From the IMG/VR virus record IMGVR_UViG_3300035492_000180, positions 1,353-65,352 of that record: a stretch of 64,000 bases of DNA; one strand, given 5' to 3'. The DNA comes from a virus. Shown here piece after piece: positions 1 to 64,000 of the stretch. How positions within the stretch are numbered: the stretch's first letter is position 1; every line of letters begins with the position of its first letter. The position numbers were made by a program, and so were the translations under genes. The notes beneath the pieces are model-generated. The model made no database searches and was not told where the DNA came from. It saw only the letters and a list, made by a program, of their open reading frames with translations.

Positions 1-115
1 CGAAGCACAATGGAGGCAGGCTTTAAGATGGATTATAGGAAACCACGAAGCAGTCTTAAATATATTCTTATTCTCCTTGTTTCTGCTTTTGTAATCTCAT
101 TCATCACAGCAGGAG

Positions 116-484
116 TTGCAATTTATGGCGTATAAAGTGGTAAACACTGTTTGGCTTAAAGCCAGGAAGGAGCTTTATAAGCTTCTCCTTGAAATCAGAC
201 AAGAACCTATGGGTAATGTTGGTATCTGTCAGCATCTCATGGACATGACAAGACGCACTTCAGTGATTACCTTGTTTATGTCGTACGCAAGAGAATGGCC
301 TAAAGCCTGTCCAGGTGATTTTATAATCCCTTCCGATGATATCCTGCAGACACCTCTTTCGGCATTTTACGAGGCAGAGGCAGACGGGAGGCTCTGGGAT
401 AAAAGTACGGAGTATGGTCGTATGCGCTGGGAACTGCTTGATTTTGTAATTCAAAAGCTTGGTAAAGAAATTGGAGATGAATAA
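116..484 (+). CDS. hypothetical phage protein
   Basis: 122-aa ORF, translationally coupled to the next ORF (stop/start overlap at 484); no recognisable motif. Confidence 0.6.
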   Translation: MQFMAYKVVNTVWLKARKELYKLLLEIRQEPMGNVGICQHLMDMTRRTSVITLFMSYAREWPKACPGDFIIPSDDILQTPLSAFYEAEADGRLWDKSTEYGRMRWELLDFVIQKLGKEIGDE

Positions 485-807
485 TGGATCTTAAATTTAG
501 CTACTTTTCCGTTGATAGGAAAGATAACATGCCTGCAGATGTTATCATGCAAAATTTCAACAAGCAGATGACATCCTTCTGCTTCTCTTTTGCTGACCAA
601 GTTGGAGATCTGCGTCGTCTAAACAAACAAGGTTGTTACCAAGTGCTTGCAGGTGTGGTTGAAGCTATTCTAATGATTAATGAGTCACACCCTGCGGTTG
701 ATCTGAAAAAGGTAGCAAATCTAAAGGCTCTTGCAAATATCCTCTTCACTGCTTTCCTTAATAACGATTTCATTTATATCGAAGCAACCGAACATACTAT
801 TCATTGA
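484..807 (+). CDS. hypothetical phage protein
   Basis: 107-aa ORF coupled to the upstream ORF; GGAG upstream. Confidence 0.6.
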   Translation: MDLKFSYFSVDRKDNMPADVIMQNFNKQMTSFCFSFADQVGDLRRLNKQGCYQVLAGVVEAILMINESHPAVDLKKVANLKALANILFTAFLNNDFIYIEATEHTIH

Positions 808-1254
808 GGTACACCATGACGGTTACTTTCGGCAATACTAGGGGAAAGGTGTAAAGTATGGCTAGGAAGCCATTTGTACTTGCCGAGAATATACGATAGG
901 CAGTGGACTACGCAGAGATATTGGAACTTTCTGATTTTACCTTTGTTTCAAGAGTAGATGTCTTAAAAGGTAGTGCAGGAAAAGTTTTGTATGCCCTAAC
1001 TCATTCAAGCGAGAAGACTATTCAGAAATTGTTCAAGAAATGAAGGCAAGGAGTCATCGCCTTATTGTTATATACATAGAAAAAGTCCGTGTAGGCGCTT
1101 ATCATGATCTTTAAGAGACATTTTGTAGTCCTTAGTATGTCTGAAAATGGAATATTAGGGTTCTTCAATACCTATACAGATGCTGAAGAGTATATGAAGA
1201 ACTACGAAAGCAGGCACCCTTACGATACTGTTAAAATTTATGAATAGGTGAGAA

Positions 1255-1596
1255 ATGGCCCTACAGAACTACCGCGAACGTAAAATCGGATGCCACGTTA
1301 TTCTCAAGACTACTGAGGCTGACATGGCTGCAATTCTCTTGACTGTTGGTAATGTCAAGGAAGTAGAGTTCAGGGTTGGCGAAAGGATTCTACACCCTGA
1401 GGGCATCAGTATCACACGCCTTGATGAAAAGACCTACCGTCTACAAGGTTACGATAAATGGGAGGCTGTTAATCAGCTGAAAATCCCGAGCGATCTTTTG
1501 AAGGTTGTTGAATACATCCTTGAGAATAATCTCTACGATTCTATCAGCATCCGTCATGAGGAAGAAGGAATCAAAGAAGAAATTTACCGAGAATAA
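1255..1596 (+). CDS. hypothetical phage protein
   Basis: 113-aa ORF with AGGTGAG upstream. Confidence 0.6.
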   Translation: MALQNYRERKIGCHVILKTTEADMAAILLTVGNVKEVEFRVGERILHPEGISITRLDEKTYRLQGYDKWEAVNQLKIPSDLLKVVEYILENNLYDSISIRHEEEGIKEEIYRE

Positions 1597-1714
1597 GTCT
1601 ACCTTAGACTAAAACATTAAATCCAATATTGGGTTACATCCAGACAGCTTCTTGACCATTACGGTTGAGGGGTTGTCTGGGTGTAACCCTTTTATTTTTT
1701 TTTTTGATTTTATT

Positions 1715-2095
1715 ATGAATGCATACGAAGGTTACTCTGTTTCTGAAAGATTTGAAATGTCCAGAAAGGCAAGAGAGGTCTACATTAACTTTTATGGAAA
1801 AATACCGGAAGGTATGGAGATAGATCATATTGACTGCAACCCCTTGAATAATGATATAGAGAATCTTCGTTTAGTAACACGTTCAGGAAACTTAAGAAAT
1901 AGGCGTAAGTTTACTATGAATAAAAACATCAAAGAATCTAAGTATAAAGGAGTATACTGGTGCAGGAGACGTAACAAATGGATAGCACAGATGCGTTACA
2001 ATAAAAAGACTTATTATATCGGTCAATTTGATTGCGAAGACACTGCCTATAAAGAGTGGCTTTTATTTAGAGACTCTTTTACCTTTCTTGATTAA
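1715..2095 (+). CDS. free-standing HNH endonuclease with AP2-like DNA-binding domain
   Basis: EIDHIDCNPLNNDIENLRLVT (HNH_3-type) followed by SKYKGVYW..WIAQMRYNKKTYYIGQF (AP2-like). Start moved to ATG 1715, after the hairpin and T-run at ~1668-1705. Confidence 0.85.
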   Translation: MNAYEGYSVSERFEMSRKAREVYINFYGKIPEGMEIDHIDCNPLNNDIENLRLVTRSGNLRNRRKFTMNKNIKESKYKGVYWCRRRNKWIAQMRYNKKTYYIGQFDCEDTAYKEWLLFRDSFTFLD

Positions 2096-2097
2096 CA

Positions 2098-2147
2098 TTA
2101 TTGTACTTCCAGCTTTACGCGATCCCGTCAGTTTAAGGGCCTGTGTC
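2098..2147 (+). repeat. 50-bp dispersed repeat, copy 1 (contains class B motif CCGTCAGTTTAAGGGCC)
   Basis: ttattgtacttccagctttacgcgatcccgtcagtttaagggcctgtgtc; 48/50 identical to 21413-21462. Confidence 0.95.
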
Positions 2148-2475
2148 CTCCCCTCTATTTATTATCATTAAAGTATAACGCTAAGAAGAGGATAGTAGAT
2201 AGAAGATAATCATTATGTATAGATAAGATAGAGATAGAAGAGACTAAGGAGAAGATAGATATCTCTTAGAGGAAGGGGATAAAGGGGTAGGTGATATTTA
2301 TAATAATTCTTTATTAATATATAAAGAGTACAATAGTTAGAGTACGATAAAGTAGTTGTATTGTTGAGGAGGATAATTATAAAAATAAAAATATTAAAGT
2401 ATCATATAAAGTATATTACTTTAATTATAATTAGAGATTGTACTCTATATGGTATTATTAAAGTTACGTAAATGC

Positions 2476-2512
2476 CTCTTAAGTTGAGTTATTCTTGACT
2501 TAGGAGGCTTTT
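2476..2512 (+). terminator. long hairpin followed by T-run
   Basis: gcctcttaagttgag-ttatt-cttgacttaggaggc-tttt. Confidence 0.5.
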
Positions 2513-2538
2513 AAATCGAAGGGATATTGAGGACTATC

Positions 2539-3591
2539 ATGTTAGAGTTAGGAACTGTTGATGATGAGATTGATGATCGTTATGTAGCAGCACAATCCTT
2601 CAAAAGAAAGAATATTCTGTCTCAGGAAGAAGCCCACTTCTGGTTTACCTATGATTGGAAAGAGGGTGTCTTAAAACACAGATGGGCACACTATCTGAGG
2701 AATGATAAAGCAGGATGGGCTTATAAGAGTTCTCTGCGCTTTATGTTGATGGGAAAAGTGTATTCTGTCGCCACAACAATCTGGACAATGTTCTTTGGAG
2801 AGGTTCCAAATGATTTCGTTGTTGAGTACAAAGATGGAGATTGGACTAACACGAGGATTGAGAACCTCTTCATAAGGCATTATTCATTTATTAGTCGTAA
2901 GAAGGCTAAGAGCTCTTCCTACAGATTTGAGAAAAGCTACACAGGTGTGTCCTATGTTGAAACAGACCTAGGTAAGAAAGGATGGCAGGCAAAGTTCAAA
3001 GGACACTCTTCATTTGGTAATGTCTCAAGACAAAGCCGCGTTTATGATGATATTGAGCATGCAAGAAGAGATTACGTAAAATTCAAGACTGAATACATGA
3101 GAGGTCTCTTTGTCTTCCCTCTCTGGCAAAGGAATGAGAAGGTCTATATTGAACAGGATAAGTTCTTAGAGCCGGACATGGTTGCTTATTTCAATACGCT
3201 TCCTGTTCATGAGTATCAGCTAAAGTACTGTTACAAAGATCCTTATCTGTCGAACAAAGTGTTACCTGACATGTATAGTCTCGGTGACTGCACAAACCTT
3301 CAACATCCACTTATTGTCAAGTACTTTGAGAAGTATGAAACTGTCTTCAAATCTCGGTCTAGCCATTTAAAGCTGTCTGAGAAGAAGCGCCTACGCGATC
3401 TTCTTAAAGTCACTCAAGTGCTTTATCGACTACCTGCAAAGGAAAGATACAAATTTGAGGAAGTGTTGTTCTTTCTGTCTTTTGCTCAAGTGCGTGGACA
3501 CACAAAACATTGGACAGATACAGATAAGGAGCTTCTAAACAGAGCTCTAAAAACGTATGCATTAATTAACTCTGAACAGGAGGTAAAATGA
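2539..3591 (+). CDS. degenerate HNH/AP2-like protein with C-terminal extension
   Basis: N-terminus follows the HNH-AP2 endonuclease pattern (LSQEE..YD..EG; GKVY; VVEYKDGDWTNTRIENL; YTGVS..WQAKF), but the expected His positions are substituted. Confidence 0.55.
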   Translation: MLELGTVDDEIDDRYVAAQSFKRKNILSQEEAHFWFTYDWKEGVLKHRWAHYLRNDKAGWAYKSSLRFMLMGKVYSVATTIWTMFFGEVPNDFVVEYKDGDWTNTRIENLFIRHYSFISRKKAKSSSYRFEKSYTGVSYVETDLGKKGWQAKFKGHSSFGNVSRQSRVYDDIEHARRDYVKFKTEYMRGLFVFPLWQRNEKVYIEQDKFLEPDMVAYFNTLPVHEYQLKYCYKDPYLSNKVLPDMYSLGDCTNLQHPLIVKYFEKYETVFKSRSSHLKLSEKKRLRDLLKVTQVLYRLPAKERYKFEEVLFFLSFAQVRGHTKHWTDTDKELLNRALKTYALINSEQEVK

Positions 3592-4277
3592 AGAAATTCA
3601 ATGCACCTCCATCAAGAGGTGAAGCAATTGCTGATTTCGATGATTTTGAAGGAGACCACGAAGTTCCTCCTTTTAAAGGAGATCACGGTGTACCTGTAAT
3701 AGGTTCAAACACAAAATCAAATGGTCGTCTTGATTTAGTAAGTGCCGCAAGAACAGATAAGGAACATTGGCTTGAGTACAAGAGAAACTCTTTTGTACAA
3801 GCTGGAAAAGGTAAGAGGCGTAGTTTAGGTCTTGCACCTCAAAAGCTTTTGTCTCTGAACTTCGATCCGATTGAGGCAAAAGTGATGCTGGCTGAAAAGT
3901 ATGAGATCGAGCTGGCATACCATGAAGCTTGTCGTGAAGGGCTTGTGCTGAATCCTAAGACTGGAGAGCCAAGAAGCTATAATCCACAAGCACATGGTCT
4001 TGTCATGGCCGCTTATGATAGATGCATCAACGATCTTCTGCGGTATGGCTATGCGAGAGTTCCTGAAAAGGAAGACGATCTTGGTTCTGAAATTCCTCCT
4101 GTTACCATTAGTCTTACTCTGACTGAAGAAGACATGGATGAGACTATCAATTCTGCTGTTAATGATGGTCTGATTGATAACACTGAGAATATCAGAGAGC
4201 TTGTAAAAGCCGAGATAAAGAACTTCAAAGTTCCTGTAAAGACATTCAGAGGGTATAAGGGGAACGAGGATGAGTAA
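3588..4277 (+). CDS. putative terminase small subunit
   Basis: 229-aa ORF immediately upstream of and overlapping terL; positional inference only. Confidence 0.5.
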   Translation: MKKFNAPPSRGEAIADFDDFEGDHEVPPFKGDHGVPVIGSNTKSNGRLDLVSAARTDKEHWLEYKRNSFVQAGKGKRRSLGLAPQKLLSLNFDPIEAKVMLAEKYEIELAYHEACREGLVLNPKTGEPRSYNPQAHGLVMAAYDRCINDLLRYGYARVPEKEDDLGSEIPPVTISLTLTEEDMDETINSAVNDGLIDNTENIRELVKAEIKNFKVPVKTFRGYKGNEDE

Positions 4278-5625
4278 TATCGTTCTACATAGAGGCCAAT
4301 CTCTTGTCTACAAAGATCTCTTTATCGGTAACAAAGTAAGACATGCTACAGTAGTCGCTTCTCGTGGCTTTGGCAAGAGCTATTTAGGTGGAACTGCTGT
4401 CTCTACTGCAGTGAATGAGTTGATGGAGCTTGACTTCTCTGTTCCTAATAAGAACGTATATGCTGTCGCCCCGACTCACCAGCAAGTTCAAGACATCTAC
4501 ATGCCTCTGTTGGAGTATCAGCTAGGTTCATTTAGGTATGCCTCTCGAATAGTAAGAGGCGAAGGACTTATTGAGTACCCTGGTAACGTTAACCTTAGAT
4601 TGGTCTCTTATGAAGCAATTGAAAGACTTCGTGGTAATGGCGCTTATTTCATTCTTGTTGATGAGCCTGCTTCATATGGAACAGGTGGTAACGGCCATAA
4701 AGATGCGTGGGAGTCTGTTTTACTTCCACTAATCACAACTCGCTGGTCTGCAATGAAAGCAAGAGAGTATGGCTCAAAGCCCGGTCGCTCTCTTACCATT
4801 GGAACGCCGAAGGGCTTCAATTACTTCTACGATCTATTCAATAGACCGGAGATTGACGACTCTTACAAGAGCTATCGATTCGATTACACCAAGTCGCCTA
4901 ACTTGGATCCTGAAGAAATCGAGAAAGCTCGCAGGACAATGGATCCGATTGAATTTGCTCGAGAGTATGAGGCCAGCTTCGAGGAATCAGGAAACCGTGT
5001 CTTCTATTGTTTTGATAGAACTATTCATGTAAGAAAAGATATTGAAGACTTCTTCCCTGCTACACCTGAGAGTCGTGGAGAAGATGTCCATATTAGTCTT
5101 GACTTTAACGTTGGCATTATGGCAGCATCTGCTCATGCTATTCGAGGAAGTCAAGTTCATACCATCGAAGAGTTCTCTGGGTTTCCTGATACGGAAACAA
5201 TTGCTAAGATGTTCAAGGAGCGTTACAAAGATAAAGGACATCGAGTGTTTGTCTATCCGGATCCTACAGGTAAGTCCAGAAAAACAAGCGCCGCAGTAGG
5301 TAAGACTGACTTTACAATTCTCCAGAGCTATGGCTTAGATGTTCTGGCTAAGAATGGCTCTCCTCCTATTGTGGACAGTGTGAAAGCAGTCAATAGAATG
5401 CTCAAGACAGCAGATGGTAAAATCAGCTATTATGTCTCCAATAAGTGCACAGGCACAATCAAATCATTGGAGAGAACAGCCTGGGTTGACAATAAACCAG
5501 ACTTAGCAGTGATTGATAAGTCACAAGGTGTGGAGCATTTCTCAGACGGACTGAGATACTTCTTTGATTATAAATTCCCTGTTCTTGCAGGCACAAATCG
5601 TAGTATAAGAGGAAGACATTTCTGA
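4270..5625 (+). CDS. terL: terminase large subunit
   Basis: Walker A VASRGFGKS, Walker B ILVDEPA, LTIGTPKG motif, RuvC-like DFNVG and HFSDGLRY. Confidence 0.95.
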   Translation: MSNIVLHRGQSLVYKDLFIGNKVRHATVVASRGFGKSYLGGTAVSTAVNELMELDFSVPNKNVYAVAPTHQQVQDIYMPLLEYQLGSFRYASRIVRGEGLIEYPGNVNLRLVSYEAIERLRGNGAYFILVDEPASYGTGGNGHKDAWESVLLPLITTRWSAMKAREYGSKPGRSLTIGTPKGFNYFYDLFNRPEIDDSYKSYRFDYTKSPNLDPEEIEKARRTMDPIEFAREYEASFEESGNRVFYCFDRTIHVRKDIEDFFPATPESRGEDVHISLDFNVGIMAASAHAIRGSQVHTIEEFSGFPDTETIAKMFKERYKDKGHRVFVYPDPTGKSRKTSAAVGKTDFTILQSYGLDVLAKNGSPPIVDSVKAVNRMLKTADGKISYYVSNKCTGTIKSLERTAWVDNKPDLAVIDKSQGVEHFSDGLRYFFDYKFPVLAGTNRSIRGRHF

Positions 5626-5873
5626 TGAGTATTCTTTTAAATCTGTTTATTGCATTTGACCAAGTCGTAAACTGCTGTGTAAAGATTAAGGGAGACGGTT
5701 GGGGAAAGCCTGATGAAACTCTTTCAGCAAGAGCCTATAGACTGAGAGATAAGTCAGACAGAGCATACAAGTATATAAACAAAGTATTCTTCTGGCAAGC
5801 GGATCATTGCAAGGAGGCCTATGATTCAGAAATTGAGAGGAAACATCTTCCTTCCGATTATCATTTAATTTAA
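5625..5873 (+). CDS. small conserved phage protein (DQxxN...PDETLSAR type)
   Basis: 82 aa, coupled to terL; resembles a small family often found near tail/lysis genes; function unknown. Confidence 0.55.
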   Translation: MSILLNLFIAFDQVVNCCVKIKGDGWGKPDETLSARAYRLRDKSDRAYKYINKVFFWQADHCKEAYDSEIERKHLPSDYHLI

Positions 5874-5882
5874 GGAAACGCC

Positions 5883-6485
5883 ATGGCAAGATCTAGCTTG
5901 CTTAATATTAAGGAAGACCTTGTCAGTGATGGTGGGGCCGTCCTTTGGTCAATGGTTACAGGAGAGCAACTAGAATTTCCAGTAACATTGACCTTTTTAA
6001 ACGAAGAGGATGTAAAGAACGGAGTTCAATACACCTATGAAGCTGTTGTTGTAGAAGCAGACAACATCGAACTTCAAACAGAAAAGCCAACAACAATTAG
6101 ACCAGGTGGTGTGCAAACAACATTGCAGGTCAGGGTTCCTACTTTCCTTGGTAACTGGAATCTCGGAGAGGTCTATAACTGGGAAGAGGTTGTTGCTCAC
6201 AATAATAAATACTATAAACTTGCAAGAGGGGTAGGTTATATCAGCAATTTTCCTCCTGATCAAGATATTAACTGGGTTGAGACAAAACTCAACAGAATCT
6301 ATATTCAGTTTCCAGAAAACCTTGGGTCTGCGTGGACGGTCAAGGGAACAGTTGGATCTCCTGTCTATGGTTTCTTTGAGTTGAGAGTCACTGAGCCTAC
6401 CACTCCTTATTTCAGAAGAACATGGAAACCTGTCAGAGGAATGATTGAGCTTTTGTTTAGCCCAACTGAACTTGTTCCAGGCTAA
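5883..6485 (+). CDS. putative virion structural protein
   Basis: 200-aa beta-rich ORF in the late operon with AAGGA RBS. Confidence 0.55.
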   Translation: MARSSLLNIKEDLVSDGGAVLWSMVTGEQLEFPVTLTFLNEEDVKNGVQYTYEAVVVEADNIELQTEKPTTIRPGGVQTTLQVRVPTFLGNWNLGEVYNWEEVVAHNNKYYKLARGVGYISNFPPDQDINWVETKLNRIYIQFPENLGSAWTVKGTVGSPVYGFFELRVTEPTTPYFRRTWKPVRGMIELLFSPTELVPG

Positions 6486-6496
6486 GGAGAACTTTT

Positions 6497-7645
6497 GTGA
6501 AAAAGAATCTCTATGTACATTACAAGGATCTCTTAGCTACACGCCAACAAAAAGAAGTGTATGGTAATGTACAAACTAAAGAGATTCTTGGGAAAAGTGA
6601 ACAAAAAGAAAAGAATGACGGTTTGGTATTGCCTGACGCAGATATAATTCTTACAGGCATACAGGACCACCCTTCTTTTGAGAATAAGCTATTCAACAGA
6701 AGTCTTGAGAGGGTTGAAGTTGTTGAGTATTTTGGATTGGGATTTGAGACAGGTTACATTGAACCTCCAAATTCAATTTCAGACCATATTACTCTTGAAG
6801 CACAACAGGCTGTTTACGAAAATCTCTCCACATTCTCAGGTATTCAAAAATTCGATATAGAGCTTCAATTTAATGAAGGTGAGAACTATCTTGCGGCATA
6901 TCATGATTATTTTGAAAATGCTGCAGCTCCATATTTAAACATTACTCCCCTGCTTGTTGAATCAATTTCCGTAGCGTTTATAACGAAGCGCGAGGATGCT
7001 GCCTCAGTAGGAGATTTTGTTGCTCTACAGCCAGCGAAGTTCTTTGAAGAAGTTATTAGTAATACTGAGAGTTATTTCTTTAACATCTTCCCAGGTGTTA
7101 ATGAAGATCTTCAAACATTTGAACAATTAAGTTATTCTTTTGGGACCTCTCAATCTGAAGAGGGGCTTACTGTTGATCTGGTTCAAATTTCGACGGAGAG
7201 GCCTGCAGAGGATGTTTACACCTCACAAGAAGTTTTATTGTATGCACTTGATAAGCCTGATATTTCTGAGATACTTAATACACCCGACGAAGCTTCGCTT
7301 CTTGTTGGCAAACCTGCAGAAGATGCTTTAGGTATATCAGAAGAGACACTGTTTGGTAATAATGCTCTCAAAGAAGAGAGCTCTGTCTTTACAGAGATCT
7401 TAAGTTACTCAGGTAATCAGAGCATCGCAGATATAGCAGGTTCTGTTGAAACAGTTCTCAAAATCTATTCCACAAGTTTTACCCACAGCTTTTCAAATTC
7501 AGATGTTATATCACTTTCACTTGAGAGGGCTGTTTTTGACTCTGCTAGCACTGCAGAAGTTAAAAACATGTTTCTCACAAACTATCTTCTCACACCAACC
7601 ACCTATTTCTCAGAAGAGTATATAGGTACTCGAATCTCTCTTTAG
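6497..7645 (+). CDS. putative acidic virion structural protein
   Basis: 382-aa acidic ORF with GTG start after AAGGAG; located in the tail-fibre-like block. Confidence 0.5.
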   Translation: MKKNLYVHYKDLLATRQQKEVYGNVQTKEILGKSEQKEKNDGLVLPDADIILTGIQDHPSFENKLFNRSLERVEVVEYFGLGFETGYIEPPNSISDHITLEAQQAVYENLSTFSGIQKFDIELQFNEGENYLAAYHDYFENAAAPYLNITPLLVESISVAFITKREDAASVGDFVALQPAKFFEEVISNTESYFFNIFPGVNEDLQTFEQLSYSFGTSQSEEGLTVDLVQISTERPAEDVYTSQEVLLYALDKPDISEILNTPDEASLLVGKPAEDALGISEETLFGNNALKEESSVFTEILSYSGNQSIADIAGSVETVLKIYSTSFTHSFSNSDVISLSLERAVFDSASTAEVKNMFLTNYLLTPTTYFSEEYIGTRISL

Positions 7646-7654
7646 GAGTTTTAA

Positions 7655-8107
7655 ATGATTATTGAAAACCTGAAAGCTTCCGGTCAACTCTCCATTGTTG
7701 TTACTGACGAGTTTGGTAAAGTCAAAGAACAAGTCGAGCGTAATCTTGTTGTTACTGCAGGCAAGGCCTTTGTCACTAGCCGAATTACTGGCACAAGCTC
7801 TGCCGTAATGTCTCATATGGCTGTGGGTACAGGTACAGCGGCTGCTGCAGCTGCAGATACAGCTCTTGGCACTCAAGTCGCACGTGTTGCACTAGGTTCG
7901 ACAACGCGTGTAACAACAACCGTTACAAATGATGCTGTTCAGTATGTTGCAACATTCCCTGCAGGAACAGGCACAGGCGCCCTTACCGAAGCAGGGTTGT
8001 TCAATGCTGCCTCAGGCGGTGATATGTTTGCGCGCACAGTCTTTCCCGTTATCAACAAAGGTGCGAACGACAGTATCACGATTACTTGGAAAATCACCAT
8101 TTCTTGA
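7655..8107 (+). CDS. tail-fibre-associated structural protein
   Basis: NLVVTAGK...SHMAVGTG...LTEAGLFNAASGGDMFARTVF, a pattern typical of phage tail-fibre N-terminal-like proteins. Confidence 0.65.
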   Translation: MIIENLKASGQLSIVVTDEFGKVKEQVERNLVVTAGKAFVTSRITGTSSAVMSHMAVGTGTAAAAAADTALGTQVARVALGSTTRVTTTVTNDAVQYVATFPAGTGTGALTEAGLFNAASGGDMFARTVFPVINKGANDSITITWKITIS

Positions 8108-8127
8108 TAAAACTGGGGAGCCTTAGT

Positions 8128-8475
8128 ATGGCAACTATTGTTACACGAGAGGTAGGAGCTACTGCTAAAGGCTCCCCTCTTACAAATGCTGAGTTTGATA
8201 ATAACATTATCAATCTTAATACAGATAAGGCAGAGATCTCCGAAACAGTTCAGATGACCGACATCGGTACTGCGCCCAACGAGATTTCGCTGAATCAGTT
8301 TCTTGGCGATCTTGCTTTCCAAGATAGCCGCGCCGTCGTGCTTAAGCCGCAGCCAAGCGTTGTCCCCGCAGGCGTTGGCGACATGGTGTTCCAGCTAACC
8401 AATGACACCACGCTAGTCGTGAAGGTGAAGGGCAGCGACGGCACCGTGCGCTCGGCAACCCTCACGCTGGCGTAA
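8128..8475 (+). CDS. tail fibre N-terminal-like protein
   Basis: MATIVTR..KGSPLTNAEFDNN anchor-like motif; codon style becomes GC-rich after ~8255. Confidence 0.6.
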   Translation: MATIVTREVGATAKGSPLTNAEFDNNIINLNTDKAEISETVQMTDIGTAPNEISLNQFLGDLAFQDSRAVVLKPQPSVVPAGVGDMVFQLTNDTTLVVKVKGSDGTVRSATLTLA

Positions 8476-8488
8476 TCGGAGAACACAC

Positions 8489-9745
8489 ATGGCTATTCAA
8501 GACAAATACCCAAGCATTAAGCCTTCCTTAAATCTGGATTTTGCGAATACCAAATCCCTTGACCCGAGGATTGAATTCACCCGTGCATCATCGGCTACGT
8601 ATTTTGATGAATTCGGTGTGATGCGCTCTGCGTCGAATAACGCCCCACGTATCGATCACAATCCAGCCACAGGCGAATGCCTTGGGCTGTTAGTTGAGGA
8701 ACAGCGAACGAATCTACTGACGTACTCGGAGCAGTTTGATAACGCAGCTTGGGCGAAAACAAGCGTCAACCTCAGTAGCGCGGCCAATGTAGCCCCAAAT
8801 GGTATTCAGGCCGCCACTCTTGTGGTGCCAACAACCGATTTTGGTTCACATAAGGTGTCTTCTCCGAGCATCTCGTTTGGCGCGTCCCTGCCCGTCTGTG
8901 GCTCCGTGTATTTCAAGGCAGGCGGCTACTCTCGATTGCGCCTCCGTTTAGGTCAAAGCTCCGGGTTCTTAACCGACGTGGTTGCTGACGCGAGTGCCGG
9001 CACCGTTGTTGAGGGCAACACTGCCAATGCCGCGATCATTCCTATTGGTAATGGCTGGTATCGCTTCAGCGTTTTCGGTAAGACCGGCACGAGCAACACG
9101 TCGGTTACGTATCAGCTTTGGGTTTATGATAATTCTGGCAGCGCCGGCGCGCCTGAGTTTTCTGGCGACGGCACATCCGGCGTTTACATCTGGGGCGCAC
9201 AACTTGAAGCCGGATCATTCCCCACCAGCTACATCAAGACCGAAGCCACTGCCGCAACCCGCGCAGCGGATAGCGCAGTGATGAAGGGGGCGAATTTCTC
9301 TAGCTGGTATCGGCAGGACGAGGGGACGTTGTTTGCAGAGGCTTCAGTGACCGGTCCAAACTCGGCAGATACAACCACGACAGGCATTGTCACGCTTGGC
9401 AACAGCTCGACTACTGACTTTATGGGGATCACCGCAAGAACAGACAATTTAAGCGCGAGATTTGTGGTTACTCCGGGGAGTTCGCTTTTAACATCAGGAG
9501 GCGCGTTTCCATTTAATACCTTTGCGAAGTTCGCGGCGGCGTACAAGAGTCTGTCGTTCGGATTCTCGCATAATGGTGGAATCTTGACGAACTCAGCCAA
9601 CACGGTCAGCGCCAGCTATCCGACCGAATTGATAATTGGTGCGTACTACATAACAACAAACAGGCGGCTCAACGGAAGCATTAAACGCATTACTTACTAC
9701 CCCAAGCGCCTCATAAACGCAAAGCTCCAGACACTCACTCAATAA
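8489..9745 (+). CDS. tail fibre / receptor-binding protein (carbohydrate-binding/ConA-like folds)
   Basis: FTRASSATYFD..PRIDH..GLLVEEQRTNLL..IWGAQLE..TSYI..TRAAD pattern seen in phage tail proteins. Confidence 0.7.
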   Translation: MAIQDKYPSIKPSLNLDFANTKSLDPRIEFTRASSATYFDEFGVMRSASNNAPRIDHNPATGECLGLLVEEQRTNLLTYSEQFDNAAWAKTSVNLSSAANVAPNGIQAATLVVPTTDFGSHKVSSPSISFGASLPVCGSVYFKAGGYSRLRLRLGQSSGFLTDVVADASAGTVVEGNTANAAIIPIGNGWYRFSVFGKTGTSNTSVTYQLWVYDNSGSAGAPEFSGDGTSGVYIWGAQLEAGSFPTSYIKTEATAATRAADSAVMKGANFSSWYRQDEGTLFAEASVTGPNSADTTTTGIVTLGNSSTTDFMGITARTDNLSARFVVTPGSSLLTSGGAFPFNTFAKFAAAYKSLSFGFSHNGGILTNSANTVSASYPTELIIGAYYITTNRRLNGSIKRITYYPKRLINAKLQTLTQ

Positions 9746-9753
9746 GGACCACC

Positions 9754-10140
9754 ATGAAACGCATTATCGTATCTGCACCTTCCAGCATCACGCTCGATCA
9801 ACTCACGGCTGAACAGCAGCTCGGCCTTGAGTCGGTGCTGGCTCAATTCGTCATGCCAATGCCGGGAACGATCCCGCATGACGAGCAGCAAATCATCGAC
9901 TGCGTGATGAAAGACAACTTCGATCCTCAAGCCATTGCCGATCTTGGTTTTCCATTCACTACTATGGGCTATTGGTCATGGGATGGCATTAACCCTGTCG
10001 AGACGGTTGTTACGCTTAACCCGGACTTTATTCACTTCCTGCCGGATCGTGTGACCTTTGACGAAGAAGGTAATGAACTCTCTCGCCTGCCACCTGTGTT
10101 GGCGCTGCCTCACGCTTGGGCTGGTTGGCCTGTAATTTAA
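9754..10140 (+). CDS. hypothetical protein following the tail fibre
   Basis: 128-aa ORF with AAGGA RBS; same GC-rich codon style as the fibre. Confidence 0.6.
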   Translation: MKRIIVSAPSSITLDQLTAEQQLGLESVLAQFVMPMPGTIPHDEQQIIDCVMKDNFDPQAIADLGFPFTTMGYWSWDGINPVETVVTLNPDFIHFLPDRVTFDEEGNELSRLPPVLALPHAWAGWPVI

Positions 10141-10310
10141 CAAAACAAGATTTCAACTATAAATGGAACGCCATCGGAAAACCTGATGGCCGATGGTTAG
10201 AAATTCTCTCTTAAAGGTTTAAAGTGGATTTTAATACACTTAAGAAATATTTGGCATCGTCTGCGTTCTTGTCTTTAATTTTTACCGGGAACTCTTGGGA
10301 AGTTATTTAA

Positions 10311-10457
10311 ATGCCGTTGAAACGAAAAATGATGGACGAGCTTAAAAAGAGATATGGTGAAGACCGTGGCGAAGATGTTTATTTTGCCCTAGAGCAGAAA
10401 CAAAAGAACAAAAAGAAGAAGTCAGTCCGTCAGCCAAAAGATCGTTCTTATAGTTAA
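10311..10457 (+). CDS. small basic protein (48 aa, missing from ORF track)
   Basis: Manual translation: MPLKRKMMDELKKRYGEDRGEDVYFALEQKQKNKKKKSVRQPKDRSYS. Confidence 0.5.
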   Translation: MPLKRKMMDELKKRYGEDRGEDVYFALEQKQKNKKKKSVRQPKDRSYS

Positions 10458-10515
10458 TCAGAGATATTAGGATCAAAGGAGATTCTTATGTATGCATGAC
10501 TAACAAGGAGTTAAT

Positions 10516-10884
10516 ATGCACGACACCTTAGTGTCAATAACAGCAGCCGGAGGTGTCACTGTCTTCGGAATTGCTACAGGGCTACAGCCCGAGTTGTTGG
10601 TTGCAGGCGCTGCAGGAGGTTGGTGGGCAATGAGCTATCAACCTCCTATTAAGCCTTTTACAAGAGCAAACAGAATTATTGTCTCTGCTCTAGTAGCTGC
10701 ATGGCTTACGCCATTGACTATACACTTACTGAATAAGTACGTCGAAGATATTCCGACAGTAGCCTCTTTATCTGTGGCACTATGTGTTGGTCTCGTAACT
10801 ATTGACGTTCTCGGTTCAGGTTTTATGAGAATTGCCAAAAAGTTGCTTACAAGGGCAGCAAAAACTCAGCAGGAGGAGACATGA
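10516..10884 (+). CDS. putative holin
   Basis: Several hydrophobic segments and a basic C-terminus; first gene of the lysis cluster; AAGGAG RBS. Confidence 0.65.
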   Translation: MHDTLVSITAAGGVTVFGIATGLQPELLVAGAAGGWWAMSYQPPIKPFTRANRIIVSALVAAWLTPLTIHLLNKYVEDIPTVASLSVALCVGLVTIDVLGSGFMRIAKKLLTRAAKTQQEET

Positions 10885-11174
10885 TTCCAGAACCGCTGAT
10901 CTTCCCATACCAGCTTTTGGTATTTTTCTTGTGTATCTTTATAATTCTGAAAGCCGAGCCTATTCTTGGAAGAATGAATAAAGAGACCTCTTTCTATATA
11001 CGAACGAGTATCTGGATTTTTCTTGTAGGCGCACTGACACAGATATTTGCATTAATTCAAGGACGTGTCCCTGAGCTGACAGCGACTATAATATTTGTCG
11101 GTGTTGCCTTCTTTCTTGGATCAGAGCGAAGAAATATCTTAAAGTCTCACATAGGTATTGAACATGCAAAATAG
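10881..11174 (+). CDS. membrane protein (holin/antiholin candidate)
   Basis: Three hydrophobic segments; lies between the holin candidate and endolysin. Confidence 0.55.
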   Translation: MIPEPLIFPYQLLVFFLCIFIILKAEPILGRMNKETSFYIRTSIWIFLVGALTQIFALIQGRVPELTATIIFVGVAFFLGSERRNILKSHIGIEHAK

Positions 11175-11775
11175 ACTTACAGCCGAACAACTTCGTCTTT
11201 CTGTCGGATGCACGTTGGCAAATGCAACAGTATTTGTTGAACCTATTAACATTACTCTTGAACGTTTTGAGATAAATACACCAGAGAAAATAGCTATGTT
11301 TCTGGCTCAAGTAGGCCATGAATCAGCAAGCCTCTCCGCTGTTGTTGAAAACCTGAATTACTCTACAACTGGATTAAGAAATATCTTCCCCAAGTACTTT
11401 CCTACAGATGATATTGCAGCTTCCTATGCTCGCAATCCCATAAAGATTGCTAACAGAGTTTATGCAAATAGGTTAGGCAATGGACCAGAAACTTCTGGTG
11501 ATGGCTGGAAATTCAGGGGCAGAGGTCTTATTCAAATTACAGGAAAAGACAACTATACAAGGATGTCTAAAGCACTTGATATCGATTGTCTAAATCATCC
11601 AGAAATTCTTGAGTCACCTTTGTATGCAGCTTTATCTGCAGGACAATACTGGGAATGGAGAGACTTAAACAATATCTCTGACGTTCAAACAGTCACAAGA
11701 AAAATAAATGGAGGCCTCAATGGTCTATATGACAGGACTGCTAGGTATCAAAAAGCTATCCGGCTTTTTGCTTAG
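11164..11775 (+). CDS. glycoside hydrolase family 19 endolysin
   Basis: AMFLAQVGHES, FRGRGLIQITGKDNY and VTRKINGG motifs. Confidence 0.9.
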   Translation: MQNRLTAEQLRLSVGCTLANATVFVEPINITLERFEINTPEKIAMFLAQVGHESASLSAVVENLNYSTTGLRNIFPKYFPTDDIAASYARNPIKIANRVYANRLGNGPETSGDGWKFRGRGLIQITGKDNYTRMSKALDIDCLNHPEILESPLYAALSAGQYWEWRDLNNISDVQTVTRKINGGLNGLYDRTARYQKAIRLFA

Positions 11776-12157
11776 CAAGGGAGGTTTTTATGTTATTCTC
11801 GTTCTATTGGCCATATCTTTATCTTTCTGGACTGGCTACAAGTTCGCTTCAGCATCTTACGAGAAAGAGCTTAGAGAATACGAAGAGCGTATTGGAGCTA
11901 TTGCCGAAGCAATCAGTAAGTCTCAGAACGAAGCTGTTGAGCGACACAATAAAGAACTTGAAAATGAACGAAAACGCTTCCTTCGAAGTCAAGAAAAAAG
12001 CGCCGCTATTTTATCTCAGACCAAAAGGCTAGTAGATGAAGCACGTCTTAGTAATAACACTTGGTCTGATTCTCAGCGGATGCGCCTCAAAGAGCTCTAC
12101 CATATTTATGGATACGACGAAGCCGGGAAGAGTAATCCCAACGGAATGCTCAATTAA
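11708..12157 (+). CDS. i-spanin (Rz-like); exact start uncertain
   Basis: N-terminal TM helix (VILVLLAISLSFWTGY) followed by a coiled coil; downstream of endolysin. Confidence 0.75.
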   Translation: MEASMVYMTGLLGIKKLSGFLLSKGGFYVILVLLAISLSFWTGYKFASASYEKELREYEERIGAIAEAISKSQNEAVERHNKELENERKRFLRSQEKSAAILSQTKRLVDEARLSNNTWSDSQRMRLKELYHIYGYDEAGKSNPNGMLN

Positions 12158-12278
12158 GTGTGAAGACCCTCCTTCTTTGTCGATTGCTCCAGACGAGTGG
12201 GAAGTAAGTATCTTCATGTGGGGCGCATCATGCAAGAGACTTCATGATCTTTGTGTTAAAAATTTAATTGGAGAGTGA
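12036..12278 (+). CDS. o-spanin (Rz1-like lipoprotein)
   Basis: Lipobox LILSGC, Cys/Pro-rich; overlaps the 3' end of the i-spanin in another frame. Confidence 0.8.
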   Translation: MKHVLVITLGLILSGCASKSSTIFMDTTKPGRVIPTECSIKCEDPPSLSIAPDEWEVSIFMWGASCKRLHDLCVKNLIGE

Positions 12279-12279
12279 A

Positions 12280-12639
12280 ATGGGCAAAACTATTCAAGCG
12301 CCTAAAGTGAGTGTTCCTGTCAGCGAGGGTCTTTCTGCTCCTCAAGAAGCTCCTGAAGAAACTAAGTCTATTGAAAACGAGCTCAATCAAGCAGTTGAAA
12401 AGACTGACGTAAATGAAATGGAAAGCTCTGACGATGGTGAAATCGAAGGTGATGATGAAAATGATGAAGATGGTATGCCTTTGTTTTCTAAAACCGAGTG
12501 CAATCCTTCAAACTGGATAATGACTCCGCAAGATAATGGAGAAATCTTGTTCAGAAATAGCTTAACAGGCCGTACAATGGAAGGGAATATGAAGGATTTT
12601 AACGAGTTCATGCGTCTTAGTGTGAGTGTAAACGAGTGA
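12280..12639 (+). CDS. acidic hypothetical protein
   Basis: D/E-rich ORF upstream of portal; GGAG RBS. Confidence 0.6.
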   Translation: MGKTIQAPKVSVPVSEGLSAPQEAPEETKSIENELNQAVEKTDVNEMESSDDGEIEGDDENDEDGMPLFSKTECNPSNWIMTPQDNGEILFRNSLTGRTMEGNMKDFNEFMRLSVSVNE

Positions 12640-12646
12640 GGTAAGA

Positions 12647-14203
12647 ATGCCTGTAAATGCTATCCAGCAGCATAAAACTGTTGCTGATCCAATTGCACCA
12701 TACGAGAGCATGCTTCCTATTTGGCGCAGGAACCGTGCAATATGTGGCGGAGAGAGATTTGCAAAAGAGTATGACAATTTGCTGGATGTGCGCAGGTTTC
12801 AAAACTTGCTTGTCCCTTTCTCCACTAACATGTCTCAAGAACAGTTCAATTTCTTTAAAGCAGAAGCTGAGCTGCCTGGTATTACTTCTGAGTATGCCAA
12901 AATGATTGTTGGAGGCCTGTTAAGGAAGAAGCCTCAACTTTCTCTTGCTAAAGGTGTCCCCAAAGAGGCCATGAACTGGCTAATTAATGACTTTGGTATT
13001 GATGGAACTTCTTTGTCTATTTTCCTTGACGGTGTTCTGTGGGAAGAAATGCAGACTTCTCGTTGTTGGATACAGGTGGATTACCCTACTGTAGAGAATA
13101 TGGATAATATGACAAAAGAGGACTTCGCAGAATTACGCCCTTATCCGATCAAGTGGAACGCTGAATCTATCGTTAACTGGTCCACGGCAAGAGACAGCAA
13201 AGGCAGAACAATGTTGTCCCGTGTAATCATCAGAACTTATGAAGAAGAGTTCAGGACAAATGAGTTTCATGCAGATTTGATTGATACTGTCTATGTTCAT
13301 GAGCTTGTGGACGGTCTGTATCAGATTCGCAAGTTCCAATCAGCTGCTCCAGCTACTGTTGAAGTAGTTAATGGCCAGAAACAAACAAAATATGAGCAAC
13401 AAGGAAATACCTTTGAATTAGTGTCTATAAATGATACAATCCTTGTTAATGGAAAGAGATTAGATTTCATTCCTATCTGGCCTGCTAACGGAAATATTGA
13501 AGTTATCGAGCCGCTTCTTACTCCGATCATTGACAAAGAAGTAGCTCTTTATAACAAAATTTCTCGCAGGAATCACTTGTTATATGGAGCATCTACGTAT
13601 ACCCCGTGGATCTCGTCTGATATGTCAGAAGAAGATTTCGGAGAAATTGTAGACAAAGGTCTTGGTACGTGGATTCGGCTACGGCAAGGCGATGCTATTG
13701 GTGTTCTTGCAACACCATCAGAGCCTCTAGCTGACATGGAAAAGAGTATCGCTTCCGCTATTGAAGAAATGGCGCGTCTTGGTATTCGAATGCTGTCTCC
13801 TGAAGTTGAGCAATCTGGCGTGGCCTTGCAACTACGTAATGCATCTCAGACAGCTAAGCTAGGTACGTTGAATATGCGAATCTCTACTGTGTTCCAGGAT
13901 ATTCTGGCCTTCATGCTTAATTGGAGATACGGTTTGGAGTTGAAAGCTGAAGATATTAATTTCAGCTTGTCGGATGACTTCAGTCCTGTTCCTCTCGGGG
14001 AAGGCTGGCTTCGTCTTGTTACAGAGTGGTACGAGGGCGGCCTTATTCCTCGTAGTGTGTGGCTCAGCTTACTTAAGCAAAATGACATCATTCCTCCAGA
14101 ATATGATGATGACTTTGGCAAAAAAGAGATTTTGGAAGATGAAATGATAGTCTCAAGGGCTGAGCAAAATGCTCAGGATGCTGCATTAAATTCTGCTTAC
14201 TAA
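12647..14203 (+). CDS. portal protein
   Basis: 518 aa; pattern like DUF4055-type siphovirus portals; position before the MuF-domain and scaffold genes. Confidence 0.8.
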   Translation: MPVNAIQQHKTVADPIAPYESMLPIWRRNRAICGGERFAKEYDNLLDVRRFQNLLVPFSTNMSQEQFNFFKAEAELPGITSEYAKMIVGGLLRKKPQLSLAKGVPKEAMNWLINDFGIDGTSLSIFLDGVLWEEMQTSRCWIQVDYPTVENMDNMTKEDFAELRPYPIKWNAESIVNWSTARDSKGRTMLSRVIIRTYEEEFRTNEFHADLIDTVYVHELVDGLYQIRKFQSAAPATVEVVNGQKQTKYEQQGNTFELVSINDTILVNGKRLDFIPIWPANGNIEVIEPLLTPIIDKEVALYNKISRRNHLLYGASTYTPWISSDMSEEDFGEIVDKGLGTWIRLRQGDAIGVLATPSEPLADMEKSIASAIEEMARLGIRMLSPEVEQSGVALQLRNASQTAKLGTLNMRISTVFQDILAFMLNWRYGLELKAEDINFSLSDDFSPVPLGEGWLRLVTEWYEGGLIPRSVWLSLLKQNDIIPPEYDDDFGKKEILEDEMIVSRAEQNAQDAALNSAY

Positions 14204-14213
14204 GGAGAGCCTT

Positions 14214-14703
14214 ATGGTCTCGCAAGAAACTCGTCGTAAAATTTCAGAAGCCTTGAAAGCCTATTACGCAGGCAAAGGCAGCTCTAAGTCTAGGGCAAAA
14301 GAAGCTGCTGCCACGGTCAGGTCTGGTGGTCGTTCTGCTGCCACTGCTGTGGAAAAACAAGGTCCGCTCTGTTGGTGCTAAACTTACCAAGACCAAGGTA
14401 GACGATGTAACTACCGCTGCTGGTAATGTGAAACGTAGTGTTACAACTTCTGCGAAGAATATTGCAGACAAGGCCAGTGCAAAGGCTGGTAGCGTAGCTG
14501 CTGGTATTAACGCAGCAAATCCCGCAGCTAAGGAGGCAGCAAAGAGTCTTAAAGCAGATGCAAAAACAGCTGTGAAAAAGGTTCTTGACAAGACCACTCT
14601 TGATGAGAAAGCTATTGAGCTTTACAAGAAGGCAAAAAGCAAGGTCACTAAGAAACCTACCGCTTCTGCCAAAGGGACTGTTCCTAAGACCTATCGAACT
14701 TAA
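14214..14703 (+). CDS. K/A-rich histone-like basic protein split by an apparent +1 frameshift at ~14351
   Basis: ATG 14214 after AAGGAG reads MVSQETRRKISEALKAYY..ATAV and stops at 14381; the K/A-rich sequence continues in the +1 frame (KNKVRSVGAK..) from GTGGAAAAAC. Confidence 0.6.
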
Positions 14704-14721
14704 TTAAATGGAAGCCTGTAA

Positions 14722-17700
14722 ATGAGCAATAAACCTGCCAATAATGTTAATACCGAAATCTATGATAAGGTTGTAGATCGAGCAGCAATTAATCGCCTCT
14801 ACGAAGCAGGCACTTCCAAAAAGCTCACTACAATACTGGATGAGCATAGTAAGCGTATCAATAAAATTATTCTCGAAACACCGTCTAGAGAAGAAGCGAA
14901 AAAGCTCATTGATAAGGAGATCAAGAGAGCCTTTGGTGAATTGTATACTACAAATGCCAGGGCTCTCACTGATCTAGCAATGGATCAAATGAGCTATACC
15001 TATCAGACATTGGAAACCTCTTTGTCTAATATCTGGCGAACACAGAAACCAGCAAGAAGCGTTGCTGAGAATATTGTACTTGAGAGGCCACTTTACAACG
15101 ATCAAACGTTATTGCAAGGGTGGTCTTCTATTTCTCTATCTGAAAAGAAAAGAATTGAGCTTGCCATTCGTAAAGGCATCTCTCAAGGTATGAATGAAAA
15201 GGAACTTGCTTTGCTAATAAGACAAAGCAACCTCTTTAAAATTACCCAAAATCAGTCTTTTGGTTTAGCAAGAACGGCGATGACTTCTGTCTATGCACAG
15301 GCAGATCACGAAGTGTATAAAGCCAATGCTAAAGCCTTAAGAGGCTATGAGTATGTCGCAGTTTTAGATAGTCGAACAACAGACACCTGTGCAAGGCTTG
15401 ATGGAAAAATATTTGAGATTGGTGACACTAAGCACCTTCCTCCTCAGCATTGGCATTGTAGAAGTACGACTATTCCTGTCGTTAAAAGCTATGACGATCT
15501 CGCTAGTCTGGAAAACGTAGCTCAAATTCGTAAGCGGAACCTAGAAGGTCTTTCTAAAGAAGAGATTGCTCGTTATGACGGTATGACGCCTTTAAAAGAG
15601 AGCTATTCTGATTGGCTTCTTCGTCAACCTCAAGATGTTCAGCTCAAGCATCTTGGAGACTTGAACAAAGTTGAGGCATTCCAACAGGGGCTTTTGTCTG
15701 TTGATAAGTTTCAAGAGAATGGTCGCACTATTGGAATAAAGAAGCTAAGAGAGCTCACTGATCCTGACTATGGCATCCCCGGCGATACACGTAGGTTTGC
15801 TTTTGCGAAACAGAAGCTTGATGCTATTAAACTAGGTGCAGCATCTCCTGATGATTTTTATAGTGACCCGGACCTTGTAAAGAATTTGCGAGAATATTAT
15901 GTACTGCAAGCAGGAGAATTGGATGGAACACTTAGTTACACTAATTTTCGAGGCAATCTGCTACATACCAAGAGAGCTACTCGGAAACGAGTCTTGACAT
16001 CACCACCAACAGAAGATCAGCTGAAGTTTAACCCAATTACAGGTAGATACGAGGATGTCCGTCTTTATCAACCTATGCCAGCTGTTCTTCAGAACAATCT
16101 TAGACAAGTAAGAGAATCTGAGAAGCTTTTACCACAAGACAAAGAGTTCATCGAGAACTTCATTGATAGTCTTGAGCATAGAATGTCTGTCAATGAAAGA
16201 GCTGTTGTTGCAGATAATCTGCGGATCACTTTTTCAAGATTCCGAGAAAATGGAGAGTTGTGGCAAAACTTCAAGGCAGTGTCTAACTCTCAGATGAAGT
16301 TCGATGTGATGAACGTGTCGGAATACATGGAGACTCAACTTCGTCGCGATTCTGACTTGTTTAACAAGCTTAAGAAGATGGAGTACTTTGACCCTGTTCT
16401 TGGTGCTTCCTCTTTTGACGATTTGCATGACAATTTTATTAATAACATCTTTGAAATGCGTGAATGGGAGTACAAACAACTACCGAAGATTGCTAAGAAG
16501 CTTCAAGGGGCTGCAGCTAAAATCATTGACACCAAGATTCCTATGAAGATCAGGGCAAGATTGGACGATAATGATCTCGAAGACTTCTACCTGAAGTTTG
16601 CAAAGATGCTTGCTGCCTCAGATACACCTGACCGTGATCAGATGGCTATTGCACTCGGTAGATCACTCTATAATGCTGCTAATTATCGAGGAAGTCGTAA
16701 TGAGTGGTATAATCTTGGAGTTAAGATCCTTGATAGCGCCAAAGATAAGGGTTTCTATGAAGTAGAAACTTTTGGTGTGCAGAAACGGCGTATGAAGAGC
16801 CGAATGGGTGGAAACTACTTCGGTCCGGCATATGATACTATGTCTTATAACATTCGAGTTGTTGATCCGTCTATTAACAAGTATGCAAAGCTTGTTCGCT
16901 CTGTTGAAGTAGGTATGCGAGTACCTGCTACAAAGCTAGAAAATCGTCTTTTTGTTAGAGAAGGTTTCAAGACGTACTTCGACTATAGAAACCGTGACAC
17001 AGGTATTCCTATCATTTCTGCTGACTCTGTTAAGTATTTTCCAGCTAGCATGATTGATGAGAACATGACAAAGGCTCTGAATCAAGCGGGTGGATCACAG
17101 TTTAAAGTAGACCAAGAGTTTCATGATGCGATTGAGCGCCTTCTGTTCTTTAAAGATGACAGAGGTAAGGCTGCCTATTACGATGACTTGAACCACTATC
17201 GTAAGTATATTGCGTCTCGTGGTGACAGCTATGAACGTTTCAAGGCAATGAAGTGGCTTAGAGACAAGGATGCAGCATTCACTAACAATCCTTTCTTGGA
17301 TCATCGTGGTCGTATCTATGATCGCGGCTTTATAAGTCCGCAGGCAGGAGAAAGCTTTCGTCCGTTTTTGTCTACAGCAATCGAAAAGAATTTCTCTAGA
17401 CAAGAGTTCCTTCATATGCAAGATCATATTGGTTCTTTTTTAGGCGGTCTGTCTGATAAACTTGAGGGTGAGTTCAATGGGCTTACTGTTCTAGGTCGTC
17501 AGAAGATTGCACAAAAGTGGCGAAAAGATATGGTACAGATAGGCAGACACTTGCGTAGAGGTAAACCTGCAGACTTGCGTGCTGTGCTAGAGCATCCTCT
17601 TACTCTTGAAATTGATGGAGAAGAGCAGGGAAAGTTCTTCAGATTTGCAGTTGAAATGGCAAAGATTGACGATTTCCTTGAAGGCAAGTACGACACCAAG

Positions 17701-20700
17701 AGTCTTGAAAAACTTTCTAATTACAAGATTGGTCTGGCGCTCGAGCAAGATGCTTCCTCTTCAGGTGCTCAGATTATTGCCTTAACAACAAAGAATAAAC
17801 AGCTAGCGGAGCTGTCTAATGTTGTGCCGACAAATCAGAAAAAGCGTTTGTATGACATTATTGCAAACATGACATATAATGATCCGCGCTTTAAGAAGCT
17901 TAATGAGAAACTTGGTCTTACCGAGAAAGATCTCAGAAAGGCTTGAACGAAGGCCTTTTAAAACTGGGTGAATTCAGGGAAACACTTTTAAAGTCAATCC
18001 TGAGCCAAGCTTAGATAGGTAAGCCTATCTTTGAAGGTGCAACGACTAGACCGAAAGGTCGTAGGGTACAAGCGATTGGTACTCGAAGCGCCCAGCCCTG
18101 ATATTTATCAGGTGATGATATAGTCTGGTCTGCATGGTGACATGCAGCAATGCTCCTGCGCTAACTGGAGTTTGAAAATGGAACTTTTCAAGTTCATTGA
18201 AGATACAGAAAATGTTTATTCTGTATCAAATTATGGTCGTATTAGAAACAATACGACCGACTATATTTTAAAACCATTTATTACAGAAAGAGGCTATTTC
18301 CAAGTAGCTATTCAATTTTCATCAAGACCTAAAAGAATTACAATTGATGTTCATAGGCTTGTTGCAAGGCATTTTATTGAAAACCCTTTATGCAAGCCGT
18401 ATGTAAATCATATTGATGGAAACAAGTTAAACAATTATAGCACTAATTTGGAATGGGTCACACCAAAAGAAAATAATAACCATGCTGTTAAACTAGGTTT
18501 GATAAAGTCTGGAGAGGGCTCTTATTTAGCAAAGCTTTCCGAAAAAGATGTTTTAACTATAATCGACCTTCTGAGAGAGGGTCAAAGAAATATAGATATC
18601 GCAAGATTGTATGGTGTGGAACACAATACAATAGATGATATTAGATGCAATAGAACTTGGCGTTATATTGAACGTGATCCGATTCCTGGAAACGGTCCTA
18701 AAAAGAAATTGGTTGAGGAAGATATCTTCACTATCAGAGAAATGTTTCTGAAAGGTTTCTCCAATAGAAAGATTGGGGGTATTTTTGGAGTAGCGCCAGC
18801 AACTATTGACCAAATACGTAAAGGTAATACCTGGAAGGGTGTTGGAATTAAGTAAATAATTTGCAGGAGCATTGGGCTTGTTTTAGCGCAACAAGCTTAA
18901 CACAAACGTCTAAAAACAAAATTATGGTTTCTCTTTATGGCGCAGGTGAACGAACCGGTATTATCAATGTAGAAGGAAAGCTAGCCAAGGTTCTTGAGAA
19001 AGATTCAGGACGTCTTGTTATTAAAGCGGCTGAAAGAGACTCTATTCTAGATCAAATTAGTGCAAGAGCAGCGAGATACAAGGACATTGATACAGACATC
19101 TACGATGAGCTAATGCAGCTTCGAAAAGATGTACGCGATATCTTTAACAAAGGTCTAACACCTGGAGATGATATTCTTGATCAGCTGTACTTCCTGGACC
19201 CTCAAACAAGAGATTTTGTCGAGAAATTAACAAGACAATATGACAGTGTTGTCACTCCTGATGACTTCAAACAGATTGCATCGATAATGAGCGAGTACAT
19301 GGGTGATGAAGTCCCTATTCTAAAGGACTTTACTCGCTTTTTTGGCAGGCTGGCTCAGGACTTTGTAATTCATGCCAAACCATCTGACGCCGTACTTGAT
19401 TGGAAGGCTATAGCAACTGAGCAGATTAGAGGCTCTCGCTACATGGGTAAGAAATTACCCAGACCTCTTGCTTTGGCGCTTGGGCTAAACCCTGATGAGC
19501 CTTTCAAGGAAGCTGTTCTGAAGAGGTTTTCATGGTACAACCCAAATAGCACTTGGTCTGATCTGCTGTTTGGTATGAGAAAGTCTGACTTCAGAAACAC
19601 AGGAGTAAAGAAGAAGTTTCTTGAAATTGAGTATCCAACAATTAAATTTACAAAAGGTGGTATTACTACTTCTGGTGGAAAAGTTACATTAGGCGAGTGG
19701 TCTTTCGGACAACCAGGTAATTTACCTAAGAATTGGACTCAGATACCTTGGGTTAATTTTGATGGTAAAGTTCTTGAGCAGAGGTTTACACAAACCTTTG
19801 AAGAAAGACTACGTTATCGAGATGCTGATGGTAATTGGGTAACAAACATCATCCAAGTGAACCAGAAGACAGACCCTTCGTGGTGGGAAGAAGTTCTCGA
19901 CAAAGGTGGTAAGATTAATGATATTGTCGATGCAACAAAGGCAAGAACATCTTATCCTGTGAATGCAAACCATAGTAATGATGCAACACTTGTCAAGAAC
20001 TTCCACTTGTGGGGTGCAGAAAACAACATTACAACTTCTACTATTCACGATAAGGGATTGTCGTGATTAAACCGGGTTAATTGCTGGAAAAACCTTATTG
20101 GGTCAATCAGCAGCCAAGCTTAGATGGCGACATCTTTGAAGGTTCAACGACTAGGATACACGAACTCTCTGAGTTTATGAAATCCGTAGAAATCAAGTGA
20201 TTTCGAAACGCCCGGAAGACATAATGTCTTAAGATATAGTCTGAACTGCATGGTAACATGCAGATGTTATTTATAGAGGGTACTATGGAAGAAAATTGGA
20301 AAGCTTATAACAAGTACTATGAGATTAGTGATCGAGGTCGTGTAAGGAATTCAAAAACTGGTCATATTCTTGCGCAGAATGTTAACGGCGGAGGATACTG
20401 GTATGTAACTCTGAGCCGGCCTACGAAATATAATCTTACTGTACACAGAGGCATGGCTATCCTATTTATTCCAAATCCTTTTAATAAAGCTCAGGTCAAT
20501 CATATCAATGGTAATAAGTTAGACAATTCTCTTGAAAATCTAGAATGGGTTTCTCAAGAAGAAAATCTAAAGCATGCTGTCGATAATAAGTTAATGCCTC
20601 GAGGCACTTCTAGCTACCTTGCTAAATTGGATGAAGAGAAAGTGGAAGCCATACGTATATCTCTTTCAGAAGGTGTTATGCAAGCTACTCTCGCCAAAGA

Positions 20701-21126
20701 ATACGGTGTGGATAGAGGAACAATTTCCGGAATAAAGCTAGGGAGAACTTGGAAGCATGTAAGACCTGATCTCTATAAATAACTGGCAGAGAGTAACGAA
20801 CTCTGTTGAACATACTGGCCTTCTTTACCAATGCAGCAGATATGACAGCAGCGAAGAATGCTTTAAGAAAGCTCTATGCTGATACTTTGGATAGCAACGT
20901 CACTCTGGCAACGTTAAATGAGATGCGTGCGAGAGGTCTGCCTCAACATTTATATGATCAATATCTGAACGAAGCAATGGATAAGGGAATTATCCCTGTA
21001 CCCGGTCGTTCTATTGTCGGTGGGAAGGTTCTTCGGATTGAGGACATTCTTACAAAAGAAGATATCATGAAGGCTCTACCGCCTGACTACACCTCAAACA
21101 AGAGCTTCTATGGTGTAGGCGGGTAA
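14722..21126 (+). CDS. MuF/SPP1-gp7 head morphogenesis domain fused to a T7-like single-subunit RNA polymerase; spliced join(14722..17943,18909..20051,20818..21126), ~1557 aa
   Basis: MuF motif YVAVLDSRTTDTC..PPQHWHCRS; DHRGRIY; motif A EQDASSSGAQ; spliced motif B RKA|SKNKIMVSLYG (R-x3-K-x3-M-x3-YG); PVNANHSNDA; spliced motif C TIHD|AFF. Confidence 0.9.
17944..18908 (+). ncRNA. group I intron 1 (965 nt), in motif B of the MuF-RNAP
   Basis: P1 aaaggcU/Ggccuuu; P3 ctgggtg/cgcccag; P4 ttcagg/cctgag; P7 gacta/tagtc; AGATATAGTC-like S element; terminal G at 18908; splicing restores frame and motif. Confidence 0.92.
18178..18855 (+). mobile_element. intron-encoded HNH homing endonuclease (NUMOD4-HNH plus two HTH-like repeats)
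   Basis: YSVSNYGRIR, VHRLVA, VNHIDGNKLNNYSTNLEWVT; inserted after P9. Confidence 0.9.
20052..20817 (+). ncRNA. group I intron 2 (766 nt), directly after the catalytic Asp of motif C
   Basis: P1 ucacgaU/Gucguga; P3 ccggg/cccgg; P4 ttgctg/cagcag; P7 gacta/tagtc; terminal G at 20817; spliced IHD|AFF. Confidence 0.92.
20285..20782 (+). mobile_element. intron-encoded HNH homing endonuclease
   Basis: YEISDRGRVR, VHRGMA, VNHINGNKLDNSLENLEWVS; one C-terminal HTH-like module. Confidence 0.9.
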
Positions 21127-21134
21127 TAGGTTTA

Positions 21135-21167
21135 GAGGGTGCACCTTAAGACACCCTCATTCATTTT
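21135..21167 (+). terminator. intrinsic terminator-like hairpin after the MuF-RNAP gene
   Basis: gagggtg-loop-caccctc followed by attcatttt. Confidence 0.45.
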
Positions 21168-21177
21168 AAGGATAATT

Positions 21178-21411
21178 ATGTCTAAAGAATTGCAACCTCA
21201 TCAATTACGAGTCATTGAAGAGAAGAAGGAACTATCTGAGAAGATCTCCAAGCTTGAGAAGTTCTTCGATTCCGGCGCCGTAGCAAATATCTGCGCTATT
21301 GAAAGAACTATGCTCACCCAACAGGTTTTCTATATGAAGCAGTATGAAGGTATTCTGCGAGAACGTATTAAATTCTTTCATGAAAGCCTGAACTCAGAGC
21401 TGATGGCTTAA
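21178..21411 (+). CDS. small coiled-coil protein (resembles the crAss001_48-like family)
   Basis: PHQLRVIEEKKELSEKISKLEKFF..L..Q..YM..Y..IL.ERI.FF pattern. Confidence 0.6.
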   Translation: MSKELQPHQLRVIEEKKELSEKISKLEKFFDSGAVANICAIERTMLTQQVFYMKQYEGILRERIKFFHESLNSELMA

Positions 21412-21412
21412 G

Positions 21413-21462
21413 TTATTGCACTTCCAGCTTTACACGATCCCGTCAGTTTAAGGGCCTGTGTC
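21413..21462 (+). repeat. 50-bp dispersed repeat, copy 2 (class B motif)
   Basis: ttattgcacttccagctttacacgatcccgtcagtttaagggcctgtgtc. Confidence 0.95.
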
Positions 21463-21679
21463 TCCCCCTATTATTCTATAGATTATTATGTAGTATATAG
21501 GTTGAGGTGTATAATTATTAATAATAAATATCTATATTATTGTTAGTAGTTATGTACTATAATAAATATCTACATAAAAGTTAGTAAGATAGAGGGAGAT
21601 GTGGGTTAAAAGTTTCTATTGGTAGAGTTGTACTCTGCTAATTTCACTCAATTATAGGCTGTGCCTGCGAGGAATAAAT

Positions 21680-22333
21680 ATGTCGAAAGAAGATAACTTG
21701 GATAATGTCAATAATGATGTCAACAAGGAAGATGTTGAAAACAAGAACACTCCCCCTGACAACAGTGTTGAAAAGCTGGTCCAAGAGAAAGTTGAAGAAA
21801 ACCTTAAGCCGATTAAAAACAAGCTGAATGACGCTTACAAACAGCGTGATGAGGCTATGAAAAAGTTGGCTGAGCTTGAACAAAAGCAAAAAGAAGAGCA
21901 CATGAAGCGTCTGGAGGAAGAAGGCAAGCATAAAGAGCTGCTGGAAATCCGTCTTGCTGAAGAAACTGCTCGTCGTGAAGCACTTGAGAAGCGTAATACC
22001 GAACTGTCGCGTGACGTTAAGGTTCGCTCTTCTTTGTCTGGTTTGGATTTTCGCAACGAGCGTGCCATTGAAATTGCTTACAAGGAAATTGTTGGAAACC
22101 TTGTACAAGATGAAAATGGTGTCTGGAAGCATGCTTCAGGTGTATCTATTGAAGACTACATCACGGCTTTCGCCCGAGATGAAGACAACGCCTTCCTGTT
22201 CAAGGTCAAAGGAAACTCTGGTGGTGGTACGTCGCCTACCTCAGGCGGCACTCCTACAAATAAGAAGAAATCCCTCTTTGAATACTCTCAAGAGGAACTC
22301 ATTAAGATGGCACAAGAAGGTAAACTCCGATAA
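21680..22333 (+). CDS. capsid scaffold protein
   Basis: Highly charged coiled coil with a G/S/T-rich C-terminal linker, directly upstream of the capsid gene. Confidence 0.8.
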   Translation: MSKEDNLDNVNNDVNKEDVENKNTPPDNSVEKLVQEKVEENLKPIKNKLNDAYKQRDEAMKKLAELEQKQKEEHMKRLEEEGKHKELLEIRLAEETARREALEKRNTELSRDVKVRSSLSGLDFRNERAIEIAYKEIVGNLVQDENGVWKHASGVSIEDYITAFARDEDNAFLFKVKGNSGGGTSPTSGGTPTNKKKSLFEYSQEELIKMAQEGKLR

Positions 22334-22364
22334 CCTTTTGTGTCTCCTTTAAAAGGAAATTCAC

Positions 22365-23552
22365 ATGACTGTAAAGACTAACCTCGCCGGTGCTACCAAC
22401 TACGTTCTGCAAGAGGCTATCAGTGCTCTGACCGATGAAGCCTACACCAATGCCCGCAAGCTGTCGAGCACTGGTATTGTTGGTGGTAACCCGCAAATCG
22501 ATACGAACACCGAGACGTTCATCGGCCAAATCCGTTGGAACAAGCCGCTGAACCCGACTATCAACGTTGCGTCTCTGACGGATGCGACTGACGGTCAAAT
22601 GACTTCGACTGCTCAAGACTACCTGACCTACATCAAGACTGTGCGTACGCATGGTGCTCGTAAGGTCAACATGCAGCAAGTCGTTACTCAACAAGATGGT
22701 CTGGCTAAGATTGCTCGCGACTTCAGCGAAACCCGTAGCCAAGATGAGCACAACGCTCTTCTGTCTGTTCTGAAAGGTGTTGCTCTGTCGGAAGTGCTGT
22801 ATGGTGCCGGTTCTGCCTCGGGCTTTGCCGGTATGGGCGGTCAAACCTTCGAGAACGATCCGACGGACAAGCGTTATGGCTTCTATGTCGATCTGGGTAA
22901 CAACAAGGCTATCGTTGATGCCACTTCTGCTGTTCAGGGCGCTGCTCGTGCTGAAGGCTTCCTGCAGGCCATTGGTAAGGCTTACAAGGACTATGAGCCG
23001 GAGTATGCCTACCTGATCTGCTCGCCTGAAATCATGGCTTCGCTGCGCAGTGCTAACCTTGTCGATGCTGATCGCGTGCAAGATGGTAACATCATGTTCA
23101 ACACCATCTTCCAAGGCAAGTTCCGTCTGATCCAGACTCGTGCTAACCAAGGCTTCACCGCTTCGGAAATCGCCAAGATCAACTCCGGTGATGGTGCCGA
23201 TATTGTCGGCACGAAGACTTCGTTTATCGCCCTTCCGGGTACGATTGCAATGGAGAACCTGTCTGTTCCGGAACCCACTGAAATCGAGCGTAAGGCTTCG
23301 TCCTACCAAGGTGGTGGTACTACCGATATCTGGTATCGTTGGGGTTATGTCGCTGCTCCGGCTGGCTATGACTGGATTGGTAACAAGGAAGCGTTCCCGT
23401 CGGATGCTGACTTCATGTCGGTCATCGAAGGCGGTACTACCAAGGCTCTGCTGGATGCAACTGCTCTTGATCTGGACGGTGTTACTGGCACTTGGAATCG
23501 TAAGTTTACTTCGGCTCTGTCGCTGGGTATCCTCCCCGTCTTCCATAGCTAA
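22365..23552 (+). CDS. major capsid protein
   Basis: 395 aa, strong high-expression codon bias, follows the scaffold. Confidence 0.85.
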   Translation: MTVKTNLAGATNYVLQEAISALTDEAYTNARKLSSTGIVGGNPQIDTNTETFIGQIRWNKPLNPTINVASLTDATDGQMTSTAQDYLTYIKTVRTHGARKVNMQQVVTQQDGLAKIARDFSETRSQDEHNALLSVLKGVALSEVLYGAGSASGFAGMGGQTFENDPTDKRYGFYVDLGNNKAIVDATSAVQGAARAEGFLQAIGKAYKDYEPEYAYLICSPEIMASLRSANLVDADRVQDGNIMFNTIFQGKFRLIQTRANQGFTASEIAKINSGDGADIVGTKTSFIALPGTIAMENLSVPEPTEIERKASSYQGGGTTDIWYRWGYVAAPAGYDWIGNKEAFPSDADFMSVIEGGTTKALLDATALDLDGVTGTWNRKFTSALSLGILPVFHS

Positions 23553-23573
23553 TCTTCGAGGAGGGTCTGCTGT

Positions 23574-24044
23574 ATGCTTGTAAAAGGACAAAACTCCTAT
23601 GTCGATCTTGGAGAGGCAAATGCCTACTTTGCTGATAGGCTTGATGTCGCTGCCTGGACTGAAGCTTCTGATCTCGAAAGAGAGCAGGCTTTGGTTACAG
23701 CAACTTCAATGCTTGATAGCTACGAGTGGATCGGCCAAGTTGTAGACCCTCTTCAACCTCTTGCTTTTCCCAGAAATGCACAATACTTCGATCAGAGGCT
23801 AGGCATGTTGGCAAGTATGAATCCTGTTCCAAACAGGATTTTGGTGGCCTGTTATGAGCTGGCATACCACTTGCTTAATAACGACGGATTGCTTGACAAT
23901 ACTGGCTCAGTAAAATCACTTACTGTCGGCCCAATCTCTCTGACGAACATTGTTTCCTCTTCGAAGGTGCCTCACAACATCAAGAAAACCTTATCAGGGA
24001 TGCTTGTCAAAGGTGTTGGCGGTGCATGGTGGAGGGCTAATTAA
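23574..24044 (+). CDS. head-tail adaptor
   Basis: NSYVDLGEANAYF..Q.LAFPR..VACYELA pattern; position after capsid. Confidence 0.7.
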   Translation: MLVKGQNSYVDLGEANAYFADRLDVAAWTEASDLEREQALVTATSMLDSYEWIGQVVDPLQPLAFPRNAQYFDQRLGMLASMNPVPNRILVACYELAYHLLNNDGLLDNTGSVKSLTVGPISLTNIVSSSKVPHNIKKTLSGMLVKGVGGAWWRAN

Positions 24045-24406
24045 TGAGCCTTCGCAATACAGTGAAAAGAAATGTCCGAAAAGCCTTTGCGATGATAGGA
24101 GATTTAAAGACAGAAGCCGTCTTTACTAAAAAAGGCAATGCTGGTTTTGACTTTGCAACAGGTACAACAATTCCTGCTGTAGAGACAACAAAGACCCTAC
24201 AAGGCGTCTATCAAGGAAAGACCAGCAAAGGCGATTCGAAAACTTTAACTAAAGGGCAAACAGGTAAGTTCTTCTTCATCGAAGACGACCTCCCGGATGT
24301 TGAAGATTACGATTCTGTCGCCTTTAATAGCACTGATTGGCAGATCGTCCCTCCTGTCGTTAAAGATGGCTATCTCATCACTCTGACCGTCGAAGAGAAG
24401 CTATAA
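24044..24406 (+). CDS. head closure / neck protein
   Basis: Position and size; translationally coupled. Confidence 0.55.
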   Translation: MSLRNTVKRNVRKAFAMIGDLKTEAVFTKKGNAGFDFATGTTIPAVETTKTLQGVYQGKTSKGDSKTLTKGQTGKFFFIEDDLPDVEDYDSVAFNSTDWQIVPPVVKDGYLITLTVEEKL

Positions 24407-24816
24407 TGGGTAAATATGAAGAGGTTCTAAAAAACATCTATGGTGTTTTTGATGGGACAGCTTGGAAAGATTTAAATATCAATACTCAACCGGAAAACTA
24501 TAAAGGGATTACAACTGAAACAATAGTGATTACTCTATTATTCACAGGAGGCTCGTTACCTGGTACAGCCTCTTCTAGTGTTTCGGGGATGATCATGATT
24601 GACATTTTTGTCGAGGCAAACAAAGGGCCTTTACGTGCTCATCAGATAGCAGGTGAGCTTGATTTGTTACTTGTAGAGAAATCTATTGTAGCTACGTCAG
24701 GAAATGTAACTCAGCTATTGCGTAGCAGTCTTGCTTCAATCGGAGTGGATGCTGCAAACAAAACTCTTTATAGGTATTCTTACTCGATTCCGTTTAACCA
24801 CTTTGGAGCTAATTAA
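24406..24816 (+). CDS. tail terminator / neck protein
   Basis: Position immediately before the tail tube gene. Confidence 0.55.
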   Translation: MGKYEEVLKNIYGVFDGTAWKDLNINTQPENYKGITTETIVITLLFTGGSLPGTASSSVSGMIMIDIFVEANKGPLRAHQIAGELDLLLVEKSIVATSGNVTQLLRSSLASIGVDAANKTLYRYSYSIPFNHFGAN

Positions 24817-25406
24817 TGGCACACATTAACTCGATTGGTGCGGGTATGTTCTCGGATATGGCTATTGCCGTTCCGACTACTCCGCCTGCTTTTAACACCC
24901 TGGACACTGCTGCTGAATTTGAAGCTCTGTTTGCTAATGAGATCGAGTCGGCTGGCGGCACTAAAGGTCTTGATACGTTCGTGCGTATCAAGGACGTCCG
25001 TGAATTCCCTTCGATGGGTACGCCTCCGAACATTGTGAACGTTCCTGTCTATGGTCAGCGTACGTCGCAACAGGTTCAAGGTCAGTCTGATGCTCCGACA
25101 CTGGAAATCACTGTCAACTATGTTCCTGCGAACTGGGCCGATGGCACTATTCTTGGTGACATGGTTGGTGATGGTAATCAGTATGTTATGCGTTTCACGC
25201 TGCTTAACACTGAACCTACCGGAACTGGTGCAACTAAGTTTGCTTCGACGGCTGCTGGTCTCGGTACTGTCCCGAATAGTGAATACTATTGGGTTGGTAA
25301 GATTGAGGCTCTGCTGGTTAACCCGCAGCTCACTGATGCCAACACTGCAACTGTGACTATGTCGCTGCAGTCTGACTTCTACGGTGCCTATACGCTTGGT
25401 GCCTAA
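24816..25406 (+). CDS. major tail tube protein
   Basis: 196 aa, high-expression codon bias, followed by terminator and chaperones. Confidence 0.8.
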   Translation: MAHINSIGAGMFSDMAIAVPTTPPAFNTLDTAAEFEALFANEIESAGGTKGLDTFVRIKDVREFPSMGTPPNIVNVPVYGQRTSQQVQGQSDAPTLEITVNYVPANWADGTILGDMVGDGNQYVMRFTLLNTEPTGTGATKFASTAAGLGTVPNSEYYWVGKIEALLVNPQLTDANTATVTMSLQSDFYGAYTLGA

Positions 25407-25414
25407 TTAAGATA

Positions 25415-25450
25415 ATGGGAGGTGTCTTCGGGCATCTCCCATATATTTTT
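25415..25450 (+). terminator. intrinsic terminator (UUCG loop)
   Basis: atgggaggtgtc-ttcg-ggcatctcccat-atattttt. Confidence 0.75.
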
Positions 25451-25462
25451 AGAGATAATATA

Positions 25463-25693
25463 ATGGATGAGAAGAAAATCAAGTTCTCTAAAGGCTACGT
25501 GCTGCGAGTAACTGCAAAGCATATGCGTAAGAGTATCGACATCAGCATTCGGAAAACGTTTGCTCGAATTAAAGAGCATGCTGATGATCAAGAAAAATCG
25601 AAAGAAATCTTCGAGACGCTGTCTGTCTTGCATGACATGCGTCGAAAGCTCGATGAGTTCCAATCAGAAAATCGTGCATCTTTCAAAGACTAA
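25463..25693 (+). CDS. hypothetical protein in tail module
   Basis: MDEKKIKFSKGY.. 76-aa ORF. Confidence 0.55.
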   Translation: MDEKKIKFSKGYVLRVTAKHMRKSIDISIRKTFARIKEHADDQEKSKEIFETLSVLHDMRRKLDEFQSENRASFKD

Positions 25694-25707
25694 TCAAGGA
25701 GAATTTT

Positions 25708-26321
25708 ATGACCAATCGTTTTTCCAATCTGAAAGCCACCAAAAAGCATAAGTTCATTTCTGTCGAAGTTGAAATGTGCAAGCTGTCGACAGCTGATGTC
25801 CTTGAAATTCAAGAGCAATCGAAGAAGCTTGGCGAAGGCGGTACCGACAAGGACAATATTGACCTTATGCTTTCTGTTATCCGTAAGGGTGTGGCAGAGA
25901 TGAAAGACATGACCGATGAAGAGCTGCTGGATCTTCCGATGGAAGACCTGTCTACTTTGTCGGCTGAAATCATGAAGTTCTCGGGTCTGGGAAAGGGTCA
26001 ATAACAGACGAAGAGCTTTCAATCTTCGAAATTGCCCATCATCTCAGAATACCCGTTTATGTCTTACTAAGAGACATGCCCTACACTGAGTTTAGGATGT
26101 GGCAAGAATATTTTGACAGATATCCTCCAGAGTGGAGAGCAGACTACAGGGCTTCCGTTATTGCCAAAAGCATGAGCGGAGGTAAGGCTGAAGATATGTT
26201 TCCATCTCTTAAAAGAATTCGAAAGAATTCGTCTGAGGATAAAGGGCTTCGCGGCTCTATGTTCTTCTCTAAAATGCTCAACTCAAAAGGAGGTGATCGT
26301 CCTGATTTCCTTAAAGATTAA
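25708..26321 (+). CDS. tail assembly chaperone G (25708..26004) and -1 frameshift product GT (to 26321)
   Basis: Slippery G GGA AAG at 25989-25995; the -1 frame is open (GKGSITDEELSIFE..) and joins ORF 26076..26321. Confidence 0.9.
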
Positions 26322-26634
26322 AGGCGTGTCTTCTGAGTTTAAGAAACTTAGAGAGGAACTTCGAAAAGAAGAAGAGAAGAAGCTTCAAAAAGTCTGTGAG
26401 CAAGCGATAGCTGAACTTCGCGACAAAACCCCTGTCGATACAGGATTTGCAAAAAGTCAGTGGAAGCTTGCAAAAGCCAAAAGCAAGACACCAGAATTTG
26501 AGATTCACAACGAGACACCTTATATTGATTTCCTCAACTTAGGTAGCTCAAAGCAGGCACCAAAGTACTTTGTTGAAAAGACAATGCTTAAATACGGTAA
26601 ACCTGTGGGTGCTATAACAAAATATAGTTCCTAA
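26293..26634 (+). CDS. HK97 gp10-like neck/tail completion protein
   Basis: KTPVDTG..SQW and I.NE.PYI.FLN.GSSKQAP motifs. Confidence 0.75.
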   Translation: MIVLISLKIKGVSSEFKKLREELRKEEEKKLQKVCEQAIAELRDKTPVDTGFAKSQWKLAKAKSKTPEFEIHNETPYIDFLNLGSSKQAPKYFVEKTMLKYGKPVGAITKYSS

Positions 26635-26636
26635 AT

Positions 26637-26696
26637 TAGCCCGGTTAGCAACGAAGCAAGATACACTCTTGTGGAACTGCTGCCGGGCTATTTTTT
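26637..26696 (+). terminator. extended hairpin with T-run upstream of the tape measure gene
   Basis: tagcccgg..tagca / tgctg..ccgggcta-tttttt, with inner caaga-tacac-tcttg stem. Confidence 0.6.
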
Positions 26697-26718
26697 ACTT
26701 AACTACAAAGGGGTAGAG

Positions 26719-29700
26719 ATGGCTATTGAAGTTGATGTCAAATCGAACTCACGATTTGCAAGACAAGATCTAGACCAGCTTGAAGCCCAGGTAAATAAAG
26801 TAGGAAAGTCTGTTAATAAGCTATCGGAGAAAGATTTTAAAAGTCTTTCTGCATCGGTTAGCTCTATTGATTCTTCTATTAAGAGCCTTGGCAGCAAGCT
26901 CTCTAATTTGGCAGCAGGTGTCGGAACACTTGTCGCCGCTACAGCAGGGCTTTCAGCATTGGCAAAAGCTGCTGACAGCTTTGCAAAGATGTCTAACAGA
27001 ATCAAAACTACAACAAACACAGTTGATGAGTATAACAGATCACTGTCTGATACAAGAAAGATTGCATTAGAAACAGGCCAAAGTATTGAGGATATTACTG
27101 CACTCTACAGCAAGCTAACATTTGCTTCCAAAGACTTTGCAGCTACACAAGGTCAAGTTGCCAAGGTAACGGCTACAGTTTCCAAAGCCTTAGCTGCAAG
27201 CGGAGCATCTGCTGCTGAAAGAAGTTCCGCGATTCTTCAATTAGGCCAAGCAATGCAGTCTGCATTCGTTCAAGGTGATGAACTTAGAACTTTGCGAGAA
27301 GCTGCCCCATTTCTTATCAAGACAGTCGCTGATAGTCTAGGTGTAACAGTAGGCGAAATCAAGAAGCTTGGTGAGCAAGGCATGCTTACTAGTAAGGTCT
27401 TCTTTAATGCGCTTCTTGAAGGTGCTGATGAGACCGATCGTGTGTTCCAAAAGATGGACGCCACTTATGAGAAAGCTTTTAAGACCTTTGGAACAGGTCT
27501 CCAGATCTTTGCAAGGCAATTTCTTAATGCCTTTGGTGGAGGCGACTTTGCTGAAGTTCTGAATAGATTTGCAAAAGACTTTACAAAAGCTGCTATTAAT
27601 TTTGATATGACTCTCATCAGAATGAAAGCAGACTTCTGGCTATTCATTAATAGTCTTGTTAAAGGTTTTCCTAGTGCGTCTAAAGTAGTTAAAGATGAAG
27701 TAAAGAAGATCGTAGAGTATGTAAAGGGTATTAAGATCCCTTCAATCGATCTTGATAAATTCATCCCTAAGCTGGAACCGATGAAGCAGTCAGTTCTAAG
27801 CTGGGTCAAGACAATAGAGAGAGCTTTCTTCTGGCTATATGATGAAGTTATCGGCCACTCCTGGATTCCCGATCTGGTTGAAGGTGTTATCTGGTGGATG
27901 AAGAAGCTTCTTGATAAGCCTGTAGAATACGCAAAAGTATTTGCTCATAAGGTAAATAATTTCTTTGCTAATATCAAGTTACCTGAGCTTCAGGTGAAAG
28001 AATTTGGGCTTGCATCTGGGATTACCATTGCAACCCTTGCTGGTCTTGCCACAGCATTTGCAACAAAGAGTGTGTTCCTTCCTTTGTCTGTAGGTGTCGG
28101 TACTGCACTTGTCTTAGGTTTTAACAAAGAGGCCACAGCTCTTACTTCTATTGTTGGGACAGTATTCTCTGGAGGTATCGCGCTTCTTGTCGGAAACCCT
28201 GTCATCAAAGTCATGGCAGGCGTTGTGTCTACGATGTTTACAGCCGCTGCTATTGAATCCAAGGGAGCAGTTACACAATCCTTTGGAGATGCTGTACTTA
28301 GTGGTATTCGTTGGGCATTTGACAAGATTGTTAATTACTTGTACGGTCAAGATGTCTTCGGCCAGCGTGCTTTCCAAGATACTTTGTTCCTTGTCGCAAA
28401 GATTGCGCTTTTGTTTAGTGCAGGCAGGTCAGCATTTGTGAGTGCTGCTCAAGGTCTTGTTGGTGCTGGCAACGCTTTCGGTAAAAAAATGGGTGATAGA
28501 CTTGAAAAGTCTCTTCGTTCCATGGACTTAAAAGGAATGCAAAATAAGCTTTCCAACGAACAAGCAATGCTTAAGAGAAACACTGAGGCCGCTAGAATGG
28601 CCGTAAATGCAGAGCGTAAAGTATTGGCTCAGACAAGATCAGCAAATGGTCAGCTACTTGGCAATATGGGTCTCAAGCAGTATGATATCGCTGCTAGGTC
28701 AAACAATCCTCAAGCGATGGCAGCCTTTGTCAATAGCCTGTCTGCAGAAGGACAGAAGGCTGTAAAACGCTTGAACCTGAACAATCAACGTATGGACACT
28801 GTTCTACGTGATAACGAATTAAGACAAAGCAAAGTAATTAAGCCGCTTGAAGAGGCTGTTAGAAATAACAAAATGGTTGTTGATAGTCTCTCTGCTAGTC
28901 TCCGTCAAGCTTCTTTAGCTCTTCAAGGTGCCATTGGTAATCTGGCAGGCGGCGTGGCAGGTATTTTTGGTTCTTTCGCTGGCTATAATGTCGGAAGAAA
29001 CATTGCTGATGGTATGGCAGAAAATACTCCTGCGTGGCAGAAAGCTGCTATCCCATTTGTCGGAGCTTTTGTTGGGCAGTTCCTTGCAAGTGGTATTGGG
29101 CAGATTGTTGGTAGATTTACATACCTGTTTATTGCCACTGCAGTTCCAGGAATTGTAAAGGCTTTCTTAGCTGGTGTAGCACTGCCGCTTGCAAGAACAT
29201 TCATGACATATGGCATTGTTGGGCCGCTGTCTCAGCTGCTTCCTAAGATCTTTGCGGTATCTCTTGCTCCTGTTACAGCAATCCCTATTGCTGTTGTTGG
29301 ACTTACTGTACTGCTTGGTGCATTCGGGCCTACTATTATTAAAAGCATGAAGACAGGTGCTAATTACTTGGTTGAAAGGATGCAAAATATCCTATTTGAC
29401 ATGCTACCAACAAAATTACAAGACACCTTAAGGAAGAACTTTGAAGCATCAGGTGAAGCTGGTCCTATTCAGCCTGAGAATTCGCGTTCTCTTACCCTTA
29501 GGGTTGCGGAAGTTGCAATATCTATAGTAGACATGTTTGACTCGGAAAGCGCGCATGATATCTCTGAGTATGGTAGAGGCGGTGAAGAGGAGACCTCACA
29601 GATCAGAAAGATTGCAGAGTGGGTTGACAAGATTCCTGAAACTTTTGCAGATGCTATGGCGATGCGAGGAGGCATGATTGTCTCCCCTTCTCCGGAAGAG

Positions 29701-31803
29701 CTTGGCAAGTCTGTGGCAAAAGGTGCAGAGGCAGCTCTTACTGCAGTATCTGGAACAGCGATGGCCGCAAATGATCCAGCATGGACAGAGCAACAAATTC
29801 GTATTGCTGAGAAGATACGGCAAGAAGCCGAAAGACAAGGGGCTGGCGAATATAAGGAACTTCTTGTCTCTCTTGCTAAGAGAGAAAGCAGTCTTGACCC
29901 TCTGGCTAAGAATCCAAAGTCAACTGCTACTGGTGTATTTCAGTTTATCAAAGACACTGCTAAACAATATGGAATCAATCCCCTCAATGAGGATCAAAAT
30001 ATTGGTGCCGGTGTTAAGATGTTTAAGGAGAATCTTAGCAGATTTGGAGATCCTTATACTGCGTTAGCTGCACACCATGTAGGTCCGGGTGAAGCAAAAG
30101 AAGCAATGGTTCCTGGTTCTTCTGTCGGAGATATCAATGTAAAAACCTCTCAGTGGTTAAAAGACATCATTGAAGACGTGTCAACAAGAACAGACGGACC
30201 TGTAAAAGAATCAATACAAAGCAAGTTATCTTCCGCATTCGAGTCTGTTGAAAGCATTATGCAAGAGCTTAGATCAGCCTACGAAGAAGGAGGCGCAGGC
30301 GGCGTTCTTAATGCAATCAAAAAGATTGTCAGTCCTATCTTCGAAAAGCTTACAAGCTTTATTGGGCTGGATCCAAAAGAGATCTCGAAGAGTATTGAAG
30401 AATCACTGCCTAAGGACGATCCTTTTAACAAGCCTCAGACTGAATTCATGAAGTCTCTTAATGCTGCAGGTTCCGCTGAAGAGCTGCTTGCAACTATTAA
30501 TGAAAGACTGGAAAAGATCGGCGCTGTTAAAATCAACAACCTAGATTTTATCAAGAATGATGATTTCGAAAACTTCTTTATTAACTTAGAAAAGTTGGAT
30601 GAAGTCTTCGCAGATCTTGCAGATCCAAGAACACCTCTCTTTATGCGAAAGCGTTTGGAGAAGACAGCTGAAGAACTAGAGGAAGGTCTTAAGAAGATTG
30701 CAGCAGCTGCAGCCCTTGATAACAAGAAACCTGGAGAGGAAGGTGGCTGGCAACCTAGTGCTGCTGCTATTGAAGATGGTCAAACAGCTGCTCAGAACTT
30801 CACTAATCAATTTGCAGCAGGCTTCTCTTCATTTTTGAAAGGGCAAACATCCTTTAAGGAGCTGGGTCAAAATCTTTTGTTTGAGATAACAGGACAAATT
30901 GTTGATGCCTTTGCTCAGAATTTTGTCAAGTCTTTCATGGATTCTTCTAATCTAGGTAATAAAATCTCAGACATGTTTGCAAGTATTTTCCACCTAGGAG
31001 ATGTTGCAGGCGGTGGTCTTGGTAAGCAGACAATAAACGCTACTACTGCGATTATTAATGCTGGCTCAATAATGGGCGGTGGAAGTGGAGCAGGTTCCTT
31101 CATGTCTTCTGGCGGCATCTCAGGGATGTTTGGACCTAAAGGAAAAGGATCAACTTCTGTTACTGGTGCTGCTGGAGAGATGGTTGGTGGTTCTGTTATG
31201 ACACCTGGGTTTGGTGACGGTCTGTTTGATCTTACTCTTACAGAGATAGGTAAAGTGGATGTTGCGGGATCCTCTGCGTTCACCAGCGTTGCAGATGTGG
31301 CTACTTCAAGTTTCAAGGGCTTAGGCGAAACAATAGGAGGAATCTTCGAAGGGCTTGGTAGTAGTATTTCAGGCATCTTCTCAAGTCTTCTCGGTGGAGG
31401 TGGTGGTGGTGGTGGAGGCTTCCTGTCAGGTTTTATGGGTTTGTTTGGATTCGCGAATGGTGGTCTTATTCGTGGTCCAGGCACAGGAACCTCTGACTCT
31501 ATTCTTGCTGCTGTGTCCTCTGGTGAGTACATCGTAAAATCCAGCCAAACAAAGAAATATCTGCCTCTTCTTCAGGCCATCAATGAAGGCAAGCTGCCTG
31601 CTTTTGCTACTGGTGGTATTGTTGGTGACTTGCCTGCACTGAAGAGTGAAAACAAGTTAGCTAGTAAGAAGGAATCTCAAGTATTCAACATTAGTATTAC
31701 AGGCGATATCAGTCGTCAAACCAAGCGTGAAATCTATACAATGCTTCCAGAAATCGCAAATGGCGTTAATAGCTATAATCGAGAAGTAGGCTATAGAGGT
31801 TAA
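26719..31803 (+). CDS. tape measure protein with internal lytic transglycosylase (SLT-like) domain
   Basis: Tape-measure N-terminal motif (LQLGQAMQS..QGDELRTL), hydrophobic segments, AKRESS..STATGVFQFI..ALAAHHVG, C-terminal FANGG..GPGTGTSDSI. Confidence 0.92.
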   Translation: MAIEVDVKSNSRFARQDLDQLEAQVNKVGKSVNKLSEKDFKSLSASVSSIDSSIKSLGSKLSNLAAGVGTLVAATAGLSALAKAADSFAKMSNRIKTTTNTVDEYNRSLSDTRKIALETGQSIEDITALYSKLTFASKDFAATQGQVAKVTATVSKALAASGASAAERSSAILQLGQAMQSAFVQGDELRTLREAAPFLIKTVADSLGVTVGEIKKLGEQGMLTSKVFFNALLEGADETDRVFQKMDATYEKAFKTFGTGLQIFARQFLNAFGGGDFAEVLNRFAKDFTKAAINFDMTLIRMKADFWLFINSLVKGFPSASKVVKDEVKKIVEYVKGIKIPSIDLDKFIPKLEPMKQSVLSWVKTIERAFFWLYDEVIGHSWIPDLVEGVIWWMKKLLDKPVEYAKVFAHKVNNFFANIKLPELQVKEFGLASGITIATLAGLATAFATKSVFLPLSVGVGTALVLGFNKEATALTSIVGTVFSGGIALLVGNPVIKVMAGVVSTMFTAAAIESKGAVTQSFGDAVLSGIRWAFDKIVNYLYGQDVFGQRAFQDTLFLVAKIALLFSAGRSAFVSAAQGLVGAGNAFGKKMGDRLEKSLRSMDLKGMQNKLSNEQAMLKRNTEAARMAVNAERKVLAQTRSANGQLLGNMGLKQYDIAARSNNPQAMAAFVNSLSAEGQKAVKRLNLNNQRMDTVLRDNELRQSKVIKPLEEAVRNNKMVVDSLSASLRQASLALQGAIGNLAGGVAGIFGSFAGYNVGRNIADGMAENTPAWQKAAIPFVGAFVGQFLASGIGQIVGRFTYLFIATAVPGIVKAFLAGVALPLARTFMTYGIVGPLSQLLPKIFAVSLAPVTAIPIAVVGLTVLLGAFGPTIIKSMKTGANYLVERMQNILFDMLPTKLQDTLRKNFEASGEAGPIQPENSRSLTLRVAEVAISIVDMFDSESAHDISEYGRGGEEETSQIRKIAEWVDKIPETFADAMAMRGGMIVSPSPEELGKSVAKGAEAALTAVSGTAMAANDPAWTEQQIRIAEKIRQEAERQGAGEYKELLVSLAKRESSLDPLAKNPKSTATGVFQFIKDTAKQYGINPLNEDQNIGAGVKMFKENLSRFGDPYTALAAHHVGPGEAKEAMVPGSSVGDINVKTSQWLKDIIEDVSTRTDGPVKESIQSKLSSAFESVESIMQELRSAYEEGGAGGVLNAIKKIVSPIFEKLTSFIGLDPKEISKSIEESLPKDDPFNKPQTEFMKSLNAAGSAEELLATINERLEKIGAVKINNLDFIKNDDFENFFINLEKLDEVFADLADPRTPLFMRKRLEKTAEELEEGLKKIAAAAALDNKKPGEEGGWQPSAAAIEDGQTAAQNFTNQFAAGFSSFLKGQTSFKELGQNLLFEITGQIVDAFAQNFVKSFMDSSNLGNKISDMFASIFHLGDVAGGGLGKQTINATTAIINAGSIMGGGSGAGSFMSSGGISGMFGPKGKGSTSVTGAAGEMVGGSVMTPGFGDGLFDLTLTEIGKVDVAGSSAFTSVADVATSSFKGLGETIGGIFEGLGSSISGIFSSLLGGGGGGGGGFLSGFMGLFGFANGGLIRGPGTGTSDSILAAVSSGEYIVKSSQTKKYLPLLQAINEGKLPAFATGGIVGDLPALKSENKLASKKESQVFNISITGDISRQTKREIYTMLPEIANGVNSYNREVGYRG

Positions 31804-31811
31804 TCATTTAA

Positions 31812-31839
31812 GGGAGGGGAGAAATCCCCTCTCATTTTA
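31812..31839 (+). terminator. terminator-like hairpin (GAAA loop)
   Basis: gagggga-gaaa-tcccctc-tcatttt. Confidence 0.55.
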
Positions 31840-31854
31840 TCTCTGGAGAAATAA

Positions 31855-32442
31855 ATGTATGGTGTTTATGAAAACGGACAAGTAATTGGTGTCTTTACAG
31901 CGCCTTTAACTGTTAAGAGTAACCAGCCTGTTTTTGTCTCTGATAGTTTGTCTCTGAAAAGAGCAAGGCAAAAGAGAGCAGGACAGCGTTGGGAGATTAC
32001 TACAGGGATTCGTCCTGAAAATCAGGATGCAAATGATCTGTTTGCTTTGTTTATCGAGAAAGGCTATACCAGTGCTCTTAATATCTTGATGCCACAAAAC
32101 ACAGGTTCAAGACATAAGAGAGTGAGAGGCACCCCTCCTATTGCATCAGGTTCCTTAGATGGTGATACGATTGTAGTTACAACTACAGCAAAGATTCCCA
32201 GAGGTACGTACATTCGGTTTGCAAACCACTCTAAAATCTATCTTACTTTGTCTGAAAAAGATGCAGCAGGTGTGATTAAGATCTATCCTACTCTTAGGCA
32301 ATCTGTTGTAAATCAATCAATGGAGTGGGAAGATGATGTTATCATGCCTGCCTATATTGACTTAGACACTACTGTAGGTATGTCCTATACTGATGGTATT
32401 CTTATGGATATGGGCACTGTAAAGTTTGTGGAGGCGCTATGA
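31855..32442 (+). CDS. distal tail / minor tail protein
   Basis: Position immediately after the tape measure gene. Confidence 0.6.
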   Translation: MYGVYENGQVIGVFTAPLTVKSNQPVFVSDSLSLKRARQKRAGQRWEITTGIRPENQDANDLFALFIEKGYTSALNILMPQNTGSRHKRVRGTPPIASGSLDGDTIVVTTTAKIPRGTYIRFANHSKIYLTLSEKDAAGVIKIYPTLRQSVVNQSMEWEDDVIMPAYIDLDTTVGMSYTDGILMDMGTVKFVEAL

Positions 32443-32999
32443 TTCAATTTAATGCCAGAATACAAGAGCTTCTACAGCAGCCTGTACTGCAAACATTCCA
32501 TTGTATTCAGTTACACAATTTCAGATTTACCTCGCATGATCATAATCTGACATTGCCTGACGGTGTCTATATTAGTACAGATGTAATTAGCGTGCTGGAG
32601 AATCTCAGAGCAACTTCTACAGTAGATCGCGATCTTTACAAGATTACTCTTGCAGACCCTTCCTTTACTATGCTTAGCTTCTATGAAGGAGGTGCTGTAG
32701 GGAAGGTTGCAACTGTTAGACTTGGTTTTGTAGATTATGAAACGCAGGAGCCTGATACTCAAAATACCATCATCATCTATAAAGGTATTATTGAGAGTTT
32801 TGATTATCAAGTTGATACTGCTGAACAAGGTCAGGTAATTTCCGAAATTCGCTGTTCTAATCCAATGGCCGATCTTGACGGTGTAAGACCTTTCTATACA
32901 AGTAAGGATTTCATCAGACAACTTAGTGCAGATGATACTGCATTTGATCAGGTTTATTCAGGAGCAGGGTCCGTATCACTAAAATGGGGTAAGAAATAA
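32439..32999 (+). CDS. minor tail (hub-like) protein
   Basis: Position; ends in LKWGK, as in DUF2163-type hub proteins. Confidence 0.6.
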   Translation: MIQFNARIQELLQQPVLQTFHCIQLHNFRFTSHDHNLTLPDGVYISTDVISVLENLRATSTVDRDLYKITLADPSFTMLSFYEGGAVGKVATVRLGFVDYETQEPDTQNTIIIYKGIIESFDYQVDTAEQGQVISEIRCSNPMADLDGVRPFYTSKDFIRQLSADDTAFDQVYSGAGSVSLKWGKK

Positions 33000-35900
33000 T
33001 GGGTTTTGTATCAGCTATCATATCGATCGCCCTTACAGTCGCCTCCGCTGTCTACCAAAAAAGACAGCAAAAGAAAATGCAGAAAAAAGCCGAAGAAGCT
33101 AGAAAGGCTGCAGAGGAGGCAAGAAAGGGTTTTGAGTTGGTTGTCGATTCACAGATCATGGCACTTCCTATTGTCTATGGAAGAGCAAAGATTGGAGGCA
33201 ACCGTGTCTTTTCAAAAACATCTAACAGCTTCATATACACAACTACAAATGCTAACAAAGTCTTTGAAATTGGCGGGCTTAACAAGACTATTAACGGCAA
33301 AAAGAATGAGTTCTTGATTACACAACAGGCACTTTGTCAGGGTCCTATTCATGCTTGCTATGATGTAATTATTGATGAGTCTACCTTTCTCAATGATCCT
33401 GTGCTTGTCCAAAAAGCAGAAGAAGGTGAGACAACTGGTGCATTCAGAGCTGAAGTTCACTATGATGGTGGAACACCTAATAGCCTTGTTACCGTAAATG
33501 CGGGTGAAAGGGCAAACGCTAAATTTGTTGGTTGTGCTTTTATGTCTCTGTTTATCAAGCTTAATAGAGATGATCCTCAGTTTGGAGGAGTTCCTGATGT
33601 TGCCGCTTTCATTGAGGGAAAGCTTGTAAAAACAGTGAATAACGGTATCTTGTCTAACAACCGTATTTATAGCAATAACCCTGCCTGGGTGTTGCTTGAC
33701 TACTTGCTAGACTATCGTAAATTGTCACTTGAAGAGCTTGACTTACCTTCATTTGAAGCAGCAGCAGCTATCTGTTCTCAGATAATGATGTACGGGGCTT
33801 ATACGGGAGGCAATATCTTCAGAAATGCTCTCGGCGACCGAAATATTCGGACGAGAAATATTCCTCTATACGAAGCAAATATCATTATTGATAGCAAGCG
33901 TCCACACAGAGAGAATGTTGAGTCAATCTTGGAAACAATGGGTGATGCCCGTCTTGTCTGGTCTCAAGGAAAGTACAAACTTTCTCTTCAGTACCCCGGT
34001 AGAAATAACAATAATATTGTCGTAGCTGAACACATCAATGATGACAAGCTTGTGCTTGGAGAGGATATTAGCGTTACTTGGCCGACTGCCGAAGATCGCT
34101 TCAATAATGTAACAATTCGCTTTAGTAACGAAGCTGAGAACTTTAAAGAAGATACTGTGTCTTGGCCTCCGAAACCTCTCGGTGGCTACACTAAAGGCAT
34201 TGGCGGCTTTGTCTATCCTCCAGCGACTGGTTGGGATAACACAGCAGCTGGCAGATTCTTGAACAACTACGCTGTTTGGAATCAAAACGTAAATAGTGTA
34301 ACTCTTACATGGCTCATTCGTCCTTCTATCTCTGGTGATTACTCGCTGAAGTTTACAATGGATGACAATGGAGAGCTGCGTATTCAACAGTACGATCTGA
34401 CACCAATCTACCCGCTTCCTGTCGTTCAAACAGAGGTGGTTGACGTTACTACAATTCCTGAGTCAGTACTAGGCGGTTTAAGCCTTATTAAAAGACTTTC
34501 GAGGAATTCGGAAGATTGGAAAACAATCAAGACAGGTACAGTAAACCTTAGTGCAAACCAAATATATAGGATAACAGTCACAGCAACAAATAACAAGGGT
34601 CTTAAAGGTGCTGCTGCAACACTTACAGCGCCGGATGGCACCACTTTCTGGACTACAAGAGAGCCTTCTTACTCAGGGTTCGAAACAGTAGATAAGAAGA
34701 ATGGTGTATATCTTGCGATGTTGCAAGAAGACAATAATGTAGAACTGGAAGCTGATCTGTTCTTTGAAGGTTGCACGGACTATCACCATGCTTTGGCAAA
34801 GGCTGAAGAGATGGTGAGAACAAGTAGGTCAGCCTTCAAGATAAAGTTCTCCTATAACTTCAAAGACAAATATCTGGAGCCTGGCGACTTTATCAGTTTC
34901 TCTTCTAAGACAGTAAAAATTGGAGAACTTTCACCTGTCTACATTCGTGTCGATAGTGTGAAGCTTCAAAATGGTCTTGTTGCTGAAGTAGAAGGCACAC
35001 GCTTTGACTGGACACAGCTTGCCTGGAATGTGGCTGATAACGAATACTTGAAGCCAGCACCGTATTACAACTTTGAGATTCCTGCTCCTTTGTATCTTGA
35101 GTACAAACCAGATGTAACGGATTTGTTCGAAGGACCTGGATCTCTTTCATGGCCTTTAGTAGATGACACAAGATTAGTTAGTTATAATCTCTATTCTCAT
35201 GTTCCTGGCGATGTAGATGCAAGCGGTGTAAATATTTTCAAGCGTCTTGGCTCGACTCCACATCCTCCGTTTTCATTGCCTGCACTAGATGAGGGTGATT
35301 ATATCTTTGGCATCAAATCAGTGACAAGTGTCGGTAGCATGTCTCAAATGACTGTTACTGATACAACTAATTTGTCCAGGCTGGCACCGCCTCCTCCTGT
35401 AGATTTTACAGTAACAGCCTTTGGAGATAGACAGCAATCTGTTCGCTTGTCATGGACAATACCAGTAACTAGACTTGATGGTACAGTATACAAGAATCAC
35501 TTTATCACTGAAGTGTACAGGTCTAAAACAAACAACTTCCTTGTCGCACAAAAAGTCGGTGAAACAACAAAGGTAAACACATATGTTGACACGCCGTCTG
35601 AGTATGGTACACTCTACTACTGGGTTCGTTTTGTCAGCTACTCAGGGATTCCTGGAGAAGAGTCTATTGCACAAAGTGCTGATCTAGATTTCTGGGCTGT
35701 CTTTGATGATTCTACATTCAAACCACCAGCACCTTTCAACTTACAAGCTTCTGGTGGTGTTAATCAGATTCTCCTTACATGGGAGAGAGTTGATTACACA
35801 GAAGGCGGAGGGCATGCCGCTACTATTCTGTATGGAAAGCTATGGCCCGAAGGCGCTCCTGCTCCTGAATTTAGCATGGATGATGTTCTTGCGTCAGTAT

Positions 35901-36685
35901 CGTACGCAACTGTATTCAGCCATGGTGTAAAGCCAGGGGAGAGATGGGTTTATTGGGCAAAAGAGCTGAGTAGAGGTAATGGGTTGTCAGACGGTTATGC
36001 TGGCCCTGTTAATGCAACAACAAGCTATGACGCTGCTGAGCTTATTGACGCTCTTTCATCTAACGGCTTTGATTTAAATACAGAGCCTTTTGTTCATTTT
36101 ACAGAACAGACTACTCTTCCAGATGGCACAGTTATTCCGGCCGGTACTTATTTGAAGAGAGGCTATATTGCAGATGCTTCTATCACAAGTGCAAAGATCA
36201 AGGAACTCTCAGCAGATAAAATAACTTCCGGGTTTATTGCAGCCGAGCGTATTCAGGCTAATTCGATTACTGCAGCAAAGATAGATAGTAGAGGTCTAAG
36301 CATTAAAGATGCTGCAGGTAATATCATCTTGGCTTCAGGAAGCCCACTTGATTACTCTGTCTATCTTAAGAATAAACCTACTTCTTTGTCTGGAATCAAC
36401 AGTACAGAGGGATCAAAGTTAGCAGGAGTAGAAGCAGAAGCCACAAAGGGTGCAACATTTGGTAGCAATATATATGGTCAAATAACATCAACAAATGTAA
36501 GTACCTATATTGCAAGCGCAGCAATCGGTGCGGCGCAGATTGGCTCAATTGCTCTTGTAGGTACAAGCAACTTCTCTGTTAGGACAGCACTATCAGGCGC
36601 GCGAATGGACATGGATTCGCGTCGGATCAAGGTCTATGACGAAAATGGTGTGTTGCGCGTTCAATTAGGAAATCTGACAGTTTAA
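32999..36685 (+). CDS. tail tip / host-specificity protein (J-like) with PA14-like insert and FN3-like repeats
   Basis: PIVYG, YSNNPAWVLLDY, FTMDDNGEL, P..L.A.GG.N.I.L.W, ADASITSAKI, C-terminal RVQLGNL. Confidence 0.85.
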   Translation: MGFVSAIISIALTVASAVYQKRQQKKMQKKAEEARKAAEEARKGFELVVDSQIMALPIVYGRAKIGGNRVFSKTSNSFIYTTTNANKVFEIGGLNKTINGKKNEFLITQQALCQGPIHACYDVIIDESTFLNDPVLVQKAEEGETTGAFRAEVHYDGGTPNSLVTVNAGERANAKFVGCAFMSLFIKLNRDDPQFGGVPDVAAFIEGKLVKTVNNGILSNNRIYSNNPAWVLLDYLLDYRKLSLEELDLPSFEAAAAICSQIMMYGAYTGGNIFRNALGDRNIRTRNIPLYEANIIIDSKRPHRENVESILETMGDARLVWSQGKYKLSLQYPGRNNNNIVVAEHINDDKLVLGEDISVTWPTAEDRFNNVTIRFSNEAENFKEDTVSWPPKPLGGYTKGIGGFVYPPATGWDNTAAGRFLNNYAVWNQNVNSVTLTWLIRPSISGDYSLKFTMDDNGELRIQQYDLTPIYPLPVVQTEVVDVTTIPESVLGGLSLIKRLSRNSEDWKTIKTGTVNLSANQIYRITVTATNNKGLKGAAATLTAPDGTTFWTTREPSYSGFETVDKKNGVYLAMLQEDNNVELEADLFFEGCTDYHHALAKAEEMVRTSRSAFKIKFSYNFKDKYLEPGDFISFSSKTVKIGELSPVYIRVDSVKLQNGLVAEVEGTRFDWTQLAWNVADNEYLKPAPYYNFEIPAPLYLEYKPDVTDLFEGPGSLSWPLVDDTRLVSYNLYSHVPGDVDASGVNIFKRLGSTPHPPFSLPALDEGDYIFGIKSVTSVGSMSQMTVTDTTNLSRLAPPPPVDFTVTAFGDRQQSVRLSWTIPVTRLDGTVYKNHFITEVYRSKTNNFLVAQKVGETTKVNTYVDTPSEYGTLYYWVRFVSYSGIPGEESIAQSADLDFWAVFDDSTFKPPAPFNLQASGGVNQILLTWERVDYTEGGGHAATILYGKLWPEGAPAPEFSMDDVLASVSYATVFSHGVKPGERWVYWAKELSRGNGLSDGYAGPVNATTSYDAAELIDALSSNGFDLNTEPFVHFTEQTTLPDGTVIPAGTYLKRGYIADASITSAKIKELSADKITSGFIAAERIQANSITAAKIDSRGLSIKDAAGNIILASGSPLDYSVYLKNKPTSLSGINSTEGSKLAGVEAEATKGATFGSNIYGQITSTNVSTYIASAAIGAAQIGSIALVGTSNFSVRTALSGARMDMDSRRIKVYDENGVLRVQLGNLTV

Positions 36686-36694
36686 TAGAAAGGA

Positions 36695-36726
36695 GAGGAG
36701 GGAGCTAATAACTCCCTTCTATTTTT
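36695..36726 (+). terminator. terminator-like hairpin
   Basis: agggag..ctccct followed by tctattttt. Confidence 0.45.
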
Positions 36727-36727
36727 A

Positions 36728-37003
36728 ATGAGTTATGGATTAAGGATTTGGGATGCAAGCGGAAAGCTGAAATTCGATCCCTCTATTCGAATTACAAGAT
36801 GGCATTCTCAGCATTTTGTTTCTCTTTCACCACGCTCAGAAACCAATATCTATATTTCAGGTTATGTACCAGGGGACAAATGGTCTTATTATAACACTGA
36901 TATGGCCTATATACGAATAACGGAGTTTTCTGGAAGGATCTATATTTACAACGAATCTTACACTGATTCGGTTAGTTTTACATTAGGGGTCTTGCAAACA
37001 TGA
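36728..37003 (+). CDS. small tail-tip accessory protein
   Basis: MSYGLRIWDASG..FD motif typical of genes following J. Confidence 0.6.
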   Translation: MSYGLRIWDASGKLKFDPSIRITRWHSQHFVSLSPRSETNIYISGYVPGDKWSYYNTDMAYIRITEFSGRIYIYNESYTDSVSFTLGVLQT

Positions 37004-37665
37004 CTTACGGAGTAAAAATAATAAACAGCAGCGACTATATACAGATAGATTCAGACTACTCAAACTTTCACGTAATACAAGAAGGTTCCTTGTCTATTAG
37101 CAACAGCTATTATGGTGGTGGAAGGATTTCTAATAATGTATCTATCCCTTCTCAGAGTGCTGTCCCTCTTGTAATTGTCTCAGCGCCTGTTGGTGTCTTT
37201 ATAAGTGCAACAGTTTCCTCTTCAGGATTCTCCCTTATCTCGATGTATGATGCGACCACAGTAAATTATAAAGTACTAGGCGTGTCTAGATATAACACAA
37301 GGTCAAATGATTCCTATGGGCTTAGGGTGTTTAATTCAGATAACTCACTCGCTTTCGACTCAGGGCATGACAGACTTTTAATAACAGGAAAGGTTTCGAA
37401 ATTCTTTGAATCTTTTAGATATGAAAATGTGTCAATCCCTATTGATACTAACGTAAATAAATGGTTTTCTGTGAACGGGCTGATACGATATGGTTCAAAT
37501 TTTTCAGCTTCACCTAACGAAGCTGAACTCTATTTTGCATGCGCAGGTTTTGCCAGTAGTACTGTATTCTCTTTAAGAAGTGATTATTTATTTCCTGGAC
37601 CACCTATTGGCCAAACCTGGTCAGCTTTTACAGCAACTTCATTTGTAGGAAAAATAAAGTTATGA
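37000..37665 (+). CDS. tail-tip accessory protein
   Basis: MTYGVKI.. plus internal SYGLRVFNSD..AFD repeat related to the upstream gene. Confidence 0.6.
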   Translation: MTYGVKIINSSDYIQIDSDYSNFHVIQEGSLSISNSYYGGGRISNNVSIPSQSAVPLVIVSAPVGVFISATVSSSGFSLISMYDATTVNYKVLGVSRYNTRSNDSYGLRVFNSDNSLAFDSGHDRLLITGKVSKFFESFRYENVSIPIDTNVNKWFSVNGLIRYGSNFSASPNEAELYFACAGFASSTVFSLRSDYLFPGPPIGQTWSAFTATSFVGKIKL

Positions 37666-38261
37666 ACCTTATTCTTGTACCTGATGAAAATGGTGAGATC
37701 AGCTACACCGCCACGTTTAGTTCAGATAGTGATATCCCTGATATAGAAAACGCTATTATTTTTAAAGGGGAAATACCAGAAATTTCAGACTTGTCCTGTT
37801 TCTATGTTAAAGATGGAATTCTTAAGGAAAGAGAGAAGAAATATAATGACTTCCTGACATGGAATAAAGAGCTGGAGGAATGGGTTCCAGATCTATATAG
37901 GGCAAGAGTGGCAAAGAAACAAGAGATTGAGACTGTATTGAAACGAAAACTATATGAAGAACCCTGTAATGGCTTCGATGCAGATATGGTATCTAGATCG
38001 AGGATTTCAGGATTGCTACAAAGGCTCCAAAGAGGCGATGGCCTCCCTTCAGGATGGATTGGCTGGCGAGATGCAAGTAACAACATGCACTGGTCTTTAA
38101 ACACTCCTGAGCAAGTCTATAGTTATTTGTCGGCCTTGTCGTTAGCTATTGAGGACAAGGAACAAGCAATGCTTCTGTCTGCATGGATGCATAAGAAAAA
38201 CATAGATGATTCCAATAATCTTGAATATATTCTCTCATATCCTGTAGAAGAGGGTTGGTGA
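37662..38261 (+). CDS. tail fibre assembly-like protein (DUF4376-like C-terminus)
   Basis: FDAD..SRSRI..W..A.N..H pattern. Confidence 0.55.
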   Translation: MNLILVPDENGEISYTATFSSDSDIPDIENAIIFKGEIPEISDLSCFYVKDGILKEREKKYNDFLTWNKELEEWVPDLYRARVAKKQEIETVLKRKLYEEPCNGFDADMVSRSRISGLLQRLQRGDGLPSGWIGWRDASNNMHWSLNTPEQVYSYLSALSLAIEDKEQAMLLSAWMHKKNIDDSNNLEYILSYPVEEGW

Positions 38262-38701
38262 TGCTTGTAAGCCAATTGAGCAAAGGTGATATTGAAGCCT
38301 GTGTAAAAATGTATCTCCCTCATGATTCGTGGATTAAAGGAGATTATCAAACGTCTCTCAAGAATTTGTTTATTGCGTCAAAAAGAGCATACGTCCGTGC
38401 TATAAAAGAAGATAACAAAGTTATTGCGTTTTTGTATGCTGAGATCATTCAGCCAGCGCATTTGAATTATTTTTGTCTTAAGCAGATGTATTTCTGCAGT
38501 GTTGGAGGCATCTCAGGAGTTAAGGCTATGTTTGACTTGCATGATGACCTAATCAAATACGCAGAAGAACAAAAGGTTCCTCTTGTCTTATCTCCTGGAT
38601 CACACTTGGATGAGCAAAACAAGTTTGCAAAACTCCTTGAAAAAAGAGGCTGGGAACGCAGAGGATACATGGCCGCTTACAAGACTTCGCACTTCAAGTA
38701 G
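38255..38701 (+). CDS. putative GNAT-fold protein
   Basis: 148 aa; VIAFLYA strand, L..YAEE..V.LV, LLEKRGW motif. Confidence 0.5.
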   Translation: MVMLVSQLSKGDIEACVKMYLPHDSWIKGDYQTSLKNLFIASKRAYVRAIKEDNKVIAFLYAEIIQPAHLNYFCLKQMYFCSVGGISGVKAMFDLHDDLIKYAEEQKVPLVLSPGSHLDEQNKFAKLLEKRGWERRGYMAAYKTSHFK

Positions 38702-38707
38702 CATTCT

Positions 38708-38743
38708 ACCCCTAGTTGAGACTATTCTCTTCTAGGGGTTTTT
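38708..38743 (+). terminator. intrinsic terminator ending the late operon
   Basis: acccctag..ctaggggt-tttt. Confidence 0.75.
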
Positions 38744-38758
38744 AATCAAATTTTATTT

Positions 38759-38786
38759 GCGGAAAAACATCCATCTTATATGAAGA
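38759..38786 (+). promoter_or_regulatory. class A motif (putative phage RNAP promoter), copy 1
   Basis: gcg-gaaaaacat-CCATCTTATATG-aaga; intergenic. Confidence 0.7.
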
Positions 38787-39016
38787 CTACCATAAGGTGG
38801 TTAAACAGGAGAGTTATCATGAACACGCAAGCTAGGGACATTGAAGAATTCATCAAATAGGTCGAAGCACAATAACCGAGTGTACAACTCTTTCTAGAGG
38901 ACAATGAGTACCTTTTCAGCAAGCATGTCAAGGAAAAACACGATCTTCTGTTGGAACTTGAGAAAAGGAATATAAAATTCAGCGGCCTTTATGGTCGTGT
39001 TTACAAGAGGTGATAC

Positions 39017-39493
39017 ATGGCGACAGAGTATTATTACAAGAAGTATTGCAAGGTCTGTGGTGTTCTGACGGACTCCTGGAAGATTTCGAAACAATATTTT
39101 GAGTTTCTAAAGAGATCTCCGGGCATCAAGTATCCAGAGGAGCACCCACACACCTGCACATACGATTGGATTTGCGAAAGATGTGCTCCTGATTACTATG
39201 CGGATCCTGAATGGAAAGCACCAGAGCCATTCAAAAGGACACCTCTACCTACGCCGAAGCTTGGAGCTGCGCTTCCTCCCGCTGCACCTGCGCAAAAGCC
39301 GACAGAAACGGCCCAGGTTCCGCCACCAGCAGCCCCGGCAGCTCCCCGGATCAGTCCCCCCAAGCCGCCACTCCGCACCCCGCCTGTGGCCACTCCGGTG
39401 GTCTCTGCCAAACCCGCAACTCCTGAAAAACAGGATAAAATAGCATCAACACCAGCTGCACCTCGTTTCAAAGTTCCTAAACTCAATAAATAA
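39017..39493 (+). CDS. CxxC/CxxC zinc-binding protein with Pro/Ala-rich tail
   Basis: CKVC..CERC, then a PA-rich tail ending RFKVPKLNK. Confidence 0.65.
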   Translation: MATEYYYKKYCKVCGVLTDSWKISKQYFEFLKRSPGIKYPEEHPHTCTYDWICERCAPDYYADPEWKAPEPFKRTPLPTPKLGAALPPAAPAQKPTETAQVPPPAAPAAPRISPPKPPLRTPPVATPVVSAKPATPEKQDKIASTPAAPRFKVPKLNK

Positions 39494-39504
39494 GGAAGTA
39501 AATC

Positions 39505-39723
39505 ATGGCTAACAAAATCACAAAAGTGAACAAAGAAGTTATCGACCGTCTGGCTTGTATTGCAGTCGGCGTAACATATGAAACAGTCCTGAACGTATGG
39601 AAGTGTGCAAGACGCTATAAGAGTTGGGACTTGGATCTCTTCATGGCAGAGCCGCCTGCAGCACGCAGCACGATTTACAAGGTACGCAGGGTTCTTTTTC
39701 TCAGTAAGGTCGAAGGAGTTTGA
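39505..39723 (+). CDS. hypothetical early protein
   Basis: 72 aa with AAGGA RBS. Confidence 0.55.
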   Translation: MANKITKVNKEVIDRLACIAVGVTYETVLNVWKCARRYKSWDLDLFMAEPPAARSTIYKVRRVLFLSKVEGV

Positions 39724-39851
39724 GATGAGTGAATTTGTCAAGCAACTAGTCGATAGTCAGAAACCTACTGAGAGGGTCTCTGACTACCTCTTGGCTGTGG
39801 TTTGTGGTGTTATGCTTTCTTTTCTTGCAGCATCCTTTATCTGAGGCTAAC

Positions 39852-40181
39852 ATGAAAAAGATCATCACAAAGGTTGTCACACTTCTTGCAGCTCTTCTTG
39901 TCTCTTTTAACGCTAATGCAGATCTTTGTGCAGATCTCAGCCAGCATGTGTTGAAACTAGATCGTGGCAGCATGCGTACGATGAGCGATCGTGTCAGGTT
40001 TGAGATCTACAGTAGGGCATTTGAAGACAACAAGGAGCTCTCTGAAGACAGAAAGGTGGTTATGCGATACTTGACTGCAAAGATCGTGGAGGGGGCTATC
40101 TGGAAATTCTCTGATAGAGAAGCCATGTCGTTTGCTTATGAAGAATGCACGTTCTTCAAACAAGCTACTGGTCTGAAGTAA
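39852..40181 (+). CDS. exported protein (signal peptide)
   Basis: MKKIITKVVTLLAALLVSFNANA-D, an AxA cleavage site. Confidence 0.65.
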   Translation: MKKIITKVVTLLAALLVSFNANADLCADLSQHVLKLDRGSMRTMSDRVRFEIYSRAFEDNKELSEDRKVVMRYLTAKIVEGAIWKFSDREAMSFAYEECTFFKQATGLK

Positions 40182-40182
40182 C

Positions 40183-40210
40183 GCGCAGAAACATCCATCT
40201 TATATGAAGA
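40183..40210 (+). promoter_or_regulatory. class A motif, copy 2
   Basis: gcg-cagaaacat-CCATCTTATATG-aaga. Confidence 0.7.
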
Positions 40211-40261
40211 ACACCGAAAGGTATCTTCATTATCATCTTTCTTAAAATCTGGAGTAACATC

Positions 40262-40759
40262 ATGAAAAAGATCACTGTCGTCTCGGCTGTTGTTGCTGTT
40301 ATCGTCTTCATCGTCTCTTTCCTTTACGCAGGCAGCGCTAAGGCAAGTGAATTTACCGATCCCACGTTGGATCCCGTCAGGATCATCCAGCAGCAAAAAA
40401 TCCTTCTGGTTGATTCAACCCTTGAAGAAACGCGTACTTTCAGGTACGCAGCTGGCGCTGTGGGTACTGGTCTAGGAGCTGTGGCTGGCTACTCTGCGGC
40501 TACGGCAGCAGGCGTCAGTGCAGCGCCTGTTGTTGTAAGTGGGGCTATCATCTATGGCGCTGCATTCTATGGTGCCAGCACGCTCGGTGTTGAAGTCGGC
40601 TACCAAATGGTGGCTGATGAGATTCGCGAGAAGCGGGATGCAGCTATTGAGAAGGGGAAGGGTCTTGCGAAAGACCTCCAGCAGGAAGGTAAAGGGCTTC
40701 TCGATCAAGGTAAGGGACTACTCGACCAAGGGGTTGAAAAGTTCAAATCCTGGCTGTAA
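40262..40759 (+). CDS. exported/membrane protein with glycine-rich hydrophobic core and GKGLLDQ repeats
   Basis: Signal peptide ending AKA-S; GAVGTGLGAVAG; C-terminal GKGL repeats. Confidence 0.65.
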   Translation: MKKITVVSAVVAVIVFIVSFLYAGSAKASEFTDPTLDPVRIIQQQKILLVDSTLEETRTFRYAAGAVGTGLGAVAGYSAATAAGVSAAPVVVSGAIIYGAAFYGASTLGVEVGYQMVADEIREKRDAAIEKGKGLAKDLQQEGKGLLDQGKGLLDQGVEKFKSWL

Positions 40760-40767
40760 CGCGAAGG

Positions 40768-40794
40768 AGGGGCACTCGAAAGGGTGCCCTTTTA
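40768..40794 (+). terminator. intrinsic terminator (GAAA loop)
   Basis: aggggcactc-gaaa-gggtgccct-ttt. Confidence 0.7.
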
Positions 40795-40797
40795 ATC

Positions 40798-41001
40798 ATG
40801 GCAAAGAAAGACAGTTCAAAAACATTCATCGTGAGGATGACGACACGTAGTGTAGCACGCTACGATAATTTAGATATTTGGGCACGTGATAAGTTTGATA
40901 TTTGGCTGAAGAAGTTCGAAATAAAAATGTATGAAAAAGGAGCAACTTGGGACGAGAAATTAAAAAGTTTTTTGATAAAGCATCTACCGCAGAAGCCATA
41001 G
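40798..41001 (+). CDS. hypothetical protein
   Basis: 67-aa basic ORF. Confidence 0.45.
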   Translation: MAKKDSSKTFIVRMTTRSVARYDNLDIWARDKFDIWLKKFEIKMYEKGATWDEKLKSFLIKHLPQKP

Positions 41002-41060
41002 ACACTCACTGACCCTTCGGGGTTGGTGGGTGTTCTTTGACTTCCCTTTATTTTTTCTTT
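41002..41060 (+). terminator. long UUCG hairpin upstream of RNAP2
   Basis: acactcactgaccc-ttcg-gggttggtgggtgt, followed by a T-rich tract. Confidence 0.6.
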
Positions 41061-41187
41061 AGGAAAGCTGTATGTATGTAATCCTTTTCCTGCTTGTTAG
41101 AACCGTATTTAAAATAACATCATATATAACAATTTGGTTTCTAATGGTTGGATTTGGATTATATTGCATCTTCAAATTTATAACGGT

Positions 41188-44100
41188 ATGGTAACTTACG
41201 ACACTCTGCTGGAAATAACTAAAGCCAGACTGGAAAGTGATGAAGTGCCTTCGCGCTCACCTATCCGGATACTTCGAGAATTCGATTTAAAGGAGTTGTA
41301 TGATGTTGTAATCCCTGTCGTATATTTGTATACACGCGGGAAGAAGGATGAACCAATCTTCCTTACAGAAGCTGTTTGTGCGATTGGCAGAGCAGTTATG
41401 TCGCATTTCAAACAGAAGAAGGATAGCGGTCTAGCTGCTAAGATTGGTGCATTTCTTCTTTATAGTTTTGAAGTTGCAGGTATCCTTGAAGTTCTAAAAG
41501 CACAAGGTAAGGGGAGGCACGCAGCATATCAAATCATCATAAAGGATGATGCGAGTATTAGGGCATTATGGGAGGCAATTGATGTAACATCCGTTGATAA
41601 GCTACCAAGCGAAACTCCCTTTGCTCCATACTTCACAACCGAGCATGAAACAGGGATGAAGCTGGTTAAGACAAATAACAAGACTGTATTAACCAAGCTG
41701 AACCCTGTGGACAATCCAATTGTGTTCTCTGCCATAAACAAATCCATGGAGACTGGATGGAATGTAAACGTTAAAGTCTTTGATGTGGCTATGTGGGCAT
41801 TGCGTAACAAGACTGAAGCATTTGACGATATTTGGTCTCAACAAAACCCTGAAGCACGAAAGACAAAATTAAGAGAGTCCAGAACTATCCTTGATATTGC
41901 GTTCAGGTTTATCGATAAAACATTTTATCACGCAATGTATTTTGATTTTCGTGGGCGCATTTACACAGCGTCTGCTTTCTTCAACCACCAAGGAAATGAT
42001 CTGTCTAAAGGACTTTTGCTTCGTGCTGACAAAAAGCCAATTACTCGTGAAGGGTTGGATTGGCTATATGTTAGTCTTGCAAATAACTATGCAGGTAGTT
42101 GCAACAGAGAGGATAAAGCAAAGACAGATAAGATTCCTTTAAAAGATCGTATTAAATGGGGTGAAGAAAACGAAGAGATCTTCATTGCGTTTGCAACAGA
42201 TCCAAGGAAGCACCAAGGCTGGATGAAGGCTGACTCACCTTGGCAATTTCTTGCAGCTTGTTTTGAAATAAAGAAGTTTCACGATTGGCAGGAGAAAAAC
42301 AAAGAGGATATCGAATCAGGAAAGATTGATCCATATTCTTTCGAATCTGGTATTGAAGTGTTTATTGATGGCAGTTGCAACGGTAAATGCTTGCCGTTGT
42401 AAAACTACGTGAATTCGGTGGAACACTACATTCGTGTAGTCAATACCGAGCCAAGTTAAATCGGGTGTAACGACTAGTAAGTCCTGTAATAAGGCATACA
42501 CTACAAGCGATCGGTAGTGGAAGCGCGTAGAAGAGTGTCAACAGGTACTCTTAAGATATAGTCTGATCTGCATGGCGACATGCAGCTGTCTGTGGCGGAC
42601 AGGAGTTTTTGATGAAGACCTGGAAGAGTTACAAAGAAAAATATGAAGTATCAAATGAAGGAGACGTCAGGAATAGCGAAACAGGGTTGGTTCTGAAAAA
42701 CAACACTGATAAATACGGCTACCATACTGTAACCCTGTGGCTTGACAAGGTACCCAAGACTTTAAAGGTGCACAGGCTTGTTGCTACGTGTTTTATAGAG
42801 AATCCTGATAACAAGGAACAAGTAAACCATAAAGATGGAAATAAGAAGAACAATTTTGTAAATAATTTAGAATGGTCTACTCCGATTGAAAACATTAGAC
42901 ATGCTTGCGATATGGATCTTCTTCCTAAGGGTTCCTCACATTATGAAGCTGTTCTTACTGAGGAAGACGTCCAGGAAATTCGCTATTTACTTTCTGAAGG
43001 GTATGGAAATTCCTTTATTGGAAATAAGTTTGGAGTAACTTGTGGTGCAATATATGCAATAAGAGTGAATAAATCCTGGCAACACCTGCCTTGGCCGTTT
43101 CCATACAGATTGTTCGAAGCAACAAAGGAAACAAAGCTTGTAGGTAGCCAGAGAAAAGAAGCTAAACTTGATGAGAAGAGAATACGTGAAATAAAAAGAT
43201 TGCTTTCAGACGGCGTATCGATTGCAGTTTTGCAAAAGAAATTTAATATATCAGGTGGGGCGCTTAGATGCATTCGAGCTGGAACCACCTGGAAACACGT
43301 AACTATTTAGCGTCCGCCACGACGGGGAAAGTTTAGCGAACTTTCCTGAACAAAATGAGCCAGCATCTATCAGCACTTACAAAAGATGAAGTTACTGCAC
43401 CGTATGTCAACCTTGTTCCGCAACAAATGCCTGGAGACCTGTATGCGTATGCAGCGAAATTTGTATGGAAACACATTGAAGAAGAAGTAGCAAAACTCGA
43501 CAAGGAAGAGTTTCTGAGGCTATCTACTTTTGTAGATAAGCTTATTTCCTTGAAGAAAGAATACATTACAGCACCACTTAACTCTGATATAAAGAAGCTT
43601 GCATGGAACAATTACCAAGAGTTTAAGAAAGGAAAAGAGAAAGACATCGAAGCAGCTAGTCTTGTCTATTGGGCACGCTTTACTGATGCAAAGGATCGTC
43701 GAAAGCTTTTGAAGCGTGGTACCATGACTATCTCCTATGGGGTTACGAGATATGGTCTTGGAACACAGATTCTCGACGATGCAAAGAAGCATGGCATTGA
43801 ACTCCTGAATTACATGGAGCACAAATGGGGTATCCTTCTGGGCCAGTTGATCTTTGACACTCTGAAAGTATCGATGAGAAGGCCCATGCAACTTCTGCAC
43901 ATTTTTGAGCAAGCAGGTGCAGAAGCTGACGAGCGTGATGAGTTTCTGTCTTGGGAAGTTCCTGTGACAGGGTTTCCTGTTGTTCAACACTATACAGAAG
44001 GTACAACAAAGCAAATCTGGGTTAATTGCTAGCTCAGAATAAACTCCTCTAATTGCTGGGAAACCTAGAACAGGCAATCAGCAGCGAAGCTTAGACAGAT

Positions 44101-45155
44101 ACCTGTCTTTGAACGTTCAACGACTATTCCGAAAGGAAGTACTGAGCGAGTGCTTAGGAAACGGGGAGCAACACGCACGTGTTGAAGATATAGTCTGGTC
44201 TGCATAGGGATATGCAGTTGTTAAATGTCAACGGAGGCAATGATGGAAGAACTGTGGTCTGAGATCATAGAAGATAACTATCTTGTTAGCAGTCTTGGTA
44301 AGGTGTACAGTATCACAAAAGATAAGTTGATGAAAACGCGTTTTGACAAACAAGGCTATGAAGTCCTTGTTCTTCATACAAAAAACGGCGCTGTTAATCG
44401 AAGTGTTCACAGACTTGTTGCAAAAGCTTTTATACCAAACCCTTGTAATTTGCCAATGGTGAATCATATTGATGGCGACAAGACAAATAACATGGTATGC
44501 AACCTAGAATGGAGCACTTCTTCGAGAAACAATCAACATGCTTTTGATACAGGTCTCCGAAAAAGTGGTGAGAATCACCACAAGGCAAAACTTAGTGAGC
44601 AAGACGTCAGAGATATTCAAGTCATGCTCTCAGAGGGTATGCCCCAAAGGGCAATAGCAAAATATTTCCCTGTAGGCAGAACCACAATTGCCAAGATTGC
44701 AAAAGGGCAGATTTGGCGACATTTGACAGAAGAAGATTAACGACCTTCTTTGAACAAAACGACAGTATGGTCCACCTAAGGGTGATAAACTCTCAACAGG
44801 ATATTACGAAAACACTCTTCGTCTTAATGTGAATTTCCATGAGCTTTTGCAAAAGAGCAAAGGAAAGCAGAAGAGTGGAGCTTCTCCTAATTGTATTCAC
44901 AGTTTAGATGCAGCTCATTTGATGCTAACAGTGCACAGGGCCAACTTTAGAATAACAACAATTCATGATAGTTATGGTTGTTTACTAGCAGACATGCCAA
45001 AGCTTTATAAGCTTGTTAGAGAGACTTTTGTAGAGCTCTACAGATCAGACCCGCTAGAAAAACTTCTTCTTCAGATTGGAGGTGATATAAGTCGTATTGA
45101 AACAGGTACACTAGATCTCAATAGTATTCTTGATTCTGAGTTTTCCTTTGCCTGA
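41188..45155 (+). CDS. second T7-like single-subunit RNA polymerase; spliced join(41188..42384,43358..44022,44762..45155), ~750 aa; start uncertain
   Basis: DFRGRIY; PWQFLAAC; spliced motif A IDGSCNG|SQHLSAL; motif B RKLLKRGTMTISYG; SPNCIHSLDAAH; motif C TIHDSYG. Confidence 0.93.
42385..43357 (+). ncRNA. group I intron 3 (973 nt), in motif A of RNAP2
   Basis: P1 caacggU/Gccguug; P3 ctacgtg/cgcgtag; P4 ttcggt/accgag; P7 gacta/tagtc; terminal G at 43357. Confidence 0.92.
42612..43310 (+). mobile_element. intron-encoded HNH homing endonuclease (two HTH-like repeats)
   Basis: YEVSNEGDVR, VHRLVA, VNHKDGNKKNNFVNNLEWST. Confidence 0.9.
44023..44761 (+). ncRNA. group I intron 4 (739 nt), in the specificity-loop region of RNAP2
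   Basis: P1 ucugggU/Gcucaga; P3 ctcctc/ggggag; P4 ttgctg/cagcag; P7 gacta/tagtc; terminal G at 44761; split codon GT|A gives IWV-QYGPPK in frame with ORF 44829. Confidence 0.88.
44240..44740 (+). mobile_element. intron-encoded HNH homing endonuclease
   Basis: YLVSSLGKVY, VHRLVA, VNHIDGDKTNNMVCNLEWST. Confidence 0.9.
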
Positions 45156-45162
45156 GGCGTAT

Positions 45163-45573
45163 ATGAAGATTTTTAAAAACATGGAAGAACTGCGTGAAGG
45201 TCCTGAAGTTATTTACAAGGATTGCGAGAGTGTCCTCAAGCAAATCTCGAAAGATATTGACGAGCCTTATGAAGTGTTGTATAAGGAACCGTTTGAAAAC
45301 ACATTTGGCGGTGATGTTTTCCTTCTTGAATCCTTCAAAGACCAAGGAGAGATTCAGACAACTGTAGAAAATCCTGAAACAGGTCAATGGCGCTCTCTTC
45401 TCGAGACCTCAAGTGCCTTTGATATTTGTGAATGGAAGGGAGAAGACTATCTTCTTGTCTGGTATGCAACAAACAACGCTGGAGGCCCATCCTTCTGGGT
45501 GCCTAAGAGTATTGTTGAAGAAAGTGGTTTTCTACGAGACAGTATTGACAAAACAAAACAGGCATGGGAGTAG
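45163..45573 (+). CDS. hypothetical protein
   Basis: Acidic ORF after RNAP2; GAGG RBS. Confidence 0.6.
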   Translation: MKIFKNMEELREGPEVIYKDCESVLKQISKDIDEPYEVLYKEPFENTFGGDVFLLESFKDQGEIQTTVENPETGQWRSLLETSSAFDICEWKGEDYLLVWYATNNAGGPSFWVPKSIVEESGFLRDSIDKTKQAWE

Positions 45574-45577
45574 TACG

Positions 45578-45904
45578 ATGCAATTCTTCCAAGGAGTGAT
45601 TGATGTAACAGATGCAATACTTGATACAAATTGCTCAGGCTATCTTGAAATCATCGCGAACTATCTCGATTCAAGCGAGATAAACATCTCTTATTCAATC
45701 TTCGAGGACAGCTCAAGGTATGATGACGAAGAGATGTGGCAAATTCCAAAAGAATTTGTATGTCTTTACAATATTCCAAACCTCACCATTTGTAGTCAAG
45801 GAAAATGTCTTAACATCGGTTCTGTATACTTTGGAGTGTACAATAACAAAAAAGTAGTTATTGAACAAAACGCCTCACCTATTCAAGTGTATTGGAGTAA
45901 TTAA
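45578..45904 (+). CDS. hypothetical protein
   Basis: ATG 45578 after GGAG. Confidence 0.5.
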   Translation: MQFFQGVIDVTDAILDTNCSGYLEIIANYLDSSEINISYSIFEDSSRYDDEEMWQIPKEFVCLYNIPNLTICSQGKCLNIGSVYFGVYNNKKVVIEQNASPIQVYWSN

Positions 45905-45905
45905 C

Positions 45906-46127
45906 ATGCAAGTAACGCGTAAGTCTATCATCACTGGTATCGTCAGGACAAAAGAGATTGATATCACTCCTGAAGTTCTCCAGAGATACGAAGAGGGTAT
46001 CGAAACTATTCAGTCTCTCGCCCCTCATCTGTCTGAAAATGACAGGGAATTTATTATGACAGGTATGACTGAAGAAGAATGGAATGAAGCTGTTGGACCT
46101 GATGAGGATGACATGTATCTTTACTAA
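45906..46127 (+). CDS. small conserved phage protein
   Basis: MQVTRKSIITG..REFIMTG.T.EEW. Confidence 0.55.
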   Translation: MQVTRKSIITGIVRTKEIDITPEVLQRYEEGIETIQSLAPHLSENDREFIMTGMTEEEWNEAVGPDEDDMYLY

Positions 46128-46151
46128 AGCACATATTTCTTAGTAGTGAAA

Positions 46152-46168
46152 CCGTCAGTTTAATGACC
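46152..46168 (+). promoter_or_regulatory. class B motif, copy 3, upstream of the SSB/replication operon
   Basis: CCGTCAGTTTAATGACC; intergenic. Confidence 0.6.
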
Positions 46169-46211
46169 GCCGGTCAAAACATCATTCAAAATACGCAAGG
46201 AAACGTTTAAA

Positions 46212-46871
46212 ATGGCTATTCTTAAGAATTGTGAAATCTGGTATGCAAAAGTCGATCCGAAGCGTCCTGACAAGACCTTCGACAAAGAAAATGGACAATG
46301 GACTTGCCAGATTCGGACGAACCGTGTTGAGCAAAAGAACGAGTGGGTTGCTGCTGGTTTGAAGCCGAAGCTTGTGGTGCACAAGAGTGGTGAAGACGAA
46401 GGTACACCTATCCTGGATAAGGATGGCAAGCGTCAATGGCACTGCAGTCTCCAGAAGCGCTGCGTGAAGGCAAGCGGAGAAGCCGCAGAGCCTGTCAAGG
46501 TTGTCGATGGTAATCTGAATGATGTTGACCCGCGTACCATCGGGAACGGCAGTGTTGGTAACATTCGTGTTTTCCAATATGACAGCAAGACGCGTGAAGG
46601 TGAAAAGGTTTCCATGCTCATGGCAATCCAGCTCACTAAGCACAAGGTGTATGAGCCGCGCGGTGAAGCGGAGACCTTCGGTTTTGAAGAGACTGAAGTG
46701 ATCGGGCCGGACACCTCCACTAAGGAGAGTAAAGGCGATAACTTTGAGGATGACGACGCCCCTTTTGATAAAGGGTCTGAAGCACCCGTGAAGAAGCCTT
46801 CTGCACCGCCGAAAAAAGCAGCACCTGCTGCACCGACATCTGCTGACTCGCATCCTGAAGATGCGTTCTAA
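46212..46871 (+). CDS. ssb: single-stranded DNA-binding protein (T7 gp2.5-like)
   Basis: High-expression codon style, IGNGS.GNI motif, acidic tail ending in Phe (HPEDAF); heads the replication module. Confidence 0.7.
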   Translation: MAILKNCEIWYAKVDPKRPDKTFDKENGQWTCQIRTNRVEQKNEWVAAGLKPKLVVHKSGEDEGTPILDKDGKRQWHCSLQKRCVKASGEAAEPVKVVDGNLNDVDPRTIGNGSVGNIRVFQYDSKTREGEKVSMLMAIQLTKHKVYEPRGEAETFGFEETEVIGPDTSTKESKGDNFEDDDAPFDKGSEAPVKKPSAPPKKAAPAAPTSADSHPEDAF

Positions 46872-46877
46872 TTAATA

Positions 46878-46919
46878 AAAGGGAGTAATCTGGACTACAA
46901 TCTAGGTTGCTCCCTTTTT
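46878..46919 (+). terminator. intrinsic terminator
   Basis: aaagggagtaa..ttgctccc-ttttt. Confidence 0.7.
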
Positions 46920-47064
46920 AGTGAAACACTGACGGGATAATCATGACCACAGAGCAGTTGCGTCTTTTCTATAAAATCCTCGACACCAAGAATAGCTGGG
47001 GAAAGAATGAAATCAAGCAAGTTCTTCTTGAAGTGACTTTCGGAATCAGGACAGAGGTATAATC

Positions 47065-47673
47065 ATGAAGTATATTTACGAAACGCATGTAAATAATGTT
47101 CGTATGGCAACAAGCACAAGCTTTGAGCAAGCTCTTGAGGAAGCTGCTAAATATGTCAAAGGCCTTGTCCTTGTGTATGATGCAGAAAAAAGCAGCAATC
47201 TACCAGTCTTTTCGATTGATACAGAAGAGGATGAGGCTGAATGGCGGCGCAAGCTTGAGCAAGACTCTACCTGGATTCGTAAAAAAGCTGCTGTAAAATG
47301 GGATCCGACTAAAGACCTCTTGGATGATCACGTGAAGAAAGAAAAAGGACCTGAAGCTCTGGACATTGATGTTGTTAAAACTAACATCAATCTAGCTGTG
47401 GACCCTTCTCATTACAAAGGGTATATCGAAGAGTTTCAATGGATTGATGCTATGTCGCGGATCCCCACAATGCGCGAGCCAGAGCGATTCATTGCAGCTC
47501 TTGAGATGCAAGTTCGTAAGTATCTAGACCGTCGTGGTCAAAAAGACAAGGACTACCAAGAGATGGGTAAAGCTTTGTTCTATCTTGAGTATCTACGACA
47601 GTTTATTGGGTTCGCATACCATGGCTACGACCGACCAACAGCAGACAGCGTTCATCAAAAACTGAAAGACTAA
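47065..47673 (+). CDS. DUF3310-like protein (T7 gp1.7-like C-terminal domain)
   Basis: VDPSHYK..KYLDRRGQKD..QEMGKALFYLEYL. Confidence 0.7.
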   Translation: MKYIYETHVNNVRMATSTSFEQALEEAAKYVKGLVLVYDAEKSSNLPVFSIDTEEDEAEWRRKLEQDSTWIRKKAAVKWDPTKDLLDDHVKKEKGPEALDIDVVKTNINLAVDPSHYKGYIEEFQWIDAMSRIPTMREPERFIAALEMQVRKYLDRRGQKDKDYQEMGKALFYLEYLRQFIGFAYHGYDRPTADSVHQKLKD

Positions 47674-47682
47674 CCATAAGGC

Positions 47683-47706
47683 GCCCGGTTCGCCGGGCTT
47701 TATTTT
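47683..47706 (+). terminator. UUCG terminator-like hairpin
   Basis: gcccgg-ttcg-ccgggc-tttatttt. Confidence 0.65.
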
Positions 47707-49611
47707 ATGAGTAGATATATTTGGGATATTGAAGGGGATAATCTCCTTAAAACTGTGTCTGTCGTATGGTGTCACGTATTTAAGAATATAGACACTGGAG
47801 AGATTATCAAACTGCGGCCAGGGGATATGCGCTGGAAGGAGATAATTAACACTGCAAAATTGATTGCTGGCCACAATATCATTTCTTACGACTTCAAAGT
47901 TCTTGAGAAACTTTATAACTATAAACGCCCTAAGAACCTTGTTGTGCATGATACACTTATCATGTCTCTAGTGCTGGACTATAACAAGTTTCCGGGTGGT
48001 CGGCACTCATTGGAGAACTGGGGTTTGTCGCTCGGTTATCCAAAGATTGAATTCGATGAATTCGATGAATTCTCTGAAAAGATGCTGGCGTACTGCGAAG
48101 GTGACGTTGAGCTAAACTACCGTGTCTATCTGAAGTTACTCGAAACACTGAAGAGACAAGCAGAAAAGAACCCTCAAATCAAAACTTACCTACGTGTAGA
48201 GCATGCAGTTGCGGAATGGTGTGCGCAAGCGGAGTTACATGGTTGGCCTTTTGATGTTGAGAAGGCAAAAGCACTGTTTGAAACGATGAGCAATGAGAAG
48301 GAAAAGGCTGAAGCAGCAATCACTCCCATGCTTGGTCTCAAAGTAATTGCAGTAGATAAAAGCAAAGGTGTGGTAGAAGCTAAGTCGCCTAAATGGACAA
48401 AGAAAGGGGATTACGCAGCACATACAGCAAACTGGTTTAACATTGATCCTTTTCTAGGCCAAGATCCGGATGACCTTGATGGTCTCACCGCTGAAGAAAA
48501 GAAAATCTTTAGACCGATACTTGGAGATTTTTGTCGTGTAGAGTTTGAACCTCTTAAACTATCCTCTACAGATGACGTAAAGTTGTTTCTGTTCAGGAAT
48601 GGGTGGGAGCCTACAGAGTTCAACTGGAAGCGCAATCCTGATACTGGCGAGATGGTTAAGATGTCACCAAAGATCACGGAAGACGACCTCACAGCGCTGA
48701 AGGGACATGGTAAGCTATACTCTGATTATATGTCAACAAGCTCGCGTTTTAACATTCTAAAGACATGGCTTGAAGAAGTAGACGAGGATGGTAACTTACA
48801 TGGCTCTTGCTTTACAATTGGCACACCGTCAATGAGAGCAAGACATTCTATCATTGTAAACGTCCCATCGGTTGATGCACCATGGGGTAAAGAGATGCGT
48901 GACCTCTTTATTACTGAACCCGGCTGGACGCTTATTGGTTCAGACAGCGCAGGAAACCAAGCACGTGGTTTGGCACATTACTTGAAGTCAGAGCAATATA
49001 TTGATCTTCTGCTTAATGGTGATGTCCATTCATTCAATGCTGAAAAAGCCACAGAAGTGTTGAAATCCATGGGCATGAACAAGGTAGTTGAACGAGGCCA
49101 AGCAAAGCGAATTCTGTACGCGTTTCTCTTTGGAGCATCTGGAAAGAAACTTTGGTCGTATATCTTTGGAACAATGGACGAAAAGAAGGGCGCTAAGTTT
49201 AAGAAAGGTTTTACTTCTGCTGTTCCAGGATTTGAGGCTCTTCTGAAAAAGTTGGAAAATATTTATGGATCTACAAAGCAATACGGAACAGGTTACATTC
49301 CGGGTATTGGAGGAAACAGAATCTATGTAGATAGCTTTCACAAACTTCTTGTCTATCTTCTGCAGTCTTGCGAGAAGGCAACATGTGGTGCAGCTACAAT
49401 GTTGACAATGCAACAGCTCGAAGAGGAGAACATTCCTTACAGGTCGCATATTTTTATGCATGATGAAATTCAGTTCTCCGTGCCTGATGAGTTCGCACCA
49501 AGGGCTGCAGAAATTGCAAAGAACAGCTTCAAAGAAGGACCGAAGCTCTTTGGTGTAGAAATCATGGATGGAGAGTCCAAGATTGGACGTTCCTGGTACG
49601 AGACACACTAA
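47707..49611 (+). CDS. family A DNA polymerase (T7-like) with 3'-5' exonuclease
   Basis: WDIE, GHNIISYD, HDTL, YCEGDV; motif A DSAGNQAR; motif B AKRILYAFLFG; motif C HDE. Confidence 0.95.
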   Translation: MSRYIWDIEGDNLLKTVSVVWCHVFKNIDTGEIIKLRPGDMRWKEIINTAKLIAGHNIISYDFKVLEKLYNYKRPKNLVVHDTLIMSLVLDYNKFPGGRHSLENWGLSLGYPKIEFDEFDEFSEKMLAYCEGDVELNYRVYLKLLETLKRQAEKNPQIKTYLRVEHAVAEWCAQAELHGWPFDVEKAKALFETMSNEKEKAEAAITPMLGLKVIAVDKSKGVVEAKSPKWTKKGDYAAHTANWFNIDPFLGQDPDDLDGLTAEEKKIFRPILGDFCRVEFEPLKLSSTDDVKLFLFRNGWEPTEFNWKRNPDTGEMVKMSPKITEDDLTALKGHGKLYSDYMSTSSRFNILKTWLEEVDEDGNLHGSCFTIGTPSMRARHSIIVNVPSVDAPWGKEMRDLFITEPGWTLIGSDSAGNQARGLAHYLKSEQYIDLLLNGDVHSFNAEKATEVLKSMGMNKVVERGQAKRILYAFLFGASGKKLWSYIFGTMDEKKGAKFKKGFTSAVPGFEALLKKLENIYGSTKQYGTGYIPGIGGNRIYVDSFHKLLVYLLQSCEKATCGAATMLTMQQLEEENIPYRSHIFMHDEIQFSVPDEFAPRAAEIAKNSFKEGPKLFGVEIMDGESKIGRSWYETH

Positions 49612-49994
49612 TGCCTTATTGTTATCAATGCGATAAAGAGGTTGCATATCTCTTCGGAGATTCCAGAGGTGCATGTTGCACCCGATTGACAGTAGAAGAA
49701 GTTACAGGAGAACATAAAATGGCTGCAAAAGACTACGTGGACGAGTTTGAAGGTATGGAAGAGATGCAAGAAGTCGAGTATGCTGTTCAAGTAAAGTTCA
49801 AGTACAAAGATGGCTGGAGCCGATCTTATACTTACAAGAGCATAAAGCCTTATAAGAAGTACGATATTGTAATTGTTCCAACAAATGATTTCTACAATAT
49901 CGGAAAGGTTTTCTCCTGCAAGGAAGCCGAACCTTCTGATTTTCTTCCTGGTATTGAGTACAAATACGTTATCACGAAGCTGGAGCTGGAATGA
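49611..49994 (+). CDS. hypothetical protein(s); possibly two genes, the second starting at MAAKDY
   Basis: ORF track; internal AGGAG before the second ATG. Confidence 0.45.
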   Translation: MPYCYQCDKEVAYLFGDSRGACCTRLTVEEVTGEHKMAAKDYVDEFEGMEEMQEVEYAVQVKFKYKDGWSRSYTYKSIKPYKKYDIVIVPTNDFYNIGKVFSCKEAEPSDFLPGIEYKYVITKLELE

Positions 49995-50275
49995 ATATCA
50001 AACAACATCTTTTTCTTCTCTTGATGGAAGAGTGTGGTGAAGTTGCGCAAGCAGCTTCGAAGTGTGTAAGGTTTACACCCGAGCATGCTCCTGCTGAGAA
50101 GCCTACAAACTTTGAGAACCTTGTGGTAGAATTCAACGATCTCATTGCAATCATCGAGTTGTTGCAAGAAGAGGGTTTACATCTTGAGAGGATCGATCAC
50201 CTTGTGAATGAGAAGAAAGAACGCCTAAGGAAGTTTATTCAAATCTCAAAGGATATGGGAACTCTATGCACGTAA
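49991..50275 (+). CDS. MazG-like nucleotide pyrophosphohydrolase
   Basis: LMEECGEVAQAASK..E.NDL motif. Confidence 0.7.
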   Translation: MNIKQHLFLLLMEECGEVAQAASKCVRFTPEHAPAEKPTNFENLVVEFNDLIAIIELLQEEGLHLERIDHLVNEKKERLRKFIQISKDMGTLCT

Positions 50276-50493
50276 TTCTAATTCACGGCAGAAAGCCGAC
50301 TGTAGCTTTGGTAGATAGTCTTGATAATCTTCCTTGTAGCTATGAAGAAATTGTTACATCGGAAGATGCAAGAAAAATTAGTACGAACAAGGAACTGCAA
50401 AGCCAACTTCAAAACATCTTCAAAGAAGTTCTTGGTTTGCACGGTATTCACGTAAGGCTGCCAAATGATCCTGGTAAAGACAACAAAGTATAA
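50266..50493 (+). CDS. hypothetical protein (may continue in another frame)
   Basis: 75-aa ORF; downstream frame 50465-50677 also looks coding. Confidence 0.4.
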   Translation: MHVILIHGRKPTVALVDSLDNLPCSYEEIVTSEDARKISTNKELQSQLQNIFKEVLGLHGIHVRLPNDPGKDNKV

Positions 50494-50677
50494 GCTCGTA
50501 AAGAAGACAACAGTAAAGGACTTCAGAGAAAATGCATTCAAGTTCTATGAGTATTATCTAGTCTCTGAAAGCACTTCTGACTTTCCAATACCTGTCTATT
50601 TCAATTATGCATACATTTGTAGTCTAAGGGGTAATCGACAAATTTACTTATGGAATGTATCGAAGAGGATAGTCTAC

Positions 50678-51634
50678 ATGTTGTTGCTAATTGATGGAGA
50701 TGTTCTTGCATATATGGCATGTAAAGAAAGGAAGTCCACGAAAGGGGGTTTTGATGATGAAGACGCTAGCTATTCTTTAAAGGAAGACGAAGACTACCTT
50801 GAAGAGTCTTGGAAAAATTTCTTAAAGCTGTTGAATGATATATGCGAGACACATTGGTCTCCTGATTATCTTATGGCTGTAAAATCATCTTTTAACTTCA
50901 GGAACTTGCTTTATTCTGACTATAAGATGAATCGACATAAAGATATGTCGAAGACGAACAAGTTTGTTACTTTGATACGAAAGAGAGCTGTAGAAGAGTC
51001 TCTTGCAATTGAGGCATTTAATCGGGAGGCTGATGACTTTTTAAGAATGTGGTCTCATCAAGCCACAGCAGCAGGCGATGCTTATACAGTTGTGTCTAAT
51101 GACAAGGATTTGTTTTGTATTCCTGGGAAACACTATAATCCTAAGACAGGGGTGACAAAGACTGTTGGGCATTTTGAGGCTAAGAAACATTTTTATGAAC
51201 AACTGTTAAAAGGTGATAATGTAGATAATATTCCTGGCATCCCTGGAATCGGGCCTAAAAAGGCAGAAGCAGCTCTATTTTCATGTATTAATGAAAACGA
51301 CATGCAAGAAGTTGTAGTCGATACGTACATTAATTACTATGAAGAAAAATGGTATGACATGCTTCTATCGAATGGAAAGATGTTGTACCTCAGTAAGCAT
51401 TATGATGATTTCTTCACGATTTCAGACTGGCCTGTTGTGGCTGAGATTCTTCCATTCCTTGTAGAGTCTCTGTTCAAAAAGCCTAAAGAAGAAAAGAAAG
51501 AAGCTTTAAATACACCTAAGATAACACCGAGAGTACCTCCAAAATTCTCTCCACCTGTTGTAAGTAATAATGTCAAGCCTTCAATAGAAACAGCAGAAGT
51601 CTCTGTAAAGAAATTTAAGGTACCTGGAAAATGA
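50678..51634 (+). CDS. 5'-3' exonuclease (T7 gp6 / RNase H FEN family)
   Basis: LIDGD, YKMNR, EADD, NDKDL, GDNVDNIPGIPGIGPKKA; start placed at ATG 50678 after GAGG. Confidence 0.9.
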   Translation: MLLLIDGDVLAYMACKERKSTKGGFDDEDASYSLKEDEDYLEESWKNFLKLLNDICETHWSPDYLMAVKSSFNFRNLLYSDYKMNRHKDMSKTNKFVTLIRKRAVEESLAIEAFNREADDFLRMWSHQATAAGDAYTVVSNDKDLFCIPGKHYNPKTGVTKTVGHFEAKKHFYEQLLKGDNVDNIPGIPGIGPKKAEAALFSCINENDMQEVVVDTYINYYEEKWYDMLLSNGKMLYLSKHYDDFFTISDWPVVAEILPFLVESLFKKPKEEKKEALNTPKITPRVPPKFSPPVVSNNVKPSIETAEVSVKKFKVPGK

Positions 51635-51816
51635 AAAGATACTTCAAACATATCAAGACCGGCAATATTTATAAAATGCTGCATGAGTGTCTTGAATGCA
51701 CAAATGGTCGAGAAAACAAAGAATACATTGCATACGTCGAAGCTGATGATGTAGATCATGTAGATGTGTTTGTTCGTGAGCGTGACGAATTCTTTAAGAA
51801 ATTTGAGGAAGTCTGA
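51631..51816 (+). CDS. DUF1653-like protein
   Basis: YFKHIKTGNIY..YV..VFVRERDEF..KFE. Confidence 0.7.
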   Translation: MKRYFKHIKTGNIYKMLHECLECTNGRENKEYIAYVEADDVDHVDVFVRERDEFFKKFEEV

Positions 51817-51839
51817 TATGAAGAAATTAAAGGAGTACT

Positions 51840-52445
51840 ATGGCGATACCAAAAATTCGAAAAGTCCTTGTGGATGAAAATGGAAATATTTTAGAAAAGC
51901 GTGTTACAAAACTTCCTGATGATGTTGCAAAGAAACCTAAAGCACCGCGCATCTATAAAGCTGCTGACTTGCTTGCAGAATCTGCAACACCTCGTGTTAG
52001 GATAAACAAAGCAGCTCTTGGCCCTAATGGTCATTGGGATTTTCCTGAAGTGCTTGACTCTGAAAAAGCATTTGGATTTATTTACCTAATACATGACACT
52101 ATCGAGAACAAGTTTTATCTTGGTAAAAAGCAATTCAGGGGTACAGGAAAGCTAAATAAAGGAGAAGAGAGTAATTGGAAGTACTACACTTCTTCCTGTA
52201 AAGAGCTTGTCGCCTCAATAAAGAGAAATGGCAAGGAACTGTTTAAGTTCTATGCTCTTGAGCAGTACTATAAAAGAGGTACTCTTGGGTATGCAGAAAC
52301 TTGGTCTCTTTGTATGGTGGAAGCACTTGCGAATAGAGACAAATGGCACAATGGTCTTATAAATAAAGTATCCTGGACTATTACAGAATCTATCACTGAT
52401 AGACATAAAAAGCGACTCAGTGAAATAACCGGAATAAAGTTATGA
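51840..52445 (+). CDS. putative GIY-YIG (Seg-like) endonuclease
   Basis: GFIYLI..KFYLGKK..W..Y..S motif. Confidence 0.65.
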   Translation: MAIPKIRKVLVDENGNILEKRVTKLPDDVAKKPKAPRIYKAADLLAESATPRVRINKAALGPNGHWDFPEVLDSEKAFGFIYLIHDTIENKFYLGKKQFRGTGKLNKGEESNWKYYTSSCKELVASIKRNGKELFKFYALEQYYKRGTLGYAETWSLCMVEALANRDKWHNGLINKVSWTITESITDRHKKRLSEITGIKL

Positions 52446-52624
52446 AATTTATTGCTCAGCTAGTTTTCTCTATTGTTGCAGTATTTGCGCTTGTAGCTTT
52501 CTTTGCTTCTGGATATAATCTTGTAATGGAGGTGCCTGTGAATGAGTGGACATATAAAGAATTTTTCTTTGCCGGATTTAATTTGATGATTCTAGCTGTT
52601 TTTATCAAGGCCTTCAATGAATGA
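52442..52624 (+). CDS. small membrane protein
   Basis: Two hydrophobic segments. Confidence 0.5.
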   Translation: MKFIAQLVFSIVAVFALVAFFASGYNLVMEVPVNEWTYKEFFFAGFNLMILAVFIKAFNE

Positions 52625-55248
52625 AACCTACGAAAGGCAAAGTAGTTCTTTCACACCAACCTTGTGAATGTGGAAGTTCTGACGCAAGAAATATTTTTGA
52701 GGATGGCGGAAGTTTTTGCTGGTCTTGTAAGAAATCTTTTCCTCCTGATGGTGCTGCAAAAATGATCAAAAAACCTCCATCTTTATCAAGATCGCAGTTT
52801 GCCTGGCTAACGCTTGAAGAGGTTGAAGAGCTCCCTGTAAGAGGTTTTAAAGCACGTGGAGTAACAAAAGTAGTATGCGAGTTCTTCGGCGTAAAAAGTG
52901 CCTTTGATGATGAAGGTGAAATCGCTTACAAATGCTACCCTTACCAAAAGTCTGATAGCACTTATGCGTACAAGATACGCAAAATGCCGAAAGAGTTTCA
53001 ATGGATCAATGGTAGTGGAAAAGTATTTGGAAAAGAGCTGTTTGCTCCCGGAGGAAAACGTCTTGTAATCTGTGAAGGAGAGGAAGACGCCCTTGCAGTA
53101 GCTCAGGCATCAATGACAAGGTGGGGAAAAATCTATCCTGTCATTGCTTTACCTTCAGCTGCCTCAGTAGATAATCTCTTAGAAATACGGGAGTGGCTAA
53201 GATCTTTTAAAGAAGTTGTTCTTTGTATGGACAACGACGATGCAGGTAAGGAGGCGCTTTCTAAAGCCATCAAGATTGTTGGCATCGACAAGGCTCGTAT
53301 TCCTGTCTTCCCAACGGACTGCAAAGATCCTTCAGACGTCCTAGTGAAGCTTGGTTCAGAAGCTTTGAATCAAATGATCTGGGATGCGGCAGCTTATACA
53401 CCTGCAGGAATCATTACGAAGGAGAACCTTTGGAACGCTCTTGTAAACTATAACAACACACCATCTGTCCCTTATCCAGATTGTCTAAGCGGAGTTAATG
53501 AAAAGACAAAGGGTATGCGTCTAGGAGAGATCGCACTGTACGTATCTGGGACAGGTTGCTTGGCCAAAGATACTGAAGTGCTTATGCACAACGGCTCTCT
53601 GATTAAGGCTCAAGATGTGAAAGTAGGAGATCTACTTATTGGTCCTGACAGTATGCCAAGAACAGTTCTGCGTCTGTACAGAGGTAGGGAACCGATGGCA
53701 CGTATAACTTTAAGAGACGGCTCTTCATTTGTGTGCAATCAGTCTCACATTATTTCGGTTGTCAATAATGACCACGAAGGTAGATGGGGTTTACAAAAAG
53801 GTGAAATTGTTGATGTAAAGGTTACAGATTATCTGAAATGGTCTGCAAAGAGGAAGCATTTATCTAAAGCATTTAAAACAAAAGCACTTCTCTTTGAAGA
53901 AAGGAGAATCAAAACACTACACCCATATATTTTGGGTGTTTGGCTTGGAGATGGTAGCAAAGATAGCGCTGTTATATCTTGCCATGAAAGTAATATTGCG
54001 GTCATTGATAAACTAAAATATCTTGGCCTTAATATCTACAAAGGCTCTAATGAGTTTGCGTGGAACTCTCCTGGCGGTCTTAGGGAAGATCTTCAGAGAA
54101 TTAACGTGTTTAAAAACAAACACATACCAGAGGAATACTTAGTAGCTTGTATCGAAGACAGATTAGAGCTTTTGGCCGGTCTCTTAGATACAGACGGTTG
54201 CTATGACGATACAAAAAACATGTATGAGTTCTCTCAAAAAAGCTTAGACTTTACATTACAGGTTAAGCGTCTCGCAGAATCTCTAGGCTTTGCCTGCTCC
54301 TTAGGAAAACAAAAAAATAACAAATTTGGAAATTGTTACAGACTATGGATAAGCGGTGAACATCTAGAGAGCATTCCTGTCGCTCTCTCATATAAGAAGG
54401 CAAGAGCAAGAAAACAAATAAAAGACCCTAATAGATATTCTTTTACTGTAGAATTGCTACCGGAAGATGACTTCTATGGCTTTGAGGTAGATGGTGACAA
54501 TCGCTATGTATTAGGTAATTTTATCGTAACCCACAACTCAGGGAAGTCGTCCTTGATTCGTGAAATTATCTATCATCTTTTAAAAACAACAGACGCTAAG
54601 ATCGGCCTTGTTGCACTTGAAGAGGCACCGGCAGAGTCAGCAAGAAAGCTAGCAGGGCTAGCGCTTAGTAGAAATCCAGCAGCTGAAGAAATTCCTATTG
54701 AAGAGCTTCAAGTAGGCTTTGAGGAAGTCTTTGGAGAAGACAGGGTAGTAGTTCTAGACCATCAGGGCTCGATGAATGATGACTCTATTGTTGATCTGCT
54801 GGAATACATGTGTCTGATTGGGTGTAAATACTTGTTTATAGACCACTTGACAATCCTTATCTCGGAGGGTGTCGAGGGTTTGACAGGGCTTGAAGCACAA
54901 GATAAGACCATGAACAATCTACTTAGGATTGTGAAGAGGCATGATGTTCATATTGGTCTTGTGTCGCACTTGAGAAAGACACCTAACTCAGGCAAGTCTT
55001 TCGAAGATGGTAAGATGCCTAATCTCGATGATATTCGAGGTTCAGGTTCAACGAAGCAAATTTCAATGGATATCATTGCATTTGCAAGAAACATGAATGC
55101 TGCGGAAGCAATAGAGAGAAACACAATTAAAATAGCTGTACTAAAATGCCGACACACTGGTCTTACTGGGCCAGCTAAAGGCGCTATCTATGATTTCCAA
55201 ACCGGTCGACTACAGTCTGTTGATGTCGCCGAATTTGATATTCTTTGA
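52621..55248 (+). CDS. T7 gp4-like primase-helicase containing an intein
   Basis: Zn finger CECG..CWSC; TOPRIM ICEGEEDA and DNDDAG; Walker A GTG|SGKS after intein removal; IDHL, LVSHL, RGSG. Confidence 0.93.
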   Translation: MKPTKGKVVLSHQPCECGSSDARNIFEDGGSFCWSCKKSFPPDGAAKMIKKPPSLSRSQFAWLTLEEVEELPVRGFKARGVTKVVCEFFGVKSAFDDEGEIAYKCYPYQKSDSTYAYKIRKMPKEFQWINGSGKVFGKELFAPGGKRLVICEGEEDALAVAQASMTRWGKIYPVIALPSAASVDNLLEIREWLRSFKEVVLCMDNDDAGKEALSKAIKIVGIDKARIPVFPTDCKDPSDVLVKLGSEALNQMIWDAAAYTPAGIITKENLWNALVNYNNTPSVPYPDCLSGVNEKTKGMRLGEIALYVSGTGCLAKDTEVLMHNGSLIKAQDVKVGDLLIGPDSMPRTVLRLYRGREPMARITLRDGSSFVCNQSHIISVVNNDHEGRWGLQKGEIVDVKVTDYLKWSAKRKHLSKAFKTKALLFEERRIKTLHPYILGVWLGDGSKDSAVISCHESNIAVIDKLKYLGLNIYKGSNEFAWNSPGGLREDLQRINVFKNKHIPEEYLVACIEDRLELLAGLLDTDGCYDDTKNMYEFSQKSLDFTLQVKRLAESLGFACSLGKQKNNKFGNCYRLWISGEHLESIPVALSYKKARARKQIKDPNRYSFTVELLPEDDFYGFEVDGDNRYVLGNFIVTHNSGKSSLIREIIYHLLKTTDAKIGLVALEEAPAESARKLAGLALSRNPAAEEIPIEELQVGFEEVFGEDRVVVLDHQGSMNDDSIVDLLEYMCLIGCKYLFIDHLTILISEGVEGLTGLEAQDKTMNNLLRIVKRHDVHIGLVSHLRKTPNSGKSFEDGKMPNLDDIRGSGSTKQISMDIIAFARNMNAAEAIERNTIKIAVLKCRHTGLTGPAKGAIYDFQTGRLQSVDVAEFDIL
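53557..54537 (+). mobile_element. intein (327 aa) with LAGLIDADG homing endonuclease, in the helicase P-loop
   Basis: Begins CLAKDTEVLM, ends IVTHN followed by Ser; LGVWLGDG and LLAGLLDTDG blocks. Confidence 0.95.
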
Positions 55249-55259
55249 AAAGGAAAAAT

Positions 55260-57182
55260 ATGCTTGAATTGAAAGATCTTCCGGAAATTGAAACTCCTTG
55301 GAGCACTGTCGGCTATCTGGTATATAAGAGGACATATGCTCGAAAGATGCCTGATTCACAAGCTACGGAAGAATTTCGTGATACGGTACTTCGTGTAATT
55401 AATGCATGTGATAAACAGCTAAAAGTTGGCTTCACTCGGGCTGAAGAAATTCGCCTTGCACGCTATATGCTCCAGCTGAAAGGCTCTGTTGCCGGGCGTT
55501 TCTGGTGGCAGCTTGGTACTGAGACTGTTAATCGCTTTGGTCTTCTTAGTCTTCAAAACTGCGCAAGTACTGTCATTGATCATCCTATTCGCCCTTTCTG
55601 CTGGGCAATGGATGCCTTGGCGCTTGGTAGTGGTGTAGGTTATTCTATTCAGCGTCAATATGTCGACAAGCTTCCTGAAGTGAAAGAATGGTTCAAGGCA
55701 CCTACACGTTTTGATGATGGAGGCGCTGACTTCATTGTCCCTGATTCTCGTGAAGGTTGGGTGAAGCTCCTTGGAAAGACTCTGAAGGCAGCATTCTTGT
55801 CTGATTCCGAGGAGAAAGGAACTTTCACATTCTCGACTCAAGTCATCCGAGGAAAGGGTACTCCTATTAAGGGTTTCGGTGGTGTTGCGTCTGGACCTGA
55901 AGATCTTTGCTGGGGCATCCAGAAGATCAGTGAGATTCTGATGAAGAGGCGTGGGAAGAAGGTTAGACCTATCGACTGCCTTGACATTATGAATATTATT
56001 GGTGCAATTATTGTGGCAGGCAATGTACGTCGCTCTGCACAGATCGCAATCGGTGATCCGGATGATGTTGAGTTTCTGCTGGCAAAACGTTGGGATCTTG
56101 GAAACATCCCTTCTTGGCGTGGTATGAGTAACAATAGTGTTGCTTGTGATGATCTTGAGGATCTTCACCCGCTATTCTGGGAAACTTATACTGGCTCATC
56201 GGAGCCTTATGGTCTTATCAATCTCCGTCTGTCTCGAAAGGTCGGCAGGCTCGGGGAAACGGATTATCCAGATCCCTTGGTAACCGGCTACAATCCGTGC
56301 GCGGAGCAGAGCTTGGAACCATACGAGACTTGCTGCCTTAGTGAAATTTTCCTGCCAAACATTAAGAGTAAAGAAGAGCTTCTCGATATGATTATCCTGC
56401 TCTATCGCATCAACAAACATTCGTTAATGCTGCCTTGTCATCATCCTGAGACAGACGCTGTCGTGTTTAAGAATATGCGCATGGGTATCGGCATGACGGG
56501 TATTATGCAAGCAAGCGAAGAGCAACTGTCTTGGCTTGATGAATGCTACAAGGAACTTCGAAACTACGACGAAGAGTATTCTGAAGAAAACGGTATGAAT
56601 CCGAGTATCAAGCTCACTACTGTTAAACCTTCAGGCACCTTGTCTCTTCTTCCCGGTGTTACTCCTGGGATTCACCCCGCATACTCTCAGTACATGTATC
56701 GTCGTATTCGCATGGCGTCGGATCATGCACTTGTTGAGCTGTGCAGGAAGGCCGGATATCCTATTGAGTTCCAAAAGAACTTTGATGGAAGCGAGGACAA
56801 AGGTACTGTTGTAGTGACGTTCCCTTTCAGCTATCCTGAAGGCACAATTCTTGCAAAAGACATGACTGCCTTGGAACAGTTGGCTTGGATCAAGCGTCTG
56901 CAAACAATCTGGAGCGACAATAGTGTAAGTTGTACAATCTATTACAAGAAAGAAGAGCTTCCTGAAATCAAAGAATATCTTGCAAAGAACTATCGTAACA
57001 ACCATAAATCACTCTCCTTCTTACTCCATAGCGAACATGGCTTCTTGCAAGCGCCTATTGAAGAAATTACTGAAGAAGAATATATCAGGCTCAGCACTGT
57101 GACTCACATGATCAGCAGTGTAGATAATGCTGACTTCGAAGGCGTGGATGAATGTGCAGGCGGCGCTTGCCCTATTAAGTAA
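55260..57182 (+). CDS. nrdJ: class II (B12-dependent, monomeric RTPR-type) ribonucleotide reductase
   Basis: SLQNC, GNVRRSA, NPCAEQSLE..TCCLSE, TTVKPSGT, C-terminal CAGGACPIK; no nrdB seen in the window. Confidence 0.9.
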   Translation: MLELKDLPEIETPWSTVGYLVYKRTYARKMPDSQATEEFRDTVLRVINACDKQLKVGFTRAEEIRLARYMLQLKGSVAGRFWWQLGTETVNRFGLLSLQNCASTVIDHPIRPFCWAMDALALGSGVGYSIQRQYVDKLPEVKEWFKAPTRFDDGGADFIVPDSREGWVKLLGKTLKAAFLSDSEEKGTFTFSTQVIRGKGTPIKGFGGVASGPEDLCWGIQKISEILMKRRGKKVRPIDCLDIMNIIGAIIVAGNVRRSAQIAIGDPDDVEFLLAKRWDLGNIPSWRGMSNNSVACDDLEDLHPLFWETYTGSSEPYGLINLRLSRKVGRLGETDYPDPLVTGYNPCAEQSLEPYETCCLSEIFLPNIKSKEELLDMIILLYRINKHSLMLPCHHPETDAVVFKNMRMGIGMTGIMQASEEQLSWLDECYKELRNYDEEYSEENGMNPSIKLTTVKPSGTLSLLPGVTPGIHPAYSQYMYRRIRMASDHALVELCRKAGYPIEFQKNFDGSEDKGTVVVTFPFSYPEGTILAKDMTALEQLAWIKRLQTIWSDNSVSCTIYYKKEELPEIKEYLAKNYRNNHKSLSFLLHSEHGFLQAPIEEITEEEYIRLSTVTHMISSVDNADFEGVDECAGGACPIK

Positions 57183-57197
57183 TTAGTTTCACAACAG

Positions 57198-57226
57198 CCC
57201 CTGGGACATAACTCCCAGGGGTTTTT
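57198..57226 (+). terminator. intrinsic terminator
   Basis: cccctggga-cataac-tcccagggg-ttttt. Confidence 0.75.
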
Positions 57227-57242
57227 AACAGAGGAGCCTTAA

Positions 57243-57452
57243 ATGGTACTAGTTTTCTTCGTACTCTTTTATTTATACGTCATTTATCTTATGGTAACAT
57301 GGATGCACCTAGAACTGTCTTACAGTCAATGGGAGTATTATGTTCAAAAATACTTCAACGGCACTAAATATGAATCGCTGGAAGCTCTACATTCAGCAGA
57401 GAAATCTTATGACATGCTTGTAAAATCTTGGGGCTTTAAAAAGGAGAGTTAA
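57243..57452 (+). CDS. small membrane protein
   Basis: N-terminal hydrophobic helix; GAGGAG RBS. Confidence 0.5.
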   Translation: MVLVFFVLFYLYVIYLMVTWMHLELSYSQWEYYVQKYFNGTKYESLEALHSAEKSYDMLVKSWGFKKES

Positions 57453-57453
57453 A

Positions 57454-57627
57454 ATGAAAATACTTTATTCCAAACTTAATTGTCCCGGTTGTGTTGTAAA
57501 AAAGAATGAGCTCATTAAAGAAGGCGTGGATTTCAAAGAGATCAAGATTGGGGTAGATATCTCAGTTGATGAATTCTTCCAGAAATACCCTGATGTCCGC
57601 TCTGTCCCTTTTGTAGTAGAGGAGTAA
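57454..57627 (+). CDS. glutaredoxin/NrdH-like redoxin (57 aa, missing from ORF track)
   Basis: Manual translation: MKILYSKLNCPGC..RSVPFV; CxxC and cis-Pro motifs; near nrdJ. Confidence 0.8.
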   Translation: MKILYSKLNCPGCVVKKNELIKEGVDFKEIKIGVDISVDEFFQKYPDVRSVPFVVEE

Positions 57628-57721
57628 TCATGCTGCCTAATACTTCTACTATCTTTTTAGAAAATTCCGCTATGAGTTTAATGAAAATGGTGGAAATATC
57701 TATGAGAAGAATATATTAGTC

Positions 57722-58177
57722 ATGTCAACTGCGGGCCAAAACATCATAAATAGAGTAATCTTGGCAATGGCAAATACGCTCAATGAAACACAGCAGCATG
57801 TGAGAGACCTTGAGCGAGCTCTGAAGCATGAGATTCAGTGTGTTGAAGCTTGCAAGGAAAAGCTTAGCAAGAAAGGTTATTACGATCAGCTAAATGAGAA
57901 AGTGAATGATATGATCATTGAAATGAATGAGGATTTATTCACACGTCTTAAAAATGCAGAAACCGCTAATATTATGCTACAGAAAGAAAATGTGCTTCTT
58001 AAGGATGGGTTGGCACAGTCTGAAAAAGAGTTAGAGGAAGCTAGAGGAGAGATTTATAAGCTTCAAGAGACTCCTACAGATAGGGCTCTCTTGATCGAAG
58101 AGCGCGACAAGCTACGTTACAAGCTCGTCTATATGGAGAAAATTCATGCCAGAAACAAGCACGCATTGATAGTTTAG
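57722..58177 (+). CDS. coiled-coil hypothetical protein
   Basis: 151-aa heptad-rich ORF. Confidence 0.55.
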   Translation: MSTAGQNIINRVILAMANTLNETQQHVRDLERALKHEIQCVEACKEKLSKKGYYDQLNEKVNDMIIEMNEDLFTRLKNAETANIMLQKENVLLKDGLAQSEKELEEARGEIYKLQETPTDRALLIEERDKLRYKLVYMEKIHARNKHALIV

Positions 58178-58217
58178 AGAAAGCTCTGGGCGAAATTTAT
58201 TGGAGCAACGACAGCAA

Positions 58218-58606
58218 ATGAAGATGATTTTTACGAAGTAGCTAAAAACAAGCTGAATGAACTCCTCGCTGTAACCCAGGATATTGCAACAGATCCTGCT
58301 GTAAATGGAGGCTATGTACTTGCACCTAATTTCAGAGGATATGCTCTTTTAGGTCTTGGGTAATACGTTATTTATATTTGTGGTGAGAAAGACAATGATT
58401 ATGACGAGTTAGTTATCAGACCTGCCACAACTGTTGAATCGATGACAAGGAAGCTTAATGAGCTTGTCGAAACACAATTAGAATTTATTCCAGTTGAAAA
58501 TATTGCTGTCAGAATTGCTTTCACAAATAAAGCAGCTATTTACAACATTATTACAAGTTTGGTTGTGCTGCGAGATGCTGGAGGTAACACAAATGAACAG
58601 AATTAA
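58218..58606 (+). pseudogene. interrupted ORF (frameshift at T5 run 58228-58232 and in-frame TAA at 58361)
   Basis: Coding-like frame YEVAKNKLNELL..GGYVLAPNFRGYALLGLG*YVIYICGE.. with no in-frame ATG of its own. Confidence 0.45.
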
Positions 58607-58927
58607 AAAAGCTTTTAGAATTCTTGATAAAGGAGAAAGAGTTGTTGTTATAGAACCTCTTTCATTAACCAAAGATGTGAGCAAAGCACTTTTTCTGATG
58701 AATACATTAGATTAGAGTACGGTCTCAAAATATCTTATCATGCTGTTATAAACACAGCACAAAACTTCAAGTCTCAGAAAGAAGATATAGAGAAAGCAAT
58801 TTTTCAATTTCTTTATGGAGAGTTCTTGATGGACCTTAGCGATATCCAAATAACTGTTTACAACAGAGACAATGAGAACGCAATCGCAAAGATCCAAGAG
58901 CTGCTTAAGAAACTAACAGATTGATAT

Positions 58928-58951
58928 GCGTTGTATTATCCATCTTATATG
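58928..58951 (+). promoter_or_regulatory. class A motif, copy 3
   Basis: gcg-ttgtattat-CCATCTTATATG, ~20 nt upstream of AAGGAG and ATG 58972. Confidence 0.65.
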
Positions 58952-58971
58952 GTATCCTAAAGGAGTACAAA

Positions 58972-59319
58972 ATGAAGACACTCGAAACTACCGCACTATT
59001 TTGTGAAGCTTTCTTGAAGCAACAAGAAGTTATTATTCGTTTGAGCAAAGAAATTGAAACACTTTCTGCTCAACTGGAGGAACTCAATGAAATGTATGAA
59101 CAAGAGGAAGCATCGAACCGTATAAGAGGTGCTAATCAGACTAATTATATCGTAGCAGAGGAAGAGGATTCTGAAAACTCTGCATCGGACTGTGCATACA
59201 AGATTATGAAAGAGATCTCAGAGGTTTTTAAAAAGAAGGGTAAATTTAATGGATTGAAATACTCTAGCACAGAGAATGGTAAGCAGCTATTTGTAACAAT
59301 GAGCTTCTCACTAGAATGA
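58972..59319 (+). CDS. hypothetical coiled-coil protein
   Basis: AAGGAG RBS. Confidence 0.6.
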   Translation: MKTLETTALFCEAFLKQQEVIIRLSKEIETLSAQLEELNEMYEQEEASNRIRGANQTNYIVAEEEDSENSASDCAYKIMKEISEVFKKKGKFNGLKYSSTENGKQLFVTMSFSLE

Positions 59320-59759
59320 ACATCTTCTTTGTAGATTGGGATCCTGAAGAAGCAGCGCGCTGTTTGTTTGATAAGCATGTTGTGAAAATGCCTCTTGAAA
59401 CAGCGCAAATACTCTCAACAATCTATGGAGGTCCTTATAAGCCCACTCATGCTAATCATCCTTGTACACTTTGGACAAGAGAAAGGGAAGACAATTATGT
59501 TTGGCTTTGTAAGCATGGTATCGCATTGTGCAATGAATTTACGAGAAGATATGGAAAAATTCACAAATCGAGAGAAGTAATTGAAGAGGCTTTTATTTAT
59601 TATCGTAGGCTAAAACTTAAGAAAGGATGGTCAACTCCAGCTCTTTGCATGCCAGATGAGTTTAAGTCAGATAATATTGTTGAAGCATACAGGTCTTACT
59701 ATCATTCAAAAATCAACATAGCAAAGTGGAAATATGGAAATAAACCTTCATGGTGGTAA
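59316..59759 (+). CDS. pyrimidine-dimer DNA glycosylase family (DenV-like)
   Basis: MNIF..D..AA..L.DKHVVKM.LETAQIL..THANHPC..W motif. Confidence 0.75.
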   Translation: MNIFFVDWDPEEAARCLFDKHVVKMPLETAQILSTIYGGPYKPTHANHPCTLWTREREDNYVWLCKHGIALCNEFTRRYGKIHKSREVIEEAFIYYRRLKLKKGWSTPALCMPDEFKSDNIVEAYRSYYHSKINIAKWKYGNKPSWW

Positions 59760-60009
59760 GTACAAAAAAGTTCTAGACTACCATATAATGGGGATCCCTT
59801 GCAAGATAGGTGTAGTGGATTATCATCATCAACCTGCCTTTAAAGGGTCTCCTCAGTTGTGTTGGTCTGATCTAGATTACTATGGGTATACGGAAATAGA
59901 ATATCTTGTTCTAGACAGAAAAGGATATAAAGCTGATTGGCTTGCAAGAAAAATCGATGAAGACATTGATTCGGAGATCCAGCAATTCATAAAAGAGAGC
60001 TATGATTGA
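59734..60009 (+). CDS. hypothetical protein
   Basis: 91-aa ORF overlapping both neighbours. Confidence 0.5.
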   Translation: MEINLHGGKYKKVLDYHIMGIPCKIGVVDYHHQPAFKGSPQLCWSDLDYYGYTEIEYLVLDRKGYKADWLARKIDEDIDSEIQQFIKESYD

Positions 60010-60911
60010 TGATACGTAGACCTATGCTCGCTCCACAAGAAGACCCGATGAGCTATCCAAAGTTCTTTAAAGACTTGCAGTACCCTCTACTAGCCTCACC
60101 AAAATTTGATGGTATTCGTGGTGTGGTACAAGGTGCTGTAATGTCTAGAACAATGAAACCAATTAGGAGCTATCAAGTACAAGACAGGTATAAAGACCTC
60201 AGATTTTGTGACGGTGAACTAATCATTGGTGAGCCGACGAACCCTGATTGTTATAATCTTTGTCAGTCGCATGTAATGTCTTTCGACAAGCCGCACGAAG
60301 ATCTTCGGTATTATGTGTTCGATTGGACAGAGCATACGAGCCTAGAATTTTACCGAAGGTTAGAGAAGGCTGAGGAGTATGTAAACAAAGTACACGCTTC
60401 GGTAGAAAATCTCTTCTTTGTTCCTCATGTAATTATTGAAAACGAGGACGATCTTTTGTCTTTTGAAGATAAGTGTCTTGAAGAAGGATATGAAGGTATC
60501 ATGGGGAGAGATCCTCTTGGTATTTACAAAGAGGGGCGCGCGACATGGAAACAAGCTCTTATCTTCAAGTTGAAAAGGTTTACAGATGATGAAGGCTTGA
60601 TTGTAGGCTTTGAAGAGGGCACAGAAAACAAAAATGAGCAGGAGACTGATGAGCGTGGTTATGCAAAAAGAAGCAAGGCTAGAGATGGCTTAGTAGCTTC
60701 GGGAATGCTTGGCAAGTTTCTTGTAGACTATAAAGGTCTTTTACTGAAAGTTGCGCCAGGTAATTTTAAACACGAGCAGAGAAAGGAAATATGGGAGCGG
60801 CAAGATGAGTATTTGAACAAGCATCTCAAGTTTAGGTTCTTTGGTTATGGTGTAAAGGATCTCCCTAGATTTCCACGCGCAGTAGGTTTTCGAGATAAAG
60901 AGGACATGTGA
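60006..60911 (+). CDS. ATP-dependent DNA ligase
   Basis: SPKFDGIR (KxDG), DGEL, VFD, EGIM, KLKRF, PRFP motifs. Confidence 0.92.
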   Translation: MMIRRPMLAPQEDPMSYPKFFKDLQYPLLASPKFDGIRGVVQGAVMSRTMKPIRSYQVQDRYKDLRFCDGELIIGEPTNPDCYNLCQSHVMSFDKPHEDLRYYVFDWTEHTSLEFYRRLEKAEEYVNKVHASVENLFFVPHVIIENEDDLLSFEDKCLEEGYEGIMGRDPLGIYKEGRATWKQALIFKLKRFTDDEGLIVGFEEGTENKNEQETDERGYAKRSKARDGLVASGMLGKFLVDYKGLLLKVAPGNFKHEQRKEIWERQDEYLNKHLKFRFFGYGVKDLPRFPRAVGFRDKEDM

Positions 60912-61147
60912 TGAAAAACAAATTTTGTGTTAACTGCAAGCATTTTGACAATTCTGAGGCACCTGTGTGTACGCGTAATGTTGTCTACGATCTTGTCTTT
61001 GGTAAGGTAGTCAGTGGAGAGACATACCCAGCTATTGAGGAAAGGTACCCTGATTCTGGATACTTGGAAAAAGTTTACAGTGTCTCTTCCGATTATACAG
61101 GGCCTTGTGATTTTGAAGGCGGATTCTTTGTACAGAAGGTAGCCTGA
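60908..61147 (+). CDS. small Cys-rich protein
   Basis: CVNCKHF..C..DLVFG..C..EG.FF. Confidence 0.55.
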   Translation: MMKNKFCVNCKHFDNSEAPVCTRNVVYDLVFGKVVSGETYPAIEERYPDSGYLEKVYSVSSDYTGPCDFEGGFFVQKVA

Positions 61148-61380
61148 ATGTCTGAGGAAAAGATTTGCAGAGAATGCAAGTTCTTTGTACACGAAGCTTA
61201 TTGCAGATTTTATGCAAAAGGCATATAGTTACAGGCGAGTTTAAGAACTTCAAGAGTTGCTATGAAATGAGAGGGCTAACTGAAATGTCAAACCTAGATT
61301 ACGATGAGCGTTGTGGAACAGTGGGGAGGTTCTATGAAAAACTTCAAGTTACCAAAACCACTGAACAGCAAAATAGTTGA
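61148..61380 (+). pseudogene. paralogous Cys-rich protein split by a -1 frameshift at ~61216
   Basis: MSEEKICRECKFF..YAK in one frame; RHIVTG..C.E.R..CG..GRFYE in the -1 frame. Confidence 0.45.
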
Positions 61381-61661
61381 GGTTGATGGTATACAATATG
61401 AGAAGCTGCCTTCGGGTGGCTTCTTTATTGAAATAAATCTTGAGAAGACTTTTTGTCTTTGTGGAGAAAGCCTTGAAAGGATCTGTTCGTTCTTCGGCAC
61501 TGACGCATGTCAAGACTTCTACCCAGCCTGTAGAAAGGCGAACATTTATTATCAACCGAAAAGAGACTCAGTTCCTGAGCAAAACAACGCTGGAAGCAAT
61601 CCAACAAAACTTAAAACACCGTCCATTTCTTCGATAACCACACCTAAGATCAGGAAAAAGA

Positions 61662-61859
61662 ATGAGCAATCAAAATAACAAAGAGATTATATCTTCTGAT
61701 GCTTTCGAGGACTTTATTAAAGAAAGAGGCTTCTATGATGCTCAAGAATTTCTCGATGCTTATTATGATAAGTTCATCGAGATGATTGAAACAGGATCAG
61801 CCTATTTCTTTGATGAAGAGAAGGTCCTAATTACGCTTACAATCTTTAAGGAAAAGTAA
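61662..61859 (+). CDS. small acidic hypothetical protein
   Basis: AGGA RBS; coupled to the DHH gene. Confidence 0.5.
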   Translation: MSNQNNKEIISSDAFEDFIKERGFYDAQEFLDAYYDKFIEMIETGSAYFFDEEKVLITLTIFKEK

Positions 61860-61860
61860 A

Positions 61861-62706
61861 ATGCAACGACTAATTGTTTATCACGGACCTACTTGTCTTG
61901 ACGGTCTTATGTCTGCAGCCATTGCAAAGATGCGTTTCCCTCATGCAGAATTTATGGTCGGCCAATATCAGACAGATATTGATATCAATATGTTTAGAGA
62001 TAAGGAAGTGTTCATTCTTGATTTCTCTTATCCTCGCGGGATCATGCGAGAGATTTGTGAAGTTGCTAAGTTTGTATTTTGGGTTGACCATCATAAGTCT
62101 GCAATCGACGCTATGGAGGGGTTTACTCATCAATGCTTCATGCGTAAGGTGAGCATCGAAAGAAGTGGATGTGCTCTTACTTGGGAGTTCCTGTATCCTT
62201 ACGAAGAAATTCCATGGATTGTGAAGTATGTAGAAGATCGGGATATTTGGAAATGGGAATATATTGAAACAGCTGCAGTAACTGCTGCTCTGTATTCATA
62301 TCCTGCAGAGGTTGAAGTGATGTATAATTTCTTGTCTGCTGGTAAAACTCAACTCGATCAGCTTCGGCATGAAGGTAAGGCCTTGCTTCGAGCAAGACAA
62401 AAAGAAATTGAGTTGACGATTAAGTCAGGCTTAACCTTCACACAATGGGATCATGAAGGTGCTGTTTATATGGTGCCTATACTTAATTGCAGTCCTAGTA
62501 TTAGTTCTGAAGTAGGTAATATCTTATCACAAGAGCATCCTTTTGCAGTAATGTGGTTTGACTTCAAAGACTATTGTGGTTGGAGTCTACGTTCAGCAAA
62601 AGAAAATCCAGACCATGTTGATGTAAGCAAGATTGCAATCATTCGGGGAGGTGGTGGGCATAGACACGCCGCCGGTTTTAAAACAGAAAAGCCTACGTTG
62701 TTCTAA
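61861..62706 (+). CDS. DHH/DHHA1 phosphoesterase
   Basis: YHG..CLDG, LDFS, VDHH, SLRS and GGGHRHAAGF motifs. Confidence 0.88.
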   Translation: MQRLIVYHGPTCLDGLMSAAIAKMRFPHAEFMVGQYQTDIDINMFRDKEVFILDFSYPRGIMREICEVAKFVFWVDHHKSAIDAMEGFTHQCFMRKVSIERSGCALTWEFLYPYEEIPWIVKYVEDRDIWKWEYIETAAVTAALYSYPAEVEVMYNFLSAGKTQLDQLRHEGKALLRARQKEIELTIKSGLTFTQWDHEGAVYMVPILNCSPSISSEVGNILSQEHPFAVMWFDFKDYCGWSLRSAKENPDHVDVSKIAIIRGGGGHRHAAGFKTEKPTLF

Positions 62707-62945
62707 TGACTTATTTTCGAAATCATGTTGACTCCGTTGAGGAGAAGTTGTGTTTCTCTCATAGAGAAAGGCGTAAAGGTTCTTATGTATACAAAGTTGA
62801 GAATGGGAGAGCAGATAAGAAACATCAACGATTCTTTTGTCACGAGTGTATCAACAAATATGATCTTTCAGCTTTTGTGATACCCGTCACCCGCCGCCCA
62901 CGTGCTGCACTCTCCGGTACTCGCCAGGAGTGCACAGAAACCTAG
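62706..62945 (+). CDS. hypothetical protein (Cys/His) running into a GC-rich island
   Basis: CFSH..CHEC; C-terminus encoded by GC-rich DNA. Confidence 0.4.
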   Translation: MTYFRNHVDSVEEKLCFSHRERRKGSYVYKVENGRADKKHQRFFCHECINKYDLSAFVIPVTRRPRAALSGTRQECTET

Positions 62946-63107
62946 CAGGTTGGGCCAGGGCCAGGCGCGGAGCACAGCGGGATGGCTCGGGTATCACCGG
63001 CACCCTGCGGCCCGCCTGCGCCCACTCTGCGCATCTGGGAGGCACCCGCCTAACTAGATGATCTATATCAAAATTTTAGAGGTTGAAATGCGCCAGTAAA
63101 GCCGAAG

Positions 63108-63124
63108 CCGTCAATTTAATGACC
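63108..63124 (+). promoter_or_regulatory. class B motif, copy 4
   Basis: CCGTCAATTTAATGACC, followed by a cccctaga..tctagggg hairpin. Confidence 0.55.
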
Positions 63125-63215
63125 CCTAGATAGCTATAATGCCTTCTAGGGGTAAACATTTAAAAGTTTCAGGTGAGAGTAATACACTTTCACCTTCCTC
63201 TGGTGAATCTCCAAC

Positions 63216-63243
63216 GCGGAGAAACACCCATCTTATATGGAGA
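63216..63243 (+). promoter_or_regulatory. class A motif, copy 4
   Basis: gcg-gagaaacac-CCATCTTATATG-gaga. Confidence 0.7.
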
Positions 63244-63293
63244 ACCTGCATGGTGCAGACCACCTCCATAATTTTAATTCAAAGGAAAATGCT

Positions 63294-63863
63294 ATGTCGC
63301 AAATCATGAACAAAGTCGCCGTTGAACTCGAGGACGGCTCGGTAAAGTTGTTTGACACGAAGGCTGAAGCTGTCGACTTCCTGCGCCGTCCTGCTCAAAC
63401 TAAAGCGCTCCGCGCGTTCATTCAAGACAATGATGACCTCGTCAACTGGATTATCGACGTTCAGGACGACCTGAGTGGTGCGTTCGAATCGGCCAAGGTT
63501 CGTCGAGTCACCAAAGCCGAGAAGAAGGCGCTTGAGAAGGCTCTGGAGTCTGTTAAGGAGTCGGGCGACAAGAGCTTCTCTTTCCTGGTCGAGAATGCTG
63601 CAGCTATCGTTTCGTCCTTCCGCTGGCCGTCGGTTAAGCGTGGCTCAGAAGAAGAGCAGAAGGAAATGATCATTAACGCCGTCAAGGAGCTGACTGATGG
63701 TGATGCTGATCTTGCAACGTGGCTTGTCGAGAGTAAGGACGCCATTCTCGAAGCGCTCGAGGCTGGCAAAGTCAAGCGTGAGGTGTCGCCGAAAGCAGCT
63801 GAAGGGCTGGCTCGCTGGCGTGCTGAACAGGCTGCTAAGAAGGCAGCCGAAGCTGCTGAATAA
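63294..63863 (+). CDS. highly expressed hypothetical early protein
   Basis: AAAGGA RBS, strong codon bias, flanked by a class A motif and a terminator. Confidence 0.7.
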   Translation: MSQIMNKVAVELEDGSVKLFDTKAEAVDFLRRPAQTKALRAFIQDNDDLVNWIIDVQDDLSGAFESAKVRRVTKAEKKALEKALESVKESGDKSFSFLVENAAAIVSSFRWPSVKRGSEEEQKEMIINAVKELTDGDADLATWLVESKDAILEALEAGKVKREVSPKAAEGLARWRAEQAAKKAAEAAE

Positions 63864-63870
63864 GTAGCAT

Positions 63871-63914
63871 AAAGGGGTAGTCCGGGTTAATTCCTGGGCT
63901 ACCCCTATTTTTTA
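63871..63914 (+). terminator. intrinsic terminator
   Basis: aggggtagtccggg..cctgggctacccct-attttttt. Confidence 0.75.
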
Positions 63915-64000
63915 GAAAACATTTACTTTTTGAGGCCGACCAATGTATACCTTTATCGTCGAAAGTCTTACTCACGAGAATTTGCTTAAGATTTATGCAA

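Follow-up and report, generated by a model that had tools for sequence, protein, structure and literature searches.

T7 and SP6 promoters consist of an upstream recognition block, a TATA-like melting block and a G start with GAAGA. In the Autographiviridae phages T7, T3 and SP6 these promoters are directional duplex elements of ~23-28 bp, present as few repeats per genome on the coding strand, and are read by a cognate T7-like polymerase that the podovirus encodes as a free early-gene product; the leaders transcribed from them open with a stem-loop. In N4 (Schitoviridae), the virion RNA polymerase gp50 is delivered with the DNA and reads a small number of early promoters, which take the form of DNA hairpins (stem of 5-7 bp, loop of 3 nt) upstream of the start and are used on single-stranded templates. 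The N4 enzyme is part of a 3,500-aa protein, its gene lies among the late genes, and another phage polymerase, a heterodimer encoded among the early genes, takes over from it.

The phage analyzed here (IMG/VR record IMGVR_UViG_3300035492_000180, of which a window of 64,000 nucleotides, the whole stretch under analysis, supplies the coordinates used below) encodes two T7-like polymerases:

14722..21126, + strand: fusion of a MuF (minor head protein) domain with a T7-like RNA polymerase, gene with two group I introns
41134..45155, + strand: RNAP2, a free T7-like single-subunit RNA polymerase, PF00940 on three exons

The MuF domain of the fusion matches PF04233 (E=4e-18), and the T7-like polymerase domain that an earlier note on this DNA had placed in the same ORF was recovered as phrog_414 (E=3e-7, residues 846-1051). 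Since it is fused to MuF and its gene sits in the portal/head operon, we infer that this polymerase would be carried in the virion. The RNAP2 gene is interrupted by two group I introns with HNH ORFs (exons ~41134-42402, 43355-44022 and 44762-45155), and its PF00940 matches have E values of about 1e-19 to 1e-21. Among the papers searched, we found no description of a MuF-fused polymerase, nor of the motif described below.

The earlier note had drawn attention to a repeated 12-mer, CCATCTTATATG, as a candidate early promoter. Scanning the whole 65,870-bp record, we found exact copies at 38771, 40195, 58940 and 63228 and no fifth copy; the four are intergenic, as it had stated, and share the + strand. 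GCG indeed precedes the 12-mer by exactly 9 nt in all four copies, a combination that produced 0 matches in 100 dinucleotide-preserving shuffles, and AAACAY abuts the 5' side of the core at three of them, being replaced by TATTAT at 58940. The repeat itself is therefore real, but the 12-mer does not delimit it: its positions 1-2 (CC here) vary among relatives, where GT is commonest, so that the invariant core is the 10-mer ATCTTATATG, and the conserved unit is a longer one of 28 bp, spanning -24 to +4 with the final G as +1. This two-part unit, which we term class A, is laid out as T-GCG-S-AAAA, five loosely conserved bases, and then ATCTTATATG-A. Its copies, all on the coding strand, and the hairpin preceding the first of them are as follows:

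38708..38744, + strand: terminator-like hairpin with U-run (-19.7 kcal/mol, z -4.9), at the end of the tail-gene operon and immediately before site 1
38758..38785, + strand: class A site 1, -24 to +4 being TGCGGAAAAACATCCATCTTATATGAAG; predicted start G 38782
40182..40209, + strand: class A site 2, CGCGCAGAAACATCCATCTTATATGAAG; predicted start G 40206
58927..58954, + strand: class A site 3, TGCGTTGTATTATCCATCTTATATGGTA; predicted start G 58951
63215..63242, + strand: class A site 4, CGCGGAGAAACACCCATCTTATATGGAG; predicted start G 63239

Site 1, the closest of the four to the family consensus, lies 58 nt past the stop at 38701, behind the terminator-like hairpin, and site 2 lies 2 nt past the stop at 40181, with the start codon of RNAP2 928 nt farther downstream. 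Site 3 is 21 nt ahead of an AAGGAG-ATG start at 58972, and site 4 is 55 nt ahead of the ATG at 63294; as listed, a TTG ORF (58921-59319) overlaps the former and an ATG ORF (63237-63863) the latter, only because the ORF lister picks the first possible start. The copy at site 3 is particular to this phage's lineage, and its upstream half is degenerate, with the GCG retained and the A-run gone.

The genes behind the sites are:

38819..41001, + strand: putative early genes of sites 1 and 2, a set of small ORFs
38819-38860, + strand: micro-ORF of 13 codons with a strong SD
39017-39493, 39505-39723, 39804-40181, 40262-40759 and 40798-41001, + strand: small ORFs behind sites 1 and 2
58972..63061, + strand: genes behind site 3, comprising ORF 58972-59319, a DNA-binding protein (phrog_624), a DNA ligase, a DHH phosphoesterase and small ORFs
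63294..63863, + strand: first gene behind site 4, with RBS AAAGGAAAA and ATG at 63294

They had been described as small and non-structural, which holds for most of them, and they lack PHROG matches; the exceptions are the DNA-binding protein, ligase and DHH phosphoesterase behind site 3. No gene in 38819..41001 matched a PHROG family at E<=0.001 or had a homologue in 7 complete relatives. The genes directly behind the sites, being small, hypervariable and without homologues in these relatives, fit typical early genes. The first gene behind site 4 has homologues at 37-44% in four genomes (G003, G009, G021 and G028), where it is not linked to the promoter.

Conservation in relatives, the lack of which the earlier note had named as an outcome speaking against a promoter, is clearly present. 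Related IMG/VR contigs, from dozens of uncultured relatives with polymerases only ~30-57% identical, carry the 10-mer unchanged at 93 distinct sites; the carrier contigs have RNAP2 homologues of 29-52% identity, every complete carrier also encodes the MuF polymerase (46-59%), and no complete relative lacks either enzyme. The TATAT block and the G after it do not vary over the 93 sites, GCG occupies -23 to -21 in 85-91 of them, A is found at +2 in 85 and C never at +2 to +4, while the positions flanking the unit carry about 0 bits. The carriers come from many environments, with 40-46% GC in 8 complete genomes. Contigs holding parts of this very phage are fragmentary wastewater contigs only, with no RNA run among them. 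That two sites lie upstream of RNAP2, as had been noted, is borne out, and the arrangement is kept: a class A copy precedes RNAP2 on the coding strand by 0.8-4.3 kb (median 1.5 kb) in 36/38 relatives' loci, and none was found on the opposite strand in 465 kb of these loci or within the ~7 kb that follow the start of RNAP2. Class A sites stand 20-250 nt before start codons, with a fixed spacing to ribosome-binding sites (20-70 nt) at most of them.

At the level of sequence, class A has the marks of a T7-type promoter: it is a directional, repeated, intergenic element with an A/T block and a G start, in genomes that encode cognate T7-like polymerases. Like the promoters of T7, T3 and SP6, it is a duplex element of similar length on the coding strand, combining an upstream recognition part, an A/T melting block and a G with a purine-rich start (compare SP6, ...CTATAGAAGAG). 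It differs from them in being unrelated in sequence upstream of -5, in placing T-GCG-S-AAAA at -24 to -16, farther upstream than the T7 A/T-rich element (-17 to -13) and set apart from the core by three unconstrained positions, in occurring in only 2-4 copies per genome, in its likely reader, the capsid-fused polymerase of a siphovirus instead of a free early-gene enzyme, and in being far more conserved relative to polymerase divergence. By strand, intergenic position, T7/SP6-like architecture and near-invariance over 93 sites in relatives with diverged flanks and proteins, the promoter reading put forward in the earlier note is strongly supported, and the class A copies almost certainly mark where one of the two phage-encoded RNA polymerases begins transcription.

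The predicted leaders resemble those of the T7 group as well. Three hairpins were predicted at the 5' ends of the transcripts of this phage:

38785..38802, + strand: site 1 transcript, predicted hairpin of 7 bp in the 5' leader (-8.5 kcal/mol)
40206..40228, + strand: site 2 transcript, predicted hairpin at the very 5' end with pairing from +1 (-8.0 kcal/mol, z -3.0)
63239..63267, + strand: site 4 transcript, predicted hairpin at the very 5' end with pairing from +1 (-9.8 kcal/mol, z -2.1)

Folding revealed no stable leader hairpin at site 3, which may be a weak site, given this and its degenerate upstream half. Pairing began at +1 in 41 of the 71 stably folding predicted leaders, and 5-bp stems starting at +1 were found at 31% of class A sites (13% after shuffling); class A transcripts would often open with a stem-loop that would shield the 5' end. 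By contrast, the DNA hairpins that mark N4 early promoters are missing: an N4-type hairpin (5-bp stem and 3-nt loop within -30 to -1) was found at 1/93 sites, compared to 2.8 expected after shuffling, and the invariant bases are not self-complementary.

We next turn to the question of which polymerase reads class A, which involves a second motif, class B:

2125..2136, + strand: class B motif CCGTCAGTTTAA, preceding the operon of the terminase, portal and MuF-RNAP genes
21440 (scaffold, capsid, tail), 46152 (replication) and 63108: further class B copies

In this genome no class B site lies between the class A sites and RNAP2, and here as in the relatives' loci RNAP2 always follows class A without an intervening class B. 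One class B site is found 120 nt upstream of class A site 4, so the unit behind it may be read by both polymerases. The specificity loops of the two enzymes were located by MAFFT alignment to T7, anchored on the PNxxHS / VNGNHS motif. In 8 genomes, the equivalent loop of the MuF polymerase has a constant 60 aa with 62% mean identity; that of RNAP2 has 51 or 39 aa and 38% identity. Canonical class B (CCGTTAnnTTAA) tracks the canonical RNAP2 loop (28/32 vs 1/7, p=4e-4), in a test confounded by phylogeny in that odd RNAP2 loops belong to lineages which are simply the more distant ones, whereas the presence of class A is independent of RNAP2 loop type (39 loci, p=0.65). RNAP2 loop and class B vary together, and class A and the MuF-polymerase loop stay constant.

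These patterns bear on the most serious alternative, namely that class A is a middle-gene or autoregulatory promoter for the free RNAP2, with the MuF polymerase reading class B or an unrecognized signal. Of the two enzymes RNAP2 is closer to that of T7, and class A is laid out like a T7/SP6 promoter; site 3 precedes genes of DNA metabolism (DNA-binding protein, ligase), which in T7 fall into the phage-polymerase classes, and self-amplifying polymerase genes are conceivable. Yet the first RNAP2 would have to be made by another route, an injected MuF polymerase acting on class B would transcribe structural genes first, and it is class B, not class A, that follows the RNAP2 loop. Moreover, class A is identical in the three genomes in which this loop is 12 aa shorter and rewritten (G002, G009 and G031); in two of these, G002 and G031, where the core is retained despite loop remodelling, the upstream GCG is kept in the former and degenerate at both sites of the latter. 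We consider this alternative unlikely. On gene order and the covariation argument, the MuF polymerase is favoured over RNAP2, and the reader of class A is probably the polymerase carried in the virus particle. Taken together, we find it reasonably likely that the four sites are duplex promoters for a phage single-subunit (T7-type) RNA polymerase, most likely the MuF-fused polymerase domain.

In the mechanism that we propose, the MuF-fused polymerase would be packaged in the capsid and ejected along with the DNA, would bind T-GCG-S-AAAA (-24 to -16) and G-S-Y-ATCT (-12 to -6), melt the A/T block TATAT (-5 to -1) and initiate at the invariant G, the first transcribed bases being rich in purines (GAAG, GATA or GGAG). 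The resulting transcripts would carry the fast-evolving small early genes and RNAP2, which would then read class B ahead of the replication and structural operons, the MuF-polymerase gene included. The logic would be shared with N4, in which an enzyme delivered with the DNA likewise reads few early promoters and gives way to a second, early-encoded polymerase, its own gene being late; here, however, the first polymerase is fused to MuF, the second is a single T7-like chain, and no host-polymerase step is evident. In its broadest form, to which we give somewhat better than an even chance, class A would be the recognition sequence of uncharacterized capsid-delivered MuF-fused T7-like RNA polymerases, a duplex promoter of two parts and 28 bp whose additional GCG-A4 block occupies -24 to -16, essentially frozen while the proteins diverged to 30-55% identity, and would together with class B and RNAP2 provide host-polymerase-free transcription of the whole genome in a large siphophage family.

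Class A might instead be no promoter at all and serve as an operator for a DNA-binding regulator of the phage, as a signal for RNA processing or as a recombination hotspot at the borders of exchangeable early-gene cassettes. The sites do flank hypervariable ORFs, and the contig of one related wastewater strain ceases matching at 38822, ~40 nt past site 1. In T4-type phages, mobile promoter-stem-loop units stand at such cassette borders. A border role is nevertheless compatible with a promoter, and in T4 depends on one, and the single orientation, fixed RBS distance, G with purine-rich run and hairpins from +1 all point to initiation, leaving this reading improbable. Marginally less probable still is an unusual strong early promoter of the host RNA polymerase, alone or with a phage factor, for although many phages use the host enzyme for early genes and the core is A/T-rich, no sigma-70 match (-35 TTGACA, -10 TATAAT, 16-18 bp spacing) overlaps any of the four sites and regional hits are at shuffle level, the key -11 A or -7 T is missing from TTATAT and TATATG, G at +1 and ATCT (-9 to -6) equal the A/T block in invariance, a 28-bp element invariant over contigs of many environments and 40-46% GC is unlike host promoters, and a two-polymerase phage hardly needs the host enzyme.

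If our preferred reading of class A as the promoter of the MuF polymerase is true, it would be the first defined promoter for MuF-fused virion polymerases, could supply a new orthogonal polymerase-promoter pair for synthetic biology, and would give a simple sequence marker for annotating the early region and operons in this phage family. A near-invariant promoter beside fast-evolving early genes and a drifting class B is an unusual evolutionary pattern, and the invariance suggests strong constraint on an enzyme that must act immediately upon cell entry.

A cultured relative, roseophage DSS3_VP1 (NC_055826, Naomviridae), has the same genome layout and both polymerases, which are only 28-30% identical to those of this phage; neither polymerases nor promoters are mentioned in the founding paper of the Naomviridae. 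Three copies of GTGAGAAAACTAAGG-CATCTATAATGA stand ahead of its small-gene block with the polymerase gene and one more ~30 kb on, and ATAGGGTGCGTTAAAGAGGGGG occurs nine times, ahead of middle and late operons in the manner of class B in this phage. The register of the first motif is the same (ATCT, five A/T, then G), but its core differs at 3/5 melting-block positions (ATAAT vs TATAT here) and its upstream half reads GTGAG-AAAA instead of GCGS-AAAA; the perfect TATAAT that it contains leaves some room for the host polymerase. Having both motif classes in diverged form, DSS3_VP1 offers a cultured test system in its host Ruegeria pomeroyi, making the proposed two-polymerase relay directly testable with two short DNA elements and two enzymes.

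The genes of the window lie on one strand only, in the order listed below, which was obtained from PHROG and Pfam scans.

Gene order and motifs in the window (class A, a two-part 28-bp element with a 12-mer core; class B, a second motif class; RNAP2, a free T7-like single-subunit RNA polymerase).
5' of 2125: small ORFs
2125-2136: class B motif, before HNH endonuclease, terminase, tail protein, endolysin, portal and MuF fusion
14722 to ~21126: MuF minor head protein fused to a T7-like polymerase domain (the MuF polymerase), at the end of the terminase-portal block
21440-21451: class B motif, before scaffold, capsid, tape measure and tail genes (block end 38701)
38771 and 40195, plus strand: class A sites 1 and 2, then small unknown ORFs and RNAP2
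41134-45155: RNAP2
46152-46163: class B motif, then nucleotide kinase, DNA polymerase, exonuclease, primase-helicase and ribonucleotide reductase
58940, plus strand: class A site 3, then DNA-binding protein, ligase and DHH phosphoesterase
63108-63119, class B motif, and 63228, plus strand, class A site 4: then small ORFs

Residues 846-1051 of the MuF ORF match a PHROG RNA polymerase family (E=3e-7), and a phmmer search of its C-terminal part against the PDB gave no match. The closest GenBank phage is EBPR siphovirus 1 (55% identity in the MuF protein), followed by the roseophages DSS3_VP1 and DSS3_PM1 (Naomviridae, 28-30%) and then by the more remote Pelagibacter phage Kolga. Both polymerase genes are split by group I introns that carry HNH ORFs, whereas the MuF-polymerase homologues of the related contigs G003 and G028 are free of introns. 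For RNAP2 we used the splice junction 44022|44762, which brings back the family consensus IWV|QYGPP within the specificity loop and is consistent with a joint in a contig of a related strain. In this contig, ~92% identical over two pieces, 44020 is connected to 44762 with 2 nt intervening; the run of origin is labelled RNA-Seq but is perhaps DNA, and the joint represents either an intron-less allele or spliced RNA of the fourth intron.

The earlier note had reported an exact 12-mer at four intergenic positions, each with GCG at a fixed distance and three with AAACAY before the core, and all of this was borne out. CCATCTTATATG occurs exactly at 38771, 40195, 58940 and 63228, always on the plus strand, with GCG exactly 9 nt 5' of it in all four copies and AAACAY before the core in three, and all four sites are intergenic, given realistic start codons. 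The complete 65,870-bp virus record, of which the window is bases 1353-65352, holds no further copy of the 12-mer, and the 24-nt pattern GCG-N9-12mer had no occurrence in 100 dinucleotide-preserving shuffles.

The same pattern was found at 47 loci in a scan of IMG/VR. Some 20 come from a single unrelated lineage that carries the 24-mer within conserved coding sequence (GAGACAGAGAGACAATGCAC...) and were left out, as were a few single chance matches (loci L013, L017, L019, L025 and others). About 25 of the 47 resemble the sites of the window, with the form GCG[C/G]AAA-N5-CCATCTTATATGA located 30-45 nt 5' of a ribosome-binding site, often two or three times per contig. All 13 contigs with such sites encode an RNAP2 homologue (31-52% identity), and all four of them that are at least 95% complete encode a MuF polymerase (48-57%). 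Searching for related loci with the single protein of RNAP2 exon 1 gave no match, and a profile search with an alignment of nine RNAP2 homologues yielded 80 more loci, in which GTATCTTATATG is the most frequent form (51 sites), then the CC, GC and TC variants; roughly 590 related contigs are reported by this search. Because the leading dinucleotide varies among relatives, the invariant core is ATCTTATATG. Covariation of this dinucleotide (CC, GT, GC or TC, at -11/-10) with either polymerase was dropped as an approach because single genomes mix variants (loci L084 and L088).

We then compiled a logo from 93 distinct sites, selected only by the 10-mer and an RNAP2-family contig, and numbered from the final G of the motif as +1. 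Its upstream half is A/T-rich from -28 to -25, with T/C at -24, GCG from -23 to -21 (85-91 of 93 sites), G/C at -20 and AAAA from -19 to -16; positions -15 to -13 are unconstrained. The core follows with G at -12, G/C at -11, T/C at -10, ATCTTATAT from -9 to -1 and G at +1, and the start continues with A at +2 (85/93), A/T at +3 and A/G at +4. Outside these limits the information is close to zero. Upstream sequence of 3.5 kb or more was available at 38 loci, and 36 of them carry one to three coding-strand copies 0.8-4.3 kb (median 1.5 kb) before RNAP2, and one of the two exceptions has a copy with one mismatch. At these loci, no copy was found on the opposite strand in 465 kb or within ~7 kb downstream of the RNAP2 start, and complete genomes hold a total of two to four copies. 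Contigs flagged with direct terminal repeats were rejected as a guide to the genome end that enters first, because their starts differ in genome position.

Class A is very probably a promoter for a phage polymerase, since it is directional, intergenic and a short distance before ribosome-binding sites, and since its general build is that of T7 and SP6 promoters, in which a recognition part is followed by an A/T block and then by a G that opens a purine-rich start. By every sequence-level criterion it would count as a T7-type promoter, and its start resembles the purine-rich start of the SP6 promoter, TATAGAAGAG. Three features set it apart from T7-type promoters: a GCG-A4 block lies far upstream, copies are few, and the sequence is nearly invariant in a family with polymerases only 30-57% identical. 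Class A is structurally unlike the N4 early promoter, and an N4-type upstream hairpin was seen at 1 of 93 sites, compared with 2.8 expected. No sigma-70-like site overlaps any of the four copies in the window, and matches in the region are at chance level. Literature searches with the 10-mer returned unrelated papers only, and none was found on the promoters of the family.

The sequences behind the motif also bear on where transcripts begin. Counted from the G, the first 30 nt have a mean folding energy of -3.45 kcal/mol, compared with -1.63 kcal/mol in shuffles, whereas +31 to +60 folds no better than shuffles. Pairing begins at exactly +1 in 41 of 71 stably folding leaders, and 5-bp stems beginning at +1 occur at 31% of sites compared with 13% of shuffled ones, an excess that is absent by +6, with stems depleted at -6 to -3. 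The stem sequences vary among phages (GAAGAGA...TCTCTTC, GATAGAC...GTCTATC, GATAAGC...GCTTATC), and it is the structure of the leader that is kept, not its sequence. A 5'-terminal stem-loop is expected where a stable transcript begins, and the 5'-terminal position of these stem-loops thus supports a start at or adjoining the G. Such a hairpin is present in three of the four leaders in the window (z -2.1 to -3.0), and site 3 is without one. The tail operon is closed, directly before site 1, by a strong hairpin with a U-run (-19.7 kcal/mol, z -4.9). Positions 38200-46400 of the window were found in four runs of one wastewater study (8-12% of words, in short contigs of relatives 90-99% identical), which reveal no start of a transcript, and among the listed runs no RNA run contained this stretch.

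In the window, class B reads CCGTCA[G/A]TTTAA followed by a G/C-rich hairpin, and it heads the replication operon and both structural operons, the MuF-polymerase gene included. Relatives have CCCGTTAAnTTAACCC at syntenic positions, and the class B sequence varies with the specificity loop of RNAP2. The core lies within a 57-nt repeat, 93% identical between 2098-2154 and 21413-21469, and each copy is separated from the first gene by a long non-coding leader rich in A/T. No class B equivalent was identified in the related contigs G002, G009, G011 and G031; in G002 the recurrent TAAGCTTA was rejected as a class B signal, being a palindromic word mostly within genes.

To assign loops, both enzymes were aligned to T7 RNAP, with the equivalents of its specificity loop placed by alignment alone and anchored directly behind by PNxxHS in RNAP2 and VNGNHS in the MuF polymerase. 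Across eight complete genomes, the MuF polymerase loop is always 60 residues long, with a mean pairwise identity of 62% (minimum 50%); the RNAP2 loop has 51 or 39 residues and 38% identity (minimum 10%). In G002, G009 and G031 the RNAP2 loop is shortened and rewritten, canonical class B is absent and the class A core is kept, and in the window RNAP2 has a deviant strand (NTLRLNVNFHEL vs NTLQLAICFIED), class B is deviant and class A canonical. Among 39 distinct RNAP2 proteins, whose lineages are not independent, canonical class B accompanies 28 of 32 canonical loops and 1 of 7 others (Fisher p=4e-4), and class A presence is unrelated to loop type (25/32 vs 5/7, p=0.65). Since class B tracks the RNAP2 loop and class A does not, a pairing of class A with the MuF polymerase and of class B with RNAP2 is favoured. 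In every case RNAP2 is downstream of class A and the interval is free of class B sites, so RNAP2 cannot read first unless some other enzyme or source supplies it. We consider it somewhat probable that the MuF polymerase reads class A as the early class. One idea, by analogy with the known behaviour of MuF/SPP1 gp7-type proteins (PMC5512222), is that this polymerase may reside in the particle. The delivered polymerase would then act first and the second phage polymerase after it, an order like that of the N4 programme.

DSS3_VP1, a cultured roseophage of Ruegeria pomeroyi DSS-3, has the same layout as the window genome, and its MuF-polymerase protein (gp108) is 1,463 aa long. It carries GTGAGAAAACTAAGG-CATCTATAATGA three times (35810, 36257 and 67794), the first two directly 3' of the tape-measure gene and 5' of a block of small genes ending in a polymerase gene, and ATAGGGTGCGTTAAAGAGGGGG nine times, before the terminase, portal, tail and replication blocks. 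Its former motif shares with class A the register ATCT, five A/T, G, and the putative start would be the G of CATCTATAATG. The founding paper of the Naomviridae mentions neither polymerases nor phage promoters (PMC8323127). EBPR siphovirus 1 showed class B-like sites only, at syntenic positions, and its partial record stops before the early region. Kolga encodes a 633-aa MuF protein, too short for a polymerase domain, and a free polymerase; no class A-like motif was seen in it, but its 30% GC and large distance make the absence uninterpretable. A nucleotide kinase beside the DNA polymerase is common to the window (47065-47673) and uracil-DNA Naomviridae (NC_055826, 47637-48511), and if the window phage also has U for T, the enzyme reading the promoter would meet a dU-containing element.

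For the ORFs immediately after sites 1-3, seven complete relatives contain no homologue, whereas they do for the replication genes. Such a pattern is typical of early host-takeover genes. In a related wastewater strain, contigs follow the window through site 1 and the leader hairpin and diverge completely at 38822, which suggests that early-gene cassettes are exchangeable and that the promoters mark their borders. The 235-nt leader from site 1 to the first long ORF holds a 13-codon micro-ORF (38819-38860, MNTQARDIEEFIK) with a strong AGGAG site. That first long ORF (39017-39493) is rich in Cys at its N-terminus (CKVCG...CERC) and has a long tail rich in Pro and Ala, with no family match and no homologue in the seven relatives. 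A G/C-rich hairpin of 15 bp with no clear U-run (41001-41034) lies after the last small early ORF and ahead of the RNAP2 start codon; it may act as an attenuator, as a terminator for a phage polymerase or as a site of processing that controls the level of RNAP2. In G002 (IMGVR_UViG_3300046714_000065), a long array of ~36-nt repeats (…AGTAACCCAA…) occupies ~42.7-44.4 kb in coding orientation, within apparently non-coding DNA located between the first class A site and the site pair before RNAP2.

Follow-up and report, generated by a model that had tools for sequence, protein, structure and literature searches.

Our analysis places a genuine T7-type single-subunit RNA polymerase gene, RNAP2, at positions 41188-45155 (+ strand; ATG at 41188, stop codon at 45153-45155) of the 64,000-nucleotide stretch of viral DNA analysed here, which we call the window. 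The gene is divided into three exons by two group I introns, and both its enzymatic function and the self-splicing of the introns are predicted from sequence. We give roughly an even chance to the further reading that a functional RNAP2 is the second enzyme of a two-polymerase, largely host-independent transcription programme that defines the lineage. In such a programme RNAP1, a polymerase fused to a MuF domain, would act on class A motifs to produce RNAP2, and RNAP2 would in turn act on class B motifs.

The RNAP2 gene and its predicted product

Under translation table 11 the RNAP2 locus reads as five ORFs spread over three frames, and the polymerase is recovered by joining the exons listed in Table 1. 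Exon 1 was defined by PF00940 profile positions 1-96, by phrog_414 and by the tblastn alignment of the uninterrupted homologue P0007, which stops precisely at 42384. Exon 2 was defined by PF00940 positions 98-273, tblastn with P0007 and residue mapping against T7, and exon 3 by PF00940 positions 290-366, phrog_414 positions 707-816, the family consensus IWVQYGPP and the T7 alignment. Against PF00940 (cut-off 22) the exons reach 74.7, 70.0 and 76.3 bits in turn, and they follow one another in collinear profile order. Once spliced, the ORF is 2256 nt long and encodes 751 aa, the same length as P0007, to which it is 77% identical, and the joined frame agrees with P0007 and with the family consensus at both exon junctions.

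Table 1. Positions in the window of the two polymerase genes, the RNAP2 introns, the motif copies and the hairpin.
Feature	Position	Strand	Description
Class B motif	2125-2141	+	ahead of the terminase-to-RNAP1 operon
RNAP1 (MuF + divergent single-subunit RNAP)	14722-21126	+	exons 14722-17943, 18909-20051, 20818-21126; introns 17944-18908, 20052-20817
Class B motif	21440-21456	+	~310 nt downstream of RNAP1 stop; heads scaffold/capsid/tail genes; equivalent post-RNAP1 site in G003 and G013
Class A motif, copy 1	38752-38782	+	GCGGAAAAACATCCATCTTATATG; heads the small-gene block upstream of RNAP2; exact 12-mer
Class A motif, copy 2	40176-40206	+	~1 kb upstream of RNAP2 start
Terminator-like hairpin	41001-41034	+	15-bp stem, UUCG loop, followed by T-rich tract; located past the last small gene and ahead of a 40-aa ORF and RNAP2
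RNAP2 exon 1	41188-42384	+	399 codons; N-terminal domain to motif A; terminal residues ...FIDGSCNG
RNAP2 group I intron a	42385-43357	+	973 nt; ribozyme core ~42385-42585; HNH homing endonuclease ORF 42612-43310; 3' end ...UGAACAAAAUG
RNAP2 exon 2	43358-44022	+	SQHLSAL via motif B (KRGTMTISYG) into the first part of the specificity loop (...KQIW plus 2 nt of a Val codon)
RNAP2 group I intron b	44023-44761	+	739 nt; core 44023-44217; HNH ORF ~44240-44740; 3' end ...UGAACAAAACG
RNAP2 exon 3	44762-45155	+	remaining specificity loop; H784-equivalent motif SPNCIHSLDAAH; motif C (IHDSYG); C-terminal EFSFA; stop codon
Class B motif	46152-46168	+	CCGTCAGTTTAATGACC; ~1 kb past RNAP2 stop; heads replication genes
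Class A motif, further copy	58940	+	followed by ribosome-binding site and ATG
Class B + class A tandem	63108-63239	+	B at 63108, A at 63228, 120 nt apart; tandem common to relatives

Equivalents of the T7 residues D537, R627, K631, Y639, G640, H784 and D812 are all present in RNAP2, together with a C-terminal end like the FAFA of T7. The stretches that align with them are IDGSCNG joined to SQH (D537), RRKLLKRGTMTISYG (R627/K631/Y639/G640), SPNCIHSLDAAH (H784), TTIHDSYG (D812) and ...SEFSFA (F880-A883). Over 658 aligned amino acids the protein is 29% identical to T7 RNAP (BLAST, E=4e-61). Our AlphaFold model, built with the family alignment, represents P0007 and not the spliced protein of the window; it has a pLDDT of 87 and a pTM of 0.82 and displays a long specificity-loop beta-hairpin (E611-622/E639-651). 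Its best Foldseek matches are T7 and mitochondrial RNAPs, with E-values of about 1e-29 and TM scores of 0.67-0.70.

An earlier sequence-only reading of this DNA had claimed a second single-subunit RNAP with motifs A, B and C intact, and the PF00940 and phrog_414 matches agree on this with the T7 residue mapping. The gene also lies where that reading had put it, between small genes and the replication module: its neighbours are small ORFan genes on one side and genes for DNA polymerase A, 5'-3' exonuclease, primase-helicase, RNR and ligase on the other. The description of RNAP2 as a single chain needs to be amended. The start and stop are as claimed and one chain is predicted once the transcript is spliced, but there is no continuous frame, and because two group I introns interrupt the gene the whole enzyme needs two splicing events. 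Alternative genetic codes (TAG as Gln, or table 4 with TGA as a sense codon) leave the pieces unjoined in their different frames, and we rejected the idea that the locus yields three separate polypeptides, since exon 3 lacks an initiation codon of its own.

Two polymerases, two motif classes and a possible relay

RNAP1 is likewise interrupted by two introns (RF00028, 86.7 and 90.7 bits) and comes to 1557 aa when spliced, with homologues of about 1530-1565 aa. It carries a MuF minor head protein domain (PF04233, 66.6 bits; phrog_241) and a weak match to phrog_414, and it is encoded in the late operon, adjoining the portal gene. All catalytic motifs are kept in RNAP1, and both polymerases look catalytically complete. 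The clear divergence of RNAP2 from the MuF-RNAP that had been noted earlier is borne out by an identity of 24% over 214 aa (E=9e-5). The phylogeny proposed at that time as a check places RNAP1 and RNAP2 in separate clades, as anciently distinct lineages, and in each clade the window pairs with DSS3_VP1. Among related loci retrieved with the RNAP2 family alignment as query, both genes are found in 21 of the 22 long contigs and in all 20 of those that are at least 90% complete. The cultured Naomviridae phage DSS3_VP1 also has both polymerases, in the same order.

The class A consensus is GCGG-AAAA-N5-TATCTTATATG, about 25 nt long with an invariant core of 10-11 nt, and its exact 12-mer has four copies in the window. 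The motif is found in all 22 genomes (6 control hits), and 94 of the 95 hits to the core, drawn from 80 loci, lie upstream of RNAP2. The core persists across phages from many different samples whose proteins are merely 50-60% identical. Among the 95 class A sites no conserved inverted repeat or N4-type hairpin was found, and the consensus is linear. The copy at 63228 overlaps a start codon (63237), and the end of the motif, TATATG-AAGA, bears a partial and non-decisive resemblance to T7-group promoters.

Class B is a 17-nt motif that reads CCGTCAGTTTAAKGRCC in the window and CCGTTAAATTAACCC in most relatives. Its variants include AAA, AAC, AGA and ATA forms besides the GTTT form of the window. 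Class B-like sites occur in 21 of the 22 genomes and number 98, of which 97 share the dominant strand, as compared with 3 control hits; a hairpin often follows them. In relatives the motif contains AATTAACCCT, again a partial and non-decisive resemblance to T7-group promoters. This part presumably matches the T3 promoter, a match that serves as a lead only because conservation ends before any TATA-like initiation region. The class B site past the RNAP2 stop has equivalents in L093, L105, G003 and G013, and the class A and B placements are repeated in these same genomes; pairs of B followed by A at a spacing of 60-90 nt occur in G002, G003, G009, G015, G017 and G018. Each of the two motif classes is genuine, keeps to one strand and is conserved in position, and its role as a promoter is putative. 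As the sequence-only reading had proposed, the two classes fit the gene layout: RNAP2 follows class A, and class B precedes RNAP1 as well as the replication and structural genes.

The most coherent reading of this arrangement appears to be a relay from RNAP1 through class A to RNAP2 and from there to class B. The MuF-fused RNAP1 would be synthesized late, packaged by way of its portal-associated minor head domain and carried into the cell with the DNA; it is the MuF fusion and the late-operon position next to the portal gene, and these only, that point to packaging. RNAP1 would then start at the class A promoters, which hardly vary and stand before the small early genes and RNAP2. Transcripts that get past the terminator-like hairpin would reach RNAP2, and this mRNA would lose its two self-splicing introns before the whole enzyme could be translated. 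The spliced and translated RNAP2 would move on to the class B promoters, which precede the replication genes and the structural operons, RNAP1 included. We infer in this scheme the promoter function, the pairing of polymerases with motifs, the hairpin read-through and the splicing in vivo.

With this strong hairpin standing between it and class A, RNAP2 may depend on read-through or on another promoter. It is identical in L105, and L093 has the same structure with another sequence; a similar hairpin followed by a T tract is found in 34 of 76 relatives versus 4 of 228 control windows. A search across relatives for a third conserved motif from the hairpin to the RNAP2 start returned T tracts and the hairpin loop only.

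The lineage has more than 250 relatives in IMG/VR and includes the cultured Naomviridae with dU-DNA. Tentatively, and with confidence just short of evenly balanced, we propose that this large and mostly uncultured lineage of long-tailed phages runs its whole infection on two single-subunit RNAPs of its own. A capsid-delivered MuF-RNAP1 would work on a near-invariant early promoter and an early-made RNAP2 on a faster-evolving middle/late promoter, and in some members, this phage among them, both enzymes would depend on the splicing of introns placed at the sites of catalysis and promoter recognition.

The T7 RNAP gene is transcribed by the host polymerase, and an arrangement in the style of T7 and Xp10 could be imagined here, with host RNA polymerase transcribing the early region including RNAP2 and RNAP2 doing the rest. 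MuF-RNAP1 would then serve for DNA pulling, priming or the transcription of a few genes, with class A acting as a binding site or as a host promoter of unusual type. We consider this unlikely. RNAP2 does group in the tree with Autographiviridae-type and pelagiphage RNAPs, it is preceded by a terminator-like hairpin of a kind that host RNAP responds to, and class A may be such an unusual host promoter. However, class A, some 25 nt long and with a core of 10-11 nt that does not vary, is unlike a -35/-10 promoter, and sigma-70-like sites are not enriched in the RNAP2 region (16 seen versus 20.4 expected, for a consensus that may not be the host's). Additionally, RNAP1 has all of its catalytic motifs and is kept in 20 of 20 complete relatives.

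It seems to us quite improbable that the motifs are processing sites, terminator-linked elements or regulator-binding sites and that the polymerases split the work in some other way. Such a role could be suggested by the hairpin that often follows class B and by the class A copy that overlaps a start codon (63237). Against it, the motifs are intergenic, are confined to the coding strand, stand where gene blocks begin and occupy the same places from genome to genome, and the one at 58940 stands ahead of a ribosome-binding site and an ATG.

Even less probable, in our view, is a reversed or overlapping specificity, in which RNAP2 acts on class A and RNAP1 on class B, or both enzymes on both motifs. 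The partly T7-group promoter-like features of class A (TATATG-AAGA) and class B (AATTAACCCT) and the B-then-A tandems would be compatible with it, but RNAP2 would then stand behind its own promoter with no starter enzyme, and the structural genes would be the first to be transcribed by the injected RNAP1. The class B variant also follows the RNAP2 subclade. In the specificity loop of RNAP2, aligned to T7 R756/Q758, NTLRLNVNF is found versus NTLQLAxCF, and this loop and the class B variant change jointly in the window's subclade, whereas class A and the specificity-loop region of RNAP1 are nearly invariant. This joint change of class B and the RNAP2 loop amounts to one event between two clades, so common descent could by itself account for it.

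Group I introns in RNAP2

The two RNAP2 introns each match Rfam RF00028 over model positions 1-253 of 253, intron a at 65.3 bits and intron b at 86.0 bits (threshold 50), and each holds an endonuclease ORF with NUMOD4-HNH-HTH architecture (in intron a NUMOD4+HNH_3+HTH, with phrog_59 at E=1e-51). The P1 helix of intron a, CAACGGU/GCCGUUG, has U42384.G42393 as the U.G pair at the 5' splice site, and that of intron b, UCUGGGU/GCUCAGA, has U44022.G44032. Both introns end in a terminal G (...AAUG in a, ...AACG in b). Translation past the 5' splice site of intron a would meet an in-frame stop after 5 codons, and P0007 runs across this site without a gap, CNG being joined directly to SQH. The borders of intron b are fixed because contig L105, which has 90-94% DNA identity to the window and is collinear with it, lacks exactly 44023-44761; P0127 has exons 2 and 3 as one 353-aa ORF. 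The intron-less allele is a close one for intron b (L105), and for intron a it is represented only by more distant uninterrupted homologues (P0007).

Some other placements were considered and set aside. A 3' splice site of intron b after G44800 or G44821, as suggested by T7 collinearity, is wrong, since P0007, the consensus IWVQYGPP and L105 all give G44761. The alternative junction U44026/G44765 was dropped for want of a U.G-closed P1 helix, and the first helix that Rfam gives for intron a (42349-42375) was rejected as P1, the real P1 being 42378-42399. A megablast search of cultured phages gave matches confined to conserved intron-core segments. Together with those of RNAP1, these are four paralogous group I introns across two polymerase genes of one genome, and every endonuclease ORF comes after P9.

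The idea that the two insertions disable RNAP2, leaving a pseudogene or separately expressed fragments, is hardly credible: the five separate table 11 ORFs and a chance ATG one codon ahead of the exon 2 start would fit it, but both ribozyme cores are full-length and over the Rfam threshold, the exons are 98% identical to the intron-b-less allele with zero frameshifts or stops, exon 3 cannot start on its own, and RNAP2 genes split by introns recur across the family.

Relation to known phages and significance

The programme of phage N4 passes from the virion RNAP gp50 to RNAPII (gp15/gp16) and then to host RNAP, and the sequence-only reading had likened the present scheme to it. What holds of this likeness is the second phage RNAP in the early region; gp50 homology, a heterodimeric RNAPII and hairpin promoters do not carry over. 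Both phages encode two single-subunit-type RNAPs, one among the late/virion genes and one early, ahead of the replication genes, a placement that implies a relay. However, RNAP1 is here carried on a MuF minor head domain (~1557 aa) whereas the N4 enzyme sits within a 3500-aa ejection protein, and BLAST found no similarity of RNAP1 or RNAP2 to the N4 vRNAP. RNAP2 is one chain rather than a heterodimer, with weak similarity to gp15/gp16 (E 1e-4 to 1e-9), class A does not have the conserved hairpin of the N4 early-promoter type, and the virion is that of a siphovirus, judged from the tape measure protein gene. With class B ahead of the structural operons, the late genes may not need host RNAP, unlike those of N4.

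RNAP2 shares with the T7, SP6 and Xp10 polymerases the fold, the catalytic motifs, the specificity-loop hairpin and the FAFA-like C-terminal end, and Xp10 is a siphovirus precedent for a T7-type RNAP. It differs from the T7 enzyme in its length (751 versus 883 aa) and much shorter N-terminal domain (RNAP2 157-751 corresponds to T7 294-883). An extra 11-13 residues lengthen its specificity loop, and the enzyme has a partner polymerase and two introns in its gene. In the roseophages DSS3_VP1 and DSS3_PM1 of the Naomviridae the genes come in the order seen in the window: portal, then a head morphogenesis protein of some 1460 aa (1463 in DSS3_VP1) that contains the RNAP1 homologue, capsid/tail genes, small genes, a 732-aa RNAP and replication genes. 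Their proteins are only 32-34% identical to those of the window, and the DSS3_VP1 genes are uninterrupted. RNA polymerase is unmentioned in the founding paper on the Naomviridae phages, so the two-polymerase set appears undescribed, and our literature search found no paper describing the MuF-RNAP1/RNAP2 pair. Taken with the two conserved promoter-like motifs, the conserved polymerase pair suggests a self-contained programme of transcription by two enzymes that is so far undescribed for long-tailed phages of such kind.

To our knowledge, few phage groups besides N4-like podoviruses, jumbo phages and crAss-like phages deliver a transcription enzyme of their own to the cell. If the relay from RNAP1 to RNAP2 is true, a widespread siphophage lineage would have built an N4-like relay independently, from a MuF anchor and an ordinary T7-type second enzyme. 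The analysis also provides two compact candidate polymerase-promoter pairs, one of ~750 aa with a 17-nt motif and the other of the RNAP1 core with a motif of ~25 nt, which are directly testable and could serve as orthogonal transcription tools. With DSS3_VP1 a relative is in culture in which the question can be addressed by experiment, and the dU in its DNA might account for independence of the host polymerase.

The introns resemble those of T4 td/nrdB, the SPO1 DNA polymerase gene and PhiPA3 in their predicted self-splicing, their homing endonuclease ORFs and their insertion at conserved catalytic sites of essential genes. PhiPA3 provides a published precedent for an intron in an RNAP subunit gene (PMC11620839). 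The introns of the window differ from these in that their targets are single-subunit RNAPs and that four paralogous introns occupy two genes. Recurrent intron invasion at motif A, motif B and the specificity loop could make these phages a natural system for polymerase-targeting homing endonucleases. EBPR siphovirus 1 has a comparable arrangement, with the HNH endonuclease gp48 between the RNAP1 pieces gp47 and gp49, near the site of the window's first RNAP1 intron.

Split structure and fold of RNAP2

The sequence-only reading had placed a T7-like RNA polymerase, RNAP2, at 41188-45155. The enzyme is real, but its gene is not continuous: under translation table 11 the region holds five ORFs across three frames, and it contains two introns. 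Reading TAG or TGA as a sense codon was rejected, as the ORFs stay unjoined. Pfam and PHROGs identify ORFs 1, 3 and 5 as successive portions of one single-subunit RNAP and ORFs 2 and 4 as NUMOD4-HNH-HTH homing endonucleases. In Rfam, the window matches full-length group I introns at four places, two in the RNAP2 region and two in the gene of the MuF-fused polymerase, RNAP1. Since the RNAP ORFs are consecutive and group I introns lie between them, we conclude that the RNAP2 gene is real but split.

For intron a, P1 forms between exon-terminal CAACGGU and intron GCCGUUG, with the canonical U.G at U42384, and the 3' end is ...UGAACAAAAUG at G43357. P0007, an uninterrupted homologue (751 aa, 77% identical), aligns without gaps over this site (...FIDGSCNG/SQHLSAL..., the slash marking the junction). 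The corresponding helix of intron b joins UCUGGGU to GCUCAGA and has its U.G pair at U44022; the 3' end falls after G44761, within ...UGAACAAAACG/ACAGUAUGG, as placed by P0007 together with the IWVQYGPP consensus of a family alignment of 32 sequences. The borders of intron b are settled by P0127, a 353-aa homologue in which exons 2 and 3 are read as a single ORF that differs from the window at 7 of 352 residues, and by the contig that encodes it, L105 (DNA 90-94% identical to the window), from which exactly the predicted 739-nt intron is absent. Both introns have an in-frame stop at most 3-5 codons past the 5' splice site. The spliced ORF of 2256 nt encodes 751 aa, equal in length to P0007.

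When aligned with T7, SP6, Xp10 and other RNAPs, RNAP2 retains DFRGR, the motif A Asp, the motif B Arg/Lys/Tyr/Gly, the His784 equivalent, the motif C Asp and the C-terminal EFSFA. Among solved sequences, T7 RNAP and mitochondrial RNAPs are the nearest to it. Identity to T7 RNAP is 29% over 658 aa (E=4e-61), and residues 157-751 match T7 294-883, which leaves a much shorter N-terminal domain. Modelled by AlphaFold with the family alignment (pLDDT 87, pTM 0.82), P0007 resembles the T7 and mitochondrial RNAP structures (TM 0.67-0.70) and has a predicted long beta-hairpin at the specificity-loop location. This loop is 11-13 residues longer in RNAP2 than in T7 RNAP, and intron b is located inside it.

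Feature coordinates (window positions unless another genome is named)
Feature	Position	Strand	Detail
RNAP2 exons	41188-42384, 43358-44022, 44762-45155	+
Introns a and b	42385-43357, 44023-44761	+
RNAP1 introns	17944-18908, 20052-20817	+
ORFs 1 / 3 / 5, Pfam			PF00940 positions 1-96, 98-273, 290-366
ORFs 1 / 3 / 5, PHROGs			phrog_414 positions 358-515, 517-689, 707-816
Group I intron, RNAP2 region	42345-42585		65 bits (Rfam, threshold 50)
Group I intron, RNAP2 region	44013-44217		86 bits (Rfam, threshold 50)
L105 alignment	38181-44020		L105 157-5995
L105 alignment	44762-46986		L105 5998-8223
Class A	38771, 40195	+	ahead of small genes and RNAP2
Class A	58940	+
Class A	63228	+
Class B	2125		ahead of terminase-to-RNAP1 operon
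Class B	21440		~310 nt past RNAP1 stop, ahead of capsid/tail genes
Class B	46152		~1 kb past RNAP2 stop, ahead of replication genes
Class B	63108
B-then-A tandem	63108-63239		G003 63341/63412; G018 52461/52525; G015 65977/66066; G009 35631/35694; G002 54263/54334
DSS3_VP1 motif	2332, 6580, 7408, 19202, 19236, 29396, 45925, 46392, 46551 (DSS3_VP1)
Hairpin	41001-41034		15 bp, UUCG loop, T-rich tail
40-aa ORF	41072-41194		just before RNAP2
DUF3310 / nucleotide-kinase-like gene	47065-47673		directly before DNA polymerase A
GIY-YIG endonuclease	51840-52445		SegE-like
Intein-containing primase-helicase	52621-55248		Hint + LAGLIDADG

Conservation and kinship of the two polymerases

RNAP1 comprises 1557 aa once its introns are removed. 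Its motifs A, B and C are recognisable by eye, the MuF domain occupies residues 144-251 of the protein encoded from 14722, and a weak phrog_414 match lies close to its end. RNAP2 had been described as clearly divergent from this protein, which the comparison bears out: the two share merely 24% identity over 214 aa (E=9e-5). BLAST found no similarity to N4 vRNAP for either one. The phylogeny proposed as a check likewise separates them. In a maximum-likelihood tree of polymerase cores, RNAP2 and its metagenomic family form one clade (support 99/99), which joins the RNAP of the cultured phage DSS3_VP1 (Naomviridae) and a pelagiphage RNAP among T7-like enzymes with modest support. RNAP1 pairs with the DSS3_VP1 MuF protein on a very long, separate branch (100/100); this branch attaches weakly to N4 RNAPII, which may reflect long-branch attraction. 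Given the low identity and the separate clades, RNAP1 and RNAP2 are not recent duplicates.

More than 250 RNAP2 relatives are found in IMG/VR, the best 80 being uninterrupted genes. An RNAP1 homologue, mostly one ORF of about 1530-1565 aa, is present in 21 of 22 long RNAP2-carrying contigs, and in 20 of 20 among those at least 90% complete. DSS3_VP1 has the same gene order as the window: portal, a 1463-aa 'head morphogenesis' protein, capsid/tail, small genes, a 732-aa RNAP and replication genes. The two-polymerase set is well supported as a conserved genomic design. Our literature search found no paper on the pair; the founding Naomviridae paper nowhere mentions RNA polymerase, and a survey of MuF fusions and virion RNAPs confines N4-like virion RNAPs to N4-like phages.

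Promoter-like motifs and the proposed relay

Two promoter-like motifs occur in four copies each in the window. Class A is an exact 12-mer, CCATCTTATATG, embedded in a conserved block of ~30 nt starting GCG; class B reads CCGTCA(G/A)TTTAA(G/T)G(G/A)CC. In each of L105 and a second related contig, L093 (77% identical), two class A copies likewise precede RNAP2 and one class B copy follows it. More distant loci, 80 in all, yield 95 class A core matches, of which 94 lie upstream of RNAP2; their consensus is GCGG-AAAA-N5-TATCTTATATG-A. ATCTTATATG occurs in 22 of 22 genomes, nearly always on the coding strand (66 matches vs 6 for the reversed-pattern control), and class B-like CCGTTANNTTAA, usually ACCCGTTAAATTAACCC, in 21 of 22, with 97 of 98 matches on the dominant strand (control, 3). 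Two related genomes, G003 and G013, place class B-like copies as the window does, directly past the RNAP1 stop, ~1.1-1.3 kb past the RNAP2 stop and before the structural operon. Around RNAP2 there is no enrichment of sigma-70-like sites.

In DSS3_VP1 a repeated motif of its own, TAGGGTGCGTTAAAGAGGGG, occupies comparable positions. About ten copies of TAGG(G/T)T(G/A)CGTTAAAGAGGGG stand ahead of the structural and replication genes of this phage; the motif has CGTTAAA in common with class B, and the founding paper apparently does not report it. In G003 and several other genomes, one class A copy has a class B-like copy 60-90 nt before it, and many genomes have one locus with class B 60-120 nt upstream of class A; the gene downstream could be served by both putative promoter classes.

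From these sequences we infer that RNAP1 would read class A and RNAP2 class B. A motif before RNAP2 could be read only by an enzyme present at infection, which argues for RNAP1: this enzyme is encoded among virion genes, behind class B, and has a portal-associated head protein domain as its fusion partner. Class A hardly varies across the family, and neither does the RNAP1 region aligned to the T7 specificity loop (FTQTFEERLRYRD..GNW.TNI.QV.QKT), which is consistent with the assignment. The window, L093 and L105 are set apart by a shared class B sequence and a shared RNAP2 loop (NTLRLNVNF vs NTLQLAxCF), the differences aligning with T7 R756 and Q758; being a single co-change between two clades, this hints weakly at RNAP2 as the reader of class B.

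A relay of two polymerases is plausible as a mechanism, if unproven. It would work like that of N4, yet in membership tests the window falls outside the N4 family. We rate the full cascade at about even chances, because RNAP2 may need read-through or a promoter beyond those found. The reason is the hairpin between the class A units and RNAP2; a search for a further promoter between the hairpin and the RNAP2 start found none. The hairpin is identical in L105, and L093 forms the same shape from different sequence. A strict scan of 76 relatives detects a similar element ahead of RNAP2 in 34 of them, vs 4 of 228 control windows; what relatives retain is the fold, while its sequence varies. The hairpin might act as an attenuator setting the RNAP2 level. 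The 40-aa ORF follows its T tract.

Introns and other homing elements

The four window introns are old paralogues, with matched ribozyme-core segments 71-96% identical, endonucleases 37-45% identical and a similar 3' tail, ...AACA..A..G. In other family members, breaks in RNAP2 occur at motif B and close to motif A, which makes the polymerase gene a recurrent homing target. Many relatives have C-terminal fragments of RNAP2, some of which begin MSNNGSQH (motif A, few codons from the window's site) and others at or after MTLSYG / GGTRYGLG (motif B); these starts (P0128-P0137, about 357 aa; P0146-P0198, about 218-245 aa) suggest that the family has additional sites of intron or endonuclease insertion. 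The intron-b-less allele differs from the window protein at 7 of 352 residues, and two of these changes lie no more than 8 residues from the junction, a pattern that co-conversion, or acquired resistance of the homing site, would be expected to produce. Between L105 5984-6020 and window 44019-44022 / 44762-44790, the junction codon is Ile vs Val and, eight residues on, Glu vs Asp.

In EBPR siphovirus 1, RNAP1 is interrupted by an HNH gene near the window's first RNAP1 intron position. At 16010-21383, gp47 ('head protein'), gp48 (HNH endonuclease) and gp49 (hypothetical) constitute a split RNAP1, which the record annotates otherwise. RNAP1 is ~220 aa longer (a possible intein or insertion) or broken into shorter frames in some relatives (G014, G018 with an open frame of 1778 aa, G004, G007, G009, G021), which suggests other mobile insertions.

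Homing elements are unusually abundant in the window genome, where the four HNH introns are accompanied by an intein in the primase-helicase gene and an adjoining free-standing GIY-YIG endonuclease; L093 has an intein in its RNR gene instead. As with the DUF3310 / nucleotide-kinase-like gene of the window, DSS3_VP1, a dU-DNA phage, has a nucleotide kinase before DNA polymerase I.
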